Assembly (NCBI GenBank): GCA_964362125.1
Contig: CAYICS010000004.1
Coordinates: 1 to 62,611, forward strand
Reading direction: 5' to 3'
Source: an uncultured Candidatus Saccharibacteria bacterium
GTDB lineage: Bacteria; Patescibacteriota; Minisyncoccia; UBA6257; UBA11618
Length of the DNA stretch: 62,611 bases
In this document: positions 1-62,611 of the stretch, one piece after another
How positions within the stretch are numbered: position 1 is the stretch's first letter
Layout of the letters: each line of letters starts with the position of its first letter
Made by a program: the position numbers and the translations under genes
Notes under the pieces: generated by a model
Database searches by the model: none
The model's input: the letters and a program-made list of their open reading frames with translations, nothing else
What the model was told of the DNA's origin: nothing

Positions 1-35
1 CTCTGCCCTCGCCTGAATGTTACTACGGCGACAAG

Positions 36-2492
36 ATGTTTTTGGTAAAAGAACCGAGAAGGGCCATTTGTCAGGCCCCGACAGTTGTTTGTCCCGGTGA
101 TCCGGATTACGACAAGAAGCGGGGCGGCCAGAAAATCTGCCCGGCCATGCCCACGGTTACCGACTGCCCGGCCGGAGAATTTAAAGAATGCACCTTAATT
201 GATGGTTGCGGGGATTACTGTAGCTGCAGTAAACAGCTTATTTGTCCGACGGTGATGCCTCGTTATTGCGAGATAGATCCCTTGACCGGAAAGAAAGAAA
301 TACCGATTCCCGGCCGCTGTGGGCCATTTTGTATTGAAATAACCGAACCAGTTATCAAAGTGGAATTCCCCTATACCTTCAGCGGTCCCGGCCATCTGAC
401 TAAAAATAGCCGCACTGTCCGCACCATCAGCGAAGCCAAAAAGTTCTGCGATACTTATGGTAGTGGCTACGGCTTATCTGCCGAGTGCGCCAAAGTTATG
501 GCCTCGGCCGAATTGCCGCCAGACCTGCCTAAAAATCCGGTCGAGTGCGTCTTTTATAAAACTGGAAAAAAACAACCTTACACTATTGAGACTAAAGAAA
601 AGATCAGTTTTGTCTATGATTCTGTCAACGATGCTCTTTCTGCCTGCGGAACCTATGCCAACTCCTTAAACACCGCTTCCCAAGCGCTCTGCGGAGCTAT
701 GGGCGCCTGTACTTCCCCTCCCAATCCTATTCCTAAACCAATCGATGAAGTCGAAGTGATGCTGAAGCTGACAGACTGTATGGTAAGAAACGGTTCGCCT
801 CTGCCGGTTTTCTTTAGCGGCAAGAACTACAGCACCATTTTGGAGCTGGAAGAATTGGCCGGAATCCTGCCGGCCGGTGATCCCCTGCGGCCGGTTATTT
901 ACTCCTGTCTCAGTGTCGCCCATGGCGGCAAGCCAACGCCCATCCCTCCTCCCGTGCCCATACCAGTCCCGCCCGCCGGTCAGAAGTATAAATGTTTCAA
1001 TGCTCTGGGCCTCTGCTCTAATATCCTTGATACCAAAGACCCTGATTATTTAGCCATGATTCAGGAGGCGGAAACTGAATGCGTTAATGTGCCTCCTTCG
1101 GCGCCGGGCATCTGGCGTCAGGGAGCGGGTGATCCTAGGAATACCAAGGCCTTTGGTTTGCCGGATACTGCCCAATGCAAACGTTACCGCTCTCAGGGTC
1201 AGGTGCCGCCCGGTGGAGACAAAGAGGCGGCGGCTCGGGCTTATCGCGGCGGTCTCTATTATATGAATAGTTTTGAAAGCTGTATGAATGCTAAAGGCAG
1301 CGGCGCCGCTGTCACTAAAATCCGATTCTGGCTGGAGCAGGGGCAGATTCCGCCGCCTTGGCAGCAGTTAGTTGGTAAAGAAGCTGATGATACTGCCAGA
1401 TGTGAATCATCGGGCGGCGGCACTACAACGCCGGGCGCCAACTGTCCTTCTGATAAACCCTATCCTTGGAAAGATCTTTACGGATCTTGTATGTCATCTA
1501 GTGAATGTGCCGCAGTTCCCGGCTATATCAGCGGCGGGCTTTGTCTGCCATCAAGTGGTTCTAGCGGCGGCTACACTGCTATTTGCAGTGACCCAGCCAT
1601 TAAAAGTCTTTTCACCAGTGACGCTGCCGGCGCGCATCAAATGTCTGATACCCGTTATTGCTTTAATGGAGTTATGAGTGAGGCGGTGGAGGTTGCTAAT
1701 AAAACTTTGATTAAATGTACTAGTCAGGATGTTCCGGCGCCGGGTTGTTCTTCGAGCGGCACTTATAGCGGAGGCGGCGGCACCGGATCTACTGGTTGCG
1801 GTCAGTATGATAGTAACGAATCGCAATGTAGGGCTGCCGCTGGTTGCGAATGGCGCTGGTTCTCTGAAGCTGGACGAAACTACTGTATGCCTATTGGTTC
1901 TCCATCTGGCGGAGGCGGCACCGGCACCGGCACTGGCACCGGCACCGGCGGCTCCACTACTGCCTGCAATAACAACAATGTCTGTGAAAGTGGTGAAAGC
2001 ACCGGCAGTTGTCCTTCGGATTGCGGCAGTTATACTGGCGGCGGAGGTTCTGGCGGCCCTTGCAGTGCCGGCACCACTGAAGCGCTCTGTACCAGTTACT
2101 CGGCCTCTGGTTGTTATTGGAATGCGGCTGCTAATACTTGTATGAGCAGTGGTACTTATACCGGTACCGGCGGAGGCGGTTATGCTCCGGGTTGCGGCGG
2201 CTTGAGCCAAACTACTTGTGGTCAAACAGACGGTTGCTCCTGGTCTAATAATTACTGCACGCCGACAGGCGGCGGAGGCTATTCAGGATATTCCACTGAC
2301 CCGGCTACTGGTTGCGTTCAAGCCGGCGGTACCTGGACCAATAATTATTGTCAGATGCCCACTTGTCCTTCTGGTCAGTGGTGGGATTCAGGCACTAAGG
2401 CCTGCCGTTCTTCGACAACGACAACCGGACTTTATCGGCCTAATCTTCTCGGCCAAATTATCCACATCTTGCGTAACCTGTTTTTGAGGTAG
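36..2492 (+). CDS. Large Cys/Gly/Thr-rich surface protein, 5'-partial (frame is open to the window edge)
   Basis: 818+ aa ORF; many short Cys modules (e.g. CNNNNVCESGESTGSCPSDC), Gly/Thr linkers, Pro-rich hinge, amphipathic C-terminus NLLGQIIHILRNLFLR. Confidence 0.8.
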   Translation: MFLVKEPRRAICQAPTVVCPGDPDYDKKRGGQKICPAMPTVTDCPAGEFKECTLIDGCGDYCSCSKQLICPTVMPRYCEIDPLTGKKEIPIPGRCGPFCIEITEPVIKVEFPYTFSGPGHLTKNSRTVRTISEAKKFCDTYGSGYGLSAECAKVMASAELPPDLPKNPVECVFYKTGKKQPYTIETKEKISFVYDSVNDALSACGTYANSLNTASQALCGAMGACTSPPNPIPKPIDEVEVMLKLTDCMVRNGSPLPVFFSGKNYSTILELEELAGILPAGDPLRPVIYSCLSVAHGGKPTPIPPPVPIPVPPAGQKYKCFNALGLCSNILDTKDPDYLAMIQEAETECVNVPPSAPGIWRQGAGDPRNTKAFGLPDTAQCKRYRSQGQVPPGGDKEAAARAYRGGLYYMNSFESCMNAKGSGAAVTKIRFWLEQGQIPPPWQQLVGKEADDTARCESSGGGTTTPGANCPSDKPYPWKDLYGSCMSSSECAAVPGYISGGLCLPSSGSSGGYTAICSDPAIKSLFTSDAAGAHQMSDTRYCFNGVMSEAVEVANKTLIKCTSQDVPAPGCSSSGTYSGGGGTGSTGCGQYDSNESQCRAAAGCEWRWFSEAGRNYCMPIGSPSGGGGTGTGTGTGTGGSTTACNNNNVCESGESTGSCPSDCGSYTGGGGSGGPCSAGTTEALCTSYSASGCYWNAAANTCMSSGTYTGTGGGGYAPGCGGLSQTTCGQTDGCSWSNNYCTPTGGGGYSGYSTDPATGCVQAGGTWTNNYCQMPTCPSGQWWDSGTKACRSSTTTTGLYRPNLLGQIIHILRNLFLR

Positions 2493-2501
2493 AATTAGAA
2501 T

Positions 2502-2729
2502 ATGAATAAAAAAACCTGGATCATAGTCATTGTCATAGTCATAGTCATTGTCGCCGGCCTCTGGTGGTATTCCCAGCAAGCTGGCGGACCAGCCGCCCTT
2601 GCGCCTGTCGCCGCCCCAAGCGGCGCCCCAACTCCGACTGCTCCCAGCATCGTTCCCATAGTCGAAAATCCTTTTGAAGATGTAAAAACTAACCCCTATG
2701 AAGGCGTCAAGCTTAATCCTTTTGAGTAG
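2502..2729 (+). CDS. Small membrane-anchored protein with NPF repeats
   Basis: N-terminal TM (WIIVIVIVIVIVAGLWWY), Pro/Ala linker, C-terminal NPFE..NPYE..NPFE. Confidence 0.7.
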   Translation: MNKKTWIIVIVIVIVIVAGLWWYSQQAGGPAALAPVAAPSGAPTPTAPSIVPIVENPFEDVKTNPYEGVKLNPFE

Positions 2730-4125
2730 TACACGAAAAGCCTGGGCAGAGCCCTATGCGAAAAGGCACACACGAAAATTTTTGTATCATTCGCGTGTAT
2801 TCGTGTGCGCATTAGTGTCGCTATTTATTATTTTATCCGGCGTGGCTTTTGCTGAATTTGACGACAGCCACATTATCTATCCGCTGGCCGAGCTGGGCAA
2901 CTGTAAAGACAAGGCCGTCTGCTTTGCTTATTGCGATAATCCTGATCATATAGTTGAGTGCGTGGCTTTTGCTGAAAGAGAGGGCTTGATGTCTAAAAAA
3001 GAAGCTAATTTAGCCCGGGCTATGGGCACTGGCAGCGGACCCTTGGGTTGCCGCGGTAAGGAATGTGAAATTGTTTGTAGTGATCCCAAAAACATGGTGG
3101 CTTGTATGAATTTTGCTTTGGAGAATCCGGAGATTCTCTCGGCCATTGCCGCCGAAGAGGGCGTTGCTCCTGAACAAATGCGGCAAGAGATGACCATGGT
3201 TCAGCAGGCCTTAGCTAAAGGAGCTAAACTGCCGGGTGGCTGTGAGGGTCGGGAGTGTAAAGATTTGTGTATGGCGCCGCCCAGCGAAGCGGTGGCTCGC
3301 GATTGTTTTGCTTTTGCTAAAGCCGCCGGATTTATGGAGGACGTACCGGAGGGAATGTCTGAAGATGTGATGGTTAAAATAATGATGGGCGGGATGAAAG
3401 ATGAAGATGGCAATATTATTTGTCGGGGAGAGGATTGTGAAGAGGTTTGCTCTGAAGACCCGGAGGTTTGTATGGAGGCTATGGGGCGATTAGGAATTGA
3501 TATGACGCAAATGATTCCTGCCGGAGACAGAGAACAAATAACTCAAGGTATGAAAATGATGGAGCAGGCCTTGGCTCAAGCTCCGCCGCCGGTTTTGGAG
3601 TGTATTGATAAAGAATTATCTTCGCAGGGAACATCTCTGGCGGCGCTTCGCGGCGGCGATATAAAAGTAATGATGAAAATCGGACCGGAAATGCAGGATA
3701 TTATGGAAGGGTGTTTTTCAGAAGGTATGGGTGAGATGATGGGCGGCGGTTTTGGTCCGCCGGGAGGAATGATGGATGGGGGATTTGGTCCGCCGGACGG
3801 TTTTGGCCCGCCCGGAGCTGGAGATGATTTTGATGAAATGGGCTTGCCTCCCGGTATGTCTCAAGAGGAGATGATGGAGAAGATGAAACAGGCCGGTCAA
3901 CTACCTGAAGGACAAGAATATCAGCGGCAAACCGGAGACATAATAGCTCGATGTCAGGAGGAGATCACTTCAATAATGATGGCTGGTAGCGACCCATCGC
4001 AAGCATCTCCAGAATGTCTTGAAGGAATGAAGATGATGATGGGCGGTCCGGTGTCCTATCAGCCCTACGGCAATAATCTGACTGCTAAAATTTTGGACAC
4101 CATCGCCGACTTATTGGGTTTCTAA
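2698..4125 (+). CDS. Secreted Cys- and Met/Gly/Pro-rich protein (true start uncertain, possibly TTG near 2782)
   Basis: Signal-like segment ending AFA-EF, repeated C-x3-C-x8-C modules, GFGPP repeats, C-terminus NLTAKILDTIADLLGF. Confidence 0.75.
   Translation: MKASSLILLSSTRKAWAEPYAKRHTRKFLYHSRVFVCALVSLFIILSGVAFAEFDDSHIIYPLAELGNCKDKAVCFAYCDNPDHIVECVAFAEREGLMSKKEANLARAMGTGSGPLGCRGKECEIVCSDPKNMVACMNFALENPEILSAIAAEEGVAPEQMRQEMTMVQQALAKGAKLPGGCEGRECKDLCMAPPSEAVARDCFAFAKAAGFMEDVPEGMSEDVMVKIMMGGMKDEDGNIICRGEDCEEVCSEDPEVCMEAMGRLGIDMTQMIPAGDREQITQGMKMMEQALAQAPPPVLECIDKELSSQGTSLAALRGGDIKVMMKIGPEMQDIMEGCFSEGMGEMMGGGFGPPGGMMDGGFGPPDGFGPPGAGDDFDEMGLPPGMSQEEMMEKMKQAGQLPEGQEYQRQTGDIIARCQEEITSIMMAGSDPSQASPECLEGMKMMMGGPVSYQPYGNNLTAKILDTIADLLGF
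2730..2820. repeat. CACACGAA/TTCGTGTG-type palindromic repeat, copy 1
   Basis: 2756-2776 is identical to 20878-20898 (21 bp); 2803-2820 is the exact reverse complement of 48868-48885 (18 bp). Confidence 0.8.
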
Positions 4126-4161
4126 GGTTATCCACACCCTATAGCTGGCTCTCTTTGCTTA

Positions 4162-4170
4162 TGTTATAAT
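4162..4170 (+). promoter_or_regulatory. Extended -10 promoter with an upstream DnaA-box-like TTATCCACA (4128-4136)
   Basis: TGtTATAAT about 45 nt upstream of the 4216 ATG. Confidence 0.55.
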
Positions 4171-4215
4171 TAAATAAAGGTCGAATAAATTCCGTACCTT
4201 TATTAAAAAAATATT

Positions 4216-4557
4216 ATGGTTAAAACCTATTTGACTTGGGTTGGTTGGATTCTAGTCGTTTTGGGACTTTTGGGCTTTGTTTGGCAAGGCATCGAAGGAA
4301 CTTTCGTTCTCAGTGACGGTGAAAACTGGGGCCACTTGGTTCTCGGTATCATCGCTCTCATCGCCGCTTATTGGCTTGATGGTCAGACCCAAAAATGGCT
4401 AACCGTAATTTACGGTCTTGTCGCCCTTTATGCTGGCATTTGGGGCTTCAAAGATCCGACTTTCTACGGCAGCGCCAGCTTAGAAACAATTGATCACGTC
4501 GTCCACCTAGTTCTCGGTATTTGGGGTTTGTGGGTGGCATGGGGTAAGAAAATTTAA
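4216..4557 (+). CDS. Small integral membrane protein (DUF4383-like)
   Basis: 113 aa, about 4 TM helices, two H-L-V-L-G motifs. Confidence 0.65.
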   Translation: MVKTYLTWVGWILVVLGLLGFVWQGIEGTFVLSDGENWGHLVLGIIALIAAYWLDGQTQKWLTVIYGLVALYAGIWGFKDPTFYGSASLETIDHVVHLVLGIWGLWVAWGKKI

Positions 4558-4581
4558 TAATTCTTCCAACGAAAATAAAAA

Positions 4582-4614
4582 GCATCCTGCGGTGAGGTCG
4601 CGGGGTGTTTTTTT
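4582..4614 (+). terminator. Intrinsic terminator
   Basis: GCATCCTGCG/CGCGGGGTGT stem followed by T7, 25 nt after the stop. Confidence 0.75.
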
Positions 4615-4629
4615 ATAAGGAACCGCTTT

Positions 4630-4897
4630 TGGTTCCCTCAGGCATAAAGGACAGCCAACTGCCTCCTCTCGCAACTATTCCGTTACAGATAAATTCAATC
4701 TTCGCTTCTCCTCCAAAATAAACCCAAAAATCAGAACTCGCCCTCTCCCTCGACCCGGCTCGGGATTCAGAGCTCAAACAGCTGATTTGTTGGGTATTTT
4801 GTTCGGAGAAGCTCAGGAATTTATCCCTTCCACTACACAGGTTGCTGCGAAGAGGCAGTTGGCTGTTATCCCTCTTATAAGGGAATGCCTGAGACCA
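4630..4897. repeat. ~220-270-bp palindromic element, copy A
   Basis: Terminal IR ACAGCCAACTGCCTC/GAGGCAGTTGGCTGT; 49-bp core 4732-4780 identical to 22886-22934. Confidence 0.85.
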
Positions 4898-4910
4898 ATA
4901 AAAAATCCGA

Positions 4911-5149
4911 CCCCGCCTCCTTTCAGCAATATTTAGCGTAGTGGAGCTCTAAATTCCCGAGCCCTTCAGAAAAAAATCTAAGAAAAACAGTTGTTTGAGC
5001 CCCAGCTCAGCTGGGAAATCCTAGTATTCCTTGATGTTAACGGCGAGTTCTGTTTTTCTGATAATTTTTGATGAAGGGCGAGGTGCCTGCCTGCCGGCAG
5101 GCAGGGAATTTAGGCGCAACAGAGCGTATTGCTGAAAGGAGCGCGGGGG
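4911..5149. repeat. ~220-240-bp palindromic element, copy B (inverted relative to A and C)
   Basis: Arms match the reverse complement of 22804-23022; different central loop; nested CCTGCCTGCCGGCAGGCAGG palindrome near 5086-5105. Confidence 0.8.
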
Positions 5150-5201
5150 AGGTTTTTTTATCCACAGCCATCGTGGCCACCATCTGTTATAATTAAAACA
5201 A

Positions 5202-5675
5202 ATGCGTCATGAGTTTTTTTCTATCTTAATTGCTGTCGTTCTGACTTTGCTGACGGTCAATTATATTGTTTTGGCTTTTAGCGAGCCGGCTGCGCCGCCG
5301 CCCAACGAGAATGCGCCGGCGCCGATCAATGTCGGTCCGGATGCTCAAAGCAAGACCGGTAATCTTCAAGTTAATGAGCTAAGCGCCGCCGCTATTAGTT
5401 TGGGCGGCGACCGCCGCACTGTCTGGCCCGGCGGCGCTGGAGGCGGTGGCGGCGGTGATGCCTGTACTTGGCAGGGAGTCAGATGCGAATGTTTTGAAGA
5501 TAACGGCGGCGCGGTGGAGGGCAAAATCATTCTTGCCTTAGCCTGCCTGGAAAATCCCAACACTCATTTCCGCCAGATTGCCGGTTTTGACATCATTGAT
5601 TTCCACGTCACCGCCGGCAACGACTCCTGCCCCAACACCCCTCCGCCCGGCTGTGACTTTTATGTCCATAATTGA
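5202..5675 (+). CDS. Secreted/membrane-anchored protein with a CPR-type EPxxPPPxxNxPAPINVG..Q.K.GNL motif
   Basis: N-terminal hydrophobic segment, Cys-containing C-terminal domain, extended -10 at 5185-5193. Confidence 0.7.
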   Translation: MRHEFFSILIAVVLTLLTVNYIVLAFSEPAAPPPNENAPAPINVGPDAQSKTGNLQVNELSAAAISLGGDRRTVWPGGAGGGGGGDACTWQGVRCECFEDNGGAVEGKIILALACLENPNTHFRQIAGFDIIDFHVTAGNDSCPNTPPPGCDFYVHN

Positions 5676-6543
5676 AAAATCCCAGTTTTTTCGTCTATTT
5701 TTTTGGATTTTATTATTTGTGATTTTGAATTTGTTTAGAGTTTCGGATTTAGAGTTTAGAGTTTTATCGGCTGAGGCCGCCGGCTTGAGCGGTTATGCTT
5801 GGTCAGAAAATATCGGCTGGGTTAAGTTTAATGGCGCCAACTACGGCGTCATGGCTGATACTGCCACCGGTGAATTGTCCGGTTTTGCTTGGTCAGAAAA
5901 TATCGGCTGGGTCAGGTTCGACCCGCCCGGCCCTTACCCATACAACCCTGCTTACTCCGGCCGCTATGATGTCAGTGACAACAAGTTCAAGGGTTGGGCC
6001 CGGTCTTGTGCCGCCACGGCCGATCCCCGCCACTGCGGTACCGGCAATAATCCCGATGCCGGCGGCTGGGAGGGTTGGCTGAAGCTTTCCGGCAATGGCT
6101 ATAGCGTGGAGCAGGTGGGCAATGCCACTGCCGGCTGTTTTCTTAATGGCTATGCTTGGGGCGGGATGGTGATTGGTTGGCTGAAATTCAGCGGCCAGAA
6201 CTATCAGGTGACAATTAGTGATTGTTTAACCGGCGGCTCAGGGCCGCCGCCGCCGCCCGGCTTGCTTAGTTGCGCTTTCACCGCCTCACCGACAAGAATT
6301 TTATCCGGCAATAGTTCCATTCTTGACTGGAGATGCCAGAACGCCGCCAACTGCTCCATTGCTCCGGGCATTGGTTCTGTCAATAGAGCGGGCGGTTCCC
6401 GTTCGGTCCGGCCTTCGCAAACCACCACCTATACTTTGACTTGCGACGATGGCGACACTCAGACAACAGAGCTTTCTCAAACTATTGCTGTTATCCGCTC
6501 GACCATCTGCGAAGTCATCCCTTGGTTTCCCGGATGCCCTTAG
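5662..6543 (+). CDS. Secreted protein with G(Y/F)AWSENIGW repeats and a C-terminal Ig/PKD-like domain
   Basis: Two SG(Y/F)AWSENIGWV repeats plus GYAWGG and GWEGWLK variants; ATG at 5662 overlaps the upstream stop. Confidence 0.75.
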   Translation: MSIIEKSQFFRLFFWILLFVILNLFRVSDLEFRVLSAEAAGLSGYAWSENIGWVKFNGANYGVMADTATGELSGFAWSENIGWVRFDPPGPYPYNPAYSGRYDVSDNKFKGWARSCAATADPRHCGTGNNPDAGGWEGWLKLSGNGYSVEQVGNATAGCFLNGYAWGGMVIGWLKFSGQNYQVTISDCLTGGSGPPPPPGLLSCAFTASPTRILSGNSSILDWRCQNAANCSIAPGIGSVNRAGGSRSVRPSQTTTYTLTCDDGDTQTTELSQTIAVIRSTICEVIPWFPGCP

Positions 6544-6546
6544 CGA

Positions 6547-6620
6547 AATTTTCAATGTTCAATGATCAATGATCAATTTTCAATTAAGGTACATTAAATG
6601 AAAATTGTAAATTGAAAATT
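6547..6620. repeat. Heptamer-array hairpin (TTTTCAA/TTGAAAA type)
   Basis: AATTTTCAAT...ATTGAAAATT terminal IR; same start as 47749-47872. Confidence 0.85.
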
Positions 6621-6640
6621 ATTCTGCTACCATAGGAGCC

Positions 6641-7558
6641 ATGGAGCAGCTGCTTTTAGTTTTGATAGTTATTCTTTTAGCCGCCTTAATTTTTCTAACT
6701 TTGCGCCGGAAGCCAGGAGAAACAAAGCCAGACTCATTGCTTTTACTGCAAAACCAGCTCAATGATATTCGCGGCTCGATGCATCAGGTTTTCAAAGAGG
6801 TGGCGGCCGAGCTGGTGAAGTTGGGTGAGGGCCACAAGCAGGTGGTGGGCTTTGCCGACCAACTGAAAAACCTTCAGGATATTTTAAAAAATCCCAAACA
6901 GCGGGGGATTCTGGGGGAGTATTATTTGGAGACAATGCTTAAAAATGTTCTGCCGCCCGGCCAGTATCAGCTCCAGTACGGCTTCAAAGATGGCGCCAAA
7001 GTGGATGCCGTCATTTTTGTCAAAGACAAAGTTATTCCCATTGACTCCAAATTTAGTCTGGAGAATTACCAGCGCGACGACAAAATTTTCTTTCAGGATT
7101 TAAAAATAAGAATTGATGAAACTGCCAAATATGTCCGGCCCGAAGAAAAGACTTTTGATTTTGCTTTTATGTTTATTCCAGCCGAAGCCATTTATTACGA
7201 TTTACTGGTGAACAAGGACTGGCTCAGTTACGCTTGGAACAAAAAGGTGATTGTGGTTTCGCCCAACACTTTTTATCACTCACTGCAGATTATTATGCAA
7301 GGATTGAAGGCCTTGCAGATTGAGGAGTCGGCCAAGGAAATTATTAAGCGAGTGGGAGATTTGGGTCGGCATATCGGCACTTACGAAGAATATATGAAGA
7401 AGCTGGGCAATCATCTCGGCACCAGCATCAACACTTACAACGCCGCCTATAAAGAGTTGGGGAAGATTGATAAGGATGTCTTACGGATCACCGGCCAAGC
7501 CGCCGGCATCGAGCCAGAGGCCTTGGACAAACCGCGGGAAGATGAGGAAGGGCTGTAA
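6641..7558 (+). CDS. rmuC: DNA recombination protein RmuC
   Basis: N-terminal TM, coiled coil, RGILGE..LE, VIPIDSKF, FAFMFIPAEAIY motifs. Confidence 0.92.
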   Translation: MEQLLLVLIVILLAALIFLTLRRKPGETKPDSLLLLQNQLNDIRGSMHQVFKEVAAELVKLGEGHKQVVGFADQLKNLQDILKNPKQRGILGEYYLETMLKNVLPPGQYQLQYGFKDGAKVDAVIFVKDKVIPIDSKFSLENYQRDDKIFFQDLKIRIDETAKYVRPEEKTFDFAFMFIPAEAIYYDLLVNKDWLSYAWNKKVIVVSPNTFYHSLQIIMQGLKALQIEESAKEIIKRVGDLGRHIGTYEEYMKKLGNHLGTSINTYNAAYKELGKIDKDVLRITGQAAGIEPEALDKPREDEEGL

Positions 7559-7560
7559 TG

Positions 7561-7653
7561 AAACTCAAAAGTCAAAAGTCAGAAGTCAAAACTATAAATC
7601 AAAAGTCAAAACTAACGAAAGTTTTAAGTTTTGAGTTTATGATTTAGAGCTTT
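7561..7653. repeat. Heptamer-array hairpin (AAAGTCA/TTTTGAG type)
   Basis: Tandem AAAAGTC units and an inverted arm TTTTGAGTTT, between convergent rmuC and groL. Confidence 0.75.
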
Positions 7654-7659
7654 ATAAGT

Positions 7660-7737
7660 ACCCTAAACCCCCCGCCTGCAGACGCCTGGAGCGTCAGCGA
7701 CTGGCGGGCAGGTAAACCCTATACCCTATACCCTAAA
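7660..7737. repeat. (CCCTAAA/CCCTATA)n array interrupted by the 42-bp GC element (7671-7712)
   Basis: ACCCTAAACCC[42 bp]TAAACCCTATACCCTATACCCTAAA; the 42-mer recurs at 35359, 54149 and 55735. Confidence 0.85.
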
Positions 7738-7753
7738 TTTTTTGTTTAGAGCT

Positions 7754-9397
<1,644 letters not shown>

Positions 9398-9404
9398 TTA
9401 AGAT

Positions 9405-9698
9405 TTATGATTCAAGAATGGCGAGAATATCGTCTTCGTCGGCGACCAGATATTTTTTGCCGTCAATTTCAATCTCATCCGGTCCGTATTTTTTAAATAG
9501 AACAAGATCTCCGACCTTGACTGCCAGCGGCAGTAAGTTGCCTTGGTCATTGCGCTTGCCCGGGCCCACAGCCACTACCCGGCCCTGAATTGGTTTCTCT
9601 TTTTCCGCTGTATCCGGCAAGACAATCCCGGACTTAGTTATTTTGTCTTCGGCAATCGGTTCCAGAAAGACCCGATTGGCCAATGGCTTCAAATTCAT
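9405..9698 (-). CDS. groS: Co-chaperonin GroES
   Basis: LKPLANRV, SGIVLPDTAEKEKP motifs; 97 aa, upstream of groL. Confidence 0.99.
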   Translation of the reverse strand: MNLKPLANRVFLEPIAEDKITKSGIVLPDTAEKEKPIQGRVVAVGPGKRNDQGNLLPLAVKVGDLVLFKKYGPDEIEIDGKKYLVADEDDILAILES

Positions 9699-9708
9699 TG
9701 TGGAGAGT

Positions 9709-9738
9709 ATTATAACCCCCGCCCCCCGCCATTGTCAA
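9709..9738 (-). promoter_or_regulatory. sigma70-type promoter of groESL
   Basis: TTGACA-N18-TATAAT on the minus strand, ending 11 nt before the groS ATG; no CIRCE seen. Confidence 0.75.
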
Positions 9739-9766
9739 ATGTTTGGGGGTGAGACCCCCAAACATT
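9738..9766. repeat. 29-bp hairpin AATGTTTGGGGGT-GAG-ACCCCCAAACATT
   Basis: Perfect 13-bp stem; second, inverted copy at 30872-30898. Confidence 0.8.
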
Positions 9767-9788
9767 ACCTCTTTAGCATAGTCAACTG

Positions 9789-10322
9789 TCAGAGGTTAAT
9801 TGTTTTTAATTTAAAGCAGAGATGGACCTCTTGGTGGTTGACGATAATCCGTTCCGGCCCGCCGTTGCGGAACCGGGCAATCTGTTTATCAATTCGTCTC
9901 ATCTGCCACCAGCATAAAATTTTTTCAATTATGCGTCCAACTTCACGATCGTGAAGTTGGACGTCTTTTCTATAGATTAATCTGATATTATCCCAGAGTT
10001 TTTTGGAATACTGGTCGTCGCCAAAAGGCCGCAGTTGACCGGCAATAAAATGATTGAAGCAGAAGCCGTCGCGCGTCCGTCGGCCGGCAATATTAGTCCG
10101 CCAGCCGAGGAAGGTAAAGATCAGCAGCGTAAAAAAGCGGCAGGTCCAGAGCCGGCCCGGTTCGGTAACGACAATCACATCAAAATCCGAATGCTCGCCG
10201 GCATTGCCCAAGGCCATCGAGCCGGCAATATAAACCTCGTTTAATCCCGGAGTAAAGCGAAAAGGCCATTTGCGCTGTAAAAGACGGCGCATTTTGTGAT
10301 CATAAATGATTGTAGAATCCAT
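9789..10322 (-). CDS. Pol-beta-superfamily nucleotidyltransferase-domain protein
   Basis: GSMALG...SDFDV motif (GS-x-DxD); start taken at the internal ATG to avoid overlap with htpX. Confidence 0.75.
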   Translation of the reverse strand: MDSTIIYDHKMRRLLQRKWPFRFTPGLNEVYIAGSMALGNAGEHSDFDVIVVTEPGRLWTCRFFTLLIFTFLGWRTNIAGRRTRDGFCFNHFIAGQLRPFGDDQYSKKLWDNIRLIYRKDVQLHDREVGRIIEKILCWWQMRRIDKQIARFRNGGPERIIVNHQEVHLCFKLKTINL

Positions 10323-10344
10323 AAATTTAGTGTATAATAGAGCC

Positions 10345-11214
10345 GTGCCTAAAACCATTATTTTATTCACAGTCTTCCTGATTATCGTTATCGGCTTTGG
10401 CTATCTGCTTAATCTTTATTTTAATAATCCGGTCATTCTCTACTGGGCAGTAGGTATTAGTGTTGGCATGGCGCTGATTAGTTATTGGTTTTCCGATAAA
10501 TTGGTTTTAACCATGACCCGGGCTCAACCAGCCAGCCGCGCCGACTATCCGGAATTTTATGAAATTATTGAGGAATTGACAGGCAAAGCCAAATTGCCTC
10601 TGCCTAAACTTTATATTGTCAATGACCCGGCGCCCAATGCCTTTGCCACTGGCCGCAATCCGCGCAAGGCCGTTGTGGCCGTCACCAGCGGTCTGCTGAG
10701 CCGGCTCAATTATCAGGAACTGGAAGGAGTTTTATCCCACGAATTATCTCATATTAAAAATTACGATATGCTGGTTTCTACGGTGGCGGTGATTTTGGTA
10801 GGTTTTATTTCCATTGCCTCGGATATTTTAATGCGCTCGGCAATGCTTGCCCCGCGAAGCTCCAACAATAGAAGGAGCGAAGTGGGGTTCGTGACTCTTT
10901 TAATCATTGTCGGCGCTATCTTGGCGCCTCTAGCCGCCACTTTAATGCGTTTGGCCATTTCCCGACAGCGGGAGTTTGGCGCCGATGCTTCGGGAGCGCG
11001 GCTTACCGGTCATCCGGAAAACTTAGCTAATGCTTTGGTTAAAATTTCTCAATTCCCTCAGGCTTTGCGTTCGGCTAATAACACCACTGCCCATCTCTGG
11101 TTTGAAAATCCCTTCGGCGCCGATTCTAAAAAAACTCCGTGGATTGTTAGAATTTTTATGACTCACCCCCCGGTGGAAAAAAGGATTGCGGCGCTCCATA
11201 GTCTTGATTTATAA
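10345..11214 (+). CDS. htpX: Zinc metalloprotease HtpX (M48)
   Basis: PNAFATG, HELSHIKN (HExxH), SRQREFGADA, THPPVEKRI; GTG start after TGTATAAT. Confidence 0.93.
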   Translation: MPKTIILFTVFLIIVIGFGYLLNLYFNNPVILYWAVGISVGMALISYWFSDKLVLTMTRAQPASRADYPEFYEIIEELTGKAKLPLPKLYIVNDPAPNAFATGRNPRKAVVAVTSGLLSRLNYQELEGVLSHELSHIKNYDMLVSTVAVILVGFISIASDILMRSAMLAPRSSNNRRSEVGFVTLLIIVGAILAPLAATLMRLAISRQREFGADASGARLTGHPENLANALVKISQFPQALRSANNTTAHLWFENPFGADSKKTPWIVRIFMTHPPVEKRIAALHSLDL

Positions 11215-11228
11215 TTTATATATAGGCG

Positions 11229-11765
11229 ATGAGGAAAAATTTATTATTTATAACCATTCTTGCTGTTTTTATTTTTTCTCCTGTTTTTGTTTTAGGAAGA
11301 AGTCATTGTGCCTCTCTTAATAAGGATGAGTGTAAAAACCAGCTGAAAGATAACAGATGTATTTGGAAGCCAAAGAAAGGCGGGGGAGGTAGTTGTCAGA
11401 ATCCCGGGATAGTTTCTAGAACTCGATCCTCTCAAGTCTTACCCAAATCCAAATCTAAACCTCCACAGTGTTCAGGAAAAACATTGGAGCAATGTCTTAC
11501 TAATAGTCTTTGCCAATGGGTTTTTGATCCTAGTACTAATACTGGTAAGTGTCGTCCCAAAGTTCGTCCCAAAGTTGGTGTTGGTCAAAGTTTATTTGAG
11601 GTTTTACGCGGCGACCGGGCGCCGGGCCAAGCAATTAAATCTATCCGGCCCGGTCAGGCAGTCTTTGATTCAGATGTGGCGCGTCTTAAAAAATCATTTA
11701 GTCCGGGGCAAGCCGTCCGCTTCCGGCTTAAATTACAAATTCTGCACTATCTTAATCGCCGTTAA
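11229..11765 (+). CDS. Small secreted Cys-rich basic protein
   Basis: Signal peptide, two C-x6/7-C-x4/7-C-x-W modules, three PGQA repeats. Confidence 0.6.
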   Translation: MRKNLLFITILAVFIFSPVFVLGRSHCASLNKDECKNQLKDNRCIWKPKKGGGGSCQNPGIVSRTRSSQVLPKSKSKPPQCSGKTLEQCLTNSLCQWVFDPSTNTGKCRPKVRPKVGVGQSLFEVLRGDRAPGQAIKSIRPGQAVFDSDVARLKKSFSPGQAVRFRLKLQILHYLNRR

Positions 11766-11788
11766 GGGTGCTATAATATGGTTAATTA

Positions 11789-11873
11789 GGAAGGGTCGCA
11801 TAGCGGTCTATTGCAGCGGCTTGGAAAGCCGCGCCCCGCAAGGGGCTCGTGGGTTCGAATCCCACCCCTTCCG
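11789..11873 (+). tRNA. tRNA-Ser (GGA), long variable arm; CCA not encoded at this copy
   Basis: GGAAGGG/CCCTTCC acceptor stem, anticodon loop TT-GGA-AA, GGTTCGAATCC T-loop. Confidence 0.95.
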
Positions 11874-11875
11874 CA

Positions 11876-11946
11876 CTTCGGCAAGCTCAGTGCAAGCAAC
11901 TTCGGCAAGCTCAGTGCAAGCAACTTCGGCAAGCTCAGTGCAAGCA
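11876..11946 (+). repeat. Tandem repeat (CTTCGGCAAGCTCAGTGCAAGCAA)x3
   Basis: Identical 24-bp units with no spacers. Confidence 0.95.
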
Positions 11947-11967
11947 TAGGGAAACACCAAAATAACT

Positions 11968-12261
11968 ATGACTACGTGGCACGTGTATATGCTTCTTTGC
12001 GATCAGAAAACTTTTTATGTAGGCATTACCGATGATCCTAAAGAACGATTTGCAGAACACCAAGCGGGTAAGTCGCTTTTTACAAAAAAGTTTTCTGACA
12101 TTCAATTTGTCTACTGCGAAAACTATCCCACAAAGCGCGAATCAGCATCACGCGAAAAACAAATTAAGGGATGGTCGCATGCAAAGAAGCAAATGTTGAT
12201 TGATAGAAAGCTGGGATATAATTTTTGTACTGAGCTTGTTGAAGTTTTGGGGGTGGGATAA
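11968..12261 (+). CDS. Small stand-alone GIY-YIG nuclease (UPF0213/YhbQ-like)
   Basis: HVYMLL...FYVGITDD..R..H...RE.QIKGWS..KK motifs. Confidence 0.9.
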   Translation: MTTWHVYMLLCDQKTFYVGITDDPKERFAEHQAGKSLFTKKFSDIQFVYCENYPTKRESASREKQIKGWSHAKKQMLIDRKLGYNFCTELVEVLGVG

Positions 12262-12538
12262 CTTGCTCTGAGCCTGCCGAAGAGAATCCCACCCCTTCCG
12301 CCAGTTAGTAAATGAAGTTATTGGCTCGCCCGCTCCCACTTCGCCCTTCGGGCTATAAGGAACAAGTCGTGGGCTCGCCAGCCGTTTTTCGGGGAAATTT
12401 CAAGCCGTTTTGCCTGCCCGCCGAAGCCTTGGCGCAGGCAGGAATTCAAGTAAGGCCAAAAGCGGGCTTTTCTTTTCTGAATTGAAAGAAATCATAATTT
12501 TTGATAGTATAGTATAGAAGATTTGTTGAACAAATAAT

Positions 12539-12682
12539 ATGGAAACAATCAAGGAGATAAATTTTTCTGTCAAGAAAATCAGACAATCGCTTAATCAATT
12601 TACTTCGGTAAAAATTATTGACACCGACCGGAAAAACCCATCAAAAAAATCAGACCGCTTGTATTTTATTTGTAAGAAATAG
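12539..12682 (+). pseudogene. 47-aa remnant resembling a class I SAM-methyltransferase C-terminus
   Basis: Translated by hand: METIKEINFSVKK...SDRLYFICKK*; RLYFICKK end recalled from methyltransferase termini. Confidence 0.4.
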
Positions 12683-12685
12683 ATT

Positions 12686-13327
12686 ATGAAAATAGTTTTT
12701 TCTTATGATCTCAATAAGGACGTTGAAAATATCATCAATGGAACAAAATCGGTAAATAGTAAAAAACCGACAAAGTTTCAGAATCTATTTACCGAAAAAT
12801 ATGGCGACAATTTTGAAAAGGAAAAGGTCAAAACCTTTATAGAAGAACAAGACAAAGTAAATGGTTTTGACGCAAATAAAGAAATTGTCGCCATTGAAGA
12901 AAGATGGAAAATTGTCGAGCCGATTTTTATTGAACGGGTAGAAAAAATATTCGGAATTTCTTATCCAGTTTCGATAATTACTGTTTATTTAACCCATAAC
13001 GAGCGTTGCACCTACAGTATCGAAAATAATTATTTTTTCGTTAGGATTGGCTCGCAATTTTCCAACAATACGATAATGCACGAATTGTTTCATTTTTATA
13101 CATGGTACGCTTTTGGTAAAAAATCATTAGACGAGGGACTTCCAAAATTAGTGTATAATGATGTTAATGAATCTTTGACAGAACTACTCAATCTTGAATT
13201 TTCCGACCTCATGAACGGGAAACTAGACAAAGGATATCCACAACATCAAGAAATGAGGCAAAAAATTCCTGCTATCTGGTCGGAAAATAAAGATATCTTC
13301 GATGTTTTTCAAAAGTTGAAATCTTAA
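12686..13327 (+). CDS. Hypothetical protein with a gluzincin-like HExxH...E motif
   Basis: MHELFHFY and NESLTELL; AT-rich relative to core genes. Confidence 0.7.
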   Translation: MKIVFSYDLNKDVENIINGTKSVNSKKPTKFQNLFTEKYGDNFEKEKVKTFIEEQDKVNGFDANKEIVAIEERWKIVEPIFIERVEKIFGISYPVSIITVYLTHNERCTYSIENNYFFVRIGSQFSNNTIMHELFHFYTWYAFGKKSLDEGLPKLVYNDVNESLTELLNLEFSDLMNGKLDKGYPQHQEMRQKIPAIWSENKDIFDVFQKLKS

Positions 13328-13524
13328 AAACTTCTGCGGCGCGCCAGTTTTCAACTGGCACGAAATTCGGCGGCGGCGAAAGCGAGGGCGCGGTGGAAGG
13401 GGGTCTGGGAGGAATTCCGCCCGCCGACCTGCCCGCCGAAGTTTCAACGCAGGCGGGGGCCAGCCAGTTCCGTTCGGATATTTTCAAACAGACACTGCCA
13501 GTTGGGAAATGTTATTATTAATCT

Positions 13525-13947
13525 GTGTCTGGAGTGACGCTGGTAGAATTAATTTTGGTTATTGGCCTGATTGCCGCTGTAGTTTTTATTTACCTGCCCT
13601 ATCTTCGTTCTTTCCAGCAGGCCAATGATTTGAATGTGGCGGTGGAGACGGTCAAACAAGGCGTCAGCCGCGCCCAAGCCCGGGCTTTGGCCGGCGAGGA
13701 AGACAGCGGCTGGGGAGTGAAAATAGAGAACGGGAAAGCGACAATTTTCAAGGGCAGCGGTTTTGCCGGCCGCGATGCCAGCTTTGACGAGGTTTATCGT
13801 TTGCCCGGCTTGGCTGTTTTAGGCCAATCAGAAATTGTTTTTGAGAAGCTTACCGGCAAACTTTTAGCCGGACCCGGCCAGTCAGCCGCCAGCTTCAGTT
13901 TAGGCGACCAGAATTTAACCGTTGACCTCTATGGCACGGTTCAATAA
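13525..13947 (+). CDS. Type IV minor pilin / pseudopilin (FimT/GspH-like)
   Basis: G-VTLVEL prepilin motif followed by a hydrophobic helix; exact start uncertain. Confidence 0.8.
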   Translation: MSGVTLVELILVIGLIAAVVFIYLPYLRSFQQANDLNVAVETVKQGVSRAQARALAGEEDSGWGVKIENGKATIFKGSGFAGRDASFDEVYRLPGLAVLGQSEIVFEKLTGKLLAGPGQSAASFSLGDQNLTVDLYGTVQ

Positions 13948-15355
13948 CGGCTTTTCTTTAATTGAACTGGTTGTCTCTCTTGGCTTCATTGCTCTGGTTG
14001 CCGTCATTATTTTTGGAGAAATTATTTTTGGTCAGCGCACCAACTTTTTCTCTGATGATGCCACCCGAGCATCTTTTTTAGCTCAGGAAAAAATAGAAAT
14101 TTTAAGAAATATCCGCGACGCTGATTTTTTTGATCTAACCGCCGGCACGACAACGGAAACAATTGATAATTATTTTGAACGGCAGACCCAAATTACTGAT
14201 GTTGATAATTTTCGCAAGGAGGTGGTGGTAATTGTTAAAAAAATCAATCAACCGGCAGTGTCGGTGACTTTACGCGCCCGTTTTGCCAACTGGCTGGCGA
14301 CAGTTGAGGATTGGAGCCAGCCCAATCCCGAAGGCAGTTTTGATTTCACTCCGGAAAACAGCGGCTCTAACAATCACAATGCCAAGACCGTGACCGCTGT
14401 CGGCAACTATCTTTATATCGGCAACGCCAACAGCGCCGGCAAGGAATTGATTATTTTAGATATTACCAAAGTCCCGGTCTTAACTATCAAAGGGACGTTA
14501 GACTTAGACGGCAGTCCTCAAAAAATCGCTGTCTCCGGCGGCTATATTTACATCGCTTCTGATTCCAACACCGAAGAACTGCAGGTGATTGACGCCGCTG
14601 ACCCGGCCAATCCTCGGCAAATCGCCAGTTTTAATCTGACCAACGCCAACAGCGGCACTGATAATAGCGATGCCCTCTCCATCGAATCTATTGGGGTCCA
14701 ACCCCAATATATTGCGCTGGGGAGGAAGGGGGGCGCCGGCGAGGAGTTGTTTATTTTTGACGCGGCGGCGCCCACCTCGCCGCAGTTAATCGGCAAACTT
14801 CAATTAGACGGCACCCCGGCCGATCTTAAATTTTTAAATAATAAATTATTTATAGCTTCTGATGATGACGCTAAAGAATTTCAGATAGTTGATTTAGCCA
14901 ATCCCCAGTTTCCGGTTCTTATCGGCGGCTTTAATCTGGACAGCGGCAATAATACAGCTGATGCTTTGGCCCTTGATATTAAGCCGGAAGGCGATCGTCT
15001 CTACCTCGGCCGGGCCGGCAGCAACAATGCTCCGGAATTTTATCTTTTCAATATCAGCAATGCCAACGCTCCCCAGCTTTTATCTATTTTCAATGTTGGC
15101 GGCAACGGCGCTGATATTAAACATCTTTCTTTTGCCCTGACCCGCAGTTTAATTTTTGCCCTCACTGACGATACGGCCGCTGATTTTCAGACGATTAATA
15201 TTGCCAATGAACTTTCGCCGGCGCTTTTCTCCAAGTTGGATGTCAGTGGCTCGCCTAATCAAGCTGATTACAGCCCCTTGGCGCAAAAAATGTTCGTCGC
15301 CGGTCAGTCCAATCCGGAAATACAAATCGTCGCCCCAAGGCTAGTTTTCGACTAG
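13931..15355 (+). CDS. Minor pilin fused to an LVIVD-like beta-propeller
   Basis: G-FSLIEL prepilin motif; repeated ELxIxDxxxPxxPxxxGxLxLDG units. Confidence 0.85.
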   Translation: MARFNNGFSLIELVVSLGFIALVAVIIFGEIIFGQRTNFFSDDATRASFLAQEKIEILRNIRDADFFDLTAGTTTETIDNYFERQTQITDVDNFRKEVVVIVKKINQPAVSVTLRARFANWLATVEDWSQPNPEGSFDFTPENSGSNNHNAKTVTAVGNYLYIGNANSAGKELIILDITKVPVLTIKGTLDLDGSPQKIAVSGGYIYIASDSNTEELQVIDAADPANPRQIASFNLTNANSGTDNSDALSIESIGVQPQYIALGRKGGAGEELFIFDAAAPTSPQLIGKLQLDGTPADLKFLNNKLFIASDDDAKEFQIVDLANPQFPVLIGGFNLDSGNNTADALALDIKPEGDRLYLGRAGSNNAPEFYLFNISNANAPQLLSIFNVGGNGADIKHLSFALTRSLIFALTDDTAADFQTINIANELSPALFSKLDVSGSPNQADYSPLAQKMFVAGQSNPEIQIVAPRLVFD

Positions 15356-15390
15356 CCAGGTTGTAGGTTATAGGGAATAGGTTCTAGTAT

Positions 15391-15546
15391 ATGAAAATAG
15401 ATTCTTACAAAAACCTATTGGAGACACAGTTGGAGATAGCGAAACGTTTCTCATGGACTGAAAGGTCAAATTTCGATAAAGTCGATAAACTTTTAGATGA
15501 GGTCATGCGAATGTTAAACAAAATAATCAGAGAATTAAATGATTAA
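15391..15546 (+). pseudogene. Internally deleted four-helix-bundle (23S rRNA-IVP/bAvd-like) gene flanked by inverted heptamer arrays
   Basis: Translated by hand: MKIDSYKNL fused to LETQLEIAKR...LLDEVMRMLNKII; 12-bp perfect IR 15357-15368/15570-15581. Confidence 0.7.
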
Positions 15547-16033
15547 AAATCTACTACCTACAACCTACCACCTACAACCTGAAAAAGGATTCACCTTGAT
15601 TGAAGTTTTGATTTATTTGGCGGTGATGGCGGTGGTGGTGCCGCTCTTGTTGAATTTATTTGATGTAACAGTCAGTTCGGGCGCGCTTAATCGGGAAATG
15701 CGGGAAAGCCGGGCCGAAGCCAGTCGCGCTTTGCAGATAATGATCCAGATGGTGCGCAACGGCTCGGAATTAAAGAAGCCGGCATTAGGCGCCGGCGCCA
15801 GTGAACTGCAAATTGACGATAAAAGATTTTTCTTGGAAAGCGGCCAGATTAAAATTGAGGAAGGCGCCGCCGCCGTTCAGCCGCTAACCGCTGCCGGTTT
15901 TCTGGTTTCTGATCTTCAATTCTCTAATTTTTCCAGATTCGGCACAGCCGGTTTAGTCACAATCCGGTTTAAAATTAAAAGAGGCGACTATGAAAAAATC
16001 TATTACGGCGCAGCCGCGTTAAGAAGGAATTAG
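15539..16033 (+). CDS. Type IV minor pilin (PilW/GspJ-like)
   Basis: KG-FTLIEV prepilin motif; leader encoded by a heptamer repeat. Confidence 0.85.
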   Translation: MIKNLLPTTYHLQPEKGFTLIEVLIYLAVMAVVVPLLLNLFDVTVSSGALNREMRESRAEASRALQIMIQMVRNGSELKKPALGAGASELQIDDKRFFLESGQIKIEEGAAAVQPLTAAGFLVSDLQFSNFSRFGTAGLVTIRFKIKRGDYEKIYYGAAALRRN

Positions 16034-16038
16034 GATTT

Positions 16039-16443
16039 ATGAATAATGGCGAAGGAAAAAATGGATTCGTTCTTTTGTCTAATATTTTAATCATCGGCTT
16101 CGCCGCCCTGCTCATCGGCAGTGTTTTGCTTGTTCTGGGTTTACCGACACTGCGGAGCAGTGTTGTTTATCAAAGAAAAACCGAGGCCTTGGCTTTAAAT
16201 CAAAGCTGTGCCGAAGAAGCGCTCTTTCAAATTCGGCAATTTCCAACTTATACTGGCAGCGCTAATGTCACTCTTAATAATCGTATCTGCAGTTACAGCG
16301 TCACTAATCTTGGCGGCGATAATCGCAAAGTCACCATTAACAGTACCCTTGACAAGGTTGTCACTAAGACCGAGATTTTACTGACTATTGACACCTCCTC
16401 CACTATTGCTATATCTTCTTGGAAAGAGGTCGGGGAGTTCTAA
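16039..16443 (+). CDS. PilX/GspK-like minor pilin
   Basis: G-FVLL N-terminus, ALALNQSCAEEAL, last gene of the pilin cluster. Confidence 0.75.
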   Translation: MNNGEGKNGFVLLSNILIIGFAALLIGSVLLVLGLPTLRSSVVYQRKTEALALNQSCAEEALFQIRQFPTYTGSANVTLNNRICSYSVTNLGGDNRKVTINSTLDKVVTKTEILLTIDTSSTIAISSWKEVGEF

Positions 16444-16455
16444 AAAATAAAAAAA

Positions 16456-17604
16456 ATGAATAAAATTCTAACGTGGATTATAGTCATCGTCATAGTTATT
16501 GTCGGCGGTTATTATCTATTGTTCCGCGATAAGAGCGGGGTATCAGACGAGACTGGGCCGATTAAGATTGGGTTTATGGGATCCTTAACTGGTGATGCCG
16601 CTAGTTACGGTGAGCCTCAAAGAGACGCTCTTAAATTAGCTGTTGAAGATATCAATAAAAGCGGCGGTGTCAATGGGCGGCTCATCGAAGTTATTTATGA
16701 AGATGGTAAGTGCAACGGCAAGGATGGCGCTAACGCCGCCCAAAAGTTGATTAATGTTGATAAAGTAAAAGTAATTCTCGGCGGTTCTTGCAGCAGTGAA
16801 ACTCTGGCAGCTGTTCCTATTGCCGAAAAAGAAAAGGTAGTTATCGTTACCGGCTCTGCTACCAGTCCTGATCTTATAAACAAAAGCAAATTCTTCTTTC
16901 GTGTCTACCCCAATGATTCTGTTCAAGGAAGAATCTTAGCGGAAGGGGCTTACAATATAAAAGGATGGAAGAAAGTAGCGGTAGTTCAGGAACAAACAGA
17001 CTATGCTCTTGGTGTTTATAAAATCTTTGCCGCTAAGTTTGAGGAATTGGGTGGTAAATTAGTAAGAGAAGAGTTTCCTTCGACAATCACAGATTTTCGT
17101 TCGGTTCTGACTAAATTGAGAGGGGAGAAGCCAGACGCCTTATTGGTTTCTGTCCAGACAGCGGCCATGGGCGAGAGAGTATTTAAACAATTGCGAGACT
17201 TGAATTGGAAGCCGGCCTTAATAGTTAACGACGTAATTGGAGGAGATGTGCCAACAGTAACTAATAATAAAGATATTTTAGAGGGTGCTTTGGCAGCCGA
17301 CTTTCTTCTTGACGAGAATAATGAGAAATTAAAGAAATTAACAGAGACATTCAAGATAACCTACAATTCTGATATTCGTTACCCAACCTACACCAGCGCT
17401 GTTTATGACTCTTTGTATCTAATTGTCGATGCCATTAAAGCCGTCGGTTATGATGGTGAGAAAATTGCTGAATGGGCTAGGACTTCGCTTAAAGACTTTC
17501 CGGGAGCTTCTGGTTTGATCACAGTGGGGTCAGACGGAGAAAGAGTGGGCGGTCACGTTCTGAAAGTCGTCAAAAACGGCAAAGTAGAAATCTACCAGCC
17601 ATAA
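16456..17604 (+). CDS. Branched-chain amino acid ABC transporter substrate-binding protein (LivJ/K family), paralog 1
   Basis: IKIGFMGSLTG, YEDGKC, N-terminal TM anchor. Confidence 0.9.
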   Translation: MNKILTWIIVIVIVIVGGYYLLFRDKSGVSDETGPIKIGFMGSLTGDAASYGEPQRDALKLAVEDINKSGGVNGRLIEVIYEDGKCNGKDGANAAQKLINVDKVKVILGGSCSSETLAAVPIAEKEKVVIVTGSATSPDLINKSKFFFRVYPNDSVQGRILAEGAYNIKGWKKVAVVQEQTDYALGVYKIFAAKFEELGGKLVREEFPSTITDFRSVLTKLRGEKPDALLVSVQTAAMGERVFKQLRDLNWKPALIVNDVIGGDVPTVTNNKDILEGALAADFLLDENNEKLKKLTETFKITYNSDIRYPTYTSAVYDSLYLIVDAIKAVGYDGEKIAEWARTSLKDFPGASGLITVGSDGERVGGHVLKVVKNGKVEIYQP

Positions 17605-17718
17605 CCAATCTATTGAAGGTTACCTTCAATATTATGGCTTTCGCAAAGCCATATATTTGCCAAAAACTGCCCCGCGAAGCCTCTGGCGAAGTGGGGCGGT
17701 TTTTGTTATAATAGATTC

Positions 17719-17919
17719 ATGCCTTGGGATTACAGCAAAACCGAATACGAAAAGCAGGCCAAGGCCGATCCGGTGTGGCATCTGGAACGGTTACTTAATT
17801 ATGGTTTACAGGGAGAAAAGTTGGATAAAGAATTGTTAAAAAAATATCTTCCTCAATTAAAGATTCCGGATAATACTCGGGCCTTTTTAGAGTTGCTTTT
17901 ATGGGAGAAACCATTTTAA
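17719..17919 (+). CDS. Small protein resembling the partner found upstream of CPR AbiEii-like nucleotidyltransferases
   Basis: WHLERLLNYGLQGEKL...RAFLELLL; own extended -10 near 17705. Confidence 0.6.
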   Translation: MPWDYSKTEYEKQAKADPVWHLERLLNYGLQGEKLDKELLKKYLPQLKIPDNTRAFLELLLWEKPF

Positions 17920-17984
17920 CCGTTGCTGAATTAAAAAAGTTTTTCGGCGATCTGGCTAGAGAATTAGGAGCTGGAATTTTTTGA
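17901..17984 (+). pseudogene. 27-aa hollowed remnant of an AbiEii-like nucleotidyltransferase
   Basis: Translated by hand: MGETILT fused to VAELKKFFGDLARELGAGIF*; overlaps the partner 3' end. Confidence 0.5.
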
Positions 17985-18061
17985 AGCAGAGAAATTAAGG
18001 CGGTTGTAAGTTATTCACAGGCAAGCTTGCAATGTGTGTGTGTGTTCTTTATAATTTATAT

Positions 18062-18625
18062 GTGAATAAAAATTTGCTGTTGCTGTTAATTATTGTAATT
18101 TTGGTTGTAATCGGGCTGACTTTTTTACAGGACAACAACCGAAATAATCAAAGTGGCGGCGGCAGATCGCCGGGGCTTGCTATCGGCCCTCCAACCCCAA
18201 GCCCCGTTCCAGAATCATCTTTTATTCCCATTAGTATTTTCACAGGGCCTAATCCTCATTTGTTTTCTGGAGAACAATATTGTAACATTTATGAGCGAAC
18301 AGATCCTACTGGAGGAACTGGTTTCTGTACTTATACTATGACCGCCTCTTCTAAATATCTTGGAGATTTAAGAGGATCCAATTGTACATATAAATGTCAT
18401 GGACTTCTGGCATCCTCAAGTAGTAACCCCGGTAATTGTCCAAAAGATTGCGAGCCGATGAGTTTTTCTTGTCCTGAATCTTTAGAACTCACAGGATATT
18501 TACAAAGTGATCTTGTTGGAAACAACCTATCGGCTGCAAATGCAGTGGATTGTCAAAAACAAGCTAAAGAAAAATGTGGTCCTCAAGCTACTCTTGAATT
18601 TCCACTTGCTTGTGTGAAATCCTAG
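18062..18625 (+). CDS. Membrane-anchored Cys-rich secreted protein
   Basis: GTG start after TATAAT, N-terminal TM, about 9 Cys in the extracellular part. Confidence 0.65.
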   Translation: MNKNLLLLLIIVILVVIGLTFLQDNNRNNQSGGGRSPGLAIGPPTPSPVPESSFIPISIFTGPNPHLFSGEQYCNIYERTDPTGGTGFCTYTMTASSKYLGDLRGSNCTYKCHGLLASSSSNPGNCPKDCEPMSFSCPESLELTGYLQSDLVGNNLSAANAVDCQKQAKEKCGPQATLEFPLACVKS

Positions 18626-18726
18626 AGCTCTTAAGTGAATTAAAATTGAGAGACAGTAGTTGATTCAGGATGCACATTAGCCAAGGCGCGGTTTTTGCTT
18701 TTTGCTATTCAATGCTACAATAAAAA

Positions 18727-19011
18727 TTGATGAAAAAAGCCGCTAAGAAAAAGGATTTTCCGGCCAGAGATCGTTATTTCGGTGTTTTACTGGAAAAGAT
18801 GGAATCAAATTTCCGTCAAGTTTTGGAAGGACACGCCGCCCTAGATAAGAAAATAGATGATTTTCGTGAGGAGTTTATTGATTTTACAAATGAAGCTAAT
18901 TGGAAATTTAAAGAGATTTTAGATGAATTAAAAGAGTTTAAGGAGGGAAGATTTGCCGAATTAGAGAAGAGAATTAATCGGTTGGAAAAATGGGCATCCT
19001 CCCGCAATTAG
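18727..19011 (+). CDS. Small coiled-coil hypothetical protein
   Basis: Heptad pattern, RYFGVLLEK.ES.F..VLEGH; extended -10 upstream. Confidence 0.65.
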   Translation: MMKKAAKKKDFPARDRYFGVLLEKMESNFRQVLEGHAALDKKIDDFREEFIDFTNEANWKFKEILDELKEFKEGRFAELEKRINRLEKWASSRN

Positions 19012-19856
19012 TCGTTAATAGCATCATCGCCGGTTCTATCTACACTCTGGTGGCGCTGGGTTTCAATCTGATCTACGGCGCCACCAAGTTTTTCAATCTG
19101 GCTCATGGAGTTTTGGCGGCGGTTGGGGGATACACGGTTTTTTTCTTTTTCAAAGAGTGGGGCTGGAATGTTTATTTGGCGATCCTTCTGGGCGTCGCTC
19201 TGGCCGGTTTCATCGGCTATCTCTTGGATAAATTCATTTACTTTCCTCTGCGTCGGCGCGGCGCTTCCGGTATGGTCTTGCTGGTGGCGTCACTGGGCGC
19301 CTTCACCGCCATCCAAGCCATTATCGCCATTTTATTCACCAGTCAGTTTCAGACGCTGGCTCAAAATGTCGGCGGCCAGACAATTTATGAGGTTACCTCG
19401 GCTGTCATCACCCAAACTCAGGTAATCATCTTTGTTCTTGGTTTATTGATTATGGCCGGCTTGATGCTTTTGCTCAACTACACTTTATTTGGCAAAGCGG
19501 TAAAGGCCATTAGCGACGATGAAGAAGTGGCGCGGATTGTTGGTATCAATACCGACAAAATAATTGGTTGGGTATTTGGCATCGGCTCTGGGATTGCGGG
19601 ATTGGCCGGGATTATGGTGGGTTTTGATACAGGCATTGAACCAACTATGGGCATGGCCTTGTTGCTCAAAGGCGTGATTGGCGCCATCATCGGCGGCGTA
19701 GGCAACATTTACGGCGGCGTGCTTGGTTCTTTCTTGCTGGGTTTTGTGGAGAATTTTGGAATCTGGAAAATAAGTGGAGAATGGAAAGACGCGATAGCTT
19801 TTGGATTATTGATAATATTTTTACTATTTAGACCCAAGGGAATAATCCAAAAGTAA
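18990..19856 (+). CDS. livH: Branched-chain amino acid ABC permease LivH
   Basis: LVALGFNLIYG...FFNLAHG, GKAVKAIS, GGVGNIYG motifs. Confidence 0.92.
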   Translation: MGILPQLVVNSIIAGSIYTLVALGFNLIYGATKFFNLAHGVLAAVGGYTVFFFFKEWGWNVYLAILLGVALAGFIGYLLDKFIYFPLRRRGASGMVLLVASLGAFTAIQAIIAILFTSQFQTLAQNVGGQTIYEVTSAVITQTQVIIFVLGLLIMAGLMLLLNYTLFGKAVKAISDDEEVARIVGINTDKIIGWVFGIGSGIAGLAGIMVGFDTGIEPTMGMALLLKGVIGAIIGGVGNIYGGVLGSFLLGFVENFGIWKISGEWKDAIAFGLLIIFLLFRPKGIIQK

Positions 19857-19979
19857 TTTCTAATGACTAATTTCTAATGTCTAATGAAATGATTAATTCC
19901 CAATGTTAAAAAGTCGAGAGCTAATATTGTTTAGTCATTGGACATTTCATTAGGAATTAGACATTAGAAATTAGACATT
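19855..19979. repeat. Heptamer-array hairpin (TCTAATG/CATTAGA type)
   Basis: Inverted arms fill the whole livH-livM spacer. Confidence 0.85.
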
Positions 19980-19985
19980 TATATC

Positions 19986-20852
19986 ATGGCTTATCTGATT
20001 CATTTAGCGATCTTGATAGCGATTTACGGGATATTAGGGTTGAGTTTGAATTTAGTCGTCGGTTTCACTGGTCTGTTGTCAGTGACTCATGCAGCTTTCT
20101 ATGGTTTAGGCGCCTATGCCACGGCTATTCTGCTGACTAAATTCGGGATGAACTTTTTTCTGGCGTTGATTATTGGAATGGTTTTATCAGGCATCCTCGC
20201 CGCCCTGATTGGTCTGGTGTTGAGCCGTTTCCGGGGCGATTATTATGCTCTGGTTTCTTTTGGTTTTAATATTATCGTCTTCAGTATTTTTTTAAACTGG
20301 CAGGCATTGACTCGCGGACCCTTGGGCATTCCCGGCATTGCCAAGCCCAGTTTTTTTGGTTTTGATTTTAATACCAATGTTTTATTTTTAGTTTTAACAG
20401 TCGTATTTTTGTTGCTGGCATGGTTACTGTCATCGTTTATAACAAAATCCTCTTTTGGTCGCGTCCTCAAAGCTGTCCGTGAAGACGAAAAAGCTATTCA
20501 AGTTTTCGGCTACTACACGCCCGGATATAAACTGATGATTTTCGCCATCGCCGCCATGATGGCTTCAGTGGCTGGCTCGCTTTTTGCTTCTTACATTTCC
20601 TTCATTGATCCCTCCACCTTCACTCTCAACGAATCTATCTTTATTTTGGCCATCATCATTTTAGGCGGCTTAGCCAGCCACCGTGGTTCTTTTTGGGGGG
20701 CCGTGGCCTTAATTTTACTGCCAGAACTTTTGCGCTTTGTCGGTTTTCCTTCAGATATTGCCGCTCAGATGCGTCAGGTTGCCTATGGATTGATTTTGGT
20801 ATTATTAATGTTGTACCGGCCCCAGGGCTTATTTGGGGAATTTAGGTTCTAG
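19986..20852 (+). CDS. livM: Branched-chain amino acid ABC permease LivM
   Basis: SLNLVVGFTGLLSVTHAAF, SSFGRVLKAVREDE, LYRPQGL motifs. Confidence 0.92.
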   Translation: MAYLIHLAILIAIYGILGLSLNLVVGFTGLLSVTHAAFYGLGAYATAILLTKFGMNFFLALIIGMVLSGILAALIGLVLSRFRGDYYALVSFGFNIIVFSIFLNWQALTRGPLGIPGIAKPSFFGFDFNTNVLFLVLTVVFLLLAWLLSSFITKSSFGRVLKAVREDEKAIQVFGYYTPGYKLMIFAIAAMMASVAGSLFASYISFIDPSTFTLNESIFILAIIILGGLASHRGSFWGAVALILLPELLRFVGFPSDIAAQMRQVAYGLILVLLMLYRPQGLFGEFRF

Positions 20853-20902
20853 TATGCGAATAGCCAGACTAAAGTCCATGCGAAAAGGCACACACGAATA
20901 AA

Positions 20903-21634
20903 ATGACGATTCTTCAGACAAAAAATTTAATTAAGAAATTCGACGGCGTTCATGCGGTTGATAATCTTTCCATTGAGATAGAGAAGGGCAAAATTACCGG
21001 CATTGTCGGGCCTAATGGTTCGGGCAAGACGACTTTAATCAATACTTTAAGCGGCGTTCTGCCCATTGACGGCGGCTTGGTTATCATCAGCGGTTCTAGA
21101 TTTCAAGCAATCCAGCCATACCAGATACCAAATTTTGGCCTCACCCGGACTTTTCAGGATATTCATCTTTTTAATCAGATGAGTGTTTTAGATAATATTT
21201 TGGTGGCGCTCACCGAGCGGCCGGTCTTCTCAGCGCTTTTTGAAAAACACGGACAAAAGCATTTGCGTCAAGCCGAGGAGATTTTGAAAAAAGTGAATAT
21301 CTGGGAGAAGCGCGATGTTAATGCGGAAAATCTCTCTTATGGTCAGCGCAAACTTCTGGAAATTGGCCGGGCGTTGGCGATGAATGTAAAGATTTATTTA
21401 CTGGATGAACCCTTTGCCGGTCTTTTTAAAGAAATGCGCAAGGTAGTTAGTGGCATCATTTTAGACTTAAAACAGCAGGGGCGGACGATAATTTTAATTG
21501 AACACGACATGGATTTGATTCGCGATCTCTCTGATTATGTTTTTGTTATGGATTTCGGTCAGCTTCTGGCTGAAGGCAAGCCGGACGAAGTGCTTGCTAA
21601 ACCCGAAGTGATTGAAGCATACTTGGGTTCATGA
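20903..21634 (+). CDS. livG: LIV ABC ATPase LivG
   Basis: GPNGSGKT, LSYGQRKLLE, LLDEPFAG, LIEHDM. Confidence 0.92.
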   Translation: MTILQTKNLIKKFDGVHAVDNLSIEIEKGKITGIVGPNGSGKTTLINTLSGVLPIDGGLVIISGSRFQAIQPYQIPNFGLTRTFQDIHLFNQMSVLDNILVALTERPVFSALFEKHGQKHLRQAEEILKKVNIWEKRDVNAENLSYGQRKLLEIGRALAMNVKIYLLDEPFAGLFKEMRKVVSGIILDLKQQGRTIILIEHDMDLIRDLSDYVFVMDFGQLLAEGKPDEVLAKPEVIEAYLGS

Positions 21635-22773
21635 GATATGTCGGTTGGCTCATCGTCATTATCATAGTTATATTTGGTATTTACTATTTTTGGACCCGTC
21701 CTTCGCCTAAAGGCCCCGGGGGGCAGGTTCCTGAAGAGACAAAATCAGAGGCGCTCAAAGTCGGCGCTCTACTGACTTTAACCGGCGGCGGGGGCTTTGC
21801 CGGCGAAGAAGTGAAAGAGGGGATGGATCTCGCTTCCAGAAATCCAGAAATCCAGCAAAAACTAGCAATCCAGTTTGAAGACAGCGCCACTGAACCGGCC
21901 AAAGCTGTTTCTGGTTTTAATAAACTAAATGAGATTGGCGACGCTGATATTATTGTGGTGACTTTGTCGGCTATGGCCGAGGCGGTAACGCCCATCGCTA
22001 TTGAAAAGAAAATTCCCATTTTACAAACTTTGGTTTCGGCGCCCAACATCGCCGCCGGCAGTCCTTACACTTTTAGATATTTCCATTCGGCTGATGTTGA
22101 TACAGCTATTGGTTCGCGAATTGCTTTAGAAAAAATAAAAGCCAAGACCGCGGCTATTTTGTATCTTAATGATCCCTATGGCCGCAGTCATTACGAATTT
22201 TTTAAGAAATTCTTCACCGACGGCGGTGGAAAAGTTGTTTCGGAACAATCATTCACGCGTGAAGACAACGACTTCCGCACTCACCTGACCAAAGTTAAAG
22301 AAGTCAAGCCAGATCTGCTTTATTTTGTCGGTTTAGAAAAAAGCGTGGCGCAGATTTTGAAACAAGTCCGTGAACTGAAAATTAAATCGGCGCTCTTGGC
22401 CAACGCGGTGATGGCCGGGCCGTCGGTGCAGGAGGCATCCGGGGAAAATGATGAGGGCGTGTATCTAGTTTCGCCATCTTTCTATTTTGATCAGCCCACT
22501 GATGTCGCTAAAAAATTTATTGAAGATTACAAAGCCGCCTACAACAAACCGCCTTCGCACTACGCAGCCATTGGCTATGACATTGTTAATTTGCTGGCGC
22601 GGATTGACAAACGGCAAGGGGATAGAGGCGATGACATTGTCCGCAAGCTCACCGAGATTGGCGGCATGACTGGAGCAATGGGGGATTTGACCATTGACGC
22701 TGAAGGTGAAATTTCTTATCCCCTCTATCCCGCCCAGATTAAGGAGCAGAAACTAATTAGGTTGGAATTATAA
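21631..22773 (+). CDS. LivJ/K-family substrate-binding protein, paralog 2
   Basis: LKVGALLTLTG, FEDSATEP, N-terminal TM anchor. Confidence 0.9.
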   Translation: MRYVGWLIVIIIVIFGIYYFWTRPSPKGPGGQVPEETKSEALKVGALLTLTGGGGFAGEEVKEGMDLASRNPEIQQKLAIQFEDSATEPAKAVSGFNKLNEIGDADIIVVTLSAMAEAVTPIAIEKKIPILQTLVSAPNIAAGSPYTFRYFHSADVDTAIGSRIALEKIKAKTAAILYLNDPYGRSHYEFFKKFFTDGGGKVVSEQSFTREDNDFRTHLTKVKEVKPDLLYFVGLEKSVAQILKQVRELKIKSALLANAVMAGPSVQEASGENDEGVYLVSPSFYFDQPTDVAKKFIEDYKAAYNKPPSHYAAIGYDIVNLLARIDKRQGDRGDDIVRKLTEIGGMTGAMGDLTIDAEGEISYPLYPAQIKEQKLIRLEL

Positions 22774-22803
22774 AGCTACGCTTTTGGCACCCACTGCCAT
22801 CAA

Positions 22804-23022
22804 GAGACAGCCAACCTTCCTCTCAGCAATACGCTTCGTTGCGCATAAATTCCACTTCACTCTTGGTCAGAAATTATCAGAAAAACAGAACTCGCCCTCT
22901 CCCTCGACCCGGCTCGGGATTCAGAGCTCAAACAACTGTTTTTCTTAGATTTCTTTCCCAAGAGTTCAGGAATTTATAGCTTCACTTCGCTAAATATTGC
23001 TTCGAAGAAGATTGGCTGGCTC
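22804..23022. repeat. ~220-bp palindromic element, copy C
   Basis: GAGACAGCCAA/TTGGCTGGCTC IR; 49-bp core identical to copy A. Confidence 0.85.
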
Positions 23023-23146
23023 TAACTTATGGGGGCAAAATCGCTTCTTGCGAAGAAGCGATTTTGATGGGAGCGGTTGATGAAACCGCCCCCGGGATTT
23101 TATATATTGACTTTGAAATTGTAAAGATCTATGGTATACTTTCTAT

Positions 23147-23350
23147 ATGACCACTAAAACTTATGAGAAAATTAAACAAGAAATAAAAAGAGAACTTGTT
23201 GAGGAGTTTATTCTTCCTATTCTAGAGGAAACAAGTGATTCTAAAGGAGAGTATAGAAGTGAATTCGTTAAAAAAGTCCTTAAAACTGCATCGGAAAAAC
23301 GAGTTCATAAATACAATCCGAAGACCTTTCTAAAAATTATTCATAAATAA
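23147..23350 (+). CDS. Putative antitoxin
   Basis: 67 aa, coupled to a RelE-like gene; TGGTATACT promoter upstream. Confidence 0.65.
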   Translation: MTTKTYEKIKQEIKRELVEEFILPILEETSDSKGEYRSEFVKKVLKTASEKRVHKYNPKTFLKIIHK

Positions 23351-23613
23351 TGCACTCCCTTGTTTTTGGAGGGCGATTTCTTAACTCCGCTAAAAAGCTC
23401 GAAGAGAAATTGAAATTACGACTTAAAAAAAACTTAGATAGTTTATCTGATAATCCCTTTCACCTATACCTTCACACAAAACCTCTTACTGGTGAGTTAA
23501 GGGGGCTATATTCTTTTAGATTGGGTAGGGATTTTAGAGTTATCTTTAAATTTCTGGATAACAAAGAGATTCATCTTATTGATATTACTCATAGAAAAGA
23601 TATTTATCGCTAA
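23350..23613 (+). CDS. RelE/ParE-superfamily toxin
   Basis: LHTKPLTGELRGLYSFRLG.DFRVIF...ITHRKDIY. Confidence 0.85.
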   Translation: MHSLVFGGRFLNSAKKLEEKLKLRLKKNLDSLSDNPFHLYLHTKPLTGELRGLYSFRLGRDFRVIFKFLDNKEIHLIDITHRKDIYR

Positions 23614-23618
23614 AAATT

Positions 23619-23723
23619 ATGGAAAAGTTATTGGAACTTCAAGACATCCATGTTCACTACGGCGGCGTTCGGGCCTTAGACGGCGCCAGTGTTTATCTGG
23701 ACGAGGGCGAGGTGGTTTGTTAA
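23619..23723 (+). pseudogene. Truncated, synonymously diverged copy of the livF 5' end
   Basis: First 33 aa identical to LivF (25062), then C and stop. Confidence 0.85.
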
Positions 23724-23826
23724 CAATTGGGGTCAGCAGGACTCCCGGGGTTTTTTGTTTTGACAACGGCAATCCGCTTTGTTACTATTAAATTAGATCT
23801 TTACAACCCTTTTAGGAGGATTTGCC

Positions 23827-24486
23827 GTGAAATGCGAGTGTGAGTGTAAGTGTGAGTCTGGTGGTGGAGATTTCGTTGAGGCTCTGATTACAGTTCTCTT
23901 TGTTCTCCCCATCATCAGTTCGTTCGAAGTCATCGGCGCGTTGTTTTCCAGAGAAGGGAGGAGAAATTTAAAGGGGCTCGAAGTCTTTTTGGGTCTGTTG
24001 GGATTCATAGAGATAGCATTTTTCTCTATGATTTACTTTAGTCTTTCGACAGCTAAAGACACCGCATCTGAAGAGACCTCGTTTGTTCCCTCAAATAATC
24101 TTCAGGCCGTTACTCATCAGACAGGTGCTGTAAAGATTCCCCCATTAACTCCACCCCAGTGTCTTCATCTCAGAGCTCGCTTTGAAGAACGTCAAGTCGA
24201 GTGGGAAGGGGAAATCTTCCGTCTAGGTATCATCAAGCACTGTGATGACTGCCGGAAGATCCATTTCTCCGATGATCAATGGCGGGACTTTGGGCCTTGG
24301 TTTATCGAAGCTAAAGCTCATGGAAGCTTGCCAACAATAAATGCTCCGGCAACAGCCGTCGAGCAAACAACTAAGCCGAAAGTACCGGCGGGTGAATACA
24401 AATTACCCCACGATCCAGAATCTCATGCCAAATTCCAAAAATGGATTGATGGTCTGAAAAAGAAAGAGAGGGAAAGACGGCGCTAA
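23827..24486 (+). CDS. Hypothetical membrane protein
   Basis: 219-aa ORF, 2 TM segments, TTGACA-N17-TACTAT promoter upstream. Confidence 0.55.
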   Translation: MKCECECKCESGGGDFVEALITVLFVLPIISSFEVIGALFSREGRRNLKGLEVFLGLLGFIEIAFFSMIYFSLSTAKDTASEETSFVPSNNLQAVTHQTGAVKIPPLTPPQCLHLRARFEERQVEWEGEIFRLGIIKHCDDCRKIHFSDDQWRDFGPWFIEAKAHGSLPTINAPATAVEQTTKPKVPAGEYKLPHDPESHAKFQKWIDGLKKKERERRR

Positions 24487-24597
24487 CCGATTAAACTTCC
24501 CAGAAGCTGTCTCGGGCGCGGGTACAAACAACTCCAATCCTAGATTGGAGTTTTTCCTTTTTTGACACAAATCATCAATTTGATTAAAATTAAGAAT

Positions 24598-24792
24598 ATG
24601 ACCACCTCTACTATTTATAAAAAGTTAAAACCAGAACTGCGTCAGTTTATTGTTGAGACTATTCATCAAGTTCTTGATGATCCAGATTTTGGAATGGAAT
24701 TAAGCGAAAGAGCCAAGAAAAGACTGGAGCAAGCCCGGAAATCAAGAAAAAGAGGCATCCCTGCTTCAGAGATTAGAAGAAAATATTACTAG
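24598..24792 (+). CDS. Putative antitoxin
   Basis: DPDFGMELS...RL...GIPASEI; TTGACA-N17-TAAAAT promoter with an internal palindrome. Confidence 0.7.
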   Translation: MTTSTIYKKLKPELRQFIVETIHQVLDDPDFGMELSERAKKRLEQARKSRKRGIPASEIRRKYY

Positions 24793-24796
24793 TTTT

Positions 24797-25060
24797 ATGG
24801 CCTTCTGGAGATGGGATTTTGATCCTGACGGAGAAGAGGAATTTAAAGATATAGATCGTTCTGTGAGGCAGAGAATTATTAATAAGCTTGATTGGCTTGT
24901 TAAAAATTTCACATCAATTAAGCCATCATCTCTAACAGGCGAGTATAGCGATTTTTTCAAATTAAGAGTGGGTAAGTGGCGGATTTTCTATAAAGTTTAT
25001 TGGAAGGATAGTTTAATCAGGGTTTATTACATTGATAATCGCGATAAAGCTTATAAATAA
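24797..25060 (+). CDS. RelE/ParE-superfamily toxin
   Basis: LTGEYSDFFKLRVGKWRIFY...IDNRDKAY. Confidence 0.85.
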   Translation: MAFWRWDFDPDGEEEFKDIDRSVRQRIINKLDWLVKNFTSIKPSSLTGEYSDFFKLRVGKWRIFYKVYWKDSLIRVYYIDNRDKAYK

Positions 25061-25061
25061 A

Positions 25062-25775
25062 ATGGAGAAACTTTTAGAGCTTCAAGATATTCACGTTCAC
25101 TACGGCGGTGTTCGGGCTTTAGACGGCGCCAGTGTTTATTTAGATGAAGGTGAGGTGGTGGCCTTGATGGGGCCTAATGGCGCCGGCAAGTCCACCATCC
25201 TCAAGACAATCTTTGGCTTGGCGCCGATTCATTCGGGAAAGGTATTGTGGCATGGCAAGCCGATCAAGCCAGTGTCCCATGAGGTGGTGGCCCGCGGCAT
25301 TGCTTTTGTCCCTCAAGGCCGGCGCGTTTTCACCAGCTTGACTGTTGAAGAAAATTTGGAGATCGGCGGCTATACTGTGCCAGACAAAAAAGAAGTGCGG
25401 CGGCGCATTGAGGAAGTGATGGAGATTTTCTTAGCGCTCAAAGCCAAGCGCCACGCTAAATCTGGCACGCTCTCGGGCGGCCAGCAACAGCAATTGGCCA
25501 TTGCCCGCGGCCTGATGACTGATCCCAAAGTTCTCCTGTTAGACGAACCAACCCTTGGTCTTGCCCCGAAGATCATCAAAGAAGTTTTTGAGACCATTAA
25601 AGAAATTAACCAGCGGCATAAAACATCTATTATGGTAGTGGAGCATAACATTAAATCATTGCTTAATTTTGTTAATCGCGCCTATGTCCTCAACCGCGGC
25701 CAAGTGGCCACTGAAGGATCACCTAAAGAGATTTTGGAAAGCGACATTTTAGAAAAAGTCTTTTTAGGGCAATAG
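25062..25775 (+). CDS. livF: LIV ABC ATPase LivF
   Basis: GPNGAGKS, VPQGRRVF, LSGGQQQQLAIARGLM, LLDEPTLGLAP. Confidence 0.93.
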   Translation: MEKLLELQDIHVHYGGVRALDGASVYLDEGEVVALMGPNGAGKSTILKTIFGLAPIHSGKVLWHGKPIKPVSHEVVARGIAFVPQGRRVFTSLTVEENLEIGGYTVPDKKEVRRRIEEVMEIFLALKAKRHAKSGTLSGGQQQQLAIARGLMTDPKVLLLDEPTLGLAPKIIKEVFETIKEINQRHKTSIMVVEHNIKSLLNFVNRAYVLNRGQVATEGSPKEILESDILEKVFLGQ

Positions 25776-25837
25776 GAAAACAAAAGAGAACAGAGTGAGT
25801 CTGCGCCACTCATCTGTTTTGTGTTACAATAAATCTA

Positions 25838-26473
25838 ATGCAACCCGAGCTTCTTATTTTTCAATTAGCAGTTTTGATTTTTTCCATAATGATCCATGAA
25901 GTTTCTCATGGGGCGGTGGCTTTTTATTTGGGAGACGACACTGCTAAAAAAGCCGGCCGCTTGACTCTCAATCCGCTGAAACATCTCGATCCTTTTGGTT
26001 CGATTATTCTGCCAGCGCTGTTGGCTATTCCGCTTTTGTTTGGCGGTCGCTCCATCATTGTCGGTTGGGCTAAACCTGTGCCTTATGATCCTCGTCAGCT
26101 TAAAGATCCGAAAACCGGCGCCGGTCTGATTGCCTTAGCCGGCCCGGCCAGCAATCTGATTATTGCCTTGGTCTTCGCTATTTTTCTACGCTTAGCAACA
26201 GCCGTGGATAATATGGCTTTAGCCAGCGCCTTTCAGATAATTATTCTCCTTAATTTGGTACTGGCAATCTTCAATTTATTTCCCGTGCCGCCGCTGGACG
26301 GCTCAAAAATTTTATTTTGGCTGATGCCCCGGCGCTGGGCGCCCATCGAGGCCTTTTTGGAACGTAATGCCCTAATTTTTTTATTGGCGGTAATCTTTCT
26401 AGGCCTGCCTTTATTACAGTTTATTGTTAGTTTCCTTTATGTATTTTTATTGACAATCGTCGGTCTCTCCTGA
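25838..26473 (+). CDS. Site-2 protease family (M50) membrane peptidase
   Basis: [29 protein letters not shown]. Confidence 0.93.
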
Positions 26474-26490
26474 TATTATTTTTTATTGCA

Positions 26491-26904
26491 ATGCCAACAG
26501 TTAGACAGTTATTGAGAAAAGGCAGAAAGGCCAAAGCGCGTAAGTCCAAGGCGCCAGCGCTTTCGCGTTATTTTAATACCATAAAAAATCGGCCGGTGGA
26601 GTCGCCATCGCCTTTTAAGCGCGGCGTTTGTCTGAAAGTTTTCACTACTACTCCTAAAAAACCTAACTCAGCCTTAAGAAAAGTTTGCCGGGTGCGATTG
26701 ACCAATGGTGAAGAAGTGACCGCTTATATTCCCGGCGAGGGTCACAATCTGCAGGAACACTCGGTGGTGGTGTTGCGGGGCGGCCGGGTCAAAGATTTGC
26801 CGGGAGTCCGCTATCATGTGGTGCGGGGCGTTTTAGATACCACTGGTGTGGAAGTCAGGAAACAACAGAGGTCGAAGTATGGAGCCAAGCGCCCTAAGGC
26901 TTAA
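26491..26904 (+). CDS. rpsL: 30S ribosomal protein S12
   Basis: [23 protein letters not shown]. Confidence 0.99.
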
Positions 26905-26935
26905 CCTTTGATATTTGACCTTTGATATTTGACCA

Positions 26936-27403
26936 ATGAGAAAAAAAAGAAACTACAAACGGGAACGGAAGCCGGATTTAAAGTACAGCGACGTCCGGGT
27001 CGGGAGATTTATTAATTATGTAATGGAGCAGGGTAAAAAGAGTATTGCTCAGAAGGTTGTTTATGATGCTTTTGAGCAGATTGAGAAAAAGACAAAAAAA
27101 GAACCGATGGCGATTTTTGAAAAAGCCCTAGAGAATGCCTCGCCTCAGGTCGAAGTGGTCAGCCGTCGGGTCGGCGGCGCCAATTATCAGGTACCGCGGC
27201 CAGTACGGCCGGATCGACAGTTTATTTTGGCAGCCAAATGGATTGTTGCTGCTGCCCGGCTCCGTAAAGGCAAGCCCATGGCCGAGCGGCTAGCTGAAGA
27301 ATTTTTAGCCGCTTCCAATAACGAGGGGTCTGCTATTAAAAAGAAACAAGATACTCATAGAATGGCCGAGGCGAATAGAGCTTTCGCGCATTTTGCGTGG
27401 TAG
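26936..27403 (+). CDS. rpsG: 30S ribosomal protein S7
   Basis: RRVGGANYQVP, HRMAEANRAFAH. Confidence 0.99.
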   Translation: MRKKRNYKRERKPDLKYSDVRVGRFINYVMEQGKKSIAQKVVYDAFEQIEKKTKKEPMAIFEKALENASPQVEVVSRRVGGANYQVPRPVRPDRQFILAAKWIVAAARLRKGKPMAERLAEEFLAASNNEGSAIKKKQDTHRMAEANRAFAHFAW

Positions 27404-27407
27404 CAGA

Positions 27408-27508
27408 GTATCGATGCTAATATACGAATGAATGCGAATGATACGAATAGGAATACGGATTCGCAACCCCATTCGTAGATTCGCAAATTCGTAGATTCGC
27501 ATCGAAGC
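27408..27508. repeat. ~100-bp GTATCGATGC...GCATCGA palindromic element, copy 1
   Basis: ACGAAT/ATTCGT arrays; homologous copies at 42517, 47228, 49982, 51054, 58899. Confidence 0.9.
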
Positions 27509-27517
27509 CCAAAACCT

Positions 27518-29623
27518 ATGCCCCGTCAATATCCTATTGAAAAAGTTCGCGACATCGGCATCATTGCCCACATTGATGCTGGTAAAACCACAGTTACCGA
27601 GCGGGTGCTTTTTTACACCGGCGTTTCCCATAAAATTGGCGAAGTCCATGAAGGGACAACGGTGATGGATTGGATGGAGCAGGAAAGGGAGCGCGGCATC
27701 ACCATTACTGCTGCTGCCACAACGGCTTTCTGGATGCCGACTTACGCCAATGGTGATAAAGCTTTTGAGCATCAGATTAATATCATTGATACCCCGGGCC
27801 ACATTGATTTTACGGTTGAAGTAAAACGATCTTTACGCGTGCTGGATGGGGCGGTGGTTGTTTTTGATGGCGTCGCCGGTGTTGAACCCCAATCAGAAAC
27901 CAACTGGCATTATGCTGATGATTACAAAGTGCCGCGCATTTGTTTTATCAATAAACTCGACCGCACCGGCGCCAATTGGGAGAATAGTTTAAAGGCGATT
28001 CAAGAACGGCTTAATCCTCAGGCCGCGCCTATTCAAATTCCTATTGGTCTCGAATCCAATTTCGAGGGCGTGATTGATCTTTTGCGAATGAAAGCTTATT
28101 ACTTCGAGGGTGAAAAAGGCGAGCGGGTTGTGGAAAAAGAAATTCCGAAAAATCTTCTGGAGGAAGCCGAAAAGCGGCGGCGGCAGCTGGTGGAAAAAAT
28201 TGCCGAACAGGATGACGAGCTGCTTCATAAATTTTTAGAACATCAGGAGATTTCGCTGGAGGATTTAAAACGTGTCTTGCGCAAAGCCTGCATTGAAGTG
28301 AAATTAATTCCGGTGTTGACCGGCGCCGCCTTAAAAAACAAGGGAGTGCAGCTGGTTTTGGACGCGGTGGTTGATTATTTGCCGTCGCCGGTTGATTTGC
28401 CGTCCATCAAAGGTATTAATCTGAAAACCGACGCTGAAGAGATCCGTTTGGCGGCTGATGACCAGCCATTGGCGGCTTTGGCTTTTAAAATCGCCGCCGA
28501 CCCCTTTGTCGGTTCGTTGACTTTCTTCCGGGTTTATTCCGGCACTCTCAAGCGCAGCACCTATATTTTGAATTCTACCAAAAACTCACAAGAACGAGTG
28601 GGGCGGATTGTTCGTCTTCACGCCAATCACCGCGAGGAGGTGAATGAGATTTACGCCGGTGAAATCGGCGGCTTGGTGGGAATGAAAGATACCAGCACCG
28701 GCGACACTTTATCTGATCCCGATCATCCCATCTTGCTGGAGAAAATAATTTTCCCCGAGCCGGTGATCTCTATGCGTATTTCTCCCAACACCAAAGCCGA
28801 TCAGGAAAAAATGGGCATTGCCCTGCGCCGTTTGTCAGAGGAAGACCCGACTTTCCGGGTGAGCGGCGATCAGGAGACAGGCGAGACGATTATTTCCGGA
28901 ATGGGGGAGTTGCATTTGGAAATTATCGTGGACCGGATGAAGCGGGAGTTTACCGTTGAAGCTAAGACCGGCCGGCCGCAGGTGGCTTATAAAGAAACAG
29001 TGACGGCTCTGGCTGAAGCTGAAGGTAAATATATTCGCCAGACCGGCGGTCGGGGGCAATATGGTCATGTCTGGCTGAAAGTAGAGCCGCGGGAGCGGGG
29101 AGCGGGTTTTGAATTTGTTGATGCTATTAAAGGCGGCGCCATTCCTAAAGAATTTATTCCGGCAGTGGAGAAAGGCGTGAAGGAGGCGATTGATAAAGGT
29201 GTAGTGGCTCATTATCCGATGGTGGATTTGCAGGCAACTCTTTACGATGGTTCTTACCACGAAGTTGACTCTTCGGAGATTGCTTTTAAAATCGCCGGCT
29301 CGATGGCTTTTCAGGAAGCGGCTAAGCGGGCCCGGCCAGTGATGCTGGAACCAATTATGAAAATTCAGGTGATTATGCCCACGGAATTTTTGGGAGATGT
29401 AACCGGGGATTTGTCAGCCAAGCGCGCCAAAATTGAAGCGATGAACGATCGTTTTAACATCAAAATGATAGATGCTAAAGTGCCGCTGTCCGAGATGTTT
29501 GGCTATGCCACCTCATTGCGTTCCATGACTCAGGGCCGGGGCTCATTCACGATGGAGTTTTCTCACTACGAGGAAGTTCCGAACAATATCGCGCAGTTAA
29601 TAATTGAGGGGAAAAGGAAGTAA
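27518..29623 (+). CDS. fusA: Elongation factor G
   Basis: [26 protein letters not shown]; 701 aa. Confidence 0.99.
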
Positions 29624-29685
29624 TGATTATTCCTAAATAAAAATATAAATTTTGTTATTTATTACATCTCTTAATTTGTTAATTT

Positions 29686-29793
29686 GTTACATCCCTTATT
29701 CGTACGAATAAGGGATGTAACGTCTGGGTGAAAGTAAGGCGCCAGGAAGAAATCAGGAAGACGTCAGGAAAAATTCAGGAAAATTTCAGGGGT
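29686..29793. promoter_or_regulatory. Perfect 36-bp palindrome plus five CAGG motifs at 11-bp spacing upstream of the ArsR gene
   Basis: Palindrome 29686-29721; CAGG at 29743, 29754, 29765, 29776, 29787. Confidence 0.55.
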
Positions 29794-29812
29794 TTGTGTT
29801 ATTATTTAATTT

Positions 29813-30073
29813 ATGAGGGAGATTGAGAGAAGTTTGAAGGCCTTGGCCAATCGGCGGCGGTTGTCGATTGTTAAGTATTTGAAACAGAATAGAGAAGCGC
29901 CGGTGGCGGATGTTGCCGCAGCGATCAATCTTTCTTTCAAGGCGACCTCAAAGCATCTGGCTTTGCTTTCGGCGGCGGATATTGTTGATAAGGAACAGCG
30001 GAGTGTCCAGGTTTTCTATCGCTTGTCAGATAATTTAAGGTCGCCGGTTAAACATATAATTTCACTACTCTAA
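29813..30073 (+). CDS. ArsR/SmtB-family transcriptional regulator
   Basis: KALANRRRLSIV...wHTH SKHL..L...V.YRL. Confidence 0.9.
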   Translation: MREIERSLKALANRRRLSIVKYLKQNREAPVADVAAAINLSFKATSKHLALLSAADIVDKEQRSVQVFYRLSDNLRSPVKHIISLL

Positions 30074-30096
30074 TTCGAGCGAATTAGGGATATAAT
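30070..30096 (+). promoter_or_regulatory. Candidate ArsR operator (CTAATTCG-AG-CGAATTAG) adjacent to the msrB -10
   Basis: 8-2-8 inverted repeat at 30070-30087, TATAAT at 30091-30096. Confidence 0.55.
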
Positions 30097-30107
30097 AAAC
30101 TGAGAGA

Positions 30108-30551
30108 ATGAAACCAGTTAATAACGAATATTGGCGTAAGAAATTAACCCCGGAGCAGTATCGAGTTCTGCGGGGAAAGGGGACGGAGCCGGCTTTTTCT
30201 GGAAAATATTATAAGACCAAAGACAAAGGTGTTTATAGATGCGTCGCCTGCGGGGCTGGATTGTTTTCTTCAGATGCCAAGTTTGATTCCGGCACCGGCT
30301 GGCCCAGTTTTACTGAATCGATGAACAGAGAAAATGTAGAATTGCGCCAAGACCAAAGTCAGGGAATGATTAGAACAGAGGTTTCGTGCAAAAACTGTGG
30401 CTCGCATTTGGGTCACGTCTTTGACGATGACCCCACTCCAACCGGTAAAAGATTTTGTATAAACTCCTGCGCGCTGGATTTTGGTAGAAATTCTTTTATA
30501 AAAGGATTGAATGATTGTAGCCAGTTGATTATTGAAGGAAAGAGAAAATGA
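30108..30551 (+). CDS. msrB: Peptide methionine sulfoxide reductase MsrB, with an EF-G-derived C-terminal tail
   Basis: [36 protein letters not shown]. Confidence 0.95.
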
Positions 30552-30868
30552 TCTCCCACGAGGATTTTCTAAAATTAGACCTGCGCGTTGGGAAGGTTTT
30601 GAAAGCGGAGCGGGTAGAGGAATCAAAGAAAATGCTTCGCTTGGAGGTGGATTTAGGCGATGAAAGACGGCAGGTGGTGGCGGGTGTGGGTCTGGTTTAT
30701 AATCCAGAAGATCTAGTTGGTCGGCAGATTATAGTTTTAGTTAATCTTGAGCCGAAAGTTTTTGTTGGCGTAGAAAGTCAAGGGATGCTGTTGGCGGCTG
30801 ACACCGTTGGTGGCCCGGTGATTTTGTTGCCAGAGAAAGAAGTACCGCCGGGAACAAAGATCAAATAG
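30548..30868 (+). CDS. tRNA-binding OB-fold protein (Trbp111/CsaA/MetRS C-terminal domain family)
   Basis: [27 protein letters not shown]. Confidence 0.9.
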
Positions 30869-30960
30869 TAGATGTTTGGGGGTTTCACCCCCAAACATTG
30901 GGAATCCCACTTCCTTCTTGCCTTTGATCACGTCTGGAGTATTATTATTAGTTTAATCAT

Positions 30961-32232
30961 ATGGATAATCCGGATAATCAGCCGCGGGCTTTAGATCGCC
31001 GTGTCATTATCAAACTCTCCATCGTTTTCGCCTTTATTTACTTTTTCTCCACCAATGGCTTGGCTTCATTGCCGGGGATTACGGTTAGTTTTCTTCTTAA
31101 AGACGTTTTGAAGATGACAGCCACCGCCGCCAGCTACTTCGGCGCAGTCACTATTTTCGGCTGGGCCATTAAGCCGCTCTGGGGAATTATTTCTGATACC
31201 CTCCCGATTTTTGGCTATCGGCGCAAGTCTTATTTGATTCTCACGGCTATTCTGGCCGCTATCATCTGGTTTTATCTTGGTCAGGTTGAAAACTACACTA
31301 TCCGCCTGCTTTTAATTTTCTTCACCCTCTCTTCTTTTGCTTATGCCTTTATGGATGTCATCTGCGACGCCTTAATGGTGGAGAAAGGCAAACCGCACAA
31401 TCTCACCGGCCGGTTTCAGTCAGTGCAGTGGACATCGGTTTATATTGCCTCCATCATCAGCGCTTTGGCCGGGGGCTGGGTGGCGGAAAATTTAAAGCCG
31501 CAGACGGTTTTTTCCATCAATGGCGTTTTCCCTTTGATTATTCTGGGTTCGATCCTCCTTTTTATTAAAGAAGAGCGGCTGGTGGAGCCGAGAAGCGAAC
31601 GCCTGCGGAAAAGTTGGGGAGCCTTGAAGCAGGTTTTTCTCCAGCCGACATTCTGGCTGCTGGGCTTCTTTCTTTTCTTTTGGACTTTTAGTCCGTCGTT
31701 TGGCACACCCTTTTTCTATTATTCTGTGGACACTTTGAAGTTTGACCCATTCTTTTTAGGAATTGTCGGAGCGGTTGCTTCGGCCACCGCGGCTCTGGGC
31801 GCTATTCTATATTCCCGCTCTTATGAAAAAATTAATACCCGTTCTTTAGTGCGGCTGATGATTCTGGTCGGCATCTTCGCCACCCTTTTTGATTTTGTTT
31901 ATTTCCTGCCGGCGGTGGTGGAGAATCCGATGCTGGCTCGGGTTATTTATATGGGTTCAGCTGGGATTTTGGGAATTATCGGCGCCATTACTTTTTTGGT
32001 GATGATGAATTCGGCGGCTTTGGCTGTTCCTCAATACGGGGAGGGAACGGCTTTTGCTTTACTGGCTTCTTTCTGGAATATTGGCCTGATGAGTTCTGCC
32101 GCTATCGGCGGTTATCTTTTTAGCAAGATCGGTCTTCAGCCGCTGATTTTAGTTTCAGCTGTCTTCACCGCCGCCGCCTGGTTTATTCTGCCATTTATGA
32201 AATTTGCTGATGAATCAAGAGCAACTAATTAA
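30961..32232 (+). CDS. MFS transporter, BT1/folate-biopterin-like
   Basis: About 12 TM; WAIKPLWGIISD..PIFGYRRKSY, DVICDALMVE. Confidence 0.85.
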   Translation: MDNPDNQPRALDRRVIIKLSIVFAFIYFFSTNGLASLPGITVSFLLKDVLKMTATAASYFGAVTIFGWAIKPLWGIISDTLPIFGYRRKSYLILTAILAAIIWFYLGQVENYTIRLLLIFFTLSSFAYAFMDVICDALMVEKGKPHNLTGRFQSVQWTSVYIASIISALAGGWVAENLKPQTVFSINGVFPLIILGSILLFIKEERLVEPRSERLRKSWGALKQVFLQPTFWLLGFFLFFWTFSPSFGTPFFYYSVDTLKFDPFFLGIVGAVASATAALGAILYSRSYEKINTRSLVRLMILVGIFATLFDFVYFLPAVVENPMLARVIYMGSAGILGIIGAITFLVMMNSAALAVPQYGEGTAFALLASFWNIGLMSSAAIGGYLFSKIGLQPLILVSAVFTAAAWFILPFMKFADESRATN

Positions 32233-32854
32233 AGATTTAATTGACGACGGCTATCTGCGGACACCGCGGCTGATTGAAGCTTTTAGAAAAGTTGATCGCA
32301 AAGATTTTGTACCGGAGGAGATCAAGGATTTAGCTTATATCAATGAAGCCCTGCCCATTGGCTATGGCCAGACAATTTCCCAGCCGCTGACTGTGGCTTT
32401 TATGCTGGAGCGATTACAGCCCCAGCCGGGAGAGAAAATCTTGGATATCGGGACAGGGTCGGGGTGGGCAACAGCTCTCCTGGCTTACGTGGTAAGCCAA
32501 GAGGTTGAAAGTTTAAAGTTTAAAGTTAAAAATTTAGGAAAAGTTATTTCGATAGAGACCATAGCGGAACTTCATCAACTGGCGAAAAAAAATCTGGCGA
32601 AGTTTAAAGATTTAAATATTGAACTGATTTTAGGCGACGGCGCTGATGGTTATCAGCCGGAAGCCCCTTACGATAAGATTATTTCCGGAGCGGCGGCGGC
32701 TGAGGTGCCAGTGGCGTGGAAACAACAGCTTAAAATCGGCGGCCGCCTGCTCACCCCGCTGCGAACCAATGTTTTATTGCAAATAGATAAGATTGCCGAA
32801 GATAAATTTGAAGAAAAAGAATATCCGGGATTTGTCTTTGTGCCGCTTGTATAA
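32210..32854 (+). CDS. pcm: Protein-L-isoaspartate O-methyltransferase
   Basis: YINEALPIGYGQTISQP, LDIGTGSGW, APYDKI. Confidence 0.93.
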   Translation: MNQEQLIKDLIDDGYLRTPRLIEAFRKVDRKDFVPEEIKDLAYINEALPIGYGQTISQPLTVAFMLERLQPQPGEKILDIGTGSGWATALLAYVVSQEVESLKFKVKNLGKVISIETIAELHQLAKKNLAKFKDLNIELILGDGADGYQPEAPYDKIISGAAAAEVPVAWKQQLKIGGRLLTPLRTNVLLQIDKIAEDKFEEKEYPGFVFVPLV

Positions 32855-33020
32855 ATTGGTAACCCCGCAGCATGCAAGTATGTGCGGGGTTAATGTTGCT
32901 TAACCTCCCCCGACTGCGGTCGGGGTCGGGATGAACCATTAAAAAAACAAAGCCCGCCACCTCCAATCAAGCGAGCCTTGTCTGCGATAGAACTCGCTTG
33001 AGTTGCTGTGATGACGGGCC

Positions 33021-33593
33021 TTACGCTTGAGCTTCCCGTTGCATCTGTTGATGGGCGATTGCTCGCTCCACCATCGGCACCAGGTCGCCCTTGGCGAAAA
33101 GGACTTTTTGGAGGTTGTTGTTCCAGATCTGATACCCACATTGCTTTGCTCCCCTGGCAAAGGATTCGACGAAAACTACCAGGGAGTTCATGGTGAGGAC
33201 ATTTTCAGCCTCGCCAAGACTCTCCTTGAGCACAACCATCCCATGACCGACCGCTCTCAGTAGAGGCTCGACCTTTTCCGGTCTGACCTCAAGGTGAAAA
33301 CAGGGCCTCGACGCTCCCTTCTGAGCAATGTCAATCAGGTTTCTTACCCCATTCAGTTCCTGCCTTTCCTTGAGTTCAGCCTTCAGCTGATCCTTGTTCA
33401 TGTTAGGATCCCGCTGGCCAACCTCGATTTGGTAGTCCAGGAGCTCGAGGACTGGGGCAATGACCTTCAGGAGTCGCCCCAGCATCAGAGGATCAACTTC
33501 GACGTTGATCGCCCTCTTGATCGTCCCACCGGCCAGAATAAAGCTCGCCGAAAACCGATGCAGATGCTCAGCCACTTCCTCGATTCGGGACAT
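33021..33593 (-). CDS. Hypothetical protein
   Basis: 190-aa ORF with an RBS (GGAGG) and a divergent promoter; no motif recognised. Confidence 0.6.
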   Translation of the reverse strand: MSRIEEVAEHLHRFSASFILAGGTIKRAINVEVDPLMLGRLLKVIAPVLELLDYQIEVGQRDPNMNKDQLKAELKERQELNGVRNLIDIAQKGASRPCFHLEVRPEKVEPLLRAVGHGMVVLKESLGEAENVLTMNSLVVFVESFARGAKQCGYQIWNNNLQKVLFAKGDLVPMVERAIAHQQMQREAQA

Positions 33594-33680
33594 GGTGACT
33601 TACCTCCTTTCTCCCAATCTATCGAAGAGCTGATGATCACGACACGCTCGTGATCTTTTCTGACTTAATGATAGTCCTCT

Positions 33681-33709
33681 TGACAGGTTTGTCAAGCCCC
33701 TCTATACTT
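33681..33709 (+). promoter_or_regulatory. sigma70 promoter of tuf
   Basis: TTGACA-N17-TATACT; -35 lies within the palindrome CTTGACA...TGTCAAG. Confidence 0.75.
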
Positions 33710-33752
33710 CACTATTGTCGGTCGAATTTTTTTGTCCTAAAATTTAATTAAT

Positions 33753-34952
33753 ATGGCAGAAAAAGCTAAATTTGAAAGAACCAAGCCCCACGTCAACGTG
33801 GGCACTATTGGTCACGTTGACCATGGTAAATCTACCCTCACTGCCGCCATCACCCATGTCTTGAAAATGAAGGGGTTGACTGGCAAGGAGGTGACTGTCG
33901 ATGAATTAGATAAAAGCCCTGAAGAAAAAGCCCGGGGTATTACCATTTCTATTCATCATTCGGAATACGAGTCGGAGAAGCGTCACTACGCCCACATCGA
34001 TGCCCCCGGTCATGCTGACTACATCAAAAACATGATTACCGGCGCCGCCCAGATGGATGGCGCGGTCTTGGTGGTTTCCGCCACTGATGGGCCAATGCCC
34101 CAAACCCGCGAGCATATTCTCTTGGCTCGTCAGGTGGGCGTGCCGGCGATCGTTGTTTTCTTAAATAAAGTTGATCAGGTGACTGATCCGGAGTTGGTTG
34201 ATTTAGTGGAGTCTGAAGTCCGTGAACTCTTAAAGAAATATGAATTTCCCGGCGATCAAACGCCGGTGATTCGTGGTTCTGGTTTAAAGGCCTTGGAAGC
34301 TAAATCATTGGATGATCCGGCAGTTAAACCCATTCTTGATTTGGTTGAGGCTTTAGACAACTACATCCCGGAGCCGGTGCGGGAGATTGACAAGCCCTTC
34401 CTGATGCCGATTGAAGATATTTTCTCAATCGAGGGTCGGGGAACAGTGGTTACCGGCCGGGTAGAGAGGGGTGTTGTCAAAGTCAACGAAGAAATTGAAA
34501 TTGTCGGTTTGCGGCCAACAGCTAAGACTGTAGTCACTGGCGTGGAAATGTTTAACAAATTATTGGATGAGGGCCGGGCCGGCGATAACATCGGGGTTTT
34601 ACTGCGGGGCACCAAAAAAGAAGAGGTGGAGAGGGGGCAAGTCCTGGCCAAGCCGGGCACGGTCAACCCTCACACCGAATTTGAGGCCGAAGTTTACGTC
34701 TTAAGCAAAGAAGAAGGCGGTCGGCACACTCCTTTCTTTAAGGGCTACAAACCCCAGTTTTATATGCGGACTACTGACGTTACCGGTGAAGTAGAAATGC
34801 CGGCTGGCACTGAGATGGTTATGCCCGGTGATACTGTTTCCATTAAAATTAAACTGATTGCTCCGGTGGCGCTGGAAGAGAAACAGCGTTTTGCTATCAG
34901 GGAGGGCGGCAAGACTGTGGGAGCGGGCGTCGTGACTAAAATTATTACTTAA
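33753..34952 (+). CDS. tuf: Elongation factor Tu
   Basis: [29 protein letters not shown]. Confidence 0.99.
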
Positions 34953-34972
34953 ACCTTATAGCCTTACGGCTC

Positions 34973-35320
34973 ATGGCCAAAACATCAGCACCTCGAAAAA
35001 AAGAAGAAGAAGTCAAGCAGAAACTGCGGCTGCGCATCAAGGCTTATGATAATAAGCTCATTGATAGCTCAACCAAACAGATTGTTGATACTGCCCGCAG
35101 ATTTGACGCTGAGGTTATCGGGCCAATTCCTTTACCGACAGAAATTCATCGCTACACCGTCAATCGTTCCACTAACATTGATAAAGATTCAAGAGAGCAA
35201 TTTGAACTTCGCATCCACAAGCGGCTGATTGATATTGTCAACATCAGCCAGAATCTGGTGGACGCCTTGGGAAAATTAAATTTGCCGCCCGGGGTGGATA
35301 TTGAGATTAAAATGCTTTAA
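34973..35320 (+). CDS. rpsJ: 30S ribosomal protein S10
   Basis: [21 protein letters not shown]. Confidence 0.98.
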
Positions 35321-35445
35321 CGCGATTCGAAAAATCCCTGCCCGCCAGCGGCTTGAGCCCCGCCTGCAGACGCCTGGAGCATCAGCGACTGGCGGGCAGG
35401 CGCAGGCACTGGCAGGCGGGCGAATCCATCCGAATGATCCGAATA
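35321..35445. repeat. Nested repeat cluster containing the 42-bp GC element (35359-35400)
   Basis: 42-mer inside CCTGCCCGCCAG/CTGGCAGGCGGG, inside ATTCG/CGAAT arms. Confidence 0.8.
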
Positions 35446-35582
35446 AAATAATTTGGAATTTATAGTTTAGAGTTTTAATAGTGGGGGTGCCATTGTTTGA
35501 CTTTGAGAATTGTGCTAGTCTTCTTCTTGAAGTTCTTTTTACCGCATCTTTTTATTTTTGTCAAACGAAAGGAGAGTATGCC

Positions 35583-36848
35583 ATGCTGCAGTTTGAACGG
35601 ATTGATGGTCCCTATGGCATCCCGGTGTATTTTCAGCCGCTGCCGGAGACCATCGGACCGATTGGTCTCCGTTGGCTCGTCTTCGTGGGCAGCGCCGACG
35701 ACCCGAGCGTCGGACTTCCGGGTCTGTATCACTGGTTTGAGCACGTTCCTTTCCGCGGCACCGTCCGCTATCCAGGCGGGTATGCTGACACTATTGGGCG
35801 GTTCAGACGTTATGGGGGGTACTTGAATGCGCATACGAGCAAGACGCGAACGGCGTATTACGGCTTCGTCCCTCGGGCGCACTGGTGGGAAGCGCTGGAC
35901 GTTCTCACCGATCTTATCGCCCAGCCGCTCCTCACCGAGGACGGCATCAACAGTGAGCGTGAGATCATTCGCGATGAGCAGAACCGCGCCCGCTCGAAGC
36001 CGGACAAGTACTTTTGGCAGACGAAGGGAGAGCATCTTTTCTCTGGCCATCCATTAGCCCATCCAGTCCTCGGCACGGACGACACACTTACGCGCATGGG
36101 GACTGGACTCCTCCGGCAGGCGCACGGTTGCGGCTACAGCCGCAGCCGCTGCGTACTCCTCGTGTCCGGTGCTCTCGATCGTACAGAGCTGTTCGACGCG
36201 GTCGCGGAGCAGGCCGCGCGTATCCCCGAGCTCGTCGTCGCCGAGCGTCGGCTGCCGGCGTGCTATGCGCCGCTTCCACCGTGGCCGGCTGGCCGCACCT
36301 TCACGGTGGATACGCCATTCCCTTCTTCACTGGTGGCGCTCTTTTTCCCGGTGCCCGCGCGGCCGCCGAATATGTTTCACCGGGCGTGGGCTTTTCTCAA
36401 AGCACTCTTTGAAACGGGGGGACTAAATTCACCACTCCTCCGGATTCTCCGTGAGCAGCGGAATCTGGTCTATTCCGCGTGGGTGACCACCTCTTGGGAT
36501 CCCGATGGCGGTATCTGGGGTTTCCGAGCTGAGACTCGGCCGGAACACATTGATGCAGTTCTTCGAGGATTCTGGGATGTCCTCTGTGATGCTCATGTCC
36601 ACTCGCAGGATTGGGAGGACTACGTGCGTGACGCCATCCGGAGTCTGGCGCGCATGCGGGTGGCGCATCCGGATGACTCGACCAAAGACGGTGAGGACCG
36701 CTTGGTGGAGTACGGGCGCCCCATGAGCGACGTCGAGCTGGAGGCCGAACTGCTTTCTGTCACTCGGGAAGAAGTACTGTCCCTTCTCGACACACTGACG
36801 CCTGAGCGCGCCTGCATCCTCATCTACCGCGGCCTCGACAAGACGTAG
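35583..36848 (+). CDS. M16 (pitrilysin-family) zinc peptidase
   Basis: HWFEH inverted zincin motif, LNAHTS, REQRNLVYS; visibly more GC-rich than its neighbours. Confidence 0.9.
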   Translation: MLQFERIDGPYGIPVYFQPLPETIGPIGLRWLVFVGSADDPSVGLPGLYHWFEHVPFRGTVRYPGGYADTIGRFRRYGGYLNAHTSKTRTAYYGFVPRAHWWEALDVLTDLIAQPLLTEDGINSEREIIRDEQNRARSKPDKYFWQTKGEHLFSGHPLAHPVLGTDDTLTRMGTGLLRQAHGCGYSRSRCVLLVSGALDRTELFDAVAEQAARIPELVVAERRLPACYAPLPPWPAGRTFTVDTPFPSSLVALFFPVPARPPNMFHRAWAFLKALFETGGLNSPLLRILREQRNLVYSAWVTTSWDPDGGIWGFRAETRPEHIDAVLRGFWDVLCDAHVHSQDWEDYVRDAIRSLARMRVAHPDDSTKDGEDRLVEYGRPMSDVELEAELLSVTREEVLSLLDTLTPERACILIYRGLDKT

Positions 36849-36886
36849 GAAGCATAGGAGAAGCCGGATGGTCACGCGGGCCCGCG

Positions 36887-36957
36887 GCAACTTCTGTTGA
36901 CAGCGGGCCTTTTTATTTATTATAAAAAAATAAAAGCCCGACATTTCTGTCGGGCTC
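36887..36957. terminator. Back-to-back terminators for the convergent M16 and GNAT genes
   Basis: GGCCCGC/GCGGGCC plus a T-run (+); AGCCCGACA/TGTCGGGCT with an A-run (-). Confidence 0.6.
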
Positions 36958-36984
36958 TATCTCCCCTTTTCCTCATTTCTTGGT

Positions 36985-37557
36985 TTAAGTGGAGGTGACG
37001 GCTGCAGCCTTTGGTTCATCTTGAGAGGCAGTATCCTTTGCTGATTTCCAGAGATAGAGTAGGCCTCGGGGCAGACGAGGTTCATTGTGATATTTGTAGA
37101 TTTCAGTCGCATCTCCATCTGCGGTCTGGAATCCTGTCTTCTGCCAGAAAGGACAGCTTAATATCTTCGGGCTATCTGTTATGACTTCAATGACTTGTTT
37201 TTTGGCGCTGAGTTGGTTTTTGAGATTATCAAGTAAAGCTGTGCCCACTCCCCGGTGACGAAAGTTAGGATGAACAGCAATGTTAGTGAGGGCTATTTTG
37301 CCAGCTGATATCACCCACGGCCGGAGATGATATATCAGAAACCCCACTACTACTTGTTTATGAAGAGCCACTTTACCTAATGTGTCTTCTCGTTGCATGA
37401 GCCTTGTCACAGTTTCTGAGTTCCAAGGTTCGTCGTAGCTTTGCCTTTCGATTTCAGAAACTTGATCCAAGTGCCCAGGAAGCATCAAGCTAATCTTGAT
37501 CGGCAATCTTTCTTTACTCATAACCCACTCCTTAATTTGAGGTACAATGTAAGTCAC
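36985..37557 (-). CDS. GNAT acetyltransferase, RimI-like
   Basis: IERQSYDEPW, NIAVHPNFRHRGVGTALL, FWQKTGF. Confidence 0.8.
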   Translation of the reverse strand: MTYIVPQIKEWVMSKERLPIKISLMLPGHLDQVSEIERQSYDEPWNSETVTRLMQREDTLGKVALHKQVVVGFLIYHLRPWVISAGKIALTNIAVHPNFRHRGVGTALLDNLKNQLSAKKQVIEVITDSPKILSCPFWQKTGFQTADGDATEIYKYHNEPRLPRGLLYLWKSAKDTASQDEPKAAAVTST

Positions 37558-37578
37558 ACGACTTACTCAAAAAGATTA

Positions 37579-37626
37579 TAGTTAGCCAAGACTGCTATTG
37601 TCAAGAAAACCTCTTTATTCTATAGT
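37579..37626. promoter_or_regulatory. Overlapping divergent sigma70 promoters (GNAT / rplC)
   Basis: TTGTCA-N17-TATAGT on + and TTGACA-N18-TATAAT on -, sharing the -35 region. Confidence 0.65.
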
Positions 37627-37637
37627 TAAAAACTATC

Positions 37638-38060
37638 ATGTCTAAGCTAACCGGCAAAAAAGTTAATATGACCCAAATCTGGAAAGACGACAAAGTCGTT
37701 CCGGTTACTATTGTTAAACTTGACGAGAAAAGCGACCCGGCTGGATTGGAGGCCGGTAAATTGGTTAAGGTCAGCGGCACCAGTAAGGGCAAGGGTTTTC
37801 AGGGCGTGGTTAAAAGATGGAGCTTTGCCGGCGGGCCTAAGACCCATGGTCAGAAAAATCGGATGAGAGCCCCGGGTTCCATAGGTAGTACCGCGCCCCA
37901 GCGGGTTGTTCCGGGCAGAAAGATGCCCGGCCATATGGGTGGGGAAAGAGTGACGGTGAAGAATCTGCTCGTGGTTGAGGTGAAGCCGGAATCAAGAGAA
38001 GTTTTGTTAAAGGGAGCGGTGCCGGGGAATAGAAATAGCCGAATAGAAATTCGGCTTTAA
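37638..38060 (+). CDS. rplC: 50S ribosomal protein L3 (short form, 140 aa)
   Basis: GKK..MTQI, SKGKGFQGVVKRW, PGSIG, MPGHMG. Confidence 0.95.
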   Translation: MSKLTGKKVNMTQIWKDDKVVPVTIVKLDEKSDPAGLEAGKLVKVSGTSKGKGFQGVVKRWSFAGGPKTHGQKNRMRAPGSIGSTAPQRVVPGRKMPGHMGGERVTVKNLLVVEVKPESREVLLKGAVPGNRNSRIEIRL

Positions 38061-38187
38061 ATTTTCAATATCCAATACCCAATTCTCAATGAAATGTTAA
38101 ATGTCCAATGCCACAAATAATTTTAACCATTTATCATTTTATCATTAGAAATTTTGTTGGAAATTGGAAATTGGTAATTGGAAATTA
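38060..38187. repeat. Heptamer-array hairpin (TTTCCAA/TTGGAAA type)
   Basis: Inverted arms fill the rplC-rplD spacer. Confidence 0.8.
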
Positions 38188-38190
38188 ACT

Positions 38191-38784
38191 ATGAAAACAA
38201 ATATCTACAATAGACAAAATGAAGTGGTAGGCGAGATTGAATTACCAGATGCTATCTTTGCCCGCCCTTGGAATCCCGATCTAGTCCACCAAATCTTGGT
38301 GGCAATGGCCGCTAATCGGCGCCAGCCGCTGGCTCACACTAAAGGCCGGGGCGAGGTGCGCGGCGGCGGCAAAAAGCCGTGGCGGCAAAAAGGGACGGGC
38401 CGGGCGCGGCATGGTTCTATTCGTTCACCGATCTGGAAGGGCGGCGGCGTCACTTTTGGTCCGACTAAAGAAAAAATCTTTGCTAAAAAAATTCCTAAAA
38501 AGATGCGCAAGGCAGCTTTGTATTCGGCGCTTTCCCAAAAACTGCGCGAGGGCGAGCTGAAAATTATTGATACTCTAAGAATAGAAAAACCCAAAACCCG
38601 CGAACTGCGCTGGCTGCCCAAAAGCGCGCTTTTAGTGCCGGCCAAAGACAATAAATCCATCTACCGCGCCTCGGCTAATCTGCAAAAAGTAAAGGCCTTA
38701 GCCGCTGATTCGCTTAACACCGAGGACGTTTTGAAATACAAAAATGTTTTGATTGAAAAAGAAGCGGTTGCGGCAATAAAGTAA
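38191..38784 (+). CDS. rplD: 50S ribosomal protein L4
   Basis: [28 protein letters not shown]. Confidence 0.98.
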
Positions 38785-38803
38785 GTCGTTTATAATTAAA
38801 CAG

Positions 38804-39031
38804 ATGATCCAAACTACCTCTACAACAATTAGACTTCCAAAAAAAGCAGCTAAAGGAGGCTGGGTTATTTTGAGTATTGATGAATACCGGCAAATTATGG
38901 AAAAAAATGTGCCGACTTATTATTTAACTGGGAAGAAAGCGAAGGAATTAGATCAGCTGGTAAAAGAAGGATTAAGAGCTTATAGACAGGGTAAGATTAA
39001 GAAGCTTGGGTCTCTAGCCGACCTTAGATGA
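38804..39031 (+). CDS. Putative antitoxin
   Basis: 75 aa, ATGA-coupled to a RelE-like gene. Confidence 0.65.
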   Translation: MIQTTSTTIRLPKKAAKGGWVILSIDEYRQIMEKNVPTYYLTGKKAKELDQLVKEGLRAYRQGKIKKLGSLADLR

Positions 39032-39288
39032 TTGAGATTTTTAGTACGCCCCGATTTGATAAGAATTACAAAAAATTACCAAAAGAAGTAAAGTTAAAGG
39101 CTGAGAAAAAAGAAGGATTTTTTAAGATTAATCCTTTCGATCTTCGACTTAACACCCACAGACTTCATGGAAAAGACAAAACAAACTGGGCTTATTGGGT
39201 AGACTATAAGTATCGAATAAAATTTATTTTTCTAAATGGGAGTAAGGTGCTTTATCTTGACGTCGGCACCCACGATGAGGTTTATTAA
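39028..39288 (+). CDS. RelE/YafQ-like toxin
   Basis: LNTHRLHG...WAYWVDYKYRI.F...DVGTHDEVY. Confidence 0.85.
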   Translation: MIEIFSTPRFDKNYKKLPKEVKLKAEKKEGFFKINPFDLRLNTHRLHGKDKTNWAYWVDYKYRIKFIFLNGSKVLYLDVGTHDEVY

Positions 39289-39332
39289 ATAATACTTGAC
39301 ACCCTAGGGGGGGATGTATATTCATAAGTATT

Positions 39333-40460
39333 ATGAACAAAACGCTTATTTGGGTCATCGTCATCGTGGTTATCGTGGTTGGCGGGTATTTTTTGATAAA
39401 TAAGCCGAAGCCTGAATCGGGTGAGCCGATAAAAATAGGCGGCGCCTTTACTCTTACTGGCATCGCCTCAACTTGGGGAGAGGCTGATAGAAATGCAGCC
39501 ACCTTAGCTATCGAGGAAATTAATAATGGTGGCGGTATCAATGGTAAGTCGGTGGAGTTAGTTGTGGAAAATACTTTTTCAGAGAATGCCAAAACATTAT
39601 CGGCTGTATCTAAATTAGTTGATATTAACGAAGTTATTGCTCTTATAGGGCCAACATGGCTTGATAGTTATCAAAGCGCCGTGCCCTTTGCGGAAGAGAG
39701 AAAAATAGTGATAGTCACTCCTAGCGCTGCCATCACCGCCATTCAAAATCCTAAGAAGTACGATTTTACCTTTTCTACTTGGTATCGCTCGGATGTTGAA
39801 TCAGAAGAGTTGGCTTCTTATTTAGCTAAGACAGGGAAGAAAAAAGTTGTGTTTATGGGGACTAAAGACCCATTTTGGGAGGACGTTTTTAATCATTTTG
39901 AGAAACGTGGCCAAGAGGTCGGGATTGTGGCGGCTGAGAAGTTTTTTGTTAACCCAGACCAATCCGATTTTAGAACTCTTATTACCCGCATTAAATTAAT
40001 TAATCCCGATGTTATATTGGTTGGATTTGCCACGGAGAATAGTTGGCTTGGGTTCTTAAAACAGCGACAAGAGATATATCCACAATCCACATTGTATTCA
40101 ACAGAATCGATTGAAGAATTTATCACCAAAGAAGGCTATGAAGGATTACTCGCCAATACTTTCTTTATTGCTCCAAAGGCCCTAGAGAATGATTTTCCAG
40201 ATCTTTATAAGAAGCGATTCAATGTCGATGCTGTATTTTCAGCTCCAAACGCTTATGATGCAACCAAAATGGTTCTAAAAGCTATAAGTGCTGTTGGTGT
40301 AGATTCAGAAAAAATCAGAGACTATCTAAAGAATAATGAATTTGAGACTGTTACTTTCGGTAAGGTCAGATTTGATGACCTTGGCGGTATTGGCGGTGGT
40401 GATTTTGTTATTAAAGCAGTTAAAGATCGGAAGGCGGAGATAGTTGAGGAGTTGAAATAA
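39333..40460 (+). CDS. LivJ/K-family substrate-binding protein, paralog 3 (orphan, inside the S10 operon)
   Basis: IKIGGAFTLTG, N-terminal TM anchor. Confidence 0.88.
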   Translation: MNKTLIWVIVIVVIVVGGYFLINKPKPESGEPIKIGGAFTLTGIASTWGEADRNAATLAIEEINNGGGINGKSVELVVENTFSENAKTLSAVSKLVDINEVIALIGPTWLDSYQSAVPFAEERKIVIVTPSAAITAIQNPKKYDFTFSTWYRSDVESEELASYLAKTGKKKVVFMGTKDPFWEDVFNHFEKRGQEVGIVAAEKFFVNPDQSDFRTLITRIKLINPDVILVGFATENSWLGFLKQRQEIYPQSTLYSTESIEEFITKEGYEGLLANTFFIAPKALENDFPDLYKKRFNVDAVFSAPNAYDATKMVLKAISAVGVDSEKIRDYLKNNEFETVTFGKVRFDDLGGIGGGDFVIKAVKDRKAEIVEELK

Positions 40461-40537
40461 ATAAAATTACGGCAAATCTTGCCAGAGTAGTTGAAAGGCG
40501 GCTTTAAAAGAAATCTTGATCGTGGTAAAATTGAATA

Positions 40538-41035
40538 ATGAGAAAGAATGAAAATAATTACGCCTTTATTGATAGTCAAAATTTAAATTTATCAATCCGT
40601 TCTCAGGGTTGGATTCTTGACTTTGCAAGGTTTCGCAGATACCTGAAAGATAAATATAAAGTCAATAAAGCTTTTTTATTTATCGGCTATGTTGGCACTA
40701 ACCAAAATTTATATACTTCTCTCCAAAAAGAAGGTTATATTTTAATCTTTAAACCAACTCTTATACTTCCTAATAAAAAAGTGAAAGGCAATGTTGATGC
40801 CGAATTGGTTTTGCATACGATGATCGAATATCCTAATTGTGACAAGGCCCTAATTATTACTGGCGATGGCGATTTTTATTGTTTGATTGATTATTTAATA
40901 GAGAGGAACAAGCTTTTGAAGTTAATGGTTCCTAATAGGTTTAAATTCTCCTCTTTATTAAGAAAATTTATGTCTGATATGGTTTTTATGAATAGTTTAA
41001 AAATAAAACTGGAATATAAAAACAAAAGAGATTAA
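40538..41035 (+). CDS. NYN (LabA/DUF88, PIN-fold) domain protein
   Basis: AFIDSQNL, KGNVDAELV, ITGDGDF. Confidence 0.9.
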   Translation: MRKNENNYAFIDSQNLNLSIRSQGWILDFARFRRYLKDKYKVNKAFLFIGYVGTNQNLYTSLQKEGYILIFKPTLILPNKKVKGNVDAELVLHTMIEYPNCDKALIITGDGDFYCLIDYLIERNKLLKLMVPNRFKFSSLLRKFMSDMVFMNSLKIKLEYKNKRD

Positions 41036-41090
41036 ATGAGGGGCATTGACCTTCGGACGAACCTTAGGTGTAGCCCCTCATCGTGATATT
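41036..41090 (+). ncRNA. Candidate structured RNA directly after the NYN stop codon
   Basis: 9-bp outer stem ATGAGGGGC/GCCCCTCAT, inner ACCT/AGGT, GGACGAACC loop, TCGTGAT tail. Confidence 0.35.
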
Positions 41091-41209
41091 CTAATACTAG
41101 CAGCCAACCCCCTCGCCTGTCAATAGTGATTTGTCCACAACAAAAACGGCAAGTTTGAGTTGGTAAAATAGAATTATGGTTATCGCAAGACCATAATTAT
41201 GGTAAAGTT

Positions 41210-41440
41210 TTATTTTCCTAAAAGTCTGATAAATTCTTTTACAGAAATTCCAGCTTGTTTTAATATGCCCATCATCAGTCCTCTTTTCATATTACCGGAA
41301 TGCATTGGTATACTTGTGAATTTTTTAGTAATCGGATGTTCAAGAAAATAATGACTGCCCTTTATTCTTAAAACTAAAAAGCCAGCCTTTTTCAAGATTC
41401 TTAACAGTTTTACTGCAGTAAGAATTGGAACTATACTCAT
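41210..41440 (-). CDS. hicA: HicA-family mRNA interferase
   Basis: GF..LRIKGSH, SIPMH, ILKQAGIS. Confidence 0.9.
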   Translation of the reverse strand: MSIVPILTAVKLLRILKKAGFLVLRIKGSHYFLEHPITKKFTSIPMHSGNMKRGLMMGILKQAGISVKEFIRLLGK

Positions 41441-41697
41441 GCCGCTACGTGTTCCGGAGTTCGTGTCGGACGGCGAGTTTTTCTATGAAGTTGTTTTTCA
41501 ACTAGACATTCAATACATAATTCCAGGCACTCTTTAGACATTTTTTTAGCCTGTTTCAGATTTTTACCCCAAGTGATCATCCCTTGGACTTCTGGAGCAG
41601 TAACGATAAAACCACCTTCTCCATCTGGCTTAAAAACGCAAATATGAGAACCATAATCAGTCTTGATTTTAATTTTTCTCTTTAATTTATTAGCCAT
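41437..41697 (-). CDS. hicB: HicB-family antitoxin (short, no HTH)
   Basis: GGFIVTAPEVQGMITWGKNL..A; upstream of hicA. Confidence 0.85.
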   Translation of the reverse strand: MANKLKRKIKIKTDYGSHICVFKPDGEGGFIVTAPEVQGMITWGKNLKQAKKMSKECLELCIECLVEKQLHRKTRRPTRTPEHVAA

Positions 41698-41825
41698 GTA
41701 TCTATTATAATGAAGACGACGGTCACTTATCAAGTGTTGCCGGTATTCTGCGCGATTTCAATAAAATTATGGTTATCGCAAAACCATAAATTCGAGTTAA
41801 GGATGGACTGTGATATAATGGCAGG

Positions 41826-42176
41826 GTGAAAATAGAGGTTATTCGTGATCGCGTAACAAGAGGAGAGTTAAAAAGAATTGCCGAAGCATGGAATCGCGAT
41901 TTAGTAAAGGCAGTAGTGGATATTGAAAAGGGGATTATGGCGATCGGCGGCGAGCTTCACGCTGATGAAGAAGTTTTTCTTACGGAGCAAGAAGGTTCAA
42001 AACGAGAACATACTTGGGGGATTAATTTGTATCCTGATGAATCGGGTGATAAATTTATACAATTTGATTCTATGATTAATCTCAAACCTCATCTTGACAA
42101 TCGTTCTCGGGGCGTCGAGAATCCGGAGATTCGTGAAAAAATTAAAGAAACAGTTAATAAACTCGTTCAAGAATAA
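41826..42176 (+). CDS. DUF5674-like protein
   Basis: LVKAVVDIEK...GGELHADEE...WGINLYP...FDSMINLKP. Confidence 0.75.
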   Translation: MKIEVIRDRVTRGELKRIAEAWNRDLVKAVVDIEKGIMAIGGELHADEEVFLTEQEGSKREHTWGINLYPDESGDKFIQFDSMINLKPHLDNRSRGVENPEIREKIKETVNKLVQE

Positions 42177-42508
42177 TGCGGGTTAGATTTCATAAAGAGT
42201 TGGCCGCCGGGAGATGGTTTCAACTATCACTGGAAGAGCAATTGGGTAATATTGGCAGTGAGGTTAGCCGGGCCCGGCATTGGCAGGGGAAGAATGAGAA
42301 ATATTTTTGGGAGGCGGTGGAGGCAGCTTTAGAACTTTTTGACTTAACTTTAGAAGATGAACGATGGCGGGGGCGGCGCTGGGAGATTGCCCGGGCGCGG
42401 GAGGTTTTTGTGGACGCTGTTTACGGCGGCAAAGAATACAACAGCTCATTGGAGGATTTGGATAAGTATTTTACAGATTTTGCTCTTGCCGCCCGCAGCC
42501 GGACTTGA
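42176..42508 (+). CDS. Conserved helical hypothetical protein coupled to DUF5674
   Basis: GRWFQLSLEEQLGNIGSEV...EIARAREV. Confidence 0.7.
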   Translation: MRVRFHKELAAGRWFQLSLEEQLGNIGSEVSRARHWQGKNEKYFWEAVEAALELFDLTLEDERWRGRRWEIARAREVFVDAVYGGKEYNSSLEDLDKYFTDFALAARSRT

Positions 42509-42516
42509 TTTTAAGT

Positions 42517-42601
42517 GTATTGATGCTAATATACGAATTGCGATTCGTAACCCCATTCGTATCATTCGTATATTCGTATATTAGTATATTCGCATCGATA
42601 C
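42517..42601. repeat. GTATCGATGC palindromic element, copy 2
   Basis: GTATTGATGC...GCATCGATAC ends, directly before rplW. Confidence 0.88.
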
Positions 42602-42608
42602 TTAACTT

Positions 42609-42890
42609 ATGATTAATAAGTTTATTGTTAAAAATCCTCTAATCACTGAAAAAGCCACGGCTGAAGGGCCGCTGGGCAAGTATACTTTTTTGGTGGAGAA
42701 AAAAGCCAACAAGCCCGAGGTGAAAAAAGCGGTGGAGGCGATTTATAAGGTGAAGGTGACTCAAGTCAATATCGTTAATGCCAGACCCAAGAGCCGCCGT
42801 CTTGGCCGCACTACCGGCGTCAAACCCGGCTACAAAAAAGCCATCGTCACTCTGGCGGCTGGACAGAAGTTAGATATTTTGCCGCAATAG
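42609..42890 (+). CDS. rplW: 50S ribosomal protein L23
   Basis: PLITEKA, YTFLV...ANKPEVKKAVE, KKAIVTL. Confidence 0.98.
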   Translation: MINKFIVKNPLITEKATAEGPLGKYTFLVEKKANKPEVKKAVEAIYKVKVTQVNIVNARPKSRRLGRTTGVKPGYKKAIVTLAAGQKLDILPQ

Positions 42891-42905
42891 TTCCATAATT
42901 AAATA

Positions 42906-44102
42906 GTGGGAAGATTTGTTGCTTTATTTATTTTGATAGTGGGTAGTTTACTTGTATTTTCTTTTGGACAATCTCTTGATCATTTAACCGCACAGATTAA
43001 AGTGGGTTTCATTCAAAGTCAGCAGGAGAAAGATAAAACCCAAGGAGAAATAGACAGATTAGTCGAAAAAATTAAAAGGAAGGCGGCCGAATTAAAAGAA
43101 GATGGCGAGAAGGACATTGCGGCAAAGTTAGAAGAATTAGCCAGCCGCATTAAGAGATCCCCGAGAGAGATTAATAAAAATTTTATAGTTATTTTTACTT
43201 GGTCACCACGATTTTTTGGTGAAGGAAATGAGATGGACGAATTTGCGGGGAGGCTACTTGGGATTTTACAAGAAGAGTTACAGAAGTGCATAGATGATTT
43301 CAAGTGCTCCTCCAAACCAAAAACTGTTTCGGTCATAGTATCACCTACAAGAAAGGAATTTGAGGAATTAATAAGTGAGCTCGGCGAGGAGTTAGGTTTC
43401 GGCGCAGTTTTCATTCCACAACTAAATATTATTCTTATTTCAGCAGAAATTTTCTCTTTAAATGATATTCAACACGAGATTGGACACGTGGTAGTAGAAG
43501 CGGAAAAAGCATTGATTAGTGAGAAACCTTTTAGGCACTGGTTATTAGAGGAGGGCTTGGCGATATCGAGAGAAAAACAAGAATTATCTTCTAGGATCCT
43601 TCAATCACTTTATGTTCATACTTTAGTAGATACAGAGAAATTTACTCCGGAGGATCTTTTACTAATAAACCGAAGACCTAATTTTAAAAAGGAGCAAGAG
43701 CAGCTCGCGAGCGATATTTATGCCCAAGGCGGAGCCATAACCAAGTTCTTTTTAGAAAAAGGCTTAACAGCCAAAGATTTATTGACGCTTGGCGAAAAGC
43801 TGGGCCGGGCTAAGACTGTGAAAGAGGTAAGGAAAATTTTACGTGATTTCTTAACAGAGAAGGGGATTAGTTACGATAGATTATATAAAGAATGGCTAGA
43901 GTGGCAGAGAGAAAAGGCCAAGGATATGGATAAGGAATGGCGCGAGTTCAGAAAAAAAGAACTAGAGACTTTAAAGAAATATCGAGAAGATGCTCGTAAG
44001 GCTGGCCTTTTAGATAATCCAGAAGCGAAGGCAATAATAGAAGCAGAGATTAGAAAAGTAGAGGAGGCGATAGGTAAGATTGATAAAATAGTAGCTGAAT
44101 AA
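42906..44102 (+). CDS. Secreted helical protein with a gluzincin-like motif
   Basis: Signal/TM, QHEIGH...LLEEGLA, coiled coils. Confidence 0.65.
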   Translation: MGRFVALFILIVGSLLVFSFGQSLDHLTAQIKVGFIQSQQEKDKTQGEIDRLVEKIKRKAAELKEDGEKDIAAKLEELASRIKRSPREINKNFIVIFTWSPRFFGEGNEMDEFAGRLLGILQEELQKCIDDFKCSSKPKTVSVIVSPTRKEFEELISELGEELGFGAVFIPQLNIILISAEIFSLNDIQHEIGHVVVEAEKALISEKPFRHWLLEEGLAISREKQELSSRILQSLYVHTLVDTEKFTPEDLLLINRRPNFKKEQEQLASDIYAQGGAITKFFLEKGLTAKDLLTLGEKLGRAKTVKEVRKILRDFLTEKGISYDRLYKEWLEWQREKAKDMDKEWREFRKKELETLKKYREDARKAGLLDNPEAKAIIEAEIRKVEEAIGKIDKIVAE

Positions 44103-44115
44103 AAAAGAAAGCCAA

Positions 44116-44337
44116 TCATTGGCTTTCCACCTCCTCCTTGATTTGGTCTAGTGGCTTCAGTCGAGGGGTGTGAAGAACGGGTACGTAGATACATCCTATA
44201 AGCCTGTCGTCATGTCTTACTGTTAGTATGGTGTTTGTTTTCTCCTCTCGAATAAACATCAAGGACAGAGTAGCGGCTGCCACTATCAGCAGAAGCAGTC
44301 GAAAAAACCAGTTTACATTCATTCTAGGTCCTCGCAC
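44116..44337 (-). CDS. Small hypothetical membrane protein
   Basis: 73-aa ORF with a hydrophobic N-terminus. Confidence 0.35.
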   Translation of the reverse strand: MRGPRMNVNWFFRLLLLIVAAATLSLMFIREEKTNTILTVRHDDRLIGCIYVPVLHTPRLKPLDQIKEEVESQ

Positions 44338-44411
44338 CAGGTTGTTATGTGTGGGAACTAATCAAAGTCTAGAACAAAAAAATTCTATTTGTCAATGGCT
44401 ATTGATGGCAC

Positions 44412-44481
44412 CAAATCCGGCTACAAAAAAGCCATTGTCACTCTGGCGGCTGGACAGAAGTTAGACATCTTGCCCCAATAA
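44412..44481 (+). pseudogene. Diverged duplicate of the last 70 bp of rplW
   Basis: 64/70 identical to 42821-42890. Confidence 0.9.
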
Positions 44482-44492
44482 AAAAACCGGCG

Positions 44493-44699
44493 TCACGGGG
44501 CTGACGCCGGCGACCGAGAGACTTTAGCTAATTGTTTGTTAGCTGACTCTTCTTTTTCGATAAGAGTCAGGCGGCAGCTGTTGGGGTAGACATTGTCAGC
44601 CTTGAGCCACTTGCCTTGGTAGTGGAACTCAACCTCGCCGCCATCGCTGACATAAGTGGCCACCACCGGCCCCCGGCCGTTTTCTTCCTGAAACATCAA
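44493..44699 (-). CDS. Small hypothetical protein
   Basis: 68-aa ORF divergent from the rplB promoter. Confidence 0.35.
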   Translation of the reverse strand: MMFQEENGRGPVVATYVSDGGEVEFHYQGKWLKADNVYPNSCRLTLIEKEESANKQLAKVSRSPASAP

Positions 44700-44754
44700 C
44701 CCATAGCCGCCGCCAAGCAGAGGATTGACTTGAAAGCAGAGAAGGAGATTTTGT

Positions 44755-44783
44755 TTGACACAAGTGGAAAAGCCGTGTTAACT
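44755..44783 (+). promoter_or_regulatory. sigma70-type promoter of rplB
   Basis: TTGACA-N17-TTAACT with TG extension. Confidence 0.55.
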
Positions 44784-44819
44784 TTATTCTGCCTAGAAGG
44801 GGCGCGTCTTTAATTTAAT

Positions 44820-45656
44820 ATGGCAATAAAGATTACAAAACCAACCAGCGCTGGGCGGCGGCAGATGACTTTTGTTGATTATTCAACCATCACCGCCAAA
44901 GAGCCGTATAAGCCGCTGACCAGAAAATTGAAAACACACGCGGGCCGCAACACCCGCGGTGTTATTACCGTCCGCCATCAGGGCGGCGGCAATAAAAAAA
45001 TTTATCGGATTATTGATTTTAAACAGGATAGATTTAATATCACAAGTCGAGTCGAGACCATTGAATATGATCCTTACCGGACTGCTTTCATCGCGCTGGT
45101 TGTTTATAGGGACGGCCAGCGCCGTTATATTTTAGCTCCAGTTGGTTTAAAAGTGGGTGATGAAATTGTCACTGCCGAAAATCCCCCCCTGAAGTTCGGC
45201 AACCGCCTGCCGCTGAAAAATATCCCGGTTGGTTATCAAGTCCATAATATTGAGATGCAGAGAGGCGCCGGCGGAAAATTAATCCGCAGTGCTGGCGGCT
45301 ATGCTGAGATTTTGGCTAATGCTGATGGCTACACCGATATCAAGATGCCATCAAAAGAAATTCGTCGTGTCCGCTGGGATGGCTTGGCCACTATTGGTCA
45401 AATTTCCAATCCTGATTGGAATTTGGTTAATATCGGTAAGGCCGGCCGCAGTCGCTGGTTGGGAATCAGACCGACAGTGCGGGGCACGGCAATGAATCCC
45501 CGAGAGCACCCGCGCGGTGGTGGTGAAGGCAGACAACCTCGCGGCACCCGCCGGCCCAAAGATATCTGGGGGAATATTATTGGCGGCCATAAGACCCGGA
45601 AGAAAAAGAAATGGTCTAATATCTTAATAATTCAACGCCGTCCCAAAAAACGATGA
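44820..45656 (+). CDS. rplB: 50S ribosomal protein L2
   Basis: [30 protein letters not shown]. Confidence 0.99.
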
Positions 45657-45994
45657 CTAGAAGTTCTAAAAAAGGTCCGTATGTTGATGAAAAACTTTTG
45701 AAGAAAGTGGCTAAGTTGAAAGTCGGTCAAATTAAAGAGATTAAAACCTGGTCCCGAGCTTCAGAAATTGCCCCGGAGATGGTTGGTTTTACCATTCACG
45801 TCCATCAAGGGAAAAATTTTGTGCCAGTAGCCATTCGAGAAGAAATGGTTGGTCATCGCTTAGGTGAATTCGCTCCCACCCGCAAGTTCGTTAAGCATGG
45901 AGGAAAGATTCAGCGCGAACAGGAGCAGAAGCGAGCAGAGGCGGAGAAAGCGGCGGCACAAGCGGCTAAGGCCACCGAAAACCCTAAACCCTAA
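45653..45994 (+). CDS. rpsS: 30S ribosomal protein S19 with a C-terminal extension
   Basis: [23 protein letters not shown]; stop supplied by the CCCTAAA array. Confidence 0.98.
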
Positions 45995-46004
45995 ACCCTA
46001 AACG
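45979..46004. repeat. (CCCTAAA)n array, left arm flanking rplV
   Basis: 45983-46004 is the exact reverse complement of 46515-46536. Confidence 0.9.
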
Positions 46005-46006
46005 TT

Positions 46007-46507
46007 ATGTCTACTGCAACAGCCAAACTAAAATATCTAAAAATCGCGCCGCGCAAGGTGCGGTTGCTTGCTAATACCCTTAAAGATTTAACAATCAATG
46101 AGGCTGAGGCTCAGTTGCTGTTGCGGCCGCAGCGTTCGGCGCCGGCGTTGTTGAAACTGCTCCGTTCGGCAATAGCCAATGCTAAACAAAAAAAGTTATC
46201 AGTTAATAAATTAACAGTTACCAGTATTACAGTTGATCAGGGGCCGATGTTGAAAAGATTTTTGCCGCGAGCCATGGGCCGGGCGACGCCTATTCATAAA
46301 AAGACCAGTCATATTACCATTGTTTTAACTGAAGCTAACAAAGAATTACCAACAAGGTTTACGATTTTACCGAAAGAAAAGAAGGTTAAGAAAACAGCTA
46401 AACCTAAAGGGCGCAAGACTGAACCAAAGGCAGAGGCGAAAATCCAGCCTAAAGTCGAAGAAAAACCCGGCTTTTTCCGCCGCATCTTCCGTCGTAAAGC
46501 GATATAG
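46007..46507 (+). CDS. rplV: 50S ribosomal protein L22 with a Lys-rich C-terminal extension
   Basis: IAPRKVR, VDQGP.LKR..PRAMGRA. Confidence 0.98.
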   Translation: MSTATAKLKYLKIAPRKVRLLANTLKDLTINEAEAQLLLRPQRSAPALLKLLRSAIANAKQKKLSVNKLTVTSITVDQGPMLKRFLPRAMGRATPIHKKTSHITIVLTEANKELPTRFTILPKEKKVKKTAKPKGRKTEPKAEAKIQPKVEEKPGFFRRIFRRKAI

Positions 46508-46540
46508 GGTTTAGCGTTTAGGGTTTAGGGTTTAGGATTT
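46505..46540. repeat. (TTTAGGG)n array, right arm flanking rplV
   Basis: 22-bp perfect inverted match to the left arm. Confidence 0.9.
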
Positions 46541-46547
46541 AAAAAAG

Positions 46548-47222
46548 ATGGGTCAAAAAATTAAACCATATTCATATCGACTAGGTATTATCGAAGACTG
46601 GAAAGCCAAATGGTTTTCCCGCAAGAGTTTCCGTGATCAACTGGAAGAAGATGTTTTAATCCGGAAACTTATTAATAAAAAAATCGGTCAAGCGGGAGTT
46701 ATCAGAGTTGAGATTGAACGCCACGCCAATAATAATTACCGCGTCAACATCAAAGCCGCCCGTCCCGGTTTAATTATCGGTCGGGGCGGAAAAGGTATTG
46801 AGCAGTTGAGTAAAGATATTGATACTGCTTTGAAAACATTAATGCAGGAACGGGGTATTGAAAAACCCACTTTCTCGGTTAATTTGAATATTGAAGAATT
46901 GCGGCGATCAGAAATCTCAGCGGTTCATATGGCTCAAAATATTGCTCATGATTTAGAGAAGCGTTTGCAGGCGAGGCGGACGATGAAAAAGTATCTGGAT
47001 CTGATTATGGCTAATAAAGAAGTTAAGGGAGCAAAAATCCGTTTATCAGGCAGAATTAACGGCCATGAAATTGCCCGGCGGGAATGGTTGGCCAGAGGCA
47101 GTCTGCCTCTGCAAACATTGCGCGCCCGAATTGATTATGGAGAAGCGACAGCCTTTAATACTTACGGCACGGTCGGAGTGAAGGTGTGGATCTATAAAGG
47201 GCTTGTCTTCGAGAACACATAA
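46548..47222 (+). CDS. rpsC: 30S ribosomal protein S3
   Basis: MGQKI.P..YRLG, ARPGLIIGRGG, YGTVGVKVWI. Confidence 0.99.
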   Translation: MGQKIKPYSYRLGIIEDWKAKWFSRKSFRDQLEEDVLIRKLINKKIGQAGVIRVEIERHANNNYRVNIKAARPGLIIGRGGKGIEQLSKDIDTALKTLMQERGIEKPTFSVNLNIEELRRSEISAVHMAQNIAHDLEKRLQARRTMKKYLDLIMANKEVKGAKIRLSGRINGHEIARREWLARGSLPLQTLRARIDYGEATAFNTYGTVGVKVWIYKGLVFENT

Positions 47223-47227
47223 ATTTG

Positions 47228-47327
47228 GTATCGATGCTAATATACGAATGATACTAATTATACTAATACCGATTATGATTCGTAACCCATTCGTATCATT
47301 AGTAAATTAGTATATTGGCATCGAAGC
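47228..47327. repeat. GTATCGATGC palindromic element, copy 3
   Basis: Near-exact reverse complement of 49982-50081. Confidence 0.9.
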
Positions 47328-47338
47328 TCATAGCTCAT

Positions 47339-47749
47339 ATGTTAATACCTAAAAAAGTAAAACATCGAAAATGGATGAAGGGGCGTTCGCGGAAGCGCCG
47401 ACTTGATACCCGAGGAACAAAATTAGCTTTCGGTAGTTTTGGCTTGAAAGCGGAGGGTTCGGCTTGGATTAATTCGAAACAAATCGAAGCCGCCCGCCGC
47501 ACCATCACCAATTTCATTAAACGCGAAGGTAAAGTTTGGATTAGAATTTTTCCAGACAAACCGGTGACGATGCGGCCGCCAGAAGTAACTATGGGCGGCG
47601 GCAAAGGGTCGGTCGATCATTATGTTTTCCCAGTGAGGCCGGGCCGGATTTTGTTTGAGATGGATGGGGTAAGCCCTGAGGTTGCCAAAGAGGCGCTTAG
47701 ACTAGCAGGACATAAACTTCCCATTAAGACGAGAATAGTTACTAAATAA
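47339..47749 (+). CDS. rplP: 50S ribosomal protein L16
   Basis: [25 protein letters not shown]. Confidence 0.99.
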
Positions 47750-47872
47750 ATTTTCAATGTTCAATGATCAATTTTCAATTAATGACTCAATGATTCAATT
47801 TTCAAACCCGTTGGTTTGTTTCATTGCTTCATTGAAAATTAAATGAAAATTGAAAATTGGTAATTGAAAATT
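47749..47872. repeat. Heptamer-array hairpin (TTTTCAA/TTGAAAA type)
   Basis: Starts at the rplP stop; homologous to 6547-6620. Confidence 0.88.
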
Positions 47873-47881
47873 ATAAAAACA

Positions 47882-48076
47882 ATGGACAAAAAATCTTTTC
47901 AGGAGATAAAAAATAAACCAGTCAATGAATTGCAGGCTATGCTTAAAGATTTAAGAGACAAGCTCTGGCAGCTTAAAGTTGATTTGGCTTCAGGGAAGGT
48001 GAAGAACATTAAAGAAATTAAAGAGGTCAAAAGGGACATCGCTAGAATTTTGACTATAATTAACAGTCAACGATGA
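47882..48076 (+). CDS. rpmC: 50S ribosomal protein L29
   Basis: IKEVKRDIARILT; canonical position. Confidence 0.93.
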   Translation: MDKKSFQEIKNKPVNELQAMLKDLRDKLWQLKVDLASGKVKNIKEIKEVKRDIARILTIINSQR

Positions 48077-48351
48077 CAGTGACTATGACTATGACTATGA
48101 CAGCCAGAAAATTACAAGGGGCAGTGGTCTCCGACAAAATGAATAAAACACGGGTGGTGGAAGTGGAGTTTGTGAAGGTTCATAAGAAATACCAGAAACA
48201 ATACAAAGACCACCGCCGCTTTAAAGCCCATGATGAGAAGAACGAATATCATACCGGCGATAAAGTGATTATTCAAGAAACCCGACCATTGTCAAAAGAT
48301 AAGAGATGGATTATTATCAGTTTGGTCCAAGAGCGCAAGGCGGAGCCGTAG
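48073..48351 (+). CDS. rpsQ: 30S ribosomal protein S17
   Basis: LQGAVVSDKMNKT, ETRPLSKDKRW; 5' (GACTAT)n repeat makes the start uncertain. Confidence 0.98.
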   Translation: MTVTMTMTMTARKLQGAVVSDKMNKTRVVEVEFVKVHKKYQKQYKDHRRFKAHDEKNEYHTGDKVIIQETRPLSKDKRWIIISLVQERKAEP

Positions 48352-48373
48352 CGCGATTGGTTGCCAAACGATA

Positions 48374-48471
48374 ACCCCGCCCTCTATGCTCATGGTCAAA
48401 GTAATAATTTTTATGATGAGAGAGAATGTTAATAAGATTTAGGCGGGGGAAACGCGCTTAGAGGGCGGGGT
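48374..48471. repeat. 98-bp segment bounded by a perfect 13-bp IR
   Basis: ACCCCGCCCTCTA/TAGAGGGCGGGGT in the rpsQ-rplN spacer. Confidence 0.75.
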
Positions 48472-48495
48472 GTTCGTGATTGATTAATCACTCAC

Positions 48496-48864
48496 ATGCT
48501 ACAAGAACGATCAATTGTAAAAGTTGCTGATAATTCTGGGGCCAAGACTGTCAGGGTTTTCAGAATTCCCGGCGGCAGTAAGAAAAGATATGCCCGGCTG
48601 GGCGATCTTGTTATTGCTTCAGTGCAGGGAGCTGAGCCGCGTAAGTTGGTGAAAAAGAAAGATATTGTGAAATGTTTAGTGATTAGAAGTGCCGCCGCCA
48701 CTCGACGGAACGACGGTTCCTATGTCCGATTCGATGAAAATGCTGTGGTGTTAGTGGATGAAAAGCGCCAGCCGCGGGCTACCAGAGTCTTTGGTCCGAT
48801 TCCCAGAGAAATTAAAGAGAAAGGGTTTGATGGGGTTTTTTCGCTAGCCGAAGAAATTGTTTAA
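48496..48864 (+). CDS. rplN: 50S ribosomal protein L14
   Basis: VADNSGAK, RFDENAVV, TRVFGPIPRE. Confidence 0.99.
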   Translation: MLQERSIVKVADNSGAKTVRVFRIPGGSKKRYARLGDLVIASVQGAEPRKLVKKKDIVKCLVIRSAAATRRNDGSYVRFDENAVVLVDEKRQPRATRVFGPIPREIKEKGFDGVFSLAEEIV

Positions 48865-48917
48865 CAGCGACACTAATGCGCACACCAATACACACGAATG
48901 ACGCGAATATTAAAAAT

Positions 48918-49202
48918 ATGAAAATAAAAAAAGGCGACACAGTGCAAATAATGGTTGGTGAAGAGGCGGGTAAAAAGGGTAAGGTATTAAAGGTATACCC
49001 GGAAGGCAATAAGATATTGATTGAAGGATTAAATTTGTATAAAAAACACAAAAAGCCGCGGCGCCAGGGAGAAAAGGGAGAAATCGTCAGTGTGCCCCGG
49101 CCTTTGAGTGCAGCCAACATCGCTTTATTTTGCAGTAACTGCGGCAAAGGGATGCGAGTTAATAAAAAAAGAATTTGTCAAAAATGCAAAACAGCGCTTT
49201 AG
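48918..49202 (+). CDS. rplX: 50S ribosomal protein L24
   Basis: KIKKGDTV...GKKGKV, NIAL. Confidence 0.97.
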   Translation: MKIKKGDTVQIMVGEEAGKKGKVLKVYPEGNKILIEGLNLYKKHKKPRRQGEKGEIVSVPRPLSAANIALFCSNCGKGMRVNKKRICQKCKTAL

Positions 49203-49663
49203 AAAAAATAGTTATCAATAGCGGGGTGGGGCGGTTATCACAGCAGGCGAATTTTGAAGAAAAAATTTTGCCGGAGTTGATGAGAGACTTTGCTTTAATT
49301 ACCGGTCAGAAACCAGCCGCCAGGCAGGCGCGGCAGTCTATTGCCGGTTTTAAATTGCGGGCCGGCACAGTGGTCGGTTTGAAGGTTACTTTGCGGGGCC
49401 GGCGGATGCAGGAATTTTTAGAGAGGTTGTCTAAAGTGGCTTTGGCCCGGGTTCGGGACTTTCGCGGCGTTGATTTGAAAAATGTTGATAAAAATGGTAA
49501 TCTAACCATTGGTATTAAAGAACACACGGTCTTTCCCGAAGTGTCTCCAGAAACCTCCCGCTATGATTTTGGTTTGGAAGTGACGATGGTGCCTAAAGTT
49601 AAAGGACGGGAGAAAGCTATAGAGCTTTATCGGGAACTGGGGATACCGCTAAAGAAATCCTAA
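49175..49663 (+). CDS. rplE: 50S ribosomal protein L5 (N-terminally short)
   Basis: LEKIVINSGVG, ITGQKP, RVRDFRG. Confidence 0.97.
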   Translation: MSKMQNSALEKIVINSGVGRLSQQANFEEKILPELMRDFALITGQKPAARQARQSIAGFKLRAGTVVGLKVTLRGRRMQEFLERLSKVALARVRDFRGVDLKNVDKNGNLTIGIKEHTVFPEVSPETSRYDFGLEVTMVPKVKGREKAIELYRELGIPLKKS

Positions 49664-49784
49664 ACTCTAAATTCTAAACCATAAATCCTAAACAAATCCC
49701 AATGACACAAATCCCAAATTCCAAACTGTTTGTGATTTATGATTTAAAATTTAGATATTGTTTAGAGTTTAGAGTTTAGGATTT
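49655..49784. repeat. Heptamer-array hairpin (CTCTAAA/TTTAGAG type)
   Basis: 17-bp terminal IR AAATCCTAAACTCTAAA/TTTAGAGTTTAGGATTT; supplies the rplE stop. Confidence 0.88.
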
Positions 49785-49793
49785 AACAAATAT

Positions 49794-49979
49794 ATGGCAA
49801 AAAAATCAGTCATAGCCAGGGCTAAGAAAAAACCCAAATTCTCAACCCGCATTGTGCGGCGCTGTTTTCGTTGCGGCCGGAAGCGGGGTTATATAAGGAA
49901 TTTTGGTTTGTGTCGGATTTGTTTTAGAGAATTAGCCAGTCGCGGGGAGATACCGGGGGTGAAGAAAGCGTCATGGTAA
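49794..49979 (+). CDS. rpsN: 30S ribosomal protein S14 (zinc-binding type)
   Basis: RCFRCGR...LCRICFRE. Confidence 0.97.
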
Positions 49980-49981
49980 AT

Positions 49982-50081
49982 GTATCGATACCAATATACT
50001 AATTTACGAATGATACGAATGGGTTACGAATCACAATCGGTATTAGTATAATTAGTATCATTCGTATATTAGCATCGATAC
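49982..50081. repeat. GTATCGATGC palindromic element, copy 4 (inverted)
   Basis: Reverse complement of copy 3 with few mismatches. Confidence 0.9.
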
Positions 50082-50093
50082 CCAATAACTTTA

Positions 50094-50477
50094 ATGTACA
50101 TAGATCTCTTAATCAGAATTAAAAACGCGCAGGCGGCGAAGAAAGAAACAATCAAGGTGCCTTTTTCTAATATGGATTTGGCAGTGGCAGAGCTTTTAGC
50201 CAAGAATGATTATCTTGATGATGTTCAGAAGAAGGGCCGGATGCCGAAGAGAATAATTGAGATCAAGTTAAAATATAATGATGGGGGAGAGGGGGCAATT
50301 GATGGGATGAGAATTAGCAGTAAGCCCTCCCAGCGCGTTTATGCTAAAGCCAGCCAGTTGCGGCCGGTTCGGCAGGGTTATGGGCTGGGTGTTATTTCCA
50401 CCCCTAAGGGCATTATGAGTTATGGCGACGCTCGCAAGGCCAAGTTGGGTGGCCAACGCCTTTTCGAAATCTGGTAA
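50094..50477 (+). CDS. rpsH: 30S ribosomal protein S8
   Basis: DLLIRIKNA, ISKPSQRVY, STPKGIM. Confidence 0.98.
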   Translation: MYIDLLIRIKNAQAAKKETIKVPFSNMDLAVAELLAKNDYLDDVQKKGRMPKRIIEIKLKYNDGGEGAIDGMRISSKPSQRVYAKASQLRPVRQGYGLGVISTPKGIMSYGDARKAKLGGQRLFEIW

Positions 50478-50499
50478 CTATGCTATTATATATAACCCA

Positions 50500-51054
50500 A
50501 TGAGTAAACTAGGCAGAAAACCAATTGCTATTCCCAGTGACATAGAGGCCCGGCTGGCGGACGGCATTTTTTATTTTAAGGGCAAGGCCGGGCAGACCGA
50601 ACTGAAAGTCCTGCCTTATCTTGAAGCCAAACTTCAGGATCAAGAGATTACTGTTAAGCCGGTTAATAATATCCGGCAGGCTCGGGCTAATTGGGGGACG
50701 ATGGTTTCTTTAATAAAAAATGCCATTGCCGGTGTTAGTGAGGGTTTTAGCAAAGAACTGCAAATCGAAGGCATTGGTTATCGGGCTAGTATTGAAGGGG
50801 ACAAGTTAAATCTCAGCATCGGCTTCAGTCATCCGGTAAAATATCAGCCGCCAACGGGCGTGAAAATCAGTGTTGAGAAAAACATCATCAAGATTTCGGG
50901 AATTGATAAGCAGTTAGTGGGATTGGCGGCTTCGCAGATCCGTAAATTGAAGAAACCCGAACCTTATCAGGGCAAGGGGATCAGATATGTGGGCGAGGTC
51001 ATCAGGAGAAAGGCCGGGAAAAAAGCAGCGGCAGCGGCAGGCGCAGCCGCCTAG
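50500..51054 (+). CDS. rplF: 50S ribosomal protein L6
   Basis: SKLGRKPI, GIGYRA, PEPYQGKGIRY. Confidence 0.98.
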   Translation: MSKLGRKPIAIPSDIEARLADGIFYFKGKAGQTELKVLPYLEAKLQDQEITVKPVNNIRQARANWGTMVSLIKNAIAGVSEGFSKELQIEGIGYRASIEGDKLNLSIGFSHPVKYQPPTGVKISVEKNIIKISGIDKQLVGLAASQIRKLKKPEPYQGKGIRYVGEVIRRKAGKKAAAAAGAAA

Positions 51055-51159
51055 TATCGATGCTAATATACGAATGAATGCGAATGATGCGAATAAGCTC
51101 ACGAATGATTCGTAAACCCCATTCGTATCATTCGTAAATTCGTAGATTCGCATCGAAGC
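51054..51159. repeat. GTATCGATGC palindromic element, copy 5
   Basis: Begins on the G of the rplF TAG stop. Confidence 0.9.
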
Positions 51160-51176
51160 CTAAATCAAATCCTAAT

Positions 51177-51512
51177 ATGAAACGAGTTAAAAAAATCAAT
51201 TTAATAAGAGAGCGGCGGGCTAAGAGGACCCGGGCCAAGATCAGGGGCACCACCGAGAGGCCGCGGCTTTCTGTTTTTCGCAGTAATAAATTTATTTATG
51301 CCCAACTGATTGATGATGATTCCAGCCGGACCGTAGCGGCGGCGACAACCAAGAAAGGCGTCAAAGCAGCCAGTGAGTTGGGAGCAAAGATTGCTGAGCT
51401 GGCTAAAAAGGCCGGCATCAAATCCGCTCTATTTGATCGGGGCCGGTATAAATATCATGGCCAGGTAAAAGCACTGGCAGAAGCCGCCAAGGCCGGCGGT
51501 TTAAAAATTTAA
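51177..51512 (+). CDS. rplR: 50S ribosomal protein L18
   Basis: [20 protein letters not shown]. Confidence 0.98.
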
Positions 51513-51521
51513 ATATAAACA

Positions 51522-51992
51522 ATGATTCAAGATTTAAGAAGACAAGAAGAATTTAAAGATAAAGTGTTAGACCTACGTCGAGTGACGCGAGTGGTGGCCG
51601 GCGGCAAGCGCTTTCGTTTTCGGGCAACAGTGGTTATCGGCGATTTTAAAGGCCGGGTAGGAGTCGGTGTTGCTAAAGGTTTAGATGTCCAGCAAGCAAT
51701 CGCCAAAGCTAAGGCCGCTGCCAGGAAAAATATTTTTTATATACCCTTAAAAGAGAGAACAATCACTCACGAGGTCGAGGCAAAGTTTAGTGCTGCTAGA
51801 ATTAAATTAAAGCCAGCCAAAGAAGGTCATGGCATGAGGGCCGGCGGCGCCGCCCGGACGGTTTTAAACTTAGCTGGTATTAAAGATGTGACAGCTAAGG
51901 CCTTGGGAAGAACACCTAACAAGTTGACCAATGCTCTGGCAACCCTGGAGGCGTTAAAAAAGTTAAAAAAACATGCAGCTCCATCAAATTAG
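51522..51992 (+). CDS. rpsE: 30S ribosomal protein S5
   Basis: RVTRVVAGGKRFRF, GRVGVG.AK. Confidence 0.98.
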   Translation: MIQDLRRQEEFKDKVLDLRRVTRVVAGGKRFRFRATVVIGDFKGRVGVGVAKGLDVQQAIAKAKAAARKNIFYIPLKERTITHEVEAKFSAARIKLKPAKEGHGMRAGGAARTVLNLAGIKDVTAKALGRTPNKLTNALATLEALKKLKKHAAPSN

Positions 51993-52341
51993 ACCAACTG
52001 ATCGAAAATATCCGAAGCCGCGGGTGGGTAGAGGGGGCAAGCGGGGCACTTATTCTGGTCGGGGAATGAAAGGACAAAAAGCCCGGGCTGGCCATCGCAT
52101 CCGGCCAGCTGAGCGTGATTTTCTTTTGCGTTTGCCTAAACTGCGCGGCTTTAAAAATAAACCGCTTCAGCCCAAATTACCAATAATTAATGTGGGAGAT
52201 TTAGAGAGGCGCGGCTTACCTGATTATCCGGTAAAAATTCTCGGTAGGGGCGAATTAACCAAGCCGTTTCATATCAAAGGCCGGCCGGTTTCTAAGTCAG
52301 CTAAAGAAAAAATAATTAAAGCTGGCGGTTCGGTGCAATGA
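51973..52341 (+). CDS. rplO: 50S ribosomal protein L15 (short); rpmD absent upstream
   Basis: RVGRGGKRG.YSGRGMKGQKAR, LPKLRGF. Confidence 0.96.
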   Translation: MQLHQIRPTDRKYPKPRVGRGGKRGTYSGRGMKGQKARAGHRIRPAERDFLLRLPKLRGFKNKPLQPKLPIINVGDLERRGLPDYPVKILGRGELTKPFHIKGRPVSKSAKEKIIKAGGSVQ

Positions 52342-52624
52342 ATCCCGTTAGAGACAACCATGTTCTACTATGTTTATGTCTTACAAAGCAAAAAGGATAG
52401 ACGCTGGTATACAGGATTTACCGATGATCTACGGAAGCGCTTTAATCAACATAACGCAAATCTACAGGGCTGGACTAAAAATCGTGGCCCTTTTGACCTT
52501 ATCTACTTTGAGGGTTGTAAAAATGTTACCGATGCAAGGTCGAGAGAAAAATATCTTAAATCAGGCATGGGTAAGCGCTACCTTAAAAATAGATTAAAGC
52601 GCTTCCTGTCTCTAACGGGATGAA
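52342..52624. mobile_element. IR-flanked GIY-YIG mini-element in the rplO/secY stop-start overlap
   Basis: 15-bp perfect IR 52342-52356/52607-52621; ATGAA direct repeat 52338-52342/52620-52624. Confidence 0.8.
52360..52623 (+). CDS. Small stand-alone GIY-YIG nuclease
   Basis: YVYVLQS...WYTGFTDDLRKR..QHN...REKYLKSG.GK. Confidence 0.92.
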   Translation: MFYYVYVLQSKKDRRWYTGFTDDLRKRFNQHNANLQGWTKNRGPFDLIYFEGCKNVTDARSREKYLKSGMGKRYLKNRLKRFLSLTG

Positions 52625-53882
52625 CTTCCTCAACGCTTTCAAAATATCAGAGATAAGAAATAAGATTCTTGTCATCGCCGGCCTGCTGATTGCCTTTCGG
52701 GCAATGGCCGCCATTCCTTTGCCGGGCATTGATCTGATCCGGCTTCGAGAATTATTTTCTTCCAACCAGTTGCTGGGCTTCTTAAATATTTTCTCTGGGG
52801 GGGCCCTTGATAATCTTTCAATCGTCATGTTAGGGGTCGGCCCCTACATTACTGCCACTATCGTCATGCAGTTGTTGACGATGATTTTCCCGGCATTAAA
52901 AGCAATGTATTACGAAGAGGGAGCGCTGGGGCGGGCTAAATTCAATCGTTATTCAATTTACTTAACCGTGCCTTTGGCCGCTTTGCAGTCTTATGGTTTT
53001 TTGAATTTACTGAACCAGCAGGGGGTTTTTACTAATTTTAGTTTATTCAATGTTTTAACGATGGTGATTGTGGCTACCGCCGGCTCGATGATTCTGGTTT
53101 GGTTGGGCAATATTATTACTCAGCAGAAAATCGGCAATGGTGTTTCTTTAATAATTTTTGCCGGCATCGTCGCCGGCATTCCGCAAGCAGTCCAGGCCGG
53201 TATTCTTTCCTATGACCCCTCAATTATTACCACCTACATTGCTTTTGCAGTTTTGGCGGTGATTATTGTGGCTGGAGTGGTGTTTGTCACTGAAGGCGAG
53301 AGAAAAATTCCGGTCTCTTATGCCAAACGGATTCGGGGGATGAGGATGTATGGCGGTGCCGCCAGTTACCTGCCGCTGCGGGTTAATCAGGCCGGGGTCA
53401 TTCCTATCATCTTTGCTATTTCCATTTTGCTTTTTCCGCAGTTCTTAGCCCAGATCAGCGCCATCATCTCCCGAGATTTTTCGGTGACTTTTAATGAATG
53501 GGTCAATTACTTTTTCAATAACCAGATTATTTACGGCTTGGTTTATTTTGTGCTGGTAGTGGTCTTCACTTATTTTTACACGGCCGTCACTTTTGATCCC
53601 AAGGAAATTGCCAAAAACCTGCAGCAGGCTGGCGGTTTTGTGCCGGGGATCAGGCCGGGAGAGCCGACGGCTGATTTTTTAAGCAAGGTTCTTAACCGCA
53701 TTACTTTGTTCGGCGCTATCTTTTTGGGGGTGATCGCGGTTCTGCCCAACATCACTCAGATTATCACCGGCATTCAGCGACTGGCGATCGGCGGGACAGC
53801 TCTCTTGATTGTGGTGTCAGTGGCTTTGGAAACAATGCGGCAGATTGAAGGCCAGTTGGCTATAAGGGAGTATGATTTTTGA
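52620..53882 (+). CDS. secY: Preprotein translocase subunit SecY
   Basis: LGVGPYITATI, GNGVSLIIF, PLRVNQAGVIPIIFA, GGTALLIVV. Confidence 0.99.
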   Translation: MNFLNAFKISEIRNKILVIAGLLIAFRAMAAIPLPGIDLIRLRELFSSNQLLGFLNIFSGGALDNLSIVMLGVGPYITATIVMQLLTMIFPALKAMYYEEGALGRAKFNRYSIYLTVPLAALQSYGFLNLLNQQGVFTNFSLFNVLTMVIVATAGSMILVWLGNIITQQKIGNGVSLIIFAGIVAGIPQAVQAGILSYDPSIITTYIAFAVLAVIIVAGVVFVTEGERKIPVSYAKRIRGMRMYGGAASYLPLRVNQAGVIPIIFAISILLFPQFLAQISAIISRDFSVTFNEWVNYFFNNQIIYGLVYFVLVVVFTYFYTAVTFDPKEIAKNLQQAGGFVPGIRPGEPTADFLSKVLNRITLFGAIFLGVIAVLPNITQIITGIQRLAIGGTALLIVVSVALETMRQIEGQLAIREYDF

Positions 53883-53883
53883 G

Positions 53884-54140
53884 ATCCGAATATGGCTGGC
53901 GCAGACTTGCCCCTCCATTACTTTTCCTAAGAGTAATGGGGCTTGCCTTCAGGAAACAGAATAGTTTTCTTCCAGCGAGAAAACTTTCTTCTCCCTCGGC
54001 CAGCGGCTTTTTGTTTCCGCCTGAGGCGGACGATTATAACAAAAAGACCAAGCCCGCTGGCCTCCGGGATGTTCCTTCAGACAAGTCCCATTACTCTTTC
54101 CAAAAGTAACGGAACAAGTCTGCGCCACCCATATTCGGAT
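53884..54140. repeat. 257-bp imperfect palindrome, followed by the 42-bp GC element (54149-54190)
   Basis: ATCCGAATATGG/CCATATTCGGAT, TGGCGCAGACTTG/CAAGTCTGCGCCA and further nested IR pairs. Confidence 0.85.
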
Positions 54141-54240
54141 ATTATTCGCCCGCCTGCAGACGCCTGGAGCGTCAGCGACTGGCGGGCAGGCAGATTAGGA
54201 TCGGGTTCAATTTTTTGTTGTTTTGTGTTATAATTTTAAA

Positions 54241-54828
54241 ATGTCAAATTTTGCTGGAAAAACTTTTATTTTTCTGGGGATTTCTGGTTCGGGTAAGGGG
54301 ATCCAGACTGAGCTTTTGGAAAAATGGCTGACTGGTCAGGGTTATTCATTGCTGCGGGTAGTATTGGGCGATAAAGGCAGGCAATTAGCAGAGAAAGATT
54401 CTCTCTTGGGTCGCTGGGTCAATGGTATTTTGAAACGGGGAGGTTTCTTTCCCAGCTGGCTGGTTTTTAATTTACTGCTCAACACCATTGATGAAGAATT
54501 AATCAGCCCGGAGCAAATTTTAATCATTGACGGCGGCTCGCGGCGCCTGCCCGAGGCGAAAATGATTGATGAATTATTGCAGGAATTGGGAAGGTCTCCC
54601 GCCCAGCCCATTTATCTTGAAGTTTCTGAAGATGAGGCACGTCAGCGGCTGACCAAAAGAGGCCGCGATGACGATCAGAGTCCGGCGGCGGTCAATAGTC
54701 GTTTCGACTGGTTTAAAAAAGAGACTTTGTTAGTGCTTGATTATTATGGCAACCGATTGATAAAAATTAACGGCCAACAATCAATTGAAGCAGTTCATGA
54801 TGCAGTTAAAAAAGCCATCGGAAATTGA
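54241..54828 (+). CDS. adk: Adenylate kinase (short form, LID reduced)
   Basis: GISGSGKG P-loop, IDGGSRR..EA, RGRDDD; follows secY. Confidence 0.85.
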   Translation: MSNFAGKTFIFLGISGSGKGIQTELLEKWLTGQGYSLLRVVLGDKGRQLAEKDSLLGRWVNGILKRGGFFPSWLVFNLLLNTIDEELISPEQILIIDGGSRRLPEAKMIDELLQELGRSPAQPIYLEVSEDEARQRLTKRGRDDDQSPAAVNSRFDWFKKETLLVLDYYGNRLIKINGQQSIEAVHDAVKKAIGN

Positions 54829-55555
54829 AATGATGCGCGAAGGCGGGAGGCTTTTGCGCGGCATCGTCGATAAACTAACAGACAGGACCCGGCCTGGTAT
54901 CAGTTTAAAAGAACTAGACCAGCTGGCGCGGCGTTTGATCAAAGAGGCGGGCGGCCAACCGTCTTTTTTGGGCTATCGGCCAGAAGGCGCCCGGGCCCCT
55001 TACTCGGCGGCTATCTGTGCTTCAGTTAATGAAGTGATTGTCCATGGTCTGCCCGGAGATTACCAACTCCAAGAAGGCGACTTATTAAAAATTGATCTTG
55101 GTCTTTTTTATAAAGACTTTCATACTGATACAGCCGTCACTATCGGCATCGGCAGAATTTCCTCTCAAGCGGAAAAATTAATTAATGTGACGCGCGAGAC
55201 TCTGCGGCGGGCGATTAAAGAATGTCGGCCAGGCAAGCATCTGGGCGACATTGGTTTTGCTATCAACAGCCATGTCAGCCGACAAGGTTTCCGGGTGGCC
55301 CGGAATCTCACTGGTCATGGCATTGGCCGGGAACTGCACGAGGATCCGACTGTTTTTAATACTGGGGAGAAAGGCAGGGGGATGGAATTAAAGGCAGGGA
55401 TGGTTGTGGCCATTGAGCCGATGGTTTGCATTGGCTCTGGGGAGGTTCGCCAACTGGCCGATGAGAGCTATGCCAGCAAGGATGGTTCGCTGACTGCTCA
55501 TTTTGAAGAAACAGTAGCTATTACCAACTCCGGCCCCCTGGTCTTGACAGAGTAA
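54797..55555 (+). CDS. map: Methionine aminopeptidase type I
   Basis: SVNEVIVHG, DTAVT, GHGIG..LHEDP, AIEPM, AHFEET. Confidence 0.97.
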   Translation: MMQLKKPSEIEMMREGGRLLRGIVDKLTDRTRPGISLKELDQLARRLIKEAGGQPSFLGYRPEGARAPYSAAICASVNEVIVHGLPGDYQLQEGDLLKIDLGLFYKDFHTDTAVTIGIGRISSQAEKLINVTRETLRRAIKECRPGKHLGDIGFAINSHVSRQGFRVARNLTGHGIGRELHEDPTVFNTGEKGRGMELKAGMVVAIEPMVCIGSGEVRQLADESYASKDGSLTAHFEETVAITNSGPLVLTE

Positions 55556-55649
55556 GGGCTATTATTCTAATATAATATTAGCTCCTGTAGTCCGCCTTAA
55601 GGAGGCGGGTCGGAACAGGGAGTCGAAAACTCTTTTCAGGAGACCTCTT

Positions 55650-56003
55650 ATGAAGAGGTTGTTGATGTTAGCCAGTCTGGTGGTGCTGGGGATGGCCGGC
55701 GGCGTGCGCGCCGGGGATGAGCCCCTTCTCCAGGCCCGCCTGCAGACGCCTGGAGCGTCAGCGATTGGCGGGCAGGCCCGGGCCTGGGCTGAGGAACAGC
55801 CGGCGGCAGTGAGCTGTTGTCCGCTCTGCGGCGCAGTTCATACCACCGGTCGGCTTCTCTGCGCCAGTGTCACCACTGTCGGTGACGCCGCTGTCTCGAC
55901 CGTGAGGTTCACGGTTAAGGCCAGCAAGCGCTTTGGCCAACAGACTGCTGGGGGCGTCAGCGCCTTCTGGCGGCGCACCAAGGCGCGCTTCTCCTGTAGG
56001 TAG
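55650..56003 (+). CDS. Hypothetical secreted protein carrying an in-frame 42-bp repeat (55735-55776)
   Basis: AGGAG RBS, signal peptide ending VRA, CPLC motif. Confidence 0.5.
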   Translation: MKRLLMLASLVVLGMAGGVRAGDEPLLQARLQTPGASAIGGQARAWAEEQPAAVSCCPLCGAVHTTGRLLCASVTTVGDAAVSTVRFTVKASKRFGQQTAGGVSAFWRRTKARFSCR

Positions 56004-56024
56004 CAGCGCCTCTGTCCCTGTCAA

Positions 56025-56066
56025 CGCTCTCCGGTTACTCCAATGGGGTAGCCGGAGAGTTTTTTA
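56025..56066 (+). terminator. Intrinsic terminator
   Basis: CTCTCCGGTTACT/GGTAGCCGGAGAG stem plus T6. Confidence 0.7.
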
Positions 56067-56159
56067 TCAGATTTTTTTATCCGCAGCCCCCTTGACATCT
56101 CTGGCCAGCATTGTTCTGCGGGCATTTCTAGCGATAGCGTGCTGACTAGGTGTGGGGGT

Positions 56160-58582
<2,423 letters not shown>

Positions 58583-58586
58583 TCAC

Positions 58587-58892
58587 ATGTCGATTATTGA
58601 TAAAAAATCACTTCAGCACCTAGCTAAATTGTCTCGGCTGGAATTGACTGCGGCTGAATCCTCAAAGCTGCTTCAAGACTTGCAGGAGATTTTGAATTAT
58701 TTTGAAGAATTAAAAAAAGTTAATACAGAAAAAGTCGAGCCGATGACCGGCGGCCATCGGTTAGTTAATATTTTTCGCGAGGATGTTTTAGATCTGGATC
58801 GCCGCTCTCAGACCATCAGCGACCCGGGAAGAATTATTGAAGCTTTCCCTGAAAGTGAACGGGGCTTTAACAAAGTATCAAGAGTGCTATAG
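58587..58892 (+). CDS. gatC: Asp/Glu-tRNA amidotransferase subunit C
   Basis: HLAKLSRL, ILNYFEEL, FREDV; upstream of gatA. Confidence 0.93.
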   Translation: MSIIDKKSLQHLAKLSRLELTAAESSKLLQDLQEILNYFEELKKVNTEKVEPMTGGHRLVNIFREDVLDLDRRSQTISDPGRIIEAFPESERGFNKVSRVL

Positions 58893-58898
58893 CACTCA

Positions 58899-59003
58899 GT
58901 ATCGATGCTAATATACGAATGAATGCGAATGATACGAATAAGCACACGAATCGATTGGCAACCCTATTCGTAGATTCGCAAATTCGTAGATTCGCATCAA
59001 AGC
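58899..59003. repeat. GTATCGATGC palindromic element, copy 6
   Basis: First 41 nt identical to copy 1; fills the gatC-gatA spacer. Confidence 0.9.
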
Positions 59004-59007
59004 TTAT

Positions 59008-60393
59008 ATGCATCTCCACGATCTCACAATTAAAAAAGTCCATGACGATCTGACTAGCAAGAAATATTCAGCTTTGGAGCTGGTGAAAAATTTTTATAAA
59101 TGGATCGAAACCAAAGATAAAGAAATTGGCGCTTACCTGTATTTAGGCAAAGACGATGCTTATCTTCAGGCGGAGAAAGTGGATATTGCTCTGGCTAAAG
59201 GCGAGGCCATTGGTGAATTGGCCGGCGTGCCGCTGGCGATTAAAGACAATATTTTAATTGCCGGCCAGCTGGCCACTGCCGCCTCAAGAATTTTAGAAAA
59301 TTATATGGCAATTTACGACGCCACTGTCATTAGAAAACTGCGTAAAGCTCAGGCGGTATTTTTAGGTAAAACCAATCTCGATGAGTTTGCCATGGGATCA
59401 TCCACAGAAAATTCCGGCTTCCAGATTACTCACAATCCTCATGATTTAGATAAAGTCCCGGGTGGTTCTTCCGGCGGCTCGGCGGCGGCTGTGGCGGCTC
59501 ATATGGCTGTAGCCGCTTTGGGCTCGGATACCGGCGGCTCTATTCGTCAGCCGGCAGATTTTTGTCAAATAGTGGGACTGAAGCCAACTTACGGCGCTGT
59601 CTCTCGTTATGGGTTGATGGCTATGGCTTCCAGTCTTGATCAGATCGGTCCTCTTACCAAAACTGTTGAGGACGCCGCTATTTTATTTGAGGCCATCGCC
59701 GGCCAGGATTCTTTTGATGCCACTTCCGCTGATGTAACTTACGGGCCGGAGTTGGGCCAGCCCAAATTAGAAAGAATTAGAGAAATGACCATCGGCCTGC
59801 CTAAAGAATATTTCATTACCGGTCTTGATAAACAGATTGAAGAAAAAATTCAACAGGTTATCACTCAATTAAAGACGCTTAAAATCAAATTTAAAGAAAT
59901 CTCCCTGCCTCACACCCAATACGCTCTTTCCTGCTACTATATAATTATGCCAGCCGAGGTTAGCGCTAATTTAGCCCGCTACGATGGCGTTCGCTATTCC
60001 CGCGGCCGCAGTAAAGGAGATTTTGGGGCGGAGGTGAAGCGGCGGGTGATTCTGGGCACTTTTGTTCTTTCTTCCGGCTACTACGATGCTTACTACGCCA
60101 AAGCCCAAAAAGTCCGGGCGCTGATCAAAAAAGATTTTGATGAGGTCTTTAAAAAAGTGGATGTCATTTTAGCGCCGGTTTCGCCCACCCCGCCCTTTAA
60201 GATCGGGGAGAGGATGGCCGATCCCTTACAGATGTATCTTTCTGATATTTTTACCATCCCCGCTAATCTGGCTGGCCTGCCGGCGATTACCATTCCTCCC
60301 GGCTTTCAGTTAATCGGCAAGCCTTGGCGCGAATCCGATATTTTAGGTATTGGTCAATTCTATGAACGAATTAGCAATCAGTCTCACAGCTGA
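59008..60393 (+). CDS. gatA: Asp/Glu-tRNA amidotransferase subunit A
   Basis: KTNLDEFAMGSSTE, PGGSSGGSAAAV, GSDTGGSIRQPA. Confidence 0.98.
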   Translation: MHLHDLTIKKVHDDLTSKKYSALELVKNFYKWIETKDKEIGAYLYLGKDDAYLQAEKVDIALAKGEAIGELAGVPLAIKDNILIAGQLATAASRILENYMAIYDATVIRKLRKAQAVFLGKTNLDEFAMGSSTENSGFQITHNPHDLDKVPGGSSGGSAAAVAAHMAVAALGSDTGGSIRQPADFCQIVGLKPTYGAVSRYGLMAMASSLDQIGPLTKTVEDAAILFEAIAGQDSFDATSADVTYGPELGQPKLERIREMTIGLPKEYFITGLDKQIEEKIQQVITQLKTLKIKFKEISLPHTQYALSCYYIIMPAEVSANLARYDGVRYSRGRSKGDFGAEVKRRVILGTFVLSSGYYDAYYAKAQKVRALIKKDFDEVFKKVDVILAPVSPTPPFKIGERMADPLQMYLSDIFTIPANLAGLPAITIPPGFQLIGKPWRESDILGIGQFYERISNQSHS

Positions 60394-60853
60394 TATCAGT
60401 TCTGTCGTCGGAGGCCTTTGGAATTGGCTCTCGGCTAATTTAATTTGGTTTCAAATTATCGGCGGCCTCCTCTCTCTTTTTTTCATTTGGGTTATTATTC
60501 ATTCCATTCGCAAAAGCGGCTATCACTATATTAAGGCTGATACTTGGCGTGATCGTCTCAATATCAAAAATCTGCCCACGGTTATGGCTAAGCGCGGTTG
60601 GAAAATAGCCATAAAGCATGTTGGCAGTCGGGATCCAGCCCGATGGCGGCAGGCAGTGACTGAGGCAGATAATGCGATAAAAGAATGGCTGATACTGAAG
60701 CCCTTAAAAGCCGAGGTAGAGGGGTTGGAGGGGGCCCAGAGGTTGGCCAAAGATATTAAAAATAATCCGGATCTGGAGATAACCAGAGAGGAGGCTATTC
60801 AAGCCCTTCGGGTTTATAAAAAAGCCCTGCAGTATTGGGGCTTGACAAATTAA
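60362..60853 (+). CDS. Conserved CPR-type membrane-anchored hypothetical protein
   Basis: One TM segment, W..AVTEAD, EA...Y.KAL. Confidence 0.7.
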   Translation: MNELAISLTADISSVVGGLWNWLSANLIWFQIIGGLLSLFFIWVIIHSIRKSGYHYIKADTWRDRLNIKNLPTVMAKRGWKIAIKHVGSRDPARWRQAVTEADNAIKEWLILKPLKAEVEGLEGAQRLAKDIKNNPDLEITREEAIQALRVYKKALQYWGLTN

Positions 60854-60877
60854 ACCCGATTGTCCTAGCATAAAATT

Positions 60878-61078
60878 GGCTCTTCATTTAGTATCCCCCA
60901 GCTGGCGCAGGCGTCTCAACTGCCACTAGTCTTTAAGAGCGCGCCCTGCGCCAGCTCTCTTACACCCGCCCGGGCGGCGGTGGAATACCTAATCTCGATG
61001 GTGGTATCAACCTCCAACGGAAGTTGATACCCCTCGCAAAAGGTGTACATCAGTACCGCCACCCAGGCGGATTTTTTT
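60878..61078 (+). ncRNA. Candidate ~200-nt structured ncRNA
   Basis: Own promoter (TTGACA-N18-TAGCAT, 60842-60871), two long hairpins, terminator with T7; no ORF. Confidence 0.4.
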
Positions 61079-61081
61079 ATT

Positions 61082-61160
61082 TGGCGCGGCCGACCGGATT
61101 TGAACCGGCGATCTTCTCCTTGACAAGGAGACGTGTTTGGCCAGGCTACACCACGGCCGC
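61082..61160 (-). tRNA. tRNA-Asp (GTC), CCA encoded
   Basis: GCGGCCG/CGGCCGC acceptor, TT-GTC-AA loop, GGTTCAAATCC. Confidence 0.96.
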
Positions 61161-61162
61161 AC

Positions 61163-62440
61163 TTATAATAATCTTACCAACTGCTTAAACTTTTGTCCAC
61201 GATCCGCATAGCTCTTGAACATATCAAAACTAGCGGCGCCGGGGGAGAGGATGACGACATCGCCCGACTGAGCCAGTTTTTTAGCCAGGCCCACCGCTTT
61301 TTTTAAATTCGTACTTTCGTATATTCGTACTTTATTCGTAATTCGTAGAGCTTTCTTGATCTTGTTTTTGTTTTCGCCCATCAGGATCAGGGCGCGAATC
61401 CGAGCTCGGGGCAGGGCTTGGGCCCAAATCTTATAATCCAACCCTTTGTCCTTGCCGCCGACAATCAAGACCTTTGGTTCTCTAAAAGCCCGGGCCGCCG
61501 CCACTGTGCCTTCCGGATCGGTGTTGGCAGAGTCGTTGTAATAGCGAACGTCTTTGAGATTTCGCACAAATTCTAATCTATGTTCATTGCCTTTAAATTT
61601 GGAAATTGCTGCCAATGATTTTTTCAATGGGCAGCCCAGATATTTAGCCGCCGCCAGCGCCGCCTGGGCGTTGCGGAAATTGTGTTGCCCGGGTAATTTT
61701 AGCGTTTTACGAAGAAGCGATCGTTCTTTGGCGCTTATATAATGCCAGACAGAAATCTGCCGGCCCGGGCTTTGCTTGGCAATCCGAGCGGAGAGTTTAT
61801 TGTCAGCCAGATAAAAGATTACATCGTTTGCTGTTTGGCGCTGGGCGATTTGGGACTTGGCTTCGAAGTATTCTTTTAAGTTTTTATGATGATCAAGGTG
61901 ATCAGGAAAAACATCCACTACCACAGCCATCTGGGGCGCCCGGTCAATATCCTGAAGCTGGAAACTGGACAACTCCAAAATCACAATTTCGCGTCCTCGG
62001 AGGACGCGAAATTGGGGAAGAAGGTCTAGGGCCGGGGCGCCGATATTGCCGGCTAGATGCGTCCGCCAACCGGATTTTTTCAGAGCTAGATAAAGCAGGG
62101 TGGCAGTCGTGCCTTTGCCCTTGGTGCCGGTGATGCCGATAACCGGGCAGGGACATTTTTGGAAAAATAATCTGGTTAAACTGGTTATATTAGGGTTTAG
62201 GGTATAGGGTTTAGGGTTTAGTAAGCGATAAGGCACTCCGGGCGACCTAAAAATCAGGTCAAATTTTTTCAGGCCGCGCAAATAGTTTTTGCCCAATTGT
62301 TTGTGGACGCCGGCCGGCACCTTCAGCCGAGCATTTTGATCCAACACCCAAATATCCAATCTATTGATGTGAGACATCAATAGATATTGGTAGATGGCGT
62401 TGCCTTCGCGGCCGAATCCAAGAATGGCAATTTTTGACAT
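61163..62440 (-). CDS. murD: UDP-N-acetylmuramoyl-L-alanine--D-glutamate ligase
   Basis: IAILGFGREG, FRSPG, GITGTKGKGT, LELSSFQL, HLDHH, HRLE, YYNDS, LSPGAASF. Confidence 0.97.
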   Translation of the reverse strand: MSKIAILGFGREGNAIYQYLLMSHINRLDIWVLDQNARLKVPAGVHKQLGKNYLRGLKKFDLIFRSPGVPYRLLNPKPYTLNPNITSLTRLFFQKCPCPVIGITGTKGKGTTATLLYLALKKSGWRTHLAGNIGAPALDLLPQFRVLRGREIVILELSSFQLQDIDRAPQMAVVVDVFPDHLDHHKNLKEYFEAKSQIAQRQTANDVIFYLADNKLSARIAKQSPGRQISVWHYISAKERSLLRKTLKLPGQHNFRNAQAALAAAKYLGCPLKKSLAAISKFKGNEHRLEFVRNLKDVRYYNDSANTDPEGTVAAARAFREPKVLIVGGKDKGLDYKIWAQALPRARIRALILMGENKNKIKKALRITNKVRIYESTNLKKAVGLAKKLAQSGDVVILSPGAASFDMFKSYADRGQKFKQLVRLL

Positions 62441-62514
62441 GGTGCCGACGGCAGGGATCGAACCTGCGACCCAGCGCTTATGAAACGCTTGCTCTGCCAC
62501 TGAGCTACGCCGGC
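62440..62514 (-). tRNA. tRNA with a CAT anticodon (elongator Met or Ile2), CCA encoded
   Basis: GCCGGCG/CGTCGGC acceptor (1-72 paired, so not initiator), TT-CAT-AA loop. Confidence 0.93.
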
Positions 62515-62611
62515 TAATCTGAAATTATCTTATCGCCGAATTGGAGCTTTAGCAACAATTAGGGATGGCTACCCCACAGCTGTGAGACTTGATTTTTATG
62601 ATAATTCTTCT

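Follow-up and report, generated by a model that had tools for sequence, protein, structure and literature searches.

Small inverted-repeat-framed gene cassettes and gene-less hairpins at gene junctions of a Candidatus Saccharibacteria genome

Framed genes and hairpins in the window

The stretch of DNA analyzed here (the window) comprises 62,611 nt from an uncultured Candidatus Saccharibacteria bacterium (GCA_964362125.1 CAYICS010000004.1:1-62611), and all window coordinates refer to its single strand. The source organism is an ultra-small groundwater bacterium. The window contains three small genes framed by inverted repeats (IRs), together with approximately 25 to 30 hairpins, half-arms, or in-frame arrays. 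The initial annotation had described three small genes, each with an IR frame, and about 25 gene-less hairpins or half-arms at junctions or in frame; we recovered all three genes with their frames and confirmed the description of the hairpins. Hairpins are far more abundant than expected by chance: a genome-wide scan found 156 gapped hairpins with a score of at least 44, whereas a dinucleotide shuffle yielded 1. Noncoding DNA makes up approximately 10% of the genome and holds 102 of these hairpins. In the window, 12 hairpins (from 6547-6620 to 58898-59003) are built from tandem units of 7 or 8 nt. Folding z-scores for six tandem-unit hairpins ranged from -2.8 to -9.2, with five of the six at -6 or lower and the weakest value (-2.8) for the hairpin at 38056-38192.

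The hairpins fall into families by their repeat units. Members of the ATTCGTA family lie at the S7/EF-G junction (27407-27513; termini GTATCGATGC and GCATCGA), upstream of L23 (42517-42602), between the ORFs at 58587-58892 and 59008-60393 (58898-59003), and at three ribosomal-protein junctions: S3/L16 (47228-47327), where the gap is 119 nt versus 5 to 13 nt or overlapping genes in 8 relatives; S14/S8 (49982-50081), with a gap of 114 nt versus 1 to 11 nt in relatives; and L6/L18 (51054-51156), with a gap of 122 nt versus 5 to 27 nt. The AATTTTCAAT family is represented at a stop/start junction (6547-6620), by a hairpin whose arms also frame a four-helix-bundle gene elsewhere in the genome (C23:2129-2500), and between L16 and L29 (47749-47877; gap of 132 nt versus at most 11 nt in relatives), while a heptamer hairpin of a AATTTTCAAT-related cluster occupies the L3/L4 junction (38060-38186). 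Other heptamer hairpins have CTAATGA/TAATTTC units between two membrane-transporter ORFs (19854-19979), CTAAAyy-family units between L5 and S14 (49655-49785; gap of 130 nt versus at most 16 nt in relatives), and AAAGTCA units past the stop codon of the ORF at 6641-7558 (7561-7653). On the forward strand, an AAACCCT half-arm of 3.6 units (45979-46003) covers the last codons of S19, and a TAGGGTT half-arm of 5.3 units (46505-46541) follows L22, so that the two pair across the entire L22 gene. Arrays were also found in frame within proteins: 4.3 units of AATTACC (58138-58167, forward strand) in the 674-amino-acid ORF at 56558-58582 and 4.6 units of TTAGGGT (62190-62221, reverse strand), read as LNPKPYTLNPN, in the 445-amino-acid ORF at 61163-62500. 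Further half-arms or in-frame arrays are located at 5696-5764, 7716-7735, 9388-9417, 26904-26934, 32504-32536, and 61308-61333.

Seven junctions that bear a hairpin or cassette in the window were hairpin-free in eight same-family relatives, with gaps of at most 27 nt (4 to 74 nt for SecY-Adk). Since these relatives are devoid of every ribosomal-operon hairpin that was compared, the hairpins are lineage-specific insertions and not conserved regulators. The initial annotation had reasoned that static regulatory elements would recur at orthologous junctions in close relatives; the ribosomal-operon junctions checked were hairpin-free in 8 of 8. It is therefore highly improbable that the hairpins originated as static host regulatory RNA (terminators, attenuators, or RNase III processing sites balancing ribosomal-protein expression), with the small genes merely nearby. 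The stop/start positions, the strong RNA folds (z-scores of -6 to -9 in five of six), and the RNase III gene encoded in the genome fit such a role, but members of these families also sit in frame within ORFs and, together with the cognate gene, in unrelated organisms.

The GIY-YIG elements

One of the framed genes forms a 282-bp element between rplO and secY (52343-52624, forward strand) with 14- to 15-bp terminal repeats (ATCCCGTTAGAGAC) and a single ORF (52360-52623) that encodes an 87-amino-acid GIY-YIG protein (PF01541; E = 9e-18). The left terminal inverted repeat (TIR; 52342-52356, ATCCCGTTAGAGACA) and the right TIR (52607-52621), which lies within the 3' end of the ORF, are a perfect match over 15 bp. 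The point of insertion is the ATGA stop/start overlap of rplO and secY, TGAA is repeated on either side (52339-52342 and 52621-52624), and the ATG of secY is composed of the last A of the element and the duplicated TG. The duplication would supply the element with its own stop codon and rebuild the secY start codon. A gene between rplO and secY was found in 0 of 29 relatives, and contigs sharing the exact L15 protein were 99.9 to 100% identical to the window over the rplO/secY region, so that neither a strain-level presence/absence difference nor movement was seen among them.

All 80 GIY-YIG relatives that were fetched (64 to 86% amino acid identity) carried CCGTTAGA 12 to 24 nt upstream of the ATG and TCTAACGG at the end of the ORF, and their hosts included Patescibacteria, Woesearchaeota, Omnitrophota, Planctomycetota, Nitrospirota, and others. 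The same ends recurred at differing loci in three genera: the target is rplO/secY here and other loci in genomes G002, G014, and G011, with only ATGA in common. Identical 4-bp flanks were present in 38 of 76 elements, compared with approximately 7 expected as estimated from base frequencies, an excess to which selection on stop and start codons could contribute; they were mostly TGAA, with TGG, TCAA, and TTGA also seen. Inner arm positions covaried, being paired in 72 of 76 elements versus 31.5 expected. Gene-less copies were 37 to 124 nt long, with a mode of approximately 116 nt, and two are present in the same genome (C2:81164-81281 and C3:52705-52822).

A second GIY-YIG cassette (11875-12301, forward strand) lies at the 3' end of a tRNA-Ser(GGA) gene (11789-11874, forward strand), which is its target, and its ORF (11968-12261) encodes 97 amino acids (PF01541; E = 4e-15). 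A 24-mer is present three times at 11875-11946 and in inverted copies at 12222-12245 and 12260-12283, and the last 18 nt of the tRNA gene (11857-11874) recur at 12284-12301. The cassette may have entered the 3' end of the tRNA gene, with the 18-bp duplicate restoring the tRNA.

One of the two nearest published precedents is the Ssn family of single-domain GIY-YIG single-stranded-DNA nucleases with SRM/NTS hairpin repeats, whose architecture was likened by its authors to an insertion sequence, although Ssn was read as a transformation regulator and not as a transposon (PMC11893778, 2025). As in Ssn, a GIY-YIG protein of approximately 90 amino acids without a DNA-binding domain has its gene set between repeats of which many gene-less copies exist; both window proteins are single-domain and shorter than 150 amino acids, with only PF01541 above the curated cutoff. 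The 87-amino-acid protein carries Y6, Y17, and E63, which match or adjoin Y6, Y17, and E64 of SsnA, where mutation abolishes cutting (PMC11893778), and the presumed catalytic residues occupy matching positions. Membership of the Ssn clade (cd10448) is putative, and the best solved relative is UPF0213 protein BH0048 (1ZG2; E = 8.6e-8). In contrast to Ssn, where separate small hairpins flank the gene, a single long inverted repeat (TIR CCCGTTAGAG) encloses it here, and the element targets start codons and shows a flank duplication of the TGAA type. The published SRM motif (HGTCWY..RNCYNB) is absent: it matched three times in the genome and three times in shuffles, with no match within 500 nt of any GIY-YIG gene.

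The 282-bp element also resembles insertion sequences (IS) and miniature derivatives (MITEs) such as Correia elements, RUP, and Nezha in its terminal inverted repeats, insertion at gene junctions, and nonautonomous copies of approximately 116 nt, and its short flank repeat is a candidate target-site duplication. It differs in that the whole element is only 282 bp and its sole ORF encodes an 87-amino-acid hydrolytic nuclease; a transposase of the DDE, serine, tyrosine, or HUH type is absent from it. Likewise, free-standing GIY-YIG homing endonuclease genes (phage T4 Seg/Mob) and inteins place nuclease genes between or in frame within highly conserved essential genes, including tRNA genes, but the protein here is without a domain that would bind a long DNA target, the GIY-YIG element occupies many unrelated loci, and occupation of the same long target across genomes was not found for it. 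Unlike inteins, the in-frame GxxExxY insertions of relatives, described below, have no splicing domain beside them.

Four-helix-bundle and GxxExxY cassettes

The third framed gene of the window belongs to a decayed cassette (15357-15581, forward strand), in which inverted AGGTTGT heptamer arrays (15357-15387 and 15551-15581) surround a deleted four-helix-bundle ORF. What is left (15391-15546, 51 amino acids) corresponds to the C-terminal third of the protein (positions 68 to 108 of 109 in TIGR02436), with 40% identity to residues 78 to 117 of an intact paralogue, and the right array supplies codons 5 to 15 of a downstream pilin-like ORF. The cassette is of the 23S rRNA intervening-sequence (IVS) type, and the remnant, having lost an internal part of its gene, represents a stage between the complete cassette and the gene-less hairpin.

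The genome contains four four-helix-bundle genes and four genes for GxxExxY nucleases, each of which lies between inverted unit arrays. In relatives, 24 of 30 four-helix-bundle genes and 26 of 29 GxxExxY genes were framed by arrays, compared with 3 of 107 and 1 of 52 shifted controls. A flank-IR score of at least 30 was reached by 8 of 12 cassette genes in the genome versus 1 of 224 other small ORFs, and every IR family had gene-less copies in its own genome; the enrichment over other small genes and the co-occurring empty copies, both anticipated by the initial annotation, were thus borne out and support the IR-gene-IR arrangement as a specific and general design. The same annotation had connected the window's hairpins with the window's own small genes, and this connection failed: the approximately 25 hairpins are related not to the two GIY-YIG genes but to four-helix-bundle and GxxExxY cassettes on other contigs. 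Gene-less hairpins and half-arms of 7- or 8-nt units, about 20 in all, are probably stripped-down copies of IVS-type cassettes. The full forms of these cassettes are found on other contigs, and their cargo is either a four-helix-bundle gene or a gene for a GxxExxY nuclease of the PD-(D/E)XK type.

The ATTCGTA family illustrates the range of forms. It comprises 21 loci, with a single full form (C3:49767-50196) that bears a GxxExxY gene, and its 21-nt arm word was found on 35 metagenome contigs as full, empty-hairpin, and half forms, the surrounding DNA being otherwise unrelated; the GxxExxY proteins of the full elements on metagenome contigs were 62 to 76% identical. Cognate gene/arm pairs recur across species, and deletion intermediates occur. 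Each heptamer family has one full copy in the genome, and any recent activity was thus not by full elements. The elements spread horizontally, and the junctions turn over. At one orthologous junction (site A), with approximately 80% nucleotide identity, a four-helix-bundle cassette here is matched by a GxxExxY cassette in a relative, and further junctions at this identity differ by presence versus absence. A second junction (site B) holds different hairpin families in two relatives, which could also be explained by in situ turnover of an old hairpin.

It seems unlikely that the genes invaded the hairpins as targets, with small nuclease genes homing into hairpin loops by using the arms as repair homology and empty hairpins, spread by another route, being unoccupied sites and not derivatives. 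Arms of 30 to 45 nt on each side would suffice for recombinational repair, one junction (site A) holds differing cargo in two relatives, and GxxExxY cassettes occupy an identical position in RecG in four genomes and in LepA in three, a recurrence compatible with homing or descent. However, each arm family has 1 occupied versus 10 to 20 empty copies in the genome, the internal deletion of the remnant at 15391 points to decay from full to empty, some empty ATTCGTA hairpins retain the ATG and first codons of the full element, and the GxxExxY ORFs begin and end within the arms, which argues that gene and arms are one unit.

The other nearest precedent is the ORF-bearing IVS of 23S rRNA in Coxiella, Leptospira, and Xanthomonas, in which a four-helix-bundle S23p ORF, with tandem heptamers adjoining it, sits inside the long stem formed by the termini; these IVSs are regarded as selfish and horizontally spread, without a known means of movement, and the Coxiella stem is cut by RNase III (PMC4990558). 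The cassettes described here share the four-helix-bundle ORF (S23p; TIGR02436/PF05635), the terminal inverted repeats, the long stem, and the tandem heptamers. They differ in lying at protein-gene junctions and, in relatives, in frame within RecG and LepA, in having a second cargo (the GxxExxY nuclease), and in their numerous gene-less hairpin copies. No rRNA was found at the cassette loci scanned, which lie between or inside protein genes and not in helix 25 or 45 of 23S rRNA.

It is extremely improbable that the arrays and palindromes formed locally, with no transfer between sites, through template switching and replication slippage in a genome with a propensity for 7-bp repeats. The unit copy number varies, as the heptamer number does among Coxiella strains (PMC4990558), and many arrays and half-arms are solitary, but copies at separate loci share 40 to 100 nt of nonperiodic sequence, including termini and loops, and derived substitutions are common to whole elements in the ATTCGTA and CCCGTTAGAG families. 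Neither the identical 21-nt arm words on unrelated contigs nor the ends conserved in 80 of 80 GIY-YIG relatives from many phyla fit this origin.

A separate REP/RAYT layer and the proposed mechanism

The initial annotation had stated that transposase, integrase, and reverse transcriptase genes are absent. This is correct for the window, but the genome encodes three Y1 (RAYT-like) transposases, all outside the window (C9:6039, C8:3600, and C3:41356), and one Xer-like integrase; no reverse transcriptase gene was found in the genome either. Each RAYT-like gene has a separate family of short, GC-rich palindromes (29 to 35 nt) on its flanks. A REP-like 29-nt palindrome in the window (9738-9766, AATGTTTGGGGGTGAGACCCCCAAACATT) belongs to the family found beside the RAYT-like gene at C3:41101-41841 and was rejected as a part of the cassette classes. 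The cassettes resemble REP/REPIN-RAYT systems in having a single gene between palindromes that it is thought to disperse and many gene-less copies at junctions, and a true REP/RAYT layer exists in the genome. They were rejected as members of it, since the heptamer hairpins and the CCCGTTAGAG element have GIY-YIG, four-helix-bundle, or GxxExxY genes as cargo and not Y1, and the arms are arrays of 7- or 8-nt units or 14-bp TIRs approximately 250 bp apart. The genome's three RAYT-like transposases might act in trans.

Movement of the hairpins in trans by these transposases as REP/REPIN-like elements, with the small genes as passengers, is nevertheless very unlikely. The three palindrome-flanked Y1 genes speak for it, but their palindromes are unlike the hairpins of approximately 100 nt, each arm family stays paired with its cargo protein across species, and Y1 was absent from 24 of the 37 relatives in which four-helix-bundle genes are IR-framed and from 12 of 21 with GxxExxY genes; data from metagenome-assembled genomes suggest that hairpins proliferate without Y1. 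Rickettsia palindromic elements can lie in frame inside proteins, and cyanobacterial STRRs are abundant tandem heptamers in intergenic DNA. Neither is known to have a cognate gene, whereas each arm family here has a gene-bearing form.

Our preferred reading, to which we assign a probability of roughly 0.6, is that the window has been colonized by several unrelated kinds of tiny selfish insertion cassettes of one common design, namely one tiny gene between two inverted repeats, accompanied by gene-less hairpin derivatives. The earlier interpretation is partly supported: the IR-gene-IR design stands, but the single system gives way to three or more unrelated cassette classes and the REP/RAYT layer, and the design has published precedents in Ssn nucleases framed by their hairpin repeats (PMC11893778) and in 23S rRNA intervening sequences with an S23p ORF and heptamers (PMC4990558). 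By analogy with Ssn, the small nucleases may recognize their own repeats folded in single-stranded DNA and cut beside them, and host replication or repair would then complete the move or copy. The flank duplication, which is exact in just half of the GIY-YIG elements and could also be maintained by selection for a stop and a start codon, speaks against this reading. Strand transfer is beyond a hydrolytic nuclease alone, and the four-helix-bundle protein is a non-enzyme. In transcripts, RNase III may cut the long stems, as with rRNA intervening sequences, which would make insertions within operons tolerable. Overall, the cassettes may represent a very small and poorly described class of mobile DNA.

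Hairpin insertions in the window and at orthologous junctions

In a genome of 618 kb (24 contigs, about 97% complete), the window makes up contig C4 and carries the gene order S12-S7-EF-G, EF-Tu-S10-L3-L4, and L23 through L15, followed by SecY-Adk-Map. Related contigs were labelled Patescibacteria and came from a groundwater aquifer, and an exact-protein look-up of L15 matched only contigs from the same aquifer that were 99.9 to 100% identical to the window. Inverted-repeat and tandem-repeat scans of the window revealed dozens of hairpins with arms made of runs of 7- or 8-nt units, and the initial annotation's count of about 25 hairpins or arms was a fair one. Genome-wide, a gapped self-complement scan, used for the census as an ungapped scan missed most bulged hairpins, identified 156 loci scoring at least 44, compared with 1 in a dinucleotide shuffle; 102 of the 156 were located in the roughly 10% of the genome outside long ORFs. 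Some arrays were translated in frame within long ORFs, for example, as an 11-residue stretch in ORF 56558-58582. Clustering of the hairpins gave many unrelated families, among them the ATTCGTA family (its members span about 100 nt and share the conserved ends GTATCGATGC..GCATCGATAC), the AATTTTCAAT family, the CTAAAyy family, and several families of short GC-rich palindromes. Rfam searches of the window and of six cassette loci returned only tRNAs. When six hairpins were folded as RNA, the free energy was 6 to 9 SD below that of shuffled sequences in five, while the sixth (38056-38192) had a z score of -2.8. The folded stems showed a 2-nt internal loop every 7 nt, with units that resemble a succession of repeated recognition words more than a simple stem. 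At 47749-47877, 38060-38186, and 51054-51156, each unit had five paired and two unpaired nucleotides.

Comparison with orthologous junctions demonstrated that the hairpins are insertions and not conserved regulators. In eight genomes of the same family, the S3-L16, L16-L29, L5-S14, S14-S8, L6-L18, and L15-SecY junctions were at most 27 nt long with non-hairpin scores, whereas in the window the same six measured 114 to 278 nt and contained hairpins or a GIY-YIG gene. Similarly, the SecY-Adk spacer was 358 nt in the window versus 4 to 74 nt in relatives, and none of 29 relatives had a gene between rplO and secY. The large L14-L24 and S8-L6 gaps of relatives, considered as possible cassettes, turned out to be operon breaks with other genes. 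Closer relatives of about 80% nucleotide identity, obtained from a metagenome scan, displayed turnover of junctions and further empty sites. A four-helix-bundle cassette at C5:39137-39578 (on contig C5 of this genome) had a GxxExxY cassette at the orthologous junction of one such relative (locus L247:456-937), which suggests reuse of a hot spot or replacement of one cassette by another. A second junction carried hairpins of different families in each genome, and two more had a half-arm in the relative and were empty in this genome.

Other inserts and repeats were also observed in the window. The SecY-Adk spacer is occupied by a 257-nt, GC-rich, almost perfectly self-complementary element (53884-54140), an insert unlike the heptamer hairpins in kind; as RNA, the 356 nt around it (53880-54235) folded at -168 kcal/mol. 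Three copies of a 42- to 44-nt GC-rich element (CCCGCCTGCAGACGCCTGGAGCGTCAGCGACTGGCGGGCAGG) were found at 7671-7712, 54149-54190, and 55734-55777, one of them inside ORF 55650-56003. Downstream of EF-G, a perfect 36-nt palindrome (TACATCCCTTATTCGTACGAATAAGGGATGTA, 29686-29721) lies between direct-repeat arrays at 29651-29698 and 29736-29790. About 4 kb of small genes (38804-42508) split the ribosomal-protein operon between L4 and L23 and include an NYN-domain gene, DUF5674, and short ORF pairs that, judged by eye from their sequences, are candidate toxin-antitoxin-like pairs. A 398-aa ORF (42906-44102) separates L23 from L2, a gap of less than 21 nt in 7/8 relatives.

Genes framed by inverted repeats

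We computed the complementarity between upstream and downstream flanks for all long ORFs of the genome. Scores of at least 30 were reached by 8/12 GIY-YIG, four-helix-bundle, and GxxExxY genes versus 1/224 other small ORFs and 7/414 large ones; these other ORFs were three Y1 (RAYT-like) transposase genes, three PaaX-like genes, one neighbour of a cassette, and L22. For three small genes in the window, the GIY-YIG ORFs 11968-12261 and 52360-52623 and the four-helix-bundle remnant 15391-15546, the proposed identities were confirmed and the proposed inverted-repeat frames were borne out in the sequence. All four four-helix-bundle genes and all four PF13366/GxxExxY genes of the genome lie between inverted unit arrays. 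Gene-less copies were found in the same genome for every arm family checked: the C23 four-helix-bundle gene has arms of the AATTTTCAAT family, with empty copies in the window at 6547 and 47749, empty hairpins at C14:5217 and C22:4792 are the same as the arms of the four-helix-bundle gene on C1, and gene-less arrays of the AGGTTGT and AGCTTTT arm families likewise lie on other contigs. The window contains six of the 21 ATTCGTA loci, and the family has a single full form (C3:49767-50196) whose 129-aa GxxExxY gene (C3:49788-50177) has its start and stop codons inside the arms. Residence of the cassettes inside rRNA was ruled out, as contig C23 is without rRNA.

The framing was also found among 60 relatives of the same order. 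At a cutoff score of 25 or higher, 24/30 four-helix-bundle loci and 26/29 GxxExxY loci had flanking inverted repeats, compared with 3/107 and 1/52 shifted controls, respectively. The arms were almost always tandem units, with a unit sequence that changed from locus to locus. With this enrichment at the small genes, and with junctions in relatives that are free of hairpins or turned over, the reading of the hairpins as static regulatory elements shared among relatives did not hold. Not all small GIY-YIG genes are framed. Members of the large ECADGTLYCGSTND subfamily had no flanking inverted repeats and scored 16 to 21, like controls, and framing therefore belongs to particular GIY-YIG subfamilies.

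The ATTCGTA family extends beyond this genome. Across many samples, 35 metagenome contigs contained its 21-nt arm word, and most of these had no other nucleotide similarity to this genome. The word was present there in full elements of 455 to 467 nt, with GxxExxY proteins 62 to 76% identical to those of this genome, in empty hairpins of 79 to 125 nt, and in half-arms. In relatives, GxxExxY cassettes, including their arms, are read through in frame inside essential proteins: in RecG in four genomes (loci L192, L194, L195, and L196), between the DEQHRFGV and SATPIPRTL motifs; in LepA in three genomes (L213, L214, and L216), before LIDTPGH; and in a glycosyltransferase in one genome (L200). The in-frame position was the same in several genomes of different families. 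This choice of sites is similar to that of inteins, but the cassettes have no splicing domain.

Decay of a cassette is visible in the window. An intact paralogue aligned through its C-terminal 40 residues with the 51-aa ORF at 15391, which kept the N-terminal SYKNL. The ORF is therefore an internally deleted gene, a stage on the way from full cassette to empty hairpin.

Two further framed gene types were noted. Among the ordinary small genes of the genome, L22 alone was framed by inverted repeats (flank score 48); AAACCCT arrays (45979-46003) face TAGGGTT arrays (46505-46541), placing the gene like cargo in a 560-nt hairpin, either as two eroded hairpins or as a single event. Three paralogous PaaX-like genes of about 190 to 230 aa (C13:9850-10428, C5:5390-5944, and C17:624-1319) were framed by long palindromes with flank scores of 45 to 84.

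GIY-YIG elements in the rplO/secY overlap and at tRNA genes

The 282-bp GIY-YIG element (52343-52624) encodes an 87-aa protein and had at least 499 relatives in a scan of genome collections. The best 80 of these at least 499 relatives were 64 to 86% identical, were labelled as many Patescibacteria classes, Woesearchaeota, Omnitrophota, Planctomycetota, Nitrospirota, Desulfobacterota, and others, and all (80/80) carried CCGTTAGA 12 to 24 nt upstream of the ATG and, at the ORF 3' end, TCTAACGG. The element has two CCCGTTAGAG ends, and its typical form is atgA/ATCCCGTTAGAGAY ... RTCTCTAACGGGAT/GAa. With boundaries placed two bases outside CCGTTAGA, the four flanking bases were the same on both sides in 38/76 elements, versus about 7 by our estimate from base frequencies alone; the matches were mostly TGAA but also TGG, TCAA, and TTGA. 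Inner arm positions covaried, position 3 being complementary in 72/76 elements compared with 31.5 expected under random re-pairing. The stop codon of the ORF falls inside the flank duplicate, and the last A of the element, joined to TG, provides the start codon for the gene that follows. In silico removal of 52343-52624 left CAATGAACTTC, an overlap of the rplO stop and secY start. The same ends were found at unrelated loci in three other genera. Gene-less copies with these ends (37 to 124 nt, with a mode of about 116 nt) have a small GC hairpin adjoining one end and occur beside many full copies; this genome has two (C2:81164-81281 and C3:52705-52822), and the window has none.

A second group of GIY-YIG genes is associated with tRNA genes. 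The last 18 nt of tRNA-Ser (11857-11874) were repeated exactly at 12284-12301, beyond the cassette at 11875-12301, and relatives of a 24-mer from this cassette were found near another GIY-YIG gene on C5. In total, 12/34 small GIY-YIG genes examined were within 200 nt of a tRNA gene, versus about one expected by our estimate from tRNA gene density, and 4 of these 12 had 15- to 18-nt duplicates of a tRNA end. Two GIY-YIG genes (C5:36677-36919 and C6:4083-4397) follow tandem palindromic repeats and have duplicated 5' tRNA pieces as flanks. An intron-bearing tRNA adjoining the C5 gene was considered, given the intron-like look of the sequence downstream of this gene, and was not confirmed, as Rfam gave nothing at gathering thresholds.

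Candidate movers and the status of the cassettes

The initial annotation had joined the framed genes and empty hairpins in one system spread by the cognate small proteins. The inverted repeat-gene-inverted repeat design exists, is specific, and occurs widely, and the hairpins are inserted, but the single system splits into four classes: a GIY-YIG terminal-inverted-repeat element with MITE-like copies, GIY-YIG cassettes that target tRNAs, four-helix-bundle and GxxExxY cassettes of the IVS type together with their hairpin relics, and a separate REP/RAYT layer. This layer is genuine, in a 0.6-Mb genome, and consists of three RAYT-like Y1 genes (C3:41101-41841, C8:3339-4082, and C9:5775-6548), each with its own short palindrome family (e.g., AATGTTTGGGGGTCTCACCCCCAAACATT, with 11 copies); a window copy lies at 9738-9766. 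It accounts for elements of the 9738-9766 type and not for the heptamer hairpins. No Y1 gene was detected in 24/37 relatives with four-helix-bundle cassettes or in 12/21 with GxxExxY cassettes, although these MAGs are incomplete. The genome additionally encodes RNase III and one Xer-like integrase. Avd of diversity-generating retroelements is a four-helix-bundle relative; a link to these retroelements was ruled out because the genome encodes no reverse transcriptase.

Two published cases come closest, the Ssn family and ORF-bearing 23S rRNA IVSs. Members of the Ssn family are GIY-YIG proteins (about 94 aa) and cleave single-stranded DNA beside a hairpin repeat, and their genes are framed by their own repeats in an arrangement that the authors call identical to an insertion sequence (PMC11893778). 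Tyr6, Tyr17, and Glu63 of the 87-aa protein are at or adjoining SsnA positions, and mutation at the matching catalytic positions abolishes SsnA activity (PMC11893778). However, this genome lacks the published Ssn motif (SRM), and a UPF0213 protein is the only relative of the 87-aa protein with a solved structure; canonical Ssn/SRM membership was therefore rejected, and Ssn serves as a model of mechanism, not as the family. In the 23S rRNA IVS with an ORF, the terminal stem is 28 bp long, the ORF is of the S23p four-helix-bundle type, GACAGAT heptamers are repeated in tandem in variable number, and RNase III carries out the excision; the authors regard such IVSs as selfish elements of unknown origin (PMC4990558). 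Our literature search found no description of a GIY-YIG element with terminal inverted repeats and target-site duplications or of heptamer-array cassettes outside rRNA, which, given its incomplete coverage, is absence of evidence only.

The repeats may be mobilised by the small proteins. More tentatively, with a probability of roughly 0.3, the cassettes may constitute an autonomous new class of minimal mobile elements. The sole element-encoded factor would be a nuclease of at most 130 aa (GIY-YIG or GxxExxY PD-(D/E)XK) or a four-helix-bundle binder, and this factor would act on the inverted repeats of its own element when they fold in single-stranded DNA. The class would invade operon junctions and, in frame, essential proteins such as RecG and LepA, the 23S rRNA IVSs would be its rRNA-resident members, and no autonomous transposon of cellular genomes would be smaller than the 282-bp element.

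If this is true, the four-helix-bundle "23S rRNA IVS protein" and GxxExxY, both abundant orphan families, would gain a testable role in reading or cutting their own flanking arrays, as would small UPF0213-like GIY-YIG proteins, and the 30-year-old puzzle of the origin of rRNA IVSs would be tied to hairpin cassettes as a general class. It would also show that genomes of only 0.6 Mb tolerate dozens of selfish insertions in their most essential operons. Each protein/repeat pair would be a candidate molecular tool if the nucleases, like Ssn, act with sequence or structure specificity on single-stranded DNA. The tolerance of such insertions bears on reduced-genome evolution and on the annotation of MAGs.

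What the first reader, a model, noticed from the sequence alone, without database searches (positions are those of the whole stretch)
11857..12303. Second GIY-YIG mini-element at the tRNA-Ser 3' end, with no integrase
Seen: 18 bp of the tRNA 3' end (GAATCCCACCCCTTCCGC) are duplicated about 410 bp apart, and only the distal copy continues to CCA. Inside are three tandem CTTCGGCAAGCTCAGTGCAAGCAA units, the nuclease, and two inverted copies (12225-12244 inside the CDS, 12262-12282). The layout matches the secY element (left IR before the ATG, right IR inside the C-terminus) but uses an unrelated repeat sequence. Established: tRNA 3' duplications usually mark tyrosine-integrase islands, yet only a GIY-YIG gene lies between these repeats.
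Basis: partly seen in the sequence, partly recalled or inferred. Interest (0 to 1): 0.72.

Follow-up and report, generated by a model that had tools for sequence, protein, structure and literature searches.

The report
Tiny nuclease element lodged behind tRNA-Ser
A 409-bp piece of selfish DNA whose only gene is a 97-residue GIY-YIG nuclease has inserted at the 3' end of a serine tRNA gene and duplicated the tRNA's last 18 bases; it belongs to a large family in ultra-small (CPR) bacteria that does this at many tRNA genes, and I found no published description of it.

Summary
tRNA-Ser(GGA) lies at 11789-11874. Its last 18 nt recur at 12284-12301, and only that second copy runs on into CA. Between the copies lie 409 bp: three 24-nt left-end repeats, one 97-aa GIY-YIG gene, and two inverted right-end copies.

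The reading "mini-element without integrase" holds and generalises. I examined 80 related loci from Patescibacteria genomes.
- In 54, a same-strand tRNA ends just upstream (Ser, Gln, Tyr, Asn, Glu or Lys).
- In 45, an exact direct repeat of that locus's own tRNA end flanks the element. It is 17-19 nt long in 41 of them and starts in the T-loop.
- The DNA between the repeats is 347-557 bp, too short for an integrase.
- The left junction is always tRNA end|(A)CTTCGGCAAGCTCAG.

Synonymous sites between the closest elements are saturated, yet the repeats are perfect, so insertions are recent and recurrent. tRNA-Ser sites in 29 loci from relatives' genomes lack the element.

The protein is a UPF0213/Slx1-like catalytic domain under purifying selection.

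Most likely mechanism (inferred): the nuclease nicks the tRNA gene in the T-loop and after nt 74. This leaves 18-nt 3' overhangs, and host repair copies the element in, keeping the tRNA intact.

Unexplained: 25 loci where the element plus its right 18-mer sits at non-tRNA sites.

The parts
11789..11874 (+). tRNA-Ser(GGA), the insertion target. It is complete through discriminator G73 and C74. A -10-like TATAAT lies at about 11772-11777.
   Evidence: ARAGORN; sequence.
11857..11874 (+). Left copy of the 18-nt direct repeat GAATCCCACCCCTTCCGC, from T-loop nt 57 to C74. It is part of the working tRNA.
   Evidence: the repeat finder D2.
11875..11946 (+). Left end of the element: three exact tandem 24-nt units ACTTCGGCAAGCTCAGTGCAAGCA. 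Most relatives have one unit; L090 has at least four.
   Evidence: The left-end sequence is nearly invariant in 80 loci.
11968..12261 (+). GIY-YIG nuclease gene, 97 aa, a single UPF0213/Slx1-like domain. The element's only gene.
   Evidence: Pfam PF01541 E=3.7e-15. PDB 1zg2 E=1.3e-7. AF2 pLDDT 89 with Foldseek hits to 1zg2, 1ywl and Slx1. dN/dS about 0.13.
12225..12246 (+). Inner right inverted repeat, inside the CDS. It encodes the conserved C-terminal motif CTELVEV.
   Evidence: the repeat finder I4-I6. Motif conserved in 31 homologues. Pairs with left unit 3 in the single-strand fold.
12250..12259 (+). GGGGTGGGAT, spanning the last codons and the first base of the stop. It is complementary to 12286-12295 (ATCCCACCCC) of the right repeat and forms a 10-bp stem with the outer IR in the loop.
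   Evidence: strand folding. Family-wide enrichment is real but partial.
12262..12283 (+). Outer right terminal inverted repeat, CTTGCTCTGAGCCTGCCGAAG plus A. This is the right end of the element.
   Evidence: the repeat finder I1-I3, 19/21 complementary to the left unit.
12284..12303 (+). Right copy of the 18-nt repeat (12284-12301) followed by CA, the displaced original 3' end of the tRNA gene (GCCA).
   Evidence: Relatives' empty tRNA-Ser genes with the same 3' end read ...CCTTCCGCCA.
12452..12470 (+). Terminator-like hairpin followed by a T run. It is the likely end of a tRNA-plus-nuclease read-through transcript; no promoter-like site lies between the tRNA and the ATG.
   Evidence: scan_promoters_terminators. 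Consensus match only.

Best explanation
**What it is.** Positions 11875-12283 are a selfish mobile mini-element. Its only gene encodes a bare UPF0213/Slx1-like GIY-YIG nuclease. The element sits between nt 74 and nt 75 of the tRNA-Ser(GGA) gene.

**Shown:**
- The element has terminal inverted repeats.
- It is flanked by an exact 18-nt duplication of the target, running from T-loop nt 57 to C74.
- More than 280 relatives exist across Patescibacteria. They lie at the same position of many different tRNA genes, and each is flanked by that tRNA's own last 17-19 nt.
- The insertions are young compared with the divergence of the elements.

**Inferred mechanism:**
1. The nuclease recognises the T-arm and acceptor end of a tRNA gene, by structure and/or the universal GTTCGAATCC motif.
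2. It nicks the tRNA-sense strand after C74 and the other strand opposite T-loop nt 56/57. This gives a break with 18-nt 3' overhangs.
3. Both 3' ends prime on a donor copy through short terminal homologies: GAATCC on one side and the last few acceptor bases on the other.
4. Host polymerase and ligase copy the element in. This is a copy-and-paste, homing-like route without a transposase.
5. Because both overhangs stay in the product, the 18 nt are duplicated.

**Consequences (inferred):**
- The tRNA stays complete. It needs only CCA completion, as do about half of this genome's tRNAs.
- The recognition site is split, which would protect the occupied site from re-cutting.
- The nuclease gene has no promoter-like site of its own and is probably read through from the tRNA promoter.
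For: **Anatomy.**

**Family.**
- 282 proteins at E<=1e-5 (52-85% identical among those listed).
- 287 confirmed loci in species-representative genomes.

**Position and duplication.**
- 46 of 80 loci have a same-strand tRNA ending 28-400 nt upstream by ARAGORN.
- Five more have intron-bearing tRNA-Asn and three have tRNAs cut by contig ends.
- 45 loci have exact repeats of the local tRNA end. 41 of these are 17-19 nt, and 28 begin right after GTTC of the T-loop. Spacing is 347-557 bp.

**The duplication is made from the target.**
- The supported clade that holds the window's element (99/88) sits at Ser, Gln, Asn and Tyr tRNAs, each with its own matching repeat.
- In L079 both copies flanking the element read GATACCC..., while the tRNA 400 nt upstream reads GAATCCC....

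**Insertions are recent.** dS between the closest elements exceeds 1, yet the repeats are 18/18.

**The site is empty in relatives.** tRNA-Ser genes in 29 loci from relatives' genomes lack the element. Three of them have the same 3' end.

**The element is mobile and transferred.**
- Host phyla are mixed within protein clades.
- L055 and L056 share 438 bp at 100% identity in different left contexts.
- In the source metagenomes, the summed word depth over the tRNA end and the left terminal repeat (11847-11903), and over the 5' part of the CDS (11980-12017), is about 7-30 times that of the unique flanks. The first of these stretches includes the conserved tRNA T-arm.

**The enzyme looks competent.**
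- GIY-YIG residues Y17, G19, R27 and E63 are invariant; Y7, H31 and N85 are nearly so.
- dN/dS is about 0.13.
- The fold is confident and nearest to UPF0213 and to Slx1, a structure-specific nuclease.

**Overhang polarity.** The 3' overhangs required by the model match the 3' overhangs reported for the GIY-YIG homing endonuclease SegB (abstract of PMC2330249).
Against: - **Nothing biochemical is known.** Cleavage sites, strand polarity and the role of host repair are inferred from junction geometry alone.
- **No syntenic empty allele and no population polymorphism was found**. The empty tRNA-Ser sites in relatives lie in different gene neighbourhoods.
- **The inverted repeats are not needed by this model.** A pure homing model does not need terminal inverted repeats, yet the left end is almost invariant and has two inverted partners. 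That suggests end recognition, as in true transposons.
- **Non-tRNA loci.** 25 of 80 loci have no tRNA on the left. They carry a right-hand tRNA fragment that matches the left flank only in its last 3-9 nt. About eight tRNA-adjacent loci have mismatched repeats. In those cases one 18-mer travelled with the element, which needs an added assumption: run-off copying from a donor cut after its right 18-mer.
- **Only one copy of this subfamily is in this genome**.
Confidence: 0.6

Rival explanations
1. A true cut-and-paste or copy-out transposon. The GIY-YIG protein acts as the transposase: it binds the terminal inverted repeats, frees the element, and joins it into a target cut with an 18-bp stagger. 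The duplication is then a classical target-site duplication.
For: - TIRs of 19/21, with a nearly invariant left end across elements whose synonymous sites are saturated.
- A constant 17-19-nt duplication made from the target.
- A long end-to-end panhandle in the single-strand fold, z=-4.96.
- One Logan contig in run X2 joins 11875 to 12284 (repeat-A-repeat), as an excision footprint would.
Against: - GIY-YIG nucleases are hydrolytic; none is known to carry out strand transfer or joining (my own knowledge).
- A 97-aa single domain has no obvious DNA-binding module.
- The 25 loci where the right 18-mer travelled with the element do not fit a plain duplication model.
- The footprint-like contig has only 20 nt on its short side, occurs in one run, and may hold other letters between the two sides.
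Confidence: 0.2
2. A single-strand 'peel and paste' element of the Ssn or IS200/IS605 kind. The nuclease cuts only single-stranded DNA at a fixed distance from a hairpin: the T-arm of the tRNA-like strand on the left, and a mimic on the right formed by 12250-12259 pairing with the right 18-mer. The unit 'element plus right 18-mer' moves, and it lands 3' of sequences that resemble its own 3' end.
For: - The related single-domain Ssn nucleases cut only ssDNA next to hairpin repeats that flank their genes (PMC11893778).
- A 10-bp stem joins the element's last codons and the right repeat.
- Such complementarity is enriched family-wide: p=7e-6; runs of at least 8 nt in 8.9% of own pairs against 0.6% of cross pairs.
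- The unit 'element plus right 18-mer' is what moved in L055/L056 and in the 25 non-tRNA loci. Their left flanks share the last 3-9 nt with the right 18-mer.
Against: - A carried 18-mer predicts mismatched repeats whenever the element enters a new tRNA type or host. Instead, 45 loci with many different 18-mers have exact repeats, including all members of the window's clade.
- L079 shows duplication of the target itself.
- The complementarity reaches 6 nt in only 13 of 45 loci.
- The SRM motif of the Ssn paper is absent near the gene.
- No joining activity is known for these nucleases.
Confidence: 0.15
3. A decayed remnant of a tRNA-integrated island. A tyrosine integrase once recombined attP with the tRNA 3' end, and everything but a cargo nuclease gene was later deleted.
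For: Direct repeats of a tRNA 3' end are the hallmark of integrase-mediated islands (established knowledge). The distal copy keeps the native CCA.
Against: - In 45 related loci the repeats are 347-557 bp apart, with the GIY-YIG gene as the only gene between them.
- The repeat sequence changes with the local tRNA.
- The element has its own inverted ends abutting the repeats.
- The only tyrosine recombinase in the genome lies on contig C8.
Confidence: 0.02
4. A resident host gene, for example a tRNA- or DNA-repair nuclease, that is simply co-transcribed with tRNAs. The repeats would be by-products of local recombination, and the gene would not be mobile.
For: - UPF0213 proteins are widespread chromosomal genes of unknown role (PDB names).
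- The gene has no promoter-like site of its own and sits in a tRNA transcription unit.
- The protein is under strong purifying selection.
Against: - Distribution is patchy, and relatives' sites are empty.
- Each locus has a different tRNA neighbour with a matching 18-nt duplication.
- Host phyla are mixed in the protein tree.
- Identical copies lie in different contexts.
- Tandem and nested copies occur.
Confidence: 0.03

Closest known systems
Ssn site-specific single-strand DNA nucleases with flanking NTS/SRM repeats (Chenal et al. 2025, Nat Commun 16:2388, PMC11893778)
   Same: - A single-domain GIY-YIG protein of about 95 aa.
- Its gene is bracketed by short repeats in an IS-like repeat-gene-repeat layout.
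- The authors themselves compare this layout with insertion sequences.
   Different: - Their repeats are self-folding hairpins scattered in hundreds of copies, and they match a defined SRM motif. That motif is absent near this gene (3 hits in the whole genome).
- In what I read of the paper (Results part 1 with the section on the Ssn family, the Discussion and one Methods section), no tRNA target and no target duplication is reported.
- Here the arms are terminal inverted repeats that pair with each other.
- The nearest solved relatives of this protein are UPF0213 proteins. I could not test membership of cd10448.
Free-standing GIY-YIG homing endonuclease genes of phages, e.g. T4 SegB in the tRNA gene cluster (PMC2330249)
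   Same: - A selfish GIY-YIG nuclease gene lodged among tRNA genes.
- It cuts there, leaving 3' overhangs, and spreads by host repair (abstract).
- This is the behaviour my preferred mechanism borrows.
   Different: - Seg and I-Tev enzymes are about 200-250 aa with separate DNA-binding domains (my own knowledge). This protein is 97 aa and does not match TIGR01453.
- Homing leaves no inverted ends and no fixed target duplication. It also does not hop between different tRNA species.
tRNA-targeting integrative elements with tyrosine integrases
   Same: The insertion is at the 3' end of a tRNA gene. It is flanked by a direct repeat of that end, so the tRNA stays whole.
   Different: - There is no integrase.
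- The repeat is copied from each target rather than being a fixed att core.
- The element is 0.35-0.56 kb instead of several kb.
Casposons (Cas1-driven transposons)
   Same: These are transposon-like elements with TIRs that insert at the 3' end of a tRNA gene and make an unusually long target duplication (about 14-15 bp; my own knowledge, with PMC5137440 listed).
   Different: - Casposons are 8-20 kb and carry a Cas1 integrase and a polymerase.
- This element has only a GIY-YIG nuclease, and its duplication is 18 bp from the T-loop to nt 74.
Slx1 structure-specific endonuclease and bacterial UPF0213 (YhbQ/BH0048/EF2693) proteins
   Same: These are the best sequence and fold matches. Slx1 cuts branched and stem-loop DNA by shape, which fits a target defined by tRNA-gene geometry.
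   Different: - Slx1 works with Slx4 and has a RING domain.
- UPF0213 proteins are not known to be mobile or tied to tRNA genes.
IS200/IS605 elements
   Same: - Very small elements that may use single-stranded DNA.
- They insert 3' of a short target that resembles the element's own end, read by base pairing with an internal guide (my own knowledge).
- This is echoed by the non-tRNA loci and by the 10-nt complement.
   Different: - They use an HUH Y1 transposase.
- They have subterminal hairpins rather than TIRs.
- They make no target duplication.

Membership tests
Ssn nucleases (cd10448) with SRM repeats | Single-domain GIY-YIG protein of about 90-100 aa | tested here: met
   97 aa with one PF01541 domain over residues 4-74. 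The model is compact, pLDDT 89.
Ssn nucleases (cd10448) with SRM repeats | Falls in the cd10448 clade of the GIY-YIG superfamily | not testable with these tools
   No CDD search and no SsnA sequence were at hand. The nearest solved relatives are UPF0213 proteins 1zg2 and 1ywl.
Ssn nucleases (cd10448) with SRM repeats | SRM hairpin motif (HGTCWY...RNCYNB) flanking the gene | tested here: not met
   The paper's degenerate motif has 3 matches in the 618-kb genome and none within 1 kb of the gene. Other repeats flank it instead.
Ssn nucleases (cd10448) with SRM repeats | Cuts only single-stranded DNA next to its repeat | not testable with these tools
   Needs a biochemical assay.
Free-standing GIY-YIG homing endonuclease genes (Seg / I-Tev type) | GIY-YIG catalytic residues present | tested here: met
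   Y17, G19, R27 and E63 are invariant and Y7, H31 and N85 nearly invariant in 31 homologues. Their mapping to I-TevI residues comes from my own knowledge.
Free-standing GIY-YIG homing endonuclease genes (Seg / I-Tev type) | Separate C-terminal DNA-binding domain that gives site specificity | tested here: not met
   97 aa, with no second domain in Pfam or NCBIfam, and TIGR01453 is not matched by this protein. There is only a short C-terminal helix.
Free-standing GIY-YIG homing endonuclease genes (Seg / I-Tev type) | Presence/absence at the same site among relatives | tested here: inconclusive
   tRNA-Ser loci in 29 loci from relatives' genomes lack it, but their neighbourhoods differ. No empty allele was found in metagenomes.
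Free-standing GIY-YIG homing endonuclease genes (Seg / I-Tev type) | Insertion without terminal inverted repeats or fixed target duplication | tested here: not met
   TIRs 19/21 and an 18-nt duplication here; 17-19 nt in 41 of 45 relatives.
tRNA-integrated tyrosine-integrase islands | Integrase gene between the att repeats | tested here: not met
   Only the GIY-YIG ORF lies between the repeats. Spacing is 347-557 bp in 45 loci. The genome's single PF00589 hit is on contig C8.
tRNA-integrated tyrosine-integrase islands | Direct repeat of the tRNA 3' end at both borders | tested here: met
   18/18.
Insertion sequences (TIR + TSD + transposase) | Terminal inverted repeats abutting the duplication | tested here: met
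   (A)CTTCGGCAAGCTCAGTGCAAG against (T)CTTCGGCAGGCTCAGAGCAAG, at the junctions.
Insertion sequences (TIR + TSD + transposase) | Target-site duplication made from the target | tested here: met
   The repeats follow each local tRNA. L079 duplicates a variant 18-mer that differs from the tRNA.
Insertion sequences (TIR + TSD + transposase) | Transposase of a known class (DDE, HUH, serine, tyrosine, Cas1) | tested here: not met
   The sole ORF is a GIY-YIG nuclease.
Insertion sequences (TIR + TSD + transposase) | Several copies per genome | tested here: not met
   This genome has one copy of this subfamily. Two MAGs each hold two copies at different tRNAs (L073/L075 and L079/L090).
UPF0213 / Slx1-like GIY-YIG domain | Sequence and fold similarity to BH0048, EF2693 and Slx1 | tested here: met
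   phmmer gives 1zg2 E=1.3e-7 and 1ywl E=1.4e-6. Foldseek gives 1zg2, 1ywl and then Slx1 entries, all with probability 1.00.

The most novel reading that the evidence does not exclude
The element carries its own target address in DNA. The few bases just before the stop codon (12250-12259, GGGGTGGGAT) are complementary to the T-stem and acceptor strand of the tRNA gene it sits in. They would pair with the target, or with the displaced 18-mer, and so build the hairpin that a shape-reading, Slx1/Ssn-like nuclease cuts. That would make this a nucleic-acid-guided, retargetable insertion system of about 350-400 bp with a 97-residue enzyme. It would also be a class of transposable element with no known transposase.
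Probability: 0.12. Interest if true: 0.95.

Novelty: new variant of a known kind. Interest (0 to 1): 0.78.

Why it matters
**A very small, possibly self-contained mobile element.** If the 97-residue nuclease is what moves this DNA, it would be among the smallest self-contained mobile elements known (347-557 bp). Its enzyme class is not on the list of prokaryotic transposases.

**A shaper of CPR genomes.** The family is abundant in ultra-small CPR bacteria.
- There are 287 loci of this subfamily alone in species-representative genomes.
- Sister subfamilies sit at the 5' side of tRNA genes.
- The family may therefore shape their tiny genomes and tRNA loci, and explain part of the many short repeats seen there.

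**A target defined by geometry.** The fixed geometry (T-loop to nt 74, across six tRNA types) points to recognition of nucleic-acid shape by a minimal nuclease. That is directly testable, and it is of practical interest alongside the recently described Ssn single-strand nucleases.

**An annotation caveat.** A duplicated tRNA 3' end does not always mark an integrase island.

Tried and rejected
**Searches that failed or gave nothing**
- The search for related loci with the alignment of the genome's five divergent GIY-YIG proteins failed because no block was conserved enough. An alignment of close homologues worked.
- NCBIfam gave no family for this protein.
- Three full-text literature searches found no description of tRNA-targeting GIY-YIG mini-elements. 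The library does not hold most subscription journals, so this absence is not proof.

**Population polymorphism**
- Only Logan contigs were available.
- They showed the filled form and many other family members.
- They also showed one ambiguous contig joining 11875 to 12284, which I do not count as evidence.
- Exact-pattern scans of JGI metagenome contigs for the predicted empty site, and for the right flank, found nothing.

**Readings tested and rejected**
- *Integrase-island remnant.* Rejected on the spacing of the repeats in 45 loci and on the location of the only tyrosine recombinase.
- *Ssn membership by flanking motif.* The SRM motif is absent.
- *The right 18-mer is always carried by the element, like an att site.* Rejected as the general rule, because repeats are exact at many different tRNAs within one clade and because of L079. 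It does hold for about a third of loci.
- *The distal copy is the working 3' end and the insert is removed from the RNA.* I found nothing to support this. Other loci lack CCA after the distal copy.

**Side check left open**
- A search for a CCA-adding enzyme (PF01743, PF09249) found none. I leave that open.
Full report
**1. The observation**

- The window lies on contig C4 of a 618-kb, 24-contig genome. Its closest relatives in public records are labelled Patescibacteria (CPR) bacteria.
- ARAGORN places tRNA-Ser(GGA) at 11789-11874 on the + strand.
- The last 18 nt of the tRNA, GAATCCCACCCCTTCCGC, run from the middle of the T-loop through discriminator G73 and C74. They recur exactly at 12284-12301.
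- The first copy is followed by ACTTCGG. The second is followed by CAGTTAG, so only the second reads GCCA.
- The 409 bp between the copies hold, in order:
  - three exact 24-nt units ACTTCGGCAAGCTCAGTGCAAGCA (11875-11946);
  - one ORF of 97 aa (11968-12261);
  - an inverted copy of the unit inside the end of the ORF (12225-12246, 19/22);
  - a second inverted copy after the stop codon (12262-12282, 19/21).
- The 21-mer with up to 3 mismatches occurs four times in the window and never in shuffles.
The one correction is that the spacing is 427 start to start.

**2. The gene**

- The ORF is a GIY-YIG domain (Pfam E=3.7e-15) with no NCBIfam family.
- Its nearest solved relatives are the UPF0213 proteins BH0048 and EF2693.
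- An AlphaFold model built on 31 homologues is confident (pLDDT 89). Foldseek ranks the same two proteins first, then Slx1, the structure-specific nuclease.
- Y17, G19, R27 and E63 are invariant in the homologue alignment, and Y7, H31 and N85 nearly so. By my knowledge of I-TevI these are the catalytic positions.
- In the window's clade, pairwise dN/dS is about 0.13 while dS is above 1. The protein is therefore maintained by selection.

**3. The family and its context**

- The protein has 282 homologues at E<=1e-5, most from CPR metagenome bins.
- There are 287 confirmed loci in species-representative genomes. I took the best 80 with flanks (L037-L116).
- *tRNA neighbours.*
  - In 46 loci ARAGORN finds a tRNA on the same strand ending 28-400 nt before the ATG. 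In most the distance is 28-100 nt.
  - The tRNAs are Ser(GCU, GGA, UGA, CGA), Gln(UUG, CUG), Tyr, Asn, Glu(CUC, UUC) and Lys(CUU).
  - Five more loci have a tRNA-Asn interrupted by a group I intron, which ARAGORN misses. Rfam confirmed three; I read the other two from sequence.
  - Three more tRNAs are cut by contig ends.
  - That makes 54 of 80. By my rough estimate, about 45 tRNA genes per 0.7 Mb would put a same-strand tRNA end within 100 nt upstream in about 0.3% of cases.
- *Junctions.* The left junction is always tRNA end|(A)CTTCGGCAAGCTCAGTGCAAGC. The right junction is ...CCGAAG(G/A)|GAATCC....
- *Repeats.*
  - In 45 loci an exact repeat of at least 12 nt of the local tRNA end flanks the element.
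  - 41 of these repeats are 17-19 nt. 28 begin right after GTTC of the T-loop, and 8 begin one base later.
  - The DNA between the repeats is 347-557 bp, median 375.
- No integrase can fit. The genome's only tyrosine recombinase lies on contig C8.

**4. Is the duplication made from the target?**

Three results say yes for most loci.
- The repeat differs from locus to locus and follows the local tRNA, including T-stem variants within one tRNA type.
- In the protein tree, target type is clustered (23 changes against 45.5 in shuffles) but switches often. The well-supported clade that holds the window's element (99/88) sits at Ser, Gln, Asn and Tyr tRNAs in several candidate phyla. Each member has a matching repeat.
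- L079 has the order tRNA-Ser(GGA)+CCA, a GIY-YIG element of another subfamily, an 18-mer, an element of the present subfamily, and a second 18-mer followed by CA.
  - Both 18-mers read GATACCCTCCCTTTCCGC, while the tRNA itself reads GAATCCC....
  - The present type therefore duplicated the fragment it landed beside, not something it brought along.

Timing supports the same view. Synonymous sites between the closest elements are saturated while the repeats are perfect. Each insertion is thus far younger than the split between elements, which implies repeated, ongoing insertion.

**5. Empty sites and population data**

- In 29 tRNA-Ser loci from relatives' genomes, none has this element.
- Three of them share the window's exact 3' end and read ...CCTTCCGC(CA) followed by unrelated DNA. 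The neighbourhoods differ, so these are not syntenic empty alleles.
- Logan contigs of the source groundwater runs hold the filled form.
  - Summed word depth over the tRNA end and the left terminal repeat (11847-11903), and over the 5' part of the CDS (11980-12017), is about 7-30 times that of the unique flanks.
  - The first stretch includes the conserved tRNA T-arm, which inflates it.
  - Even so, many family members live in that community.
- One contig in one run joins 11875 to 12284 (repeat-A-repeat). Its short side is 20 nt, and the tool cannot exclude intervening letters. I record it as a lead only.
- Exact scans of JGI metagenome contigs for the predicted empty site found nothing.

**6. 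What does not fit a simple picture**

- 25 of the 80 loci have no tRNA on the left.
  - Their right flank is still a true tRNA 3' fragment of Asn, Glu or Gln type.
  - Their left flank shares only its last 3-9 nt (median 6) with that fragment.
  - About 15 of them have GTTC about 28 nt before the junction.
- L055 (at an intron-bearing tRNA-Asn) and L056 (after a protein gene) share 438 bp at 100% identity. The shared stretch runs from CGGAGC|ACTTCGG to the end of the right 18-mer.
- About eight tRNA-adjacent loci have mismatched repeats.
- In these cases the unit 'element plus right 18-mer' moved.
- In the window, the ten bases 12250-12259 pair with 12286-12295 of the right repeat, with the outer IR in the loop.
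  - Across the family such complementarity is enriched over cross-locus controls (p=7e-6; at least 8 nt in 8.9% against 0.6%).
  - It reaches 6 nt in only 13 of 45 loci.
- As a single strand the whole element folds into a long panhandle. Left units 2 and 3 pair with the outer and inner right copies (z=-4.96).

**7. Mechanism**

- *Shown:* the anatomy, the fixed geometry, the target-derived duplication, the recency of insertion, and the absence of any other gene.
- *Inferred:* the nuclease nicks the tRNA-sense strand after C74 and the other strand opposite T-loop nt 56/57.
  - Both positions are single-stranded in a cloverleaf fold.
  - This polarity gives 18-nt 3' overhangs, the polarity reported for the GIY-YIG enzyme SegB (abstract of PMC2330249).
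- If the two 3' ends prime on a donor copy through short terminal homologies, host repair would copy the element in and keep both overhangs.
  - The homologies are GAATCC, shared by nearly all tRNAs, and the last acceptor bases.
  - This yields a target-derived 18-nt duplication at any tRNA type without a transposase.
- Run-off copying from a donor cut after its own right 18-mer, primed by 3-9 nt of homology at a chance break, would give the non-tRNA loci.
- This model does not explain why the ends are inverted repeats, or why the left end is nearly invariant.
  - For that reason I keep two rivals: a true transposase-like role (0.2) and an Ssn/IS200-like single-strand route (0.15).
  - Remnant-island and resident-gene readings are close to excluded.
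- The tRNA should remain functional. It is complete to C74, like about half of this genome's 41 tRNA genes, which also lack an encoded CCA.
- No promoter-like site lies between the tRNA and the ATG. A terminator-like hairpin follows at 12452-12470, so read-through expression is likely.

**8. Comparison with what is known**

- The closest published system is the Ssn family. These are single-domain GIY-YIG nucleases that cut only single-stranded DNA beside hairpin repeats flanking their genes, a layout the authors liken to an IS (PMC11893778).
  - This locus shares the protein size and the repeat-gene-repeat layout.
  - The paper's SRM motif is absent here, the arms pair with each other rather than with themselves, and I could not test clade membership.
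  - In the parts of the paper I read, no tRNA target or duplication is reported.
- Phage Seg-type homing genes share the selfish logic and the tRNA setting. They have DNA-binding domains and leave no TIRs or duplication.
- Integrase islands and casposons share the tRNA 3' target and a long duplication but use different enzymes.
- Three literature searches found no description of this element type. The library is incomplete.
- Earlier notes of this scan describe the same kind of cassette in several hundred genomes. They are unchecked AI notes and not independent support, but what I tested agrees with them.

**9. Verdict**

- This is a real, recently inserted member of a large family of GIY-YIG mini-elements that target tRNA gene ends, apparently undescribed in the literature I could search.
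- I rate it a new variant of a known kind: selfish GIY-YIG nuclease genes, or Ssn-like repeat-gene-repeat modules.
- There is a substantial chance that it is a new class of transposable element.
- Interest 0.78.

Noticed in passing
L004 (G000:C5:35213-38419; gene at C5:36713-36919, minus strand): - Another small GIY-YIG gene sits just 5' of a tRNA-Asn(GUU) that ARAGORN misses, because the tRNA carries an intron-like insert of about 250 nt in the anticodon loop. Equivalent inserts in L051, L068 and L083 match Rfam group I intron.
- The first roughly 40 nt of the tRNA, up to the intron's first 3 nt, are duplicated upstream of the nuclease gene.
- That upstream copy is interrupted in the D-loop by the palindrome CCTGCCTGCCGGCAGGCAGG.
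- The 3' end of this tRNA is followed by an ORF-less array of CTTCGAC...GCTCAG units.
   Followed up: partly
L026:1080-1600, L029:1480-2000, L036:1440-1960: - A sister subfamily of GIY-YIG genes lies immediately 5' of tRNA-Ser genes in relatives.
- Each has a duplication of the tRNA's 5' part upstream of the nuclease gene: 13 nt, 36 nt, or about 26 nt plus 25 nt of upstream flank.
- L026 has the same 20-nt palindrome inside the dead copy.
- Unlike the fixed 18 nt at the 3' side, the duplication length varies.
   Followed up: partly
L005 (G000:C6:2652-5858) and L002 (G000:C11:13265-15306): - **C6.** A GIY-YIG gene lies between tRNA-Ile(GAU) and tRNA-Val(GAC). It is preceded by a degenerate tRNA 5' end (GGGGCGCGTAGCTCAGTC) and tandem repeats.
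- **C11.** A GIY-YIG gene lies behind tRNA-Gly(UCC), with the junction ...CGCTC|ACTTCTTCGC. No right-hand duplication is seen before the contig ends.
- Four of the genome's five small GIY-YIG genes are tRNA-adjacent.
   Followed up: partly
window 52338-52624: The secY element is a fifth small GIY-YIG gene (87 aa), framed by TCCCGTTAGAGACA/TGTCTCTAACGGGA between rplO and secY. ATGAA occurs on both sides. The layout is the same, but the repeat and the target differ.
   Followed up: partly
window 12304-12470: GC-rich repeats and hairpins lie just downstream of the right repeat. Examples are GGCTCGCCCGC...GGGCTCGCCAGC and the palindrome GCCTGCC...GGCAGG around 12400-12432. Their summed word depths in the source metagenomes reach up to about 2500, against about 9 for unique DNA. 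They are very abundant mini-repeats of that community.
   Followed up: no
whole genome G000: About half of the 41 tRNA genes found encode only N73-C74 followed by A-rich sequence rather than CCA. Yet neither the bacterial (PF01743) nor the archaeal (PF09249) CCA-adding enzyme domain was found in this 97%-complete genome.
   Followed up: partly
L056, L057, L064, L065, L098, L099, L102, L104, L114 and 16 more loci: Some elements of this family sit at non-tRNA sites but are still followed by a genuine tRNA 3' 18-mer. The left flank shares only its last 3-9 nt with that 18-mer, and often has GTTC about 28 nt upstream. L055 and L056 are 100% identical over 438 bp, with different left flanks.
   Followed up: partly
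L079:1557-2370: This locus is a nested array: tRNA-Ser(GGA)+CCA, then a GIY-YIG element of another subfamily (left end TCCTTCGCTAAAGC), then an 18-mer, then an element of the present subfamily, then a second 18-mer. L044, L052 and L111 also have a second full or partial left end right after the right 18-mer, so they are tandem arrays.
   Followed up: yes
G000 contigs C1:78720, C5:27412, C9:13741, C12:13625, C14:4744, C17:3085, C18:3750, C22:1323: Solo copies of a related motif, (C)CTTCGACAGGCTCAGGGCAAG, are scattered in the genome away from any GIY-YIG gene. I did not examine their contexts (intergenic or in frame).
   Followed up: no
window 62440-62514 and G000:C2:83757-83831: The same tRNA-Met and the same downstream bases (TGTCAAAAATTGCCATTCTTG) lie at the end of contig C2 and near the end of the window. 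These two contig ends probably overlap in the real chromosome.
   Followed up: no
window 11875/12284 in run X2: One Logan contig (depth 5.3 against 9.5 for the filled form) joins 11875 to 12284, giving repeat-A-repeat, as an excision footprint would. Its short side is 20 nt, intervening letters are not excluded, and it is absent from three other runs.
   Followed up: partly

Follow-up and report, generated by a model that had tools for sequence, protein, structure and literature searches.

In the window, that is, the 62,611-nt stretch of DNA analysed here, a span of 226 nt separates the stop codon (TAG, 15353-15355) of a gene for a pilin-like protein with LVIVD repeats from the motif G|FTLIE in a type IV pilin-like protein of 164 aa (Table 1). 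Within this span, a 51-aa ORF lies between two short tandem arrays, hereafter the left and right arms, which have a period of 7 nt and 4.3 copies each (TRF). The upstream stop codon is 2 nt 5' of the left arm, which reads C AGGTTGT AGGTTAT AGGGAAT AGGTTCT AG and contains five AG dinucleotides in 7-nt phase (15358, 15365, 15372, 15379 and 15386); because four of these five are preceded by T, the left arm has TAG stops in all three frames. The right arm, CTACTAC CTACAAC CTACCAC CTACAAC CTG, contains five CT dinucleotides in the same phase (15551, 15558, 15565, 15572 and 15579). The arms are 31 nt long each, 77% complementary and 163 nt apart. Their outer 12 bp pair perfectly (CAGGTTGTAGGT / ACCTACAACCTG), and the stem is imperfect further in. 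With at most one mismatch, the 11-mer ACCTACAACCT has four occurrences in the window, none of them outside this locus, compared to 0.41 expected, and none of 100 shuffles reached four. In the minimum-free-energy fold of the RNA from 15345 to 15595, both arms are paired (−56.3 kcal/mol, z = −3.3 relative to shuffles). The sequence, the ORF list and TRF thus confirm the initial annotation, which had described a 51-aa ORF between left and right heptamer arrays with a 12-bp perfect inverted repeat.

Table 1. Features at the pilin junction of the window (positions counted from the first nucleotide of the window).
Feature	Position	Strand	Evidence
Upstream host gene; pilin-like, 477 aa, LVIVD beta-propeller repeats	13922-15355	+	ORF list; PF08309 (LVIVD) 55.3 bits
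Complete insert of ~226 nt: both arms and the remnant gene between them	15356-15581	+	Missing at the orthologous junction of relatives
Left arm, four heptamers + AG	15357-15387	+	TRF; AG run of 5
Remnant ORF, 51 aa	15391-15546	+	TIGR02436 25.5 bits; PF05635 18.9 bits; N-terminal consensus; alignment of intact relatives
Downstream host gene, 164-aa type IV pilin-like protein	15539-16033	+	PF07963 28.5 bits (cut-off 21.2)
Leader-coding part of the downstream pilin gene, MIKNLLPTTYHLQPEKG	15539-15589	+	N_methyl motif from residue 15; ORF list
Right arm	15551-15581	+	CT run of 5; complementary to left arm; translated within pilin leader

The translation of the ORF, MKIDSYKNLLETQ...RELND, combines the two ends of a four-helix-bundle protein, as had been proposed from the peptide alone. 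In its C-terminal part, residues 10-49 match positions 68-108 of the 109 positions of TIGR02436 (25.5 bits, cut-off 24, E = 1e-5; NCBIfam), and the stretch LETQLEIAKR...DEVMRMLNKII aligns with helix 4 of intact relatives, e.g., ELETQIEIAKRL...NEVMRILNTII in locus L010. In this alignment, we counted ~63% identity between the C-terminal 41 residues and one intact relative. The profile search was thus positive with NCBIfam, while the match to positions 72-106 of PF05635 (18.9 bits, Pfam cut-off 33.8) and that in a six-frame search of the genome with TIGR02436 (22.2 bits, cut-off 24) fell below the cut-offs. The N-terminus, MKIDSYKNL, fits the consensus M-x-I-x-S-Y-K-D-L that precedes VWQK in 104 intact genes (with L in 100/104 and Y in 52/104) and agrees with the N-terminal pattern of the family (S-Y/F-K-D/E-L before VWQ). 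Because both ends fit the family termini, the ORF is best explained as an in-frame internal deletion of ~65 residues in a TIGR02436/PF05635 gene, by which the N-terminal nine residues were fused to helix 4. The full four-helix domain (~110-125 aa, with a Q..R...S...N..E core) is absent; the deletion removes helices 1-3 together with the invariant alignment columns Q30, N41 and E44, and the conserved core, quoted as GxxRxxxSxxxNxxE in PMC3936711, is lost. On these grounds, we read the ORF as a remnant and neither as a working family member nor as a member of a short-protein family, and the peptide probably does not form a functional four-helix bundle. A conserved mini-protein family as the identity of the peptide was ruled out, as a search of 5.8 billion proteins retrieved only the peptide itself and no other homologous mini-ORF. 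Microhomology was considered as the cause of the deletion: the N-terminal K-D-L site and the A-E-L site of helix 4 share 6-7 nt in some intact genes (GAATTA in the copy on contig C5); over 60 genes, however, the mean shared word is 3.65 nt compared to 3.55 nt between unrelated genes, arguing against a general mechanism.

Comparison with relatives shows that the cassette, i.e., the gene with its two arms, is an insertion. Here and below, the 618-kb genome is G000, its 24 contigs carry the prefix C, and relatives are numbered from G001 onward. Orthologues of the upstream gene with 46% protein identity are present in G008 and G001, which belong to two genera within the same family; orthologues elsewhere are more distant. 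The corresponding junction consists of a stop/start overlap (TATGAATAA) followed by the pilin leader MNNKG in G008, a 4-nt spacer and the leader MNKG in G001, and a TAATG overlap and the leader MKG in G017. Thus, all three relatives have an empty junction, a point that the initial annotation had proposed to check, and their leaders comprise 3-5 residues compared to 17 in the pilin of the window. The cassette was thus inserted where relatives have a tight overlap of stop and start codons; with only 46% protein identity in the relatives compared, the extent of the insert (~226 nt) is approximate. A metagenome scan for closer relatives with this junction gave only matches of 24% identity, and an exact-protein look-up gave none.

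The insertion also reaches into the downstream pilin. The ATG at 15539 sits in the last codons of the remnant (overlap ATGATTAA), and from there the pilin reads through the right arm. Therefore, the right array encodes the 17-residue leader MIKNLLPTTYHLQPEKG that precedes G|FTLIE. The prepilin N-methylation motif (PF07963) occupies residues 15-34 of the 164-aa pilin, and between the ATG at 15539 and this motif there is no other in-frame start. The start position, the position of the motif and the single in-frame start together bear out the earlier proposal that the right array is translated as the leader of the next pilin. The arrangement is recurrent. Five intact cassettes in the candidate phyla radiation (CPR) have a pilin gene with an array-coded leader directly downstream, e.g., MSKSYKLKAG|FSIVE, with pilin starts 29-159 nt away; all five pairs are on the same strand and none on opposite strands. 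Together with three remnants, this brings the cases of array-coded pilin leaders to eight. The genome encodes a prepilin peptidase (C14:4127-4480). We suggest that insertion into the leader is tolerated in a manner comparable to the break-tolerant helices of rRNA: the leader would be a permissive landing site because it is cut off, and prepilin peptidase would remove the array-encoded residues harmlessly. The recruitment of an element arm as a cleavable pilin leader represents a concrete consequence for the host, and one that is repeated in ultra-small bacteria.

Several lines of evidence support the earlier claim that this protein family is linked to inverted heptamer arrays. First, a profile search of the contigs identified three intact TIGR02436 genes in the genome, on contigs other than that of the window, and all three are flanked by inverted 7-nt arrays, each with a unit of its own (AGCTKTT, AAAAGTT and AATTTTC). 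Second, we analysed the flanks of 109 loci, 29 of them from the same order (60 genomes) and 80 from many phyla, including Patescibacteria, Bacteroidota, Clostridia, Proteobacteria, Acidobacteriota, Planctomycetota, Nitrospirota and Chloroflexota. The cross-phylum sample comprises the 80 homologues closest to a CPR-type query, identified with an alignment of eight sequences, and is biased to one subfamily. Both within the order and across phyla, complementary tandem arms surround most of the sampled genes, generally with period 7 and less frequently with period 8 or 9. In this subfamily sample, 86/109 loci (79%) scored above the 95th percentile of control windows taken 900 nt away in the same loci, compared to 8/209 of these controls (Mann-Whitney p = 3e-39), and 18/32 same-order loci and 61/80 cross-phylum loci lay above a mismatched-flank control. 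Third, the polarity of the arms is fixed: on the coding strand, G exceeds C in the upstream arm in 69 loci vs 10. The most common in-phase dinucleotide is AG in the upstream arm, and the downstream arm carries CT. The longest in-phase run has a mode of five on both sides (AG upstream in 27 loci, CT downstream in 28), runs of at least four are present on both sides in 43/109 loci, and AG runs of at least four were found in only 4/417 control windows; the remnant cassette has exactly five AG and five CT. These data support the conclusion that a link between gene and arms, AG-phased upstream and CT-phased downstream and mostly with five units per arm, is typical of the family. Across loci, mismatches between the arms showed no G:U bias in the sense transcript (60 G:U vs 76 A:C), which rules out such a bias as a sign of pairing at the RNA level; RNA-level pairing is, therefore, not favoured over DNA-level pairing.

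Fourth, the number of TIGR02436 genes and the number of (AGN5)4AG matches are correlated over 61 genomes of the order (Spearman 0.63, p = 7e-8, not corrected for phylogeny), with a median of 2 arrays per genome in genomes without the gene, 14 in those with at least one and 42 in those with at least three. Three genomes with 14-30 arrays and no detected TIGR02436 gene are exceptions. Contrary to the suggestion that the locus at 15356-15581 is the only gene-carrying member of the heptamer-hairpin family, there are three intact cassettes on other contigs, and in the window the ribosomal protein gene rplV is also bracketed. The rplV gene (L22, 46007-46507) lies between (AAACCCT)x3.6 and an inverted (TAGGGTT)x5.3 within 45979-46541, and the first of these arrays supplies the stop codon of S19. 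Here, an essential host gene sits between cassette-like arrays; AAACCCT is a common unit in this genome, and the bracketing may reflect the chance adjacency of two solo arrays. A further protein, of 208 aa (L127, G026:C10:8246-9255), has a weak N-terminal match to the four-helix bundle, and its TAGGACCAA-like arrays are direct and not inverted.

Arrays of this kind are abundant in the genome. It has 203 period-7 arrays compared to 9 in a shuffle, with a median of 4.3 copies and 81 arrays with 4-5 copies. Arrays could, in principle, have arisen by replication slippage in place at gene junctions, in which case nothing would be mobile and the ORF would be a dying resident gene that by chance lies between two of them. 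Their excess, the fact that some are in frame inside what are probably tsaD, ksgA and proS, the bracketing of rplV, and published reports of heptanucleotide excess in bacteria, in whose available text no link to a gene is made (PMC4692102, PMC2700814), would all fit slippage. However, slippage accounts neither for the mutual complementarity of the arms of each cassette, which are built from locus-specific units and score far above the mismatched-flank and shifted-window controls, nor for the empty junction of relatives, nor for identical arms and whole hairpins at unrelated loci, and we consider slippage alone very unlikely. The in-frame arrays are found in essential genes, which judged from their translation are probably tsaD, ksgA and proS (C18:441-470 and 628-659; C1:25506-25534 and 25787-25819; C3:68124-68156); the encoded peptides, e.g., LKAKSYKLKA or LTYNLQPITYKL, resemble the array-coded pilin leader.

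We consider it likely, with a probability of about 0.75, that the span 15356-15581 is a decayed cassette of the intervening sequence (IVS) type, in which a TIGR02436/PF05635 gene is bracketed by complementary 7-nt arrays of ~5 units. The insert is a small, selfish-looking element and resembles the intervening sequences that are cut from rRNA. Genome and relatives together contain intact cassettes, other deletion remnants, and arms-only and multi-copy gene-less hairpins. Among the remnants, that in G046 (MYVESF|AELETQ...KKLQ) also consists of the N-terminus and helix 4 and is flanked by AGCTNNT arrays; its TGA stop overlaps a pilin ATG, and the leader of that pilin, MKNQLKAKSYKLKAQKG, is array-coded. 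Because the G046 copy is located in an unrelated pilus operon (pilB-pilC-pilin) in a different family, it represents an independent event. A copy in G043 lacks its middle and is directly upstream of MRG|FTLIE, and copies in G058, G002, G003 and G033 are truncated at the N-terminus, carry smaller deletions or are frameshifted; in all five genomes the arms still flank the broken gene. Locus L125 (G003:C6) is a four-helix-bundle gene with a small N-terminal deletion between TAGCAAA arrays, just 5' of what, by eye, is probably a tRNA gene.

Gene-less hairpins would be the far end of this series. The segment C5:57323-57399 consists of 36 nt that are 100% identical to the left arm of the intact cassette on C23, a GTA loop, and 38 nt with 92% identity to its right arm, and reads as the C23 cassette minus its 446-nt interior. 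Similarly, C9:18055-18119 is like the arms of the C5 cassette and shares with them the AGAGGA immediately interior to the left arm. A 124-nt hairpin in the window (47749-47872) is built of AATTTTC-array arms around a small central hairpin (AAACCCGTTGGTTT) and exists in at least seven copies, among them C11:8387-8511 (94%), C2:46525-46658 (100%) and four more diverged ones, all with unrelated flanks. The copies on C4, C11 and C2 are 94-100% identical over 104-125 nt, and that on C2 differs from the window copy only by a nested 30-nt GC-rich hairpin (TCCGCCAAAGGCGGATCCGCCTCTGGTGGA) in the right array. No target-site duplication was seen at three aligned copies. The unit of the remnant cassette itself, AGGTTGT/ACAACCT, occurs elsewhere only as solo arrays, on four other contigs and twice in frame in genes. 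Based on the empty junction in relatives, the other armed remnants and the arms-only match to an intact cassette, the evidence for decay towards an empty hairpin is circumstantial but substantial, and the earlier view of a gene caught midway to an empty hairpin is supported to that extent. The whole series, from intact and hollowed cassettes to arms-only and multi-copy hairpins, is present in one genome, and the empty orthologous site in relatives supports a MITE-like life cycle for IVS-like elements outside rRNA.

The multi-copy hairpins also fit a different origin, in which they are REP-like, are moved by RAYT/IS200-like Y1 transposases, and received the gene as a passenger that entered a pre-existing hairpin and is now being lost. 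The genome encodes three Y1_Tnp (PF01797) paralogues of ~250 aa (C9:6039-6269, 36.4 bits; C8:3600-3827; C3:41356-41583), the gene-less hairpins are multi-copy, near-identical and found at unrelated loci, and arrays outnumber genes (58 five-AG arrays vs 4 genes). RAYTs normally sit among their REPs; by contrast, there are no heptamer arrays within 1.2 kb of the three Y1 genes. Moreover, the fixed orientation of the gene relative to its arms (69:10) is unexpected for random entry into symmetric hairpins, the gene-arm association spans many phyla, and the count of four-helix-bundle genes tracks that of arrays over the 61 genomes. Thus, we regard an origin as REP-like hairpins with a passenger gene as unlikely.

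Alternatively, the 51-aa product could be functional, and the in-frame hollowing could have been selected for that function, e.g., as a single-helix subunit that joins or poisons pentamers formed by the three intact paralogues. Two independent remnants, in the window and in G046, keep the same parts in frame (the N-terminal 6-9 residues and helix 4), and in the window the frame is open and the C-terminal part is well matched to an intact relative. However, the core motif is lost, the search of 5.8 billion proteins gave no second mini-ORF of this kind, and the stops of both remnants overlap a pilin ATG, so that translational coupling explains the open frame without a function of the protein. 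We therefore consider a functional peptide very unlikely.

These findings suggest a model in which the arms would pair in the operon transcript to form a stem of ~24 bp, the basal 12 bp of which are perfect. Like the stems of rRNA intervening sequences, this stem would be a substrate for RNase III, which is encoded in the genome. Simple excision is disfavoured, as cleavage within the right arm would split the coding region of the pilin; the stem must, therefore, be melted or protected during pilin synthesis. We suggest that ribosomes translating the remnant would melt the inner stem and reach the overlapping pilin start by termination-reinitiation. Such coupling of translation to the overlapping start would also be the reason why both independent remnants are in frame. 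Further loss of the interior would then give an arms-only hairpin of the kind that is common in this genome.

The closest published relative of the cassette is the ORF-bearing IVS of 23S rRNA in Coxiella burnetii. This IVS has a 28-bp terminal stem that RNase III cuts in vitro, and tandem GACAGAT heptamers, the unit number of which varies among strains, precede its S23p ORF; a selfish nature has been proposed (Warrier et al. 2016, PMC4990558). An ORF-bearing 23S IVS is also described for Leptospira (Ralph & McClelland 1993, as cited in PMC4990558). These IVSs and the cassette described here share the PF05635/TIGR02436 family and terminal inverted repeats that enclose the ORF in a long stem. 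The heptamers directly 5' of the Coxiella ORF, variable in number, have their counterpart in the period of 7 nt on both sides of the cassette. Both types of element occupy sites that tolerate a break or extra sequence, both are suspected to be selfish or mobile with no known enzyme, and ORF-less IVS hairpins exist in other bacteria. The cassette differs in that it lies at a stop/start junction of pilus genes and not in helix 9, 25 or 45 of 23S rRNA, in that its gene is hollowed, and in that one arm is translated as a pilin leader. Moreover, excision by RNase III has been demonstrated for the Coxiella IVS, whereas for the cassette we propose it by analogy.

Two other groups of elements invite comparison. 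Dispersed GGGAATC array pairs in Xanthomonas (Rehm et al. 2015, PMC4692102) and heptanucleotide elements of four and five units in Geobacter metallireducens (Aklujkar et al. 2009, PMC2700814) are interpreted in the available text of these papers as G-quadruplexes or regulator binding sites. As described there, they resemble the arrays reported here in having ~4-5 units of 7 nt, often as convergent inverted pairs, and in being transcribed and mostly intergenic with some inside genes. In contrast, that text mentions no protein family, whereas the arrays here bracket and co-vary with four-helix-bundle genes. With MITEs and REP-RAYT systems, the cassettes share a gene-carrying form beside many short gene-less derivatives with inverted repeats, and near-identical copies at unrelated loci and at gene junctions. 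The sister hairpin with AATTTTC arms is present in multiple near-identical copies, as expected for a MITE, and the AGGTTGT unit of the remnant cassette as solo arrays elsewhere. Unlike these systems, the cassette has no transposase and its gene no known catalytic fold, target-site duplications were not seen at three hairpin copies, arm sequence varies by cassette while phase and polarity are kept, and RAYT-like genes are not beside arrays. The DGR accessory protein Avd belongs to the same fold family as Xcc0516 (2GSC) and BT_0352 (2RLD). The allusion to Avd in the initial annotation does not apply here, since a search of the whole genome for a reverse transcriptase (PF00078) gave no match and the remnant is, therefore, not a DGR component. 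In the available text of PMC3936711, PF05635 genes are noted inside cas operons, without arms. Outside the Coxiella IVS, we found no statement in the literature of a link between gene and array. The locus described here adds a hollowed intermediate, arms-only siblings in the same genome and a recurrent exaptation as pilin leader, together with the 5+5 mode and the correlation of gene count with array count.

The solved homologues Xcc0516 and BT_0352 have five chains per PDB entry, and an intact paralogue matches 2GSC at E = 1.4e-21; Xcc0516 is described as five four-helix bundles (cited in PMC3936711). Five-chain structures and a mode of five units per arm suggest that a pentamer may read the phased arms. 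Tentatively, we propose that four-helix-bundle pentamers and five-unit heptamer arrays might be a cognate protein-nucleic-acid pair, in which every subunit of the five would recognise a single phased AG (or CT) in an (AGN5)4AG arm; gene-bearing cassettes would then be autonomous, and the arms-only hairpins and solo arrays, which are far more numerous, would be served in trans. If so, the hollowed copy would be a non-autonomous element that retains a perfect 5+5 arrangement and relies on the three intact paralogues, and the pairing would explain much of the excess of heptanucleotide repeats in bacteria. The 5+5 phasing matched to a pentamer, with the correlation between gene and array counts, makes this a testable binding hypothesis. 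It bears on the function of PF05635/TIGR02436, on the origin of rRNA intervening sequences, both of them questions since the early 1990s, and on the excess of 7-nt repeats in bacteria.

The window contains two further sets of repeats. A second class has 8-nt units (ATTCGTAG / ATTCGTAT) and is present at 27471-27501, 58966-58996, 42555-42592, 49987-50072 and 51059-51150; an identical 31-nt array (unit ATTCGTAGATTCGCAA, 1.9 copies) occurs at two distant places, and there are two inverted pairs. A GIY-YIG gene (11968-12261, within 11811-12303), one of six GIY-YIG matches in the genome, lies 3' of a tRNA-like sequence. A 24-nt unit occurs ahead of the gene in three perfect copies (11875-11946) and again, partial and inverted, at 12225-12246; next comes a second copy of the tRNA-like 3' end, GAATCCCACCCCTTCCGC, at about 12283-12300.

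What the first reader, a model, noticed from the sequence alone, without database searches (positions are those of the whole stretch)
23147..25161. Tandem [toxin-antitoxin + livF start] units with a fully silent-diverged livF fragment
Seen: 23619-23717 encodes the same 33 residues as livF (25062 onward), but 15 codons differ and all are synonymous. Each livF start directly follows a different RelE-type TA pair. Zero replacements with 15 silent changes means the fragment evolved as a functional gene elsewhere, so this is not local duplication and decay. This third recoded gene-end scar suggests serial allele replacement that drags in new TA cargo.
Basis: partly seen in the sequence, partly recalled or inferred. 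Interest (0 to 1): 0.62.

Follow-up and report, generated by a model that had tools for sequence, protein, structure and literature searches.

The report
Displaced livF start beside stacked toxin-antitoxin cargo
In an ultra-small groundwater bacterium, a 33-codon copy of the start of the transporter gene livF sits 1.4 kb upstream of the real gene with only silent differences; it is a footprint of cargo DNA (a toxin-antitoxin pair and an orphan gene) spliced in from a diverged relative without any integrase, a kind of scar that is known elsewhere but unusually common in this genome.

Summary
Window 23619-23717 and 25062-25160 encode the same 33 residues and differ at 17 bases in 15 codons, all silent. 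None of 200,000 neutral simulations gave fewer than 4 replacements. Each copy abuts a different RelE-type toxin-antitoxin (TA) pair. The toxins are 26% identical, and each has closer homologues in other genomes. Independent assemblies from six samples give the same structure.

The 82/99 identity with no replacement matches what two species of one genus show for the same livF region (82/99, one replacement). The two copies are therefore alleles from two diverged lineages, not a local duplication that decayed.

The cargo holds no recombinase. The genome has ComEC and RecA, no MutS, and only one Xer-like recombinase. The best reading is recombinase-free insertion: homologous on the livF side and illegitimate on the other, or a single crossover with a circle.

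The same scar type recurs at fusA, rplW, fmt, RNase J and an SDR gene, with 47 silent and 2 replacement codon changes in total. It also brackets TA modules in three other genomes of the order, once as a two-step array. A closed comparator genome has one.

The closest known cases are insertion with long target duplication (ILTD), homology-facilitated illegitimate recombination (HFIR) displacement arrays and icd/e14. I rate it a new variant of a known kind.

The parts
20903..21634 (+). livG-like ABC ATPase. In the closest relatives this gene abuts livF directly.
   Evidence: Pfam ABC_tran + BCA_ABC_TP_C. In L106, G002, G013 and G032, livG is followed by livF after 1-43 nt.
21631..22773 (+). LivJ-like substrate-binding protein. 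It lies between livG and livF only in this lineage.
   Evidence: Pfam Peripla_BP_6, E = 2.4e-43; synteny comparison.
22779..23031 (.). MITE-like ~250-nt long-hairpin repeat, one of at least 15 copies in the genome. It fills the spacer after livJ.
   Evidence: blastn against the genome. Fold -120.9 kcal/mol, z = -7.5. The only population variation in this region lies in its loop, 22897-22926.
23113..23140 (+). Promoter-like site for TA unit 1.
   Evidence: TTGAAA-16-TATACT with TG extension.
23147..23350 (+). Antitoxin 1 (67 aa).
   Evidence: It overlaps the T1 start by 1 nt. Homologous 66-70-aa partners (motif EGEYR..F.K.ILK) sit upstream of T1-family toxins in about 10 other genomes. Weak DUF2683 match.
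23350..23613 (+). Toxin 1, RelE/StbE family (87 aa).
   Evidence: TIGR02385 31.9 bits (cut-off 27.9). PF05016 30.8 bits (cut-off 23). Homologues in 79 of 301 genomes of the order, best 57%.
23619..23723 (+). livF' : displaced livF start. Codons 1-33 (23619-23717) are followed by TGT TAA. Homology ends at 23717/23718.
   Evidence: 33/33 aa, 17 silent nt differences. GC3 is 0.61, like the livF body.
23729..23755 (+). Terminator-like hairpin + T-run closing TA unit 1 / livF'.
23760..23788 (+). Promoter-like site for the 219-aa ORF.
   Evidence: TTGACA-17-TACTAT with TG.
23827..24486 (+). Orphan 219-aa cargo protein: Cys-rich N-terminus and two predicted long helices (membrane-like).
   Evidence: No Pfam, NCBIfam or PADLOC hit. 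0 of 300 genomes of the order. Only 2 weak hits among 1.84 billion representatives. AlphaFold mean pLDDT 48.5.
24530..24562 (+). Terminator-like hairpin after the 219-aa ORF.
   Evidence: 10-bp stem + T-run.
24562..24590 (+). Promoter-like site for TA unit 2. Inferred also to drive the intact livF.
   Evidence: TTGACA-17-TAAAAT, 11/12. No terminator lies between T2 and livF.
24598..24792 (+). Antitoxin 2 (64 aa, DPDFG.ELS..AKKRL type).
   Evidence: 38% identical to antitoxin 1 over 53 aa. The same partner is conserved upstream of T2-family toxins in about 10 genomes. Weak RelB-like hit.
24797..25060 (+). Toxin 2, RelE/ParE superfamily (87 aa).
   Evidence: PF05016 27.8 bits (cut-off 23). TIGR02385 23.3 bits, below its cut-off. 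26% identical to T1. Homologues in 43 of 301 genomes, best 54%.
25062..25775 (+). Intact livF-like ABC ATPase. Codons 1-33 (25062-25160) are the second copy of the repeat.
   Evidence: PF00005, E = 3e-35. The closest known protein is 79% identical. GC3 is 0.42 in codons 1-33 and 0.73 in codons 34-77.
29594..29623 (+). fusA tail (QLIIEGKRK*), the source of another scar.
30522..30551 (+). Recoded copy of the fusA tail, forming the end of the MsrB ORF. 7 of 9 codons and the stop are changed silently.
42818..42890 (+). rplW 3' end (intact gene 42609-42890).
44412..44480 (+). Displaced rplW tail after a 398-aa cargo ORF (42906-44102). 21 codons are identical in peptide, with 4 silent changes and stop TAG/TAA.

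Best explanation
The livF fragment is a displacement scar. Two lineages of about congeneric, species-level divergence each carried a different RelE-type TA module directly upstream of livF. DNA from one lineage entered the other and was joined homologously on the livF side and illegitimately on the other side. This could be homology-facilitated illegitimate recombination (HFIR) after DNA uptake, or equally a single crossover of a circular piece carrying cargo plus about 100 nt of livF. The result is two [TA + livF start] units in tandem: P1-antitoxin1-toxin1-livF'(33 codons)-terminator, then promoter-orphan ORF-terminator, then P2-antitoxin2-toxin2-intact livF.

All 15 codon differences predate the event. 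They accumulated while both copies were starts of working livF genes, which is why none changes the protein. Codon usage weakly suggests that the fragment is the native start and that the block 23718-25160 (orphan ORF + TA2 + a foreign livF start) was inserted after codon 33.

No integrase is involved. Retention is helped by two things: the repeats are too diverged to recombine out easily, and the cargo is addictive.

Shown: the two-allele nature of the repeat, the independent origin of the two TA pairs, the absence of a recombinase, and the recurrence of such scars. Inferred: the route (transformation), the type of joint, the direction of the import, and that livF is now transcribed from the TA2 promoter.
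For: 1. All 15 changed codons are silent and neutral decay is excluded.
2. Calibration: G002 vs G013 (same genus) show 82/99 nt identity and 1 replacement in the same codons, with whole-gene pS 0.66 and pN 0.064. The closest outside relative, L106, is equidistant (75/99) from both copies.
3. T1 and T2 are 26% identical, and each has closer homologues in other genomes. The units were therefore not duplicated in place.
4. Relatives have livG-livF adjacent and no TA, so everything between is inserted.
5. The cargo has no recombinase. The genome has one Xer-like tyrosine recombinase and no serine recombinase above cut-off. ComEC and RecA are present and MutS is absent.
6. Recurrence with the same signature: fusA 7 silent/0 replacement, rplW 4/0, fmt 5/0, RNase J 10/1, SDR 6/1, livF 15/0, giving 47 silent and 2 replacement changes.
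7. TA modules in other genomes are bracketed in the same way. G131 has two serial peroxiredoxin (Prx)-start fragments representing three alleles, with ends about 6 nt apart. G278/G242 have an fmt tail and G224 a membrane-protein tail. Variable end points argue against a site-specific att.
8. GC3 and codon-usage log-likelihoods: the fragment resembles core genes and the resident start resembles the cargo.
9. A single crossover with a circle carrying truncated homology is known to duplicate 109-950 bp (PMC3240628). HFIR has been proposed for displacement arrays (PMC5361080).
Against: - No donor lineage, empty site or single-unit variant was found. The nearest livF in 5.8 billion proteins is 79% identical. 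Degenerate-pattern scans of JGI metagenomes, GTDB genomes and viral contigs gave 0 hits.
- No microhomology can be assessed at the illegitimate joint without the donor.
- 33/33 identity is on the high side. Among livF homologue pairs 90-95% identical overall, only 3 of 75 share an identical N-terminal 33 residues.
- The scar scan selects for amino-acid identity, which inflates the silent:replacement ratio.
- The GC3 argument rests on 33 codons, and GC3 also drops in the 3' third of livF.
- No read-level data were available.
Confidence: 0.66

Rival explanations
1. Classical insertion with long target duplication (ILTD): the 99 nt were duplicated in place when the cargo arrived, and the intact livF was later overwritten by homologous recombination with a diverged allele. 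The fragment would then be a fossil of the old allele.
For: ILTD is documented for addiction modules (restriction-modification (RM) systems) without mobility genes, mostly in competent species. Some related scars are nearly identical: G278 fmt has 2/72 nt differences and G224 has 4/90. A recombination tract would naturally end at the cargo edge.
Against: It needs two events at each of six loci. It also needs T1 and T2 to have arrived separately anyway. The GC3 step lies at codon 33/34, not further into livF, which fits a block insertion better than a later tract.
Confidence: 0.12
2. An integrative element that uses the livF start as its att site and carries a replacement gene start, as e14 and phage 21 do with the icd 3' end. 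The integrase would have been lost or would act in trans.
For: The geometry matches: an intact gene is regenerated at one junction, a displaced and silently diverged fragment sits at the other, and the cargo has its own promoters. The e14/icd comparison is from my own knowledge of the literature; I did not read a source for it here.
Against: There is no integrase in the 1.4-kb block or in the cargo of any of the other scars. The genome has only one Xer-like recombinase. Fragment lengths range from 27 to 99 nt, and the serial scars in G131 end at different bases. There are no viral relatives.
Confidence: 0.1
3. The 34-codon ORF is itself functional, for example as a coupled leader peptide of TA unit 1, and is kept by selection after an old duplication.
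For: It is an intact ORF starting 5 nt after the toxin stop and is followed by a terminator. It shows no replacements despite near-saturated silent divergence.
Against: It lacks the Walker A motif and any fold-competent unit. Scars at five other genes with unrelated peptides show the same pattern. T1-family modules elsewhere are followed by different genes. The TA pairs are not duplicates of each other.
Confidence: 0.05
4. A metagenome assembly chimera between two co-occurring strains.
For: The genome is a 24-contig MAG from a community that probably holds relatives. Repeats such as the MITE do break its contigs.
Against: Six ENA assemblies and three Logan assemblies give identical sequence across all three junctions. 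No repeat longer than 21 nt is shared by the two copies, and there is none at the 23717/23718 joint.
Confidence: 0.02

Closest known systems
Insertion with long target duplication (ILTD) of restriction-modification genes (Nobusato et al. 2000, as cited in Furuta et al. 2010, PMC2853133)
   Same: An addiction-type module plus a few genes is inserted without any mobility gene. It is flanked by direct repeats of more than 30 bp that overlap a host gene end. Cases occur mostly in naturally competent bacteria.
   Different: ILTD repeats are near-identical (44/46, 417/423) and are read as a duplication of the recipient's own target. Here the repeats are 82% identical with only silent differences, so they are two orthologous alleles. 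The cargo is TA rather than RM, and the host is a Patescibacterium.
HFIR and displacement arrays (T6SS effector-immunity arrays in Vibrio cholerae, PMC5361080; Rhs/CDI C-terminal displacement, cited there)
   Same: An incoming module is anchored by a conserved coding stretch. The other end is joined illegitimately, the old module is pushed aside and kept, and serial events build arrays. The G131 peroxiredoxin array is such a series.
   Different: There the anchor is the conserved body of the toxin gene itself and the displaced parts are toxin tips or immunity genes. Here the anchor is the first or last 10-33 codons of ordinary housekeeping genes (livF, fmt, rplW, fusA, RNase J).
Campbell-type single crossover of a circle carrying a truncated homologous segment (E. 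coli lacZ, PMC3240628)
   Same: It produces a direct duplication of 109-950 bp of the shared segment around the inserted DNA, without a site-specific recombinase.
   Different: That case is experimental, with identical homology on a plasmid. Here the homology is 82% over 99 nt, and no circular form has been observed.
e14 / phage 21 integration into icd with a replacement 3' end (from my own knowledge; not read here)
   Same: An intact gene is regenerated by an element-borne gene end that is mostly silently diverged, and the displaced end is left as a fragment.
   Different: Those elements encode an integrase and use a fixed att core. Here there is no integrase and the end points vary.

Membership tests
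Type II toxin-antitoxin, RelE/StbE (TA unit 1) | Toxin matches the family model above its curated cut-off | tested here: met
   TIGR02385 31.9 bits vs 27.9; PF05016 30.8 vs 23.
Type II toxin-antitoxin, RelE/StbE (TA unit 1) | Small antitoxin gene directly upstream, a pairing conserved in other genomes | tested here: met
   1-nt overlap. Homologous antitoxin+toxin pairs occur in about 10 fetched loci.
Type II toxin-antitoxin, RelE/ParE (TA unit 2) | Toxin matches the family model above its cut-off | tested here: inconclusive
   PF05016 27.8 bits vs 23 is met. TIGR02385 23.3 bits vs 27.9 is not met. A conserved DPDFG-type partner lies upstream in about 10 genomes.
Type II toxin-antitoxin (both units) | Toxin arrests growth and the antitoxin neutralises it | not testable with these tools
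   Needs expression in a laboratory strain.
Insertion with long target duplication (ILTD) | Insert flanked by direct repeats of more than 30 bp of target sequence, with no mobility gene in the insert | tested here: met
   99-106-nt repeat. No recombinase in 23718-25061.
Insertion with long target duplication (ILTD) | Both repeats derive from the recipient's single target (near-identical to each other) | tested here: not met
   82% identity, pS 0.73, all changes silent, equal to congeneric-species divergence.
Insertion with long target duplication (ILTD) | A related genome shows the empty site with one copy | tested here: inconclusive
   Relatives at no more than 79% identity have livG-livF adjacent. 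No close relative exists in the databases.
Homology-facilitated illegitimate recombination (HFIR) | One joint in homologous DNA, the other at a non-homologous site (microhomology) | tested here: inconclusive
   There is a seamless in-frame joint at livF and an abrupt loss of homology at 23717/23718. The donor is unknown, so microhomology cannot be read.
Homology-facilitated illegitimate recombination (HFIR) | Host is able to take up and recombine DNA | tested here: met
   ComEC 132.6 bits, RecA 412.8 bits, MutS absent. These show gene presence only.
Integrase-mediated integrative element with gene-end replacement (e14/icd type) | Integrase encoded in the element | tested here: not met
Integrase-mediated integrative element with gene-end replacement (e14/icd type) | Fixed crossover core shared by independent insertions | tested here: not met
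   Fragment lengths are 27-99 nt. The two serial scars in G131 end about 6 nt apart.
LivF (branched-chain amino-acid ABC ATPase) | Equivalog model above its cut-off | tested here: not met
   NF008626 205 bits vs 441; UrtE TIGR03410 234 vs 286. It is called livF-like from context: livH, livM, livG and the binding protein lie upstream.

The most novel reading that the evidence does not exclude
In Patescibacteria, TA modules and other small cargo may travel as [cargo + 30-100 nt of a housekeeping gene end] units. These units would home to the same gene in related species by RecA-dependent, recombinase-free integration. They would be kept because the diverged repeats cannot recombine out and the TA is addictive. 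They would stack into integron-like serial arrays that put host genes such as livF under TA promoters. That would make them a homology-guided cassette system rather than occasional accidents.
Probability: 0.2. Interest if true: 0.72.

Novelty: new variant of a known kind. Interest (0 to 1): 0.5.

Why it matters
These scars are dated, directional footprints of gene flow between uncultivated ultra-small bacteria. Each one records that DNA from a lineage about as diverged as a sister species was built into the chromosome next to an essential or transport gene, without an integrase. At least six occur in 618 kb, most with addiction modules or orphan genes as cargo. This suggests that recombinase-free insertion is a main route by which streamlined CPR genomes gain accessory genes, and that TA modules help fix them.

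The scars also give a simple sequence signature for mining metagenomes for such events and for inferring unsampled donor lineages: a peptide-identical, silently diverged gene-end duplicate within a few kb.

Locally, livF is cut off from livHMG-J by two terminators and probably now depends on an autoregulated TA promoter.

Tried and rejected
- Rfam scan of 22000-26500 at E <= 1: nothing.
- Search for close livF relatives to place both starts in a tree: the nearest is 79% identical, so a meaningful phylogeny of 99 nt was not possible. Instead I used pairwise distances to five relatives and L106.
- Word-based search for T2 relatives found only itself. I replaced it with six-frame HMMER over 300 genomes.
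- Degenerate back-translated patterns for the shared peptide gave 0 hits in JGI metagenomes, GTDB genomes and viral contigs. T1 gave no confirmed hit in viral contigs.
- The 219-aa ORF has no family, no relatives, and a low-confidence fold (pLDDT 48.5), so no fold search was run.
- The cargo proteins of the different scars are unrelated to each other, so there is no common 'cassette gene'.
- Several tblastn 'duplicates' turned out to be copies of noncoding repeat families or paralogue N-termini, not scars.
- In-place tandem duplication is rejected.
- Assembly chimera is rejected.
HFIR primary papers PMC122324 and PMC122325 are not held.
Full report
**What is there.** The window is contig C4 of a 618-kb, 24-contig Patescibacteria (CPR) genome that is 96.9% complete.

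The region reads, all on the + strand:

| Feature | Coordinates |
|---|---|
| livH | 18990-19856 |
| livM | 19986-20852 |
| livG | 20903-21634 |
| LivJ-like binding protein | 21631-22773 |
| MITE-like hairpin repeat (~250 nt) | 22779-23031 |
| promoter-like site | 23113-23140 |
| antitoxin 1 | 23147-23350 |
| RelE/StbE toxin 1 | 23350-23613 |
| 34-codon ORF (first 33 codons of livF, then TGT TAA) | 23619-23723 |
| terminator-like hairpin | 23729-23755 |
| promoter-like site | 23760-23788 |
| orphan 219-aa ORF | 23827-24486 |
| terminator | 24530-24562 |
| promoter | 24562-24590 |
| antitoxin 2 | 24598-24792 |
| RelE/ParE toxin 2 | 24797-25060 |
| intact livF | 25062-25775 |
| M50 protease, rpsL, rpsG, fusA | downstream |

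**The observation.**
- 23619-23717 and 25062-25160 encode the same 33 residues.
- 17 bases in 15 codons differ, and every difference is silent.
- Homology begins a few bases before the ATG and stops abruptly after codon 33.
- In 200,000 simulations of 17 random substitutions, none gave fewer than 4 amino-acid changes; the mean was 11.2.
- The proportion of silent sites changed is 0.73, close to saturation.
- The two [antitoxin-toxin-livF start] units are collinear, with offsets of 1451, 1447 and 1443 nt. Each toxin stop lies 5 or 1 nt before the ATG.

**Is the structure real?**
- The same arrangement, base for base across all three junctions, was assembled independently from six ENA assemblies of the Hainich H51 groundwater well. 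These cover 0.1 and 0.2 um filter fractions, with replicates.
- It is also present in three Logan assemblies.
- The only variation lies in the loop of the MITE-like hairpin.
- The longest exact run shared by the two copies is 21 nt, and the 23717/23718 joint has no repeat. A de Bruijn graph therefore could not have created the arrangement.

**Not a local duplication.**
- Toxins 1 and 2 are 26% identical, and the antitoxins are 38% identical over 53 residues.
- Each toxin has much closer homologues in other genomes of the order: 57% for T1 (79 of 301 genomes hit) and 54% for T2 (43 of 301). These homologues have the matching antitoxin type upstream.
- The two TA pairs were therefore acquired separately.
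- In the closest relatives, livG is followed directly by livF: 1 nt in L106, and 20-43 nt in G013, G032 and G002.
- So the binding-protein gene, the MITE, TA1, livF', the orphan ORF and TA2 are all insertions into one former intergenic spot.

**How diverged are the two livF starts?**
- Two species of one genus (G002, G013) also show 82/99 identical bases over the same 33 codons, with a single replacement. Over the whole gene they show pS 0.66 and pN 0.064.
- The nearest outside relative (L106, 78% protein identity) is equidistant (75/99) from both copies.
- The fragment is thus what the start of livF looks like in a sister species of the resident lineage.
- That lineage is not in any database. 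The nearest livF among 5.8 billion proteins is 79% identical. Degenerate DNA patterns for the shared peptide find nothing in JGI metagenomes, GTDB genomes or viral contigs.
- A caveat: among 99 livF homologues, only 3 of 75 pairs at 90-95% overall identity have an identical N-terminal 33 residues. The source protein was therefore probably at least 90-95% identical, or the match is somewhat lucky.

**Recurrence.** I scanned the genome by comparing the terminal 45 residues of 656 ORFs with the same-strand frames within 7 kb. Direct inspection added the short fusA case. This gave six scars with the same signature:

| Gene end | Silent / replacement codon changes | Cargo |
|---|---|---|
| livF 5' | 15 / 0 | orphan ORF + TA2 |
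| fusA 3' | 7 / 0 | HTH + MsrB; the copy forms the end of the MsrB ORF |
| rplW 3' | 4 / 0, plus stop TAG/TAA | 398-aa ORF |
| fmt 5' (contig C7) | 5 / 0 | 414-aa ORF and two small ORFs |
| RNase J 3' (C1) | 10 / 1 | two ORFs, VapBC-like and RelBE-like pairs |
| SDR 3' (C2) | 6 / 1 | NeuB-like ORF |

In total there are 47 silent and 2 replacement changes in about 100 codons. The cargo proteins are unrelated to one another.

The same scan on a closed 634-kb genome of the same order (G152) found one scar.

Among 37 loci of T1/T2-family TA modules fetched from other genomes (396 kb), three modules are bracketed by a duplicated host-gene end:
- **G131:** intact peroxiredoxin, TA, fragment 1, NYN-domain cargo, fragment 2. 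This is a two-step series with three different alleles, whose homology ends about 6 nt apart.
- **G278:** an fmt tail after a TA pair. Its congener G242 has the same TA downstream of fmt and a 50-nt fmt-tail match (84-88% identical to G278's copies) in the same position.
- **G224:** a membrane-protein tail after a lipoprotein and a TA pair.

Compared with 1 of 588 genes in G152, 3 of 37 gives a rough Fisher p of 7e-4.

**Mechanism.**
- The cargo has no recombinase. The whole genome has one Xer-like tyrosine recombinase and no serine recombinase above cut-off.
- Fragment lengths vary from 27 to 99 nt, and serial scars end at different bases. This speaks against a site-specific att site.
- The genome encodes ComEC and RecA and lacks MutS. 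DNA uptake and recombination between about 80%-identical sequences are therefore plausible. Competence in Patescibacteria is discussed in PMC12455944.
- Two recombinase-free routes fit. One is homology-facilitated illegitimate recombination (HFIR), as proposed for displacement arrays of T6SS effector-immunity modules and Rhs tips (PMC5361080). The other is a single crossover of a circular piece carrying truncated homology, which is known to duplicate 109-950 bp (PMC3240628). I cannot separate them.
- Codon usage gives a weak hint about direction. The fragment has GC3 0.61, like the livF body just after codon 33 (0.73). The resident start has GC3 0.42, like the AT-rich TA2. Log-likelihoods under core-gene and cargo codon usage agree. 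This suggests that 23718-25160 (orphan ORF + TA2 + a foreign livF start) was inserted as a block after codon 33 of a native TA1-livF arrangement.
- Diverged repeats and addictive cargo should both hinder loss by recombination. That may explain why the scars that persist are the strongly recoded ones. This last point is inference.

**Comparison with what is known.** I read Furuta et al. 2010.
- ILTD shares the addiction-module cargo, the absence of mobility genes, repeats of more than 30 bp overlapping gene ends, and the bias to competent species.
- ILTD repeats are near-identical and are read as a duplication of the recipient's own target. Here they are two alleles.
- The e14/phage 21-icd case (from my own knowledge) shares the silently diverged replacement gene end but depends on an integrase.
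- I therefore file the finding as a new variant of a known kind: heteroallelic gene-end duplication around TA and orphan cargo, recombinase-free, and unusually frequent in this CPR genome.

**Consequence for the locus (inferred).** TA1-livF' and the orphan ORF each end in a terminator, and no terminator separates TA2 from livF. The intact livF is therefore probably transcribed from the TA2 promoter and is uncoupled from livHMG and the binding-protein gene.

**Verdict.** The mechanism has 0.66 confidence at the level of 'recombinase-free import from a diverged congener', with the exact joint type unresolved. Interest is moderate (0.5).

Noticed in passing
window 22779-23031 (also 4624-4865, 4925-5140; contigs C1, C2, C3, C5, C10, C12, C14, C17, C20): A MITE-like ~250-nt imperfect long hairpin is present in at least 15 copies. 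Its fold is -120.9 kcal/mol, z = -7.5. Several contigs end in it, and its loop (22897-22926) differs between assemblies as if inverted.
   Followed up: partly
window 42609-44480: rplW is followed by a 398-aa orphan ORF and then a displaced rplW tail (21 codons, 4 silent changes). Homology ends exactly at the stop codon.
   Followed up: partly
window 29594-30551: The last 9 codons of fusA are repeated, with 7 codons silently recoded, as the last 9 codons of the MsrB ORF. The cargo between is an HTH regulator plus MsrB.
   Followed up: partly
window 38804-42508: The ribosomal-protein operon is interrupted between rplD and rplW by about 3.8 kb of cargo. This comprises another RelE-like TA pair (38804-39288), a binding-protein gene (39333-40460), a NYN-domain ORF (40538-41035) and further small ORFs.
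   Followed up: no
genome contig C1:83083-86300: An island lies between RNase J and its displaced 13-codon tail. It holds VapBC-like and RelBE-like pairs. It also holds two Cys-rich secreted ORFs whose first 170 nt, including upstream sequence, are 96% identical direct repeats (83102-83271 / 84881-85050).
   Followed up: partly
genome contig C5:20050-21846: Perfect 305-nt direct repeats flank a 394-aa binding-protein gene on the opposite strand. This is either a very recent insertion or duplication, or an assembly artefact.
   Followed up: no
genome contig C10:2025-2783: The last 8 codons of secA plus a downstream hairpin are repeated (93%) after a Doc/Fic-like ORF (2335-2718).
   Followed up: no
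window ~27400-27517, 42520-42608, 47228-47327, 49982-50078, 51053-51165, 58898-59009: A short intergenic repeat family (it reads as 'IRI..IRIIRI' in one frame) recurs between ribosomal-protein and translation genes.
   Followed up: no
L069 (G131:C3) 8070-9901: There is a two-step array in another family of the order: peroxiredoxin, T1-family TA, Prx-start fragment, NYN-domain gene, second Prx-start fragment. Three distinct alleles are present.
   Followed up: yes
L070 / L071 (G278, G242; same genus): Both genomes have the same TA downstream of fmt and an fmt-tail match beyond it. In G278 the fragment is closer to its own fmt (70/72) than the fmt orthologue of G242 is (93%). This hints at gene conversion between the copies or at repeated insertion.
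   Followed up: partly
whole genome: No MutS domain was detected in a 96.9%-complete genome that has RecA and ComEC.
   Followed up: partly
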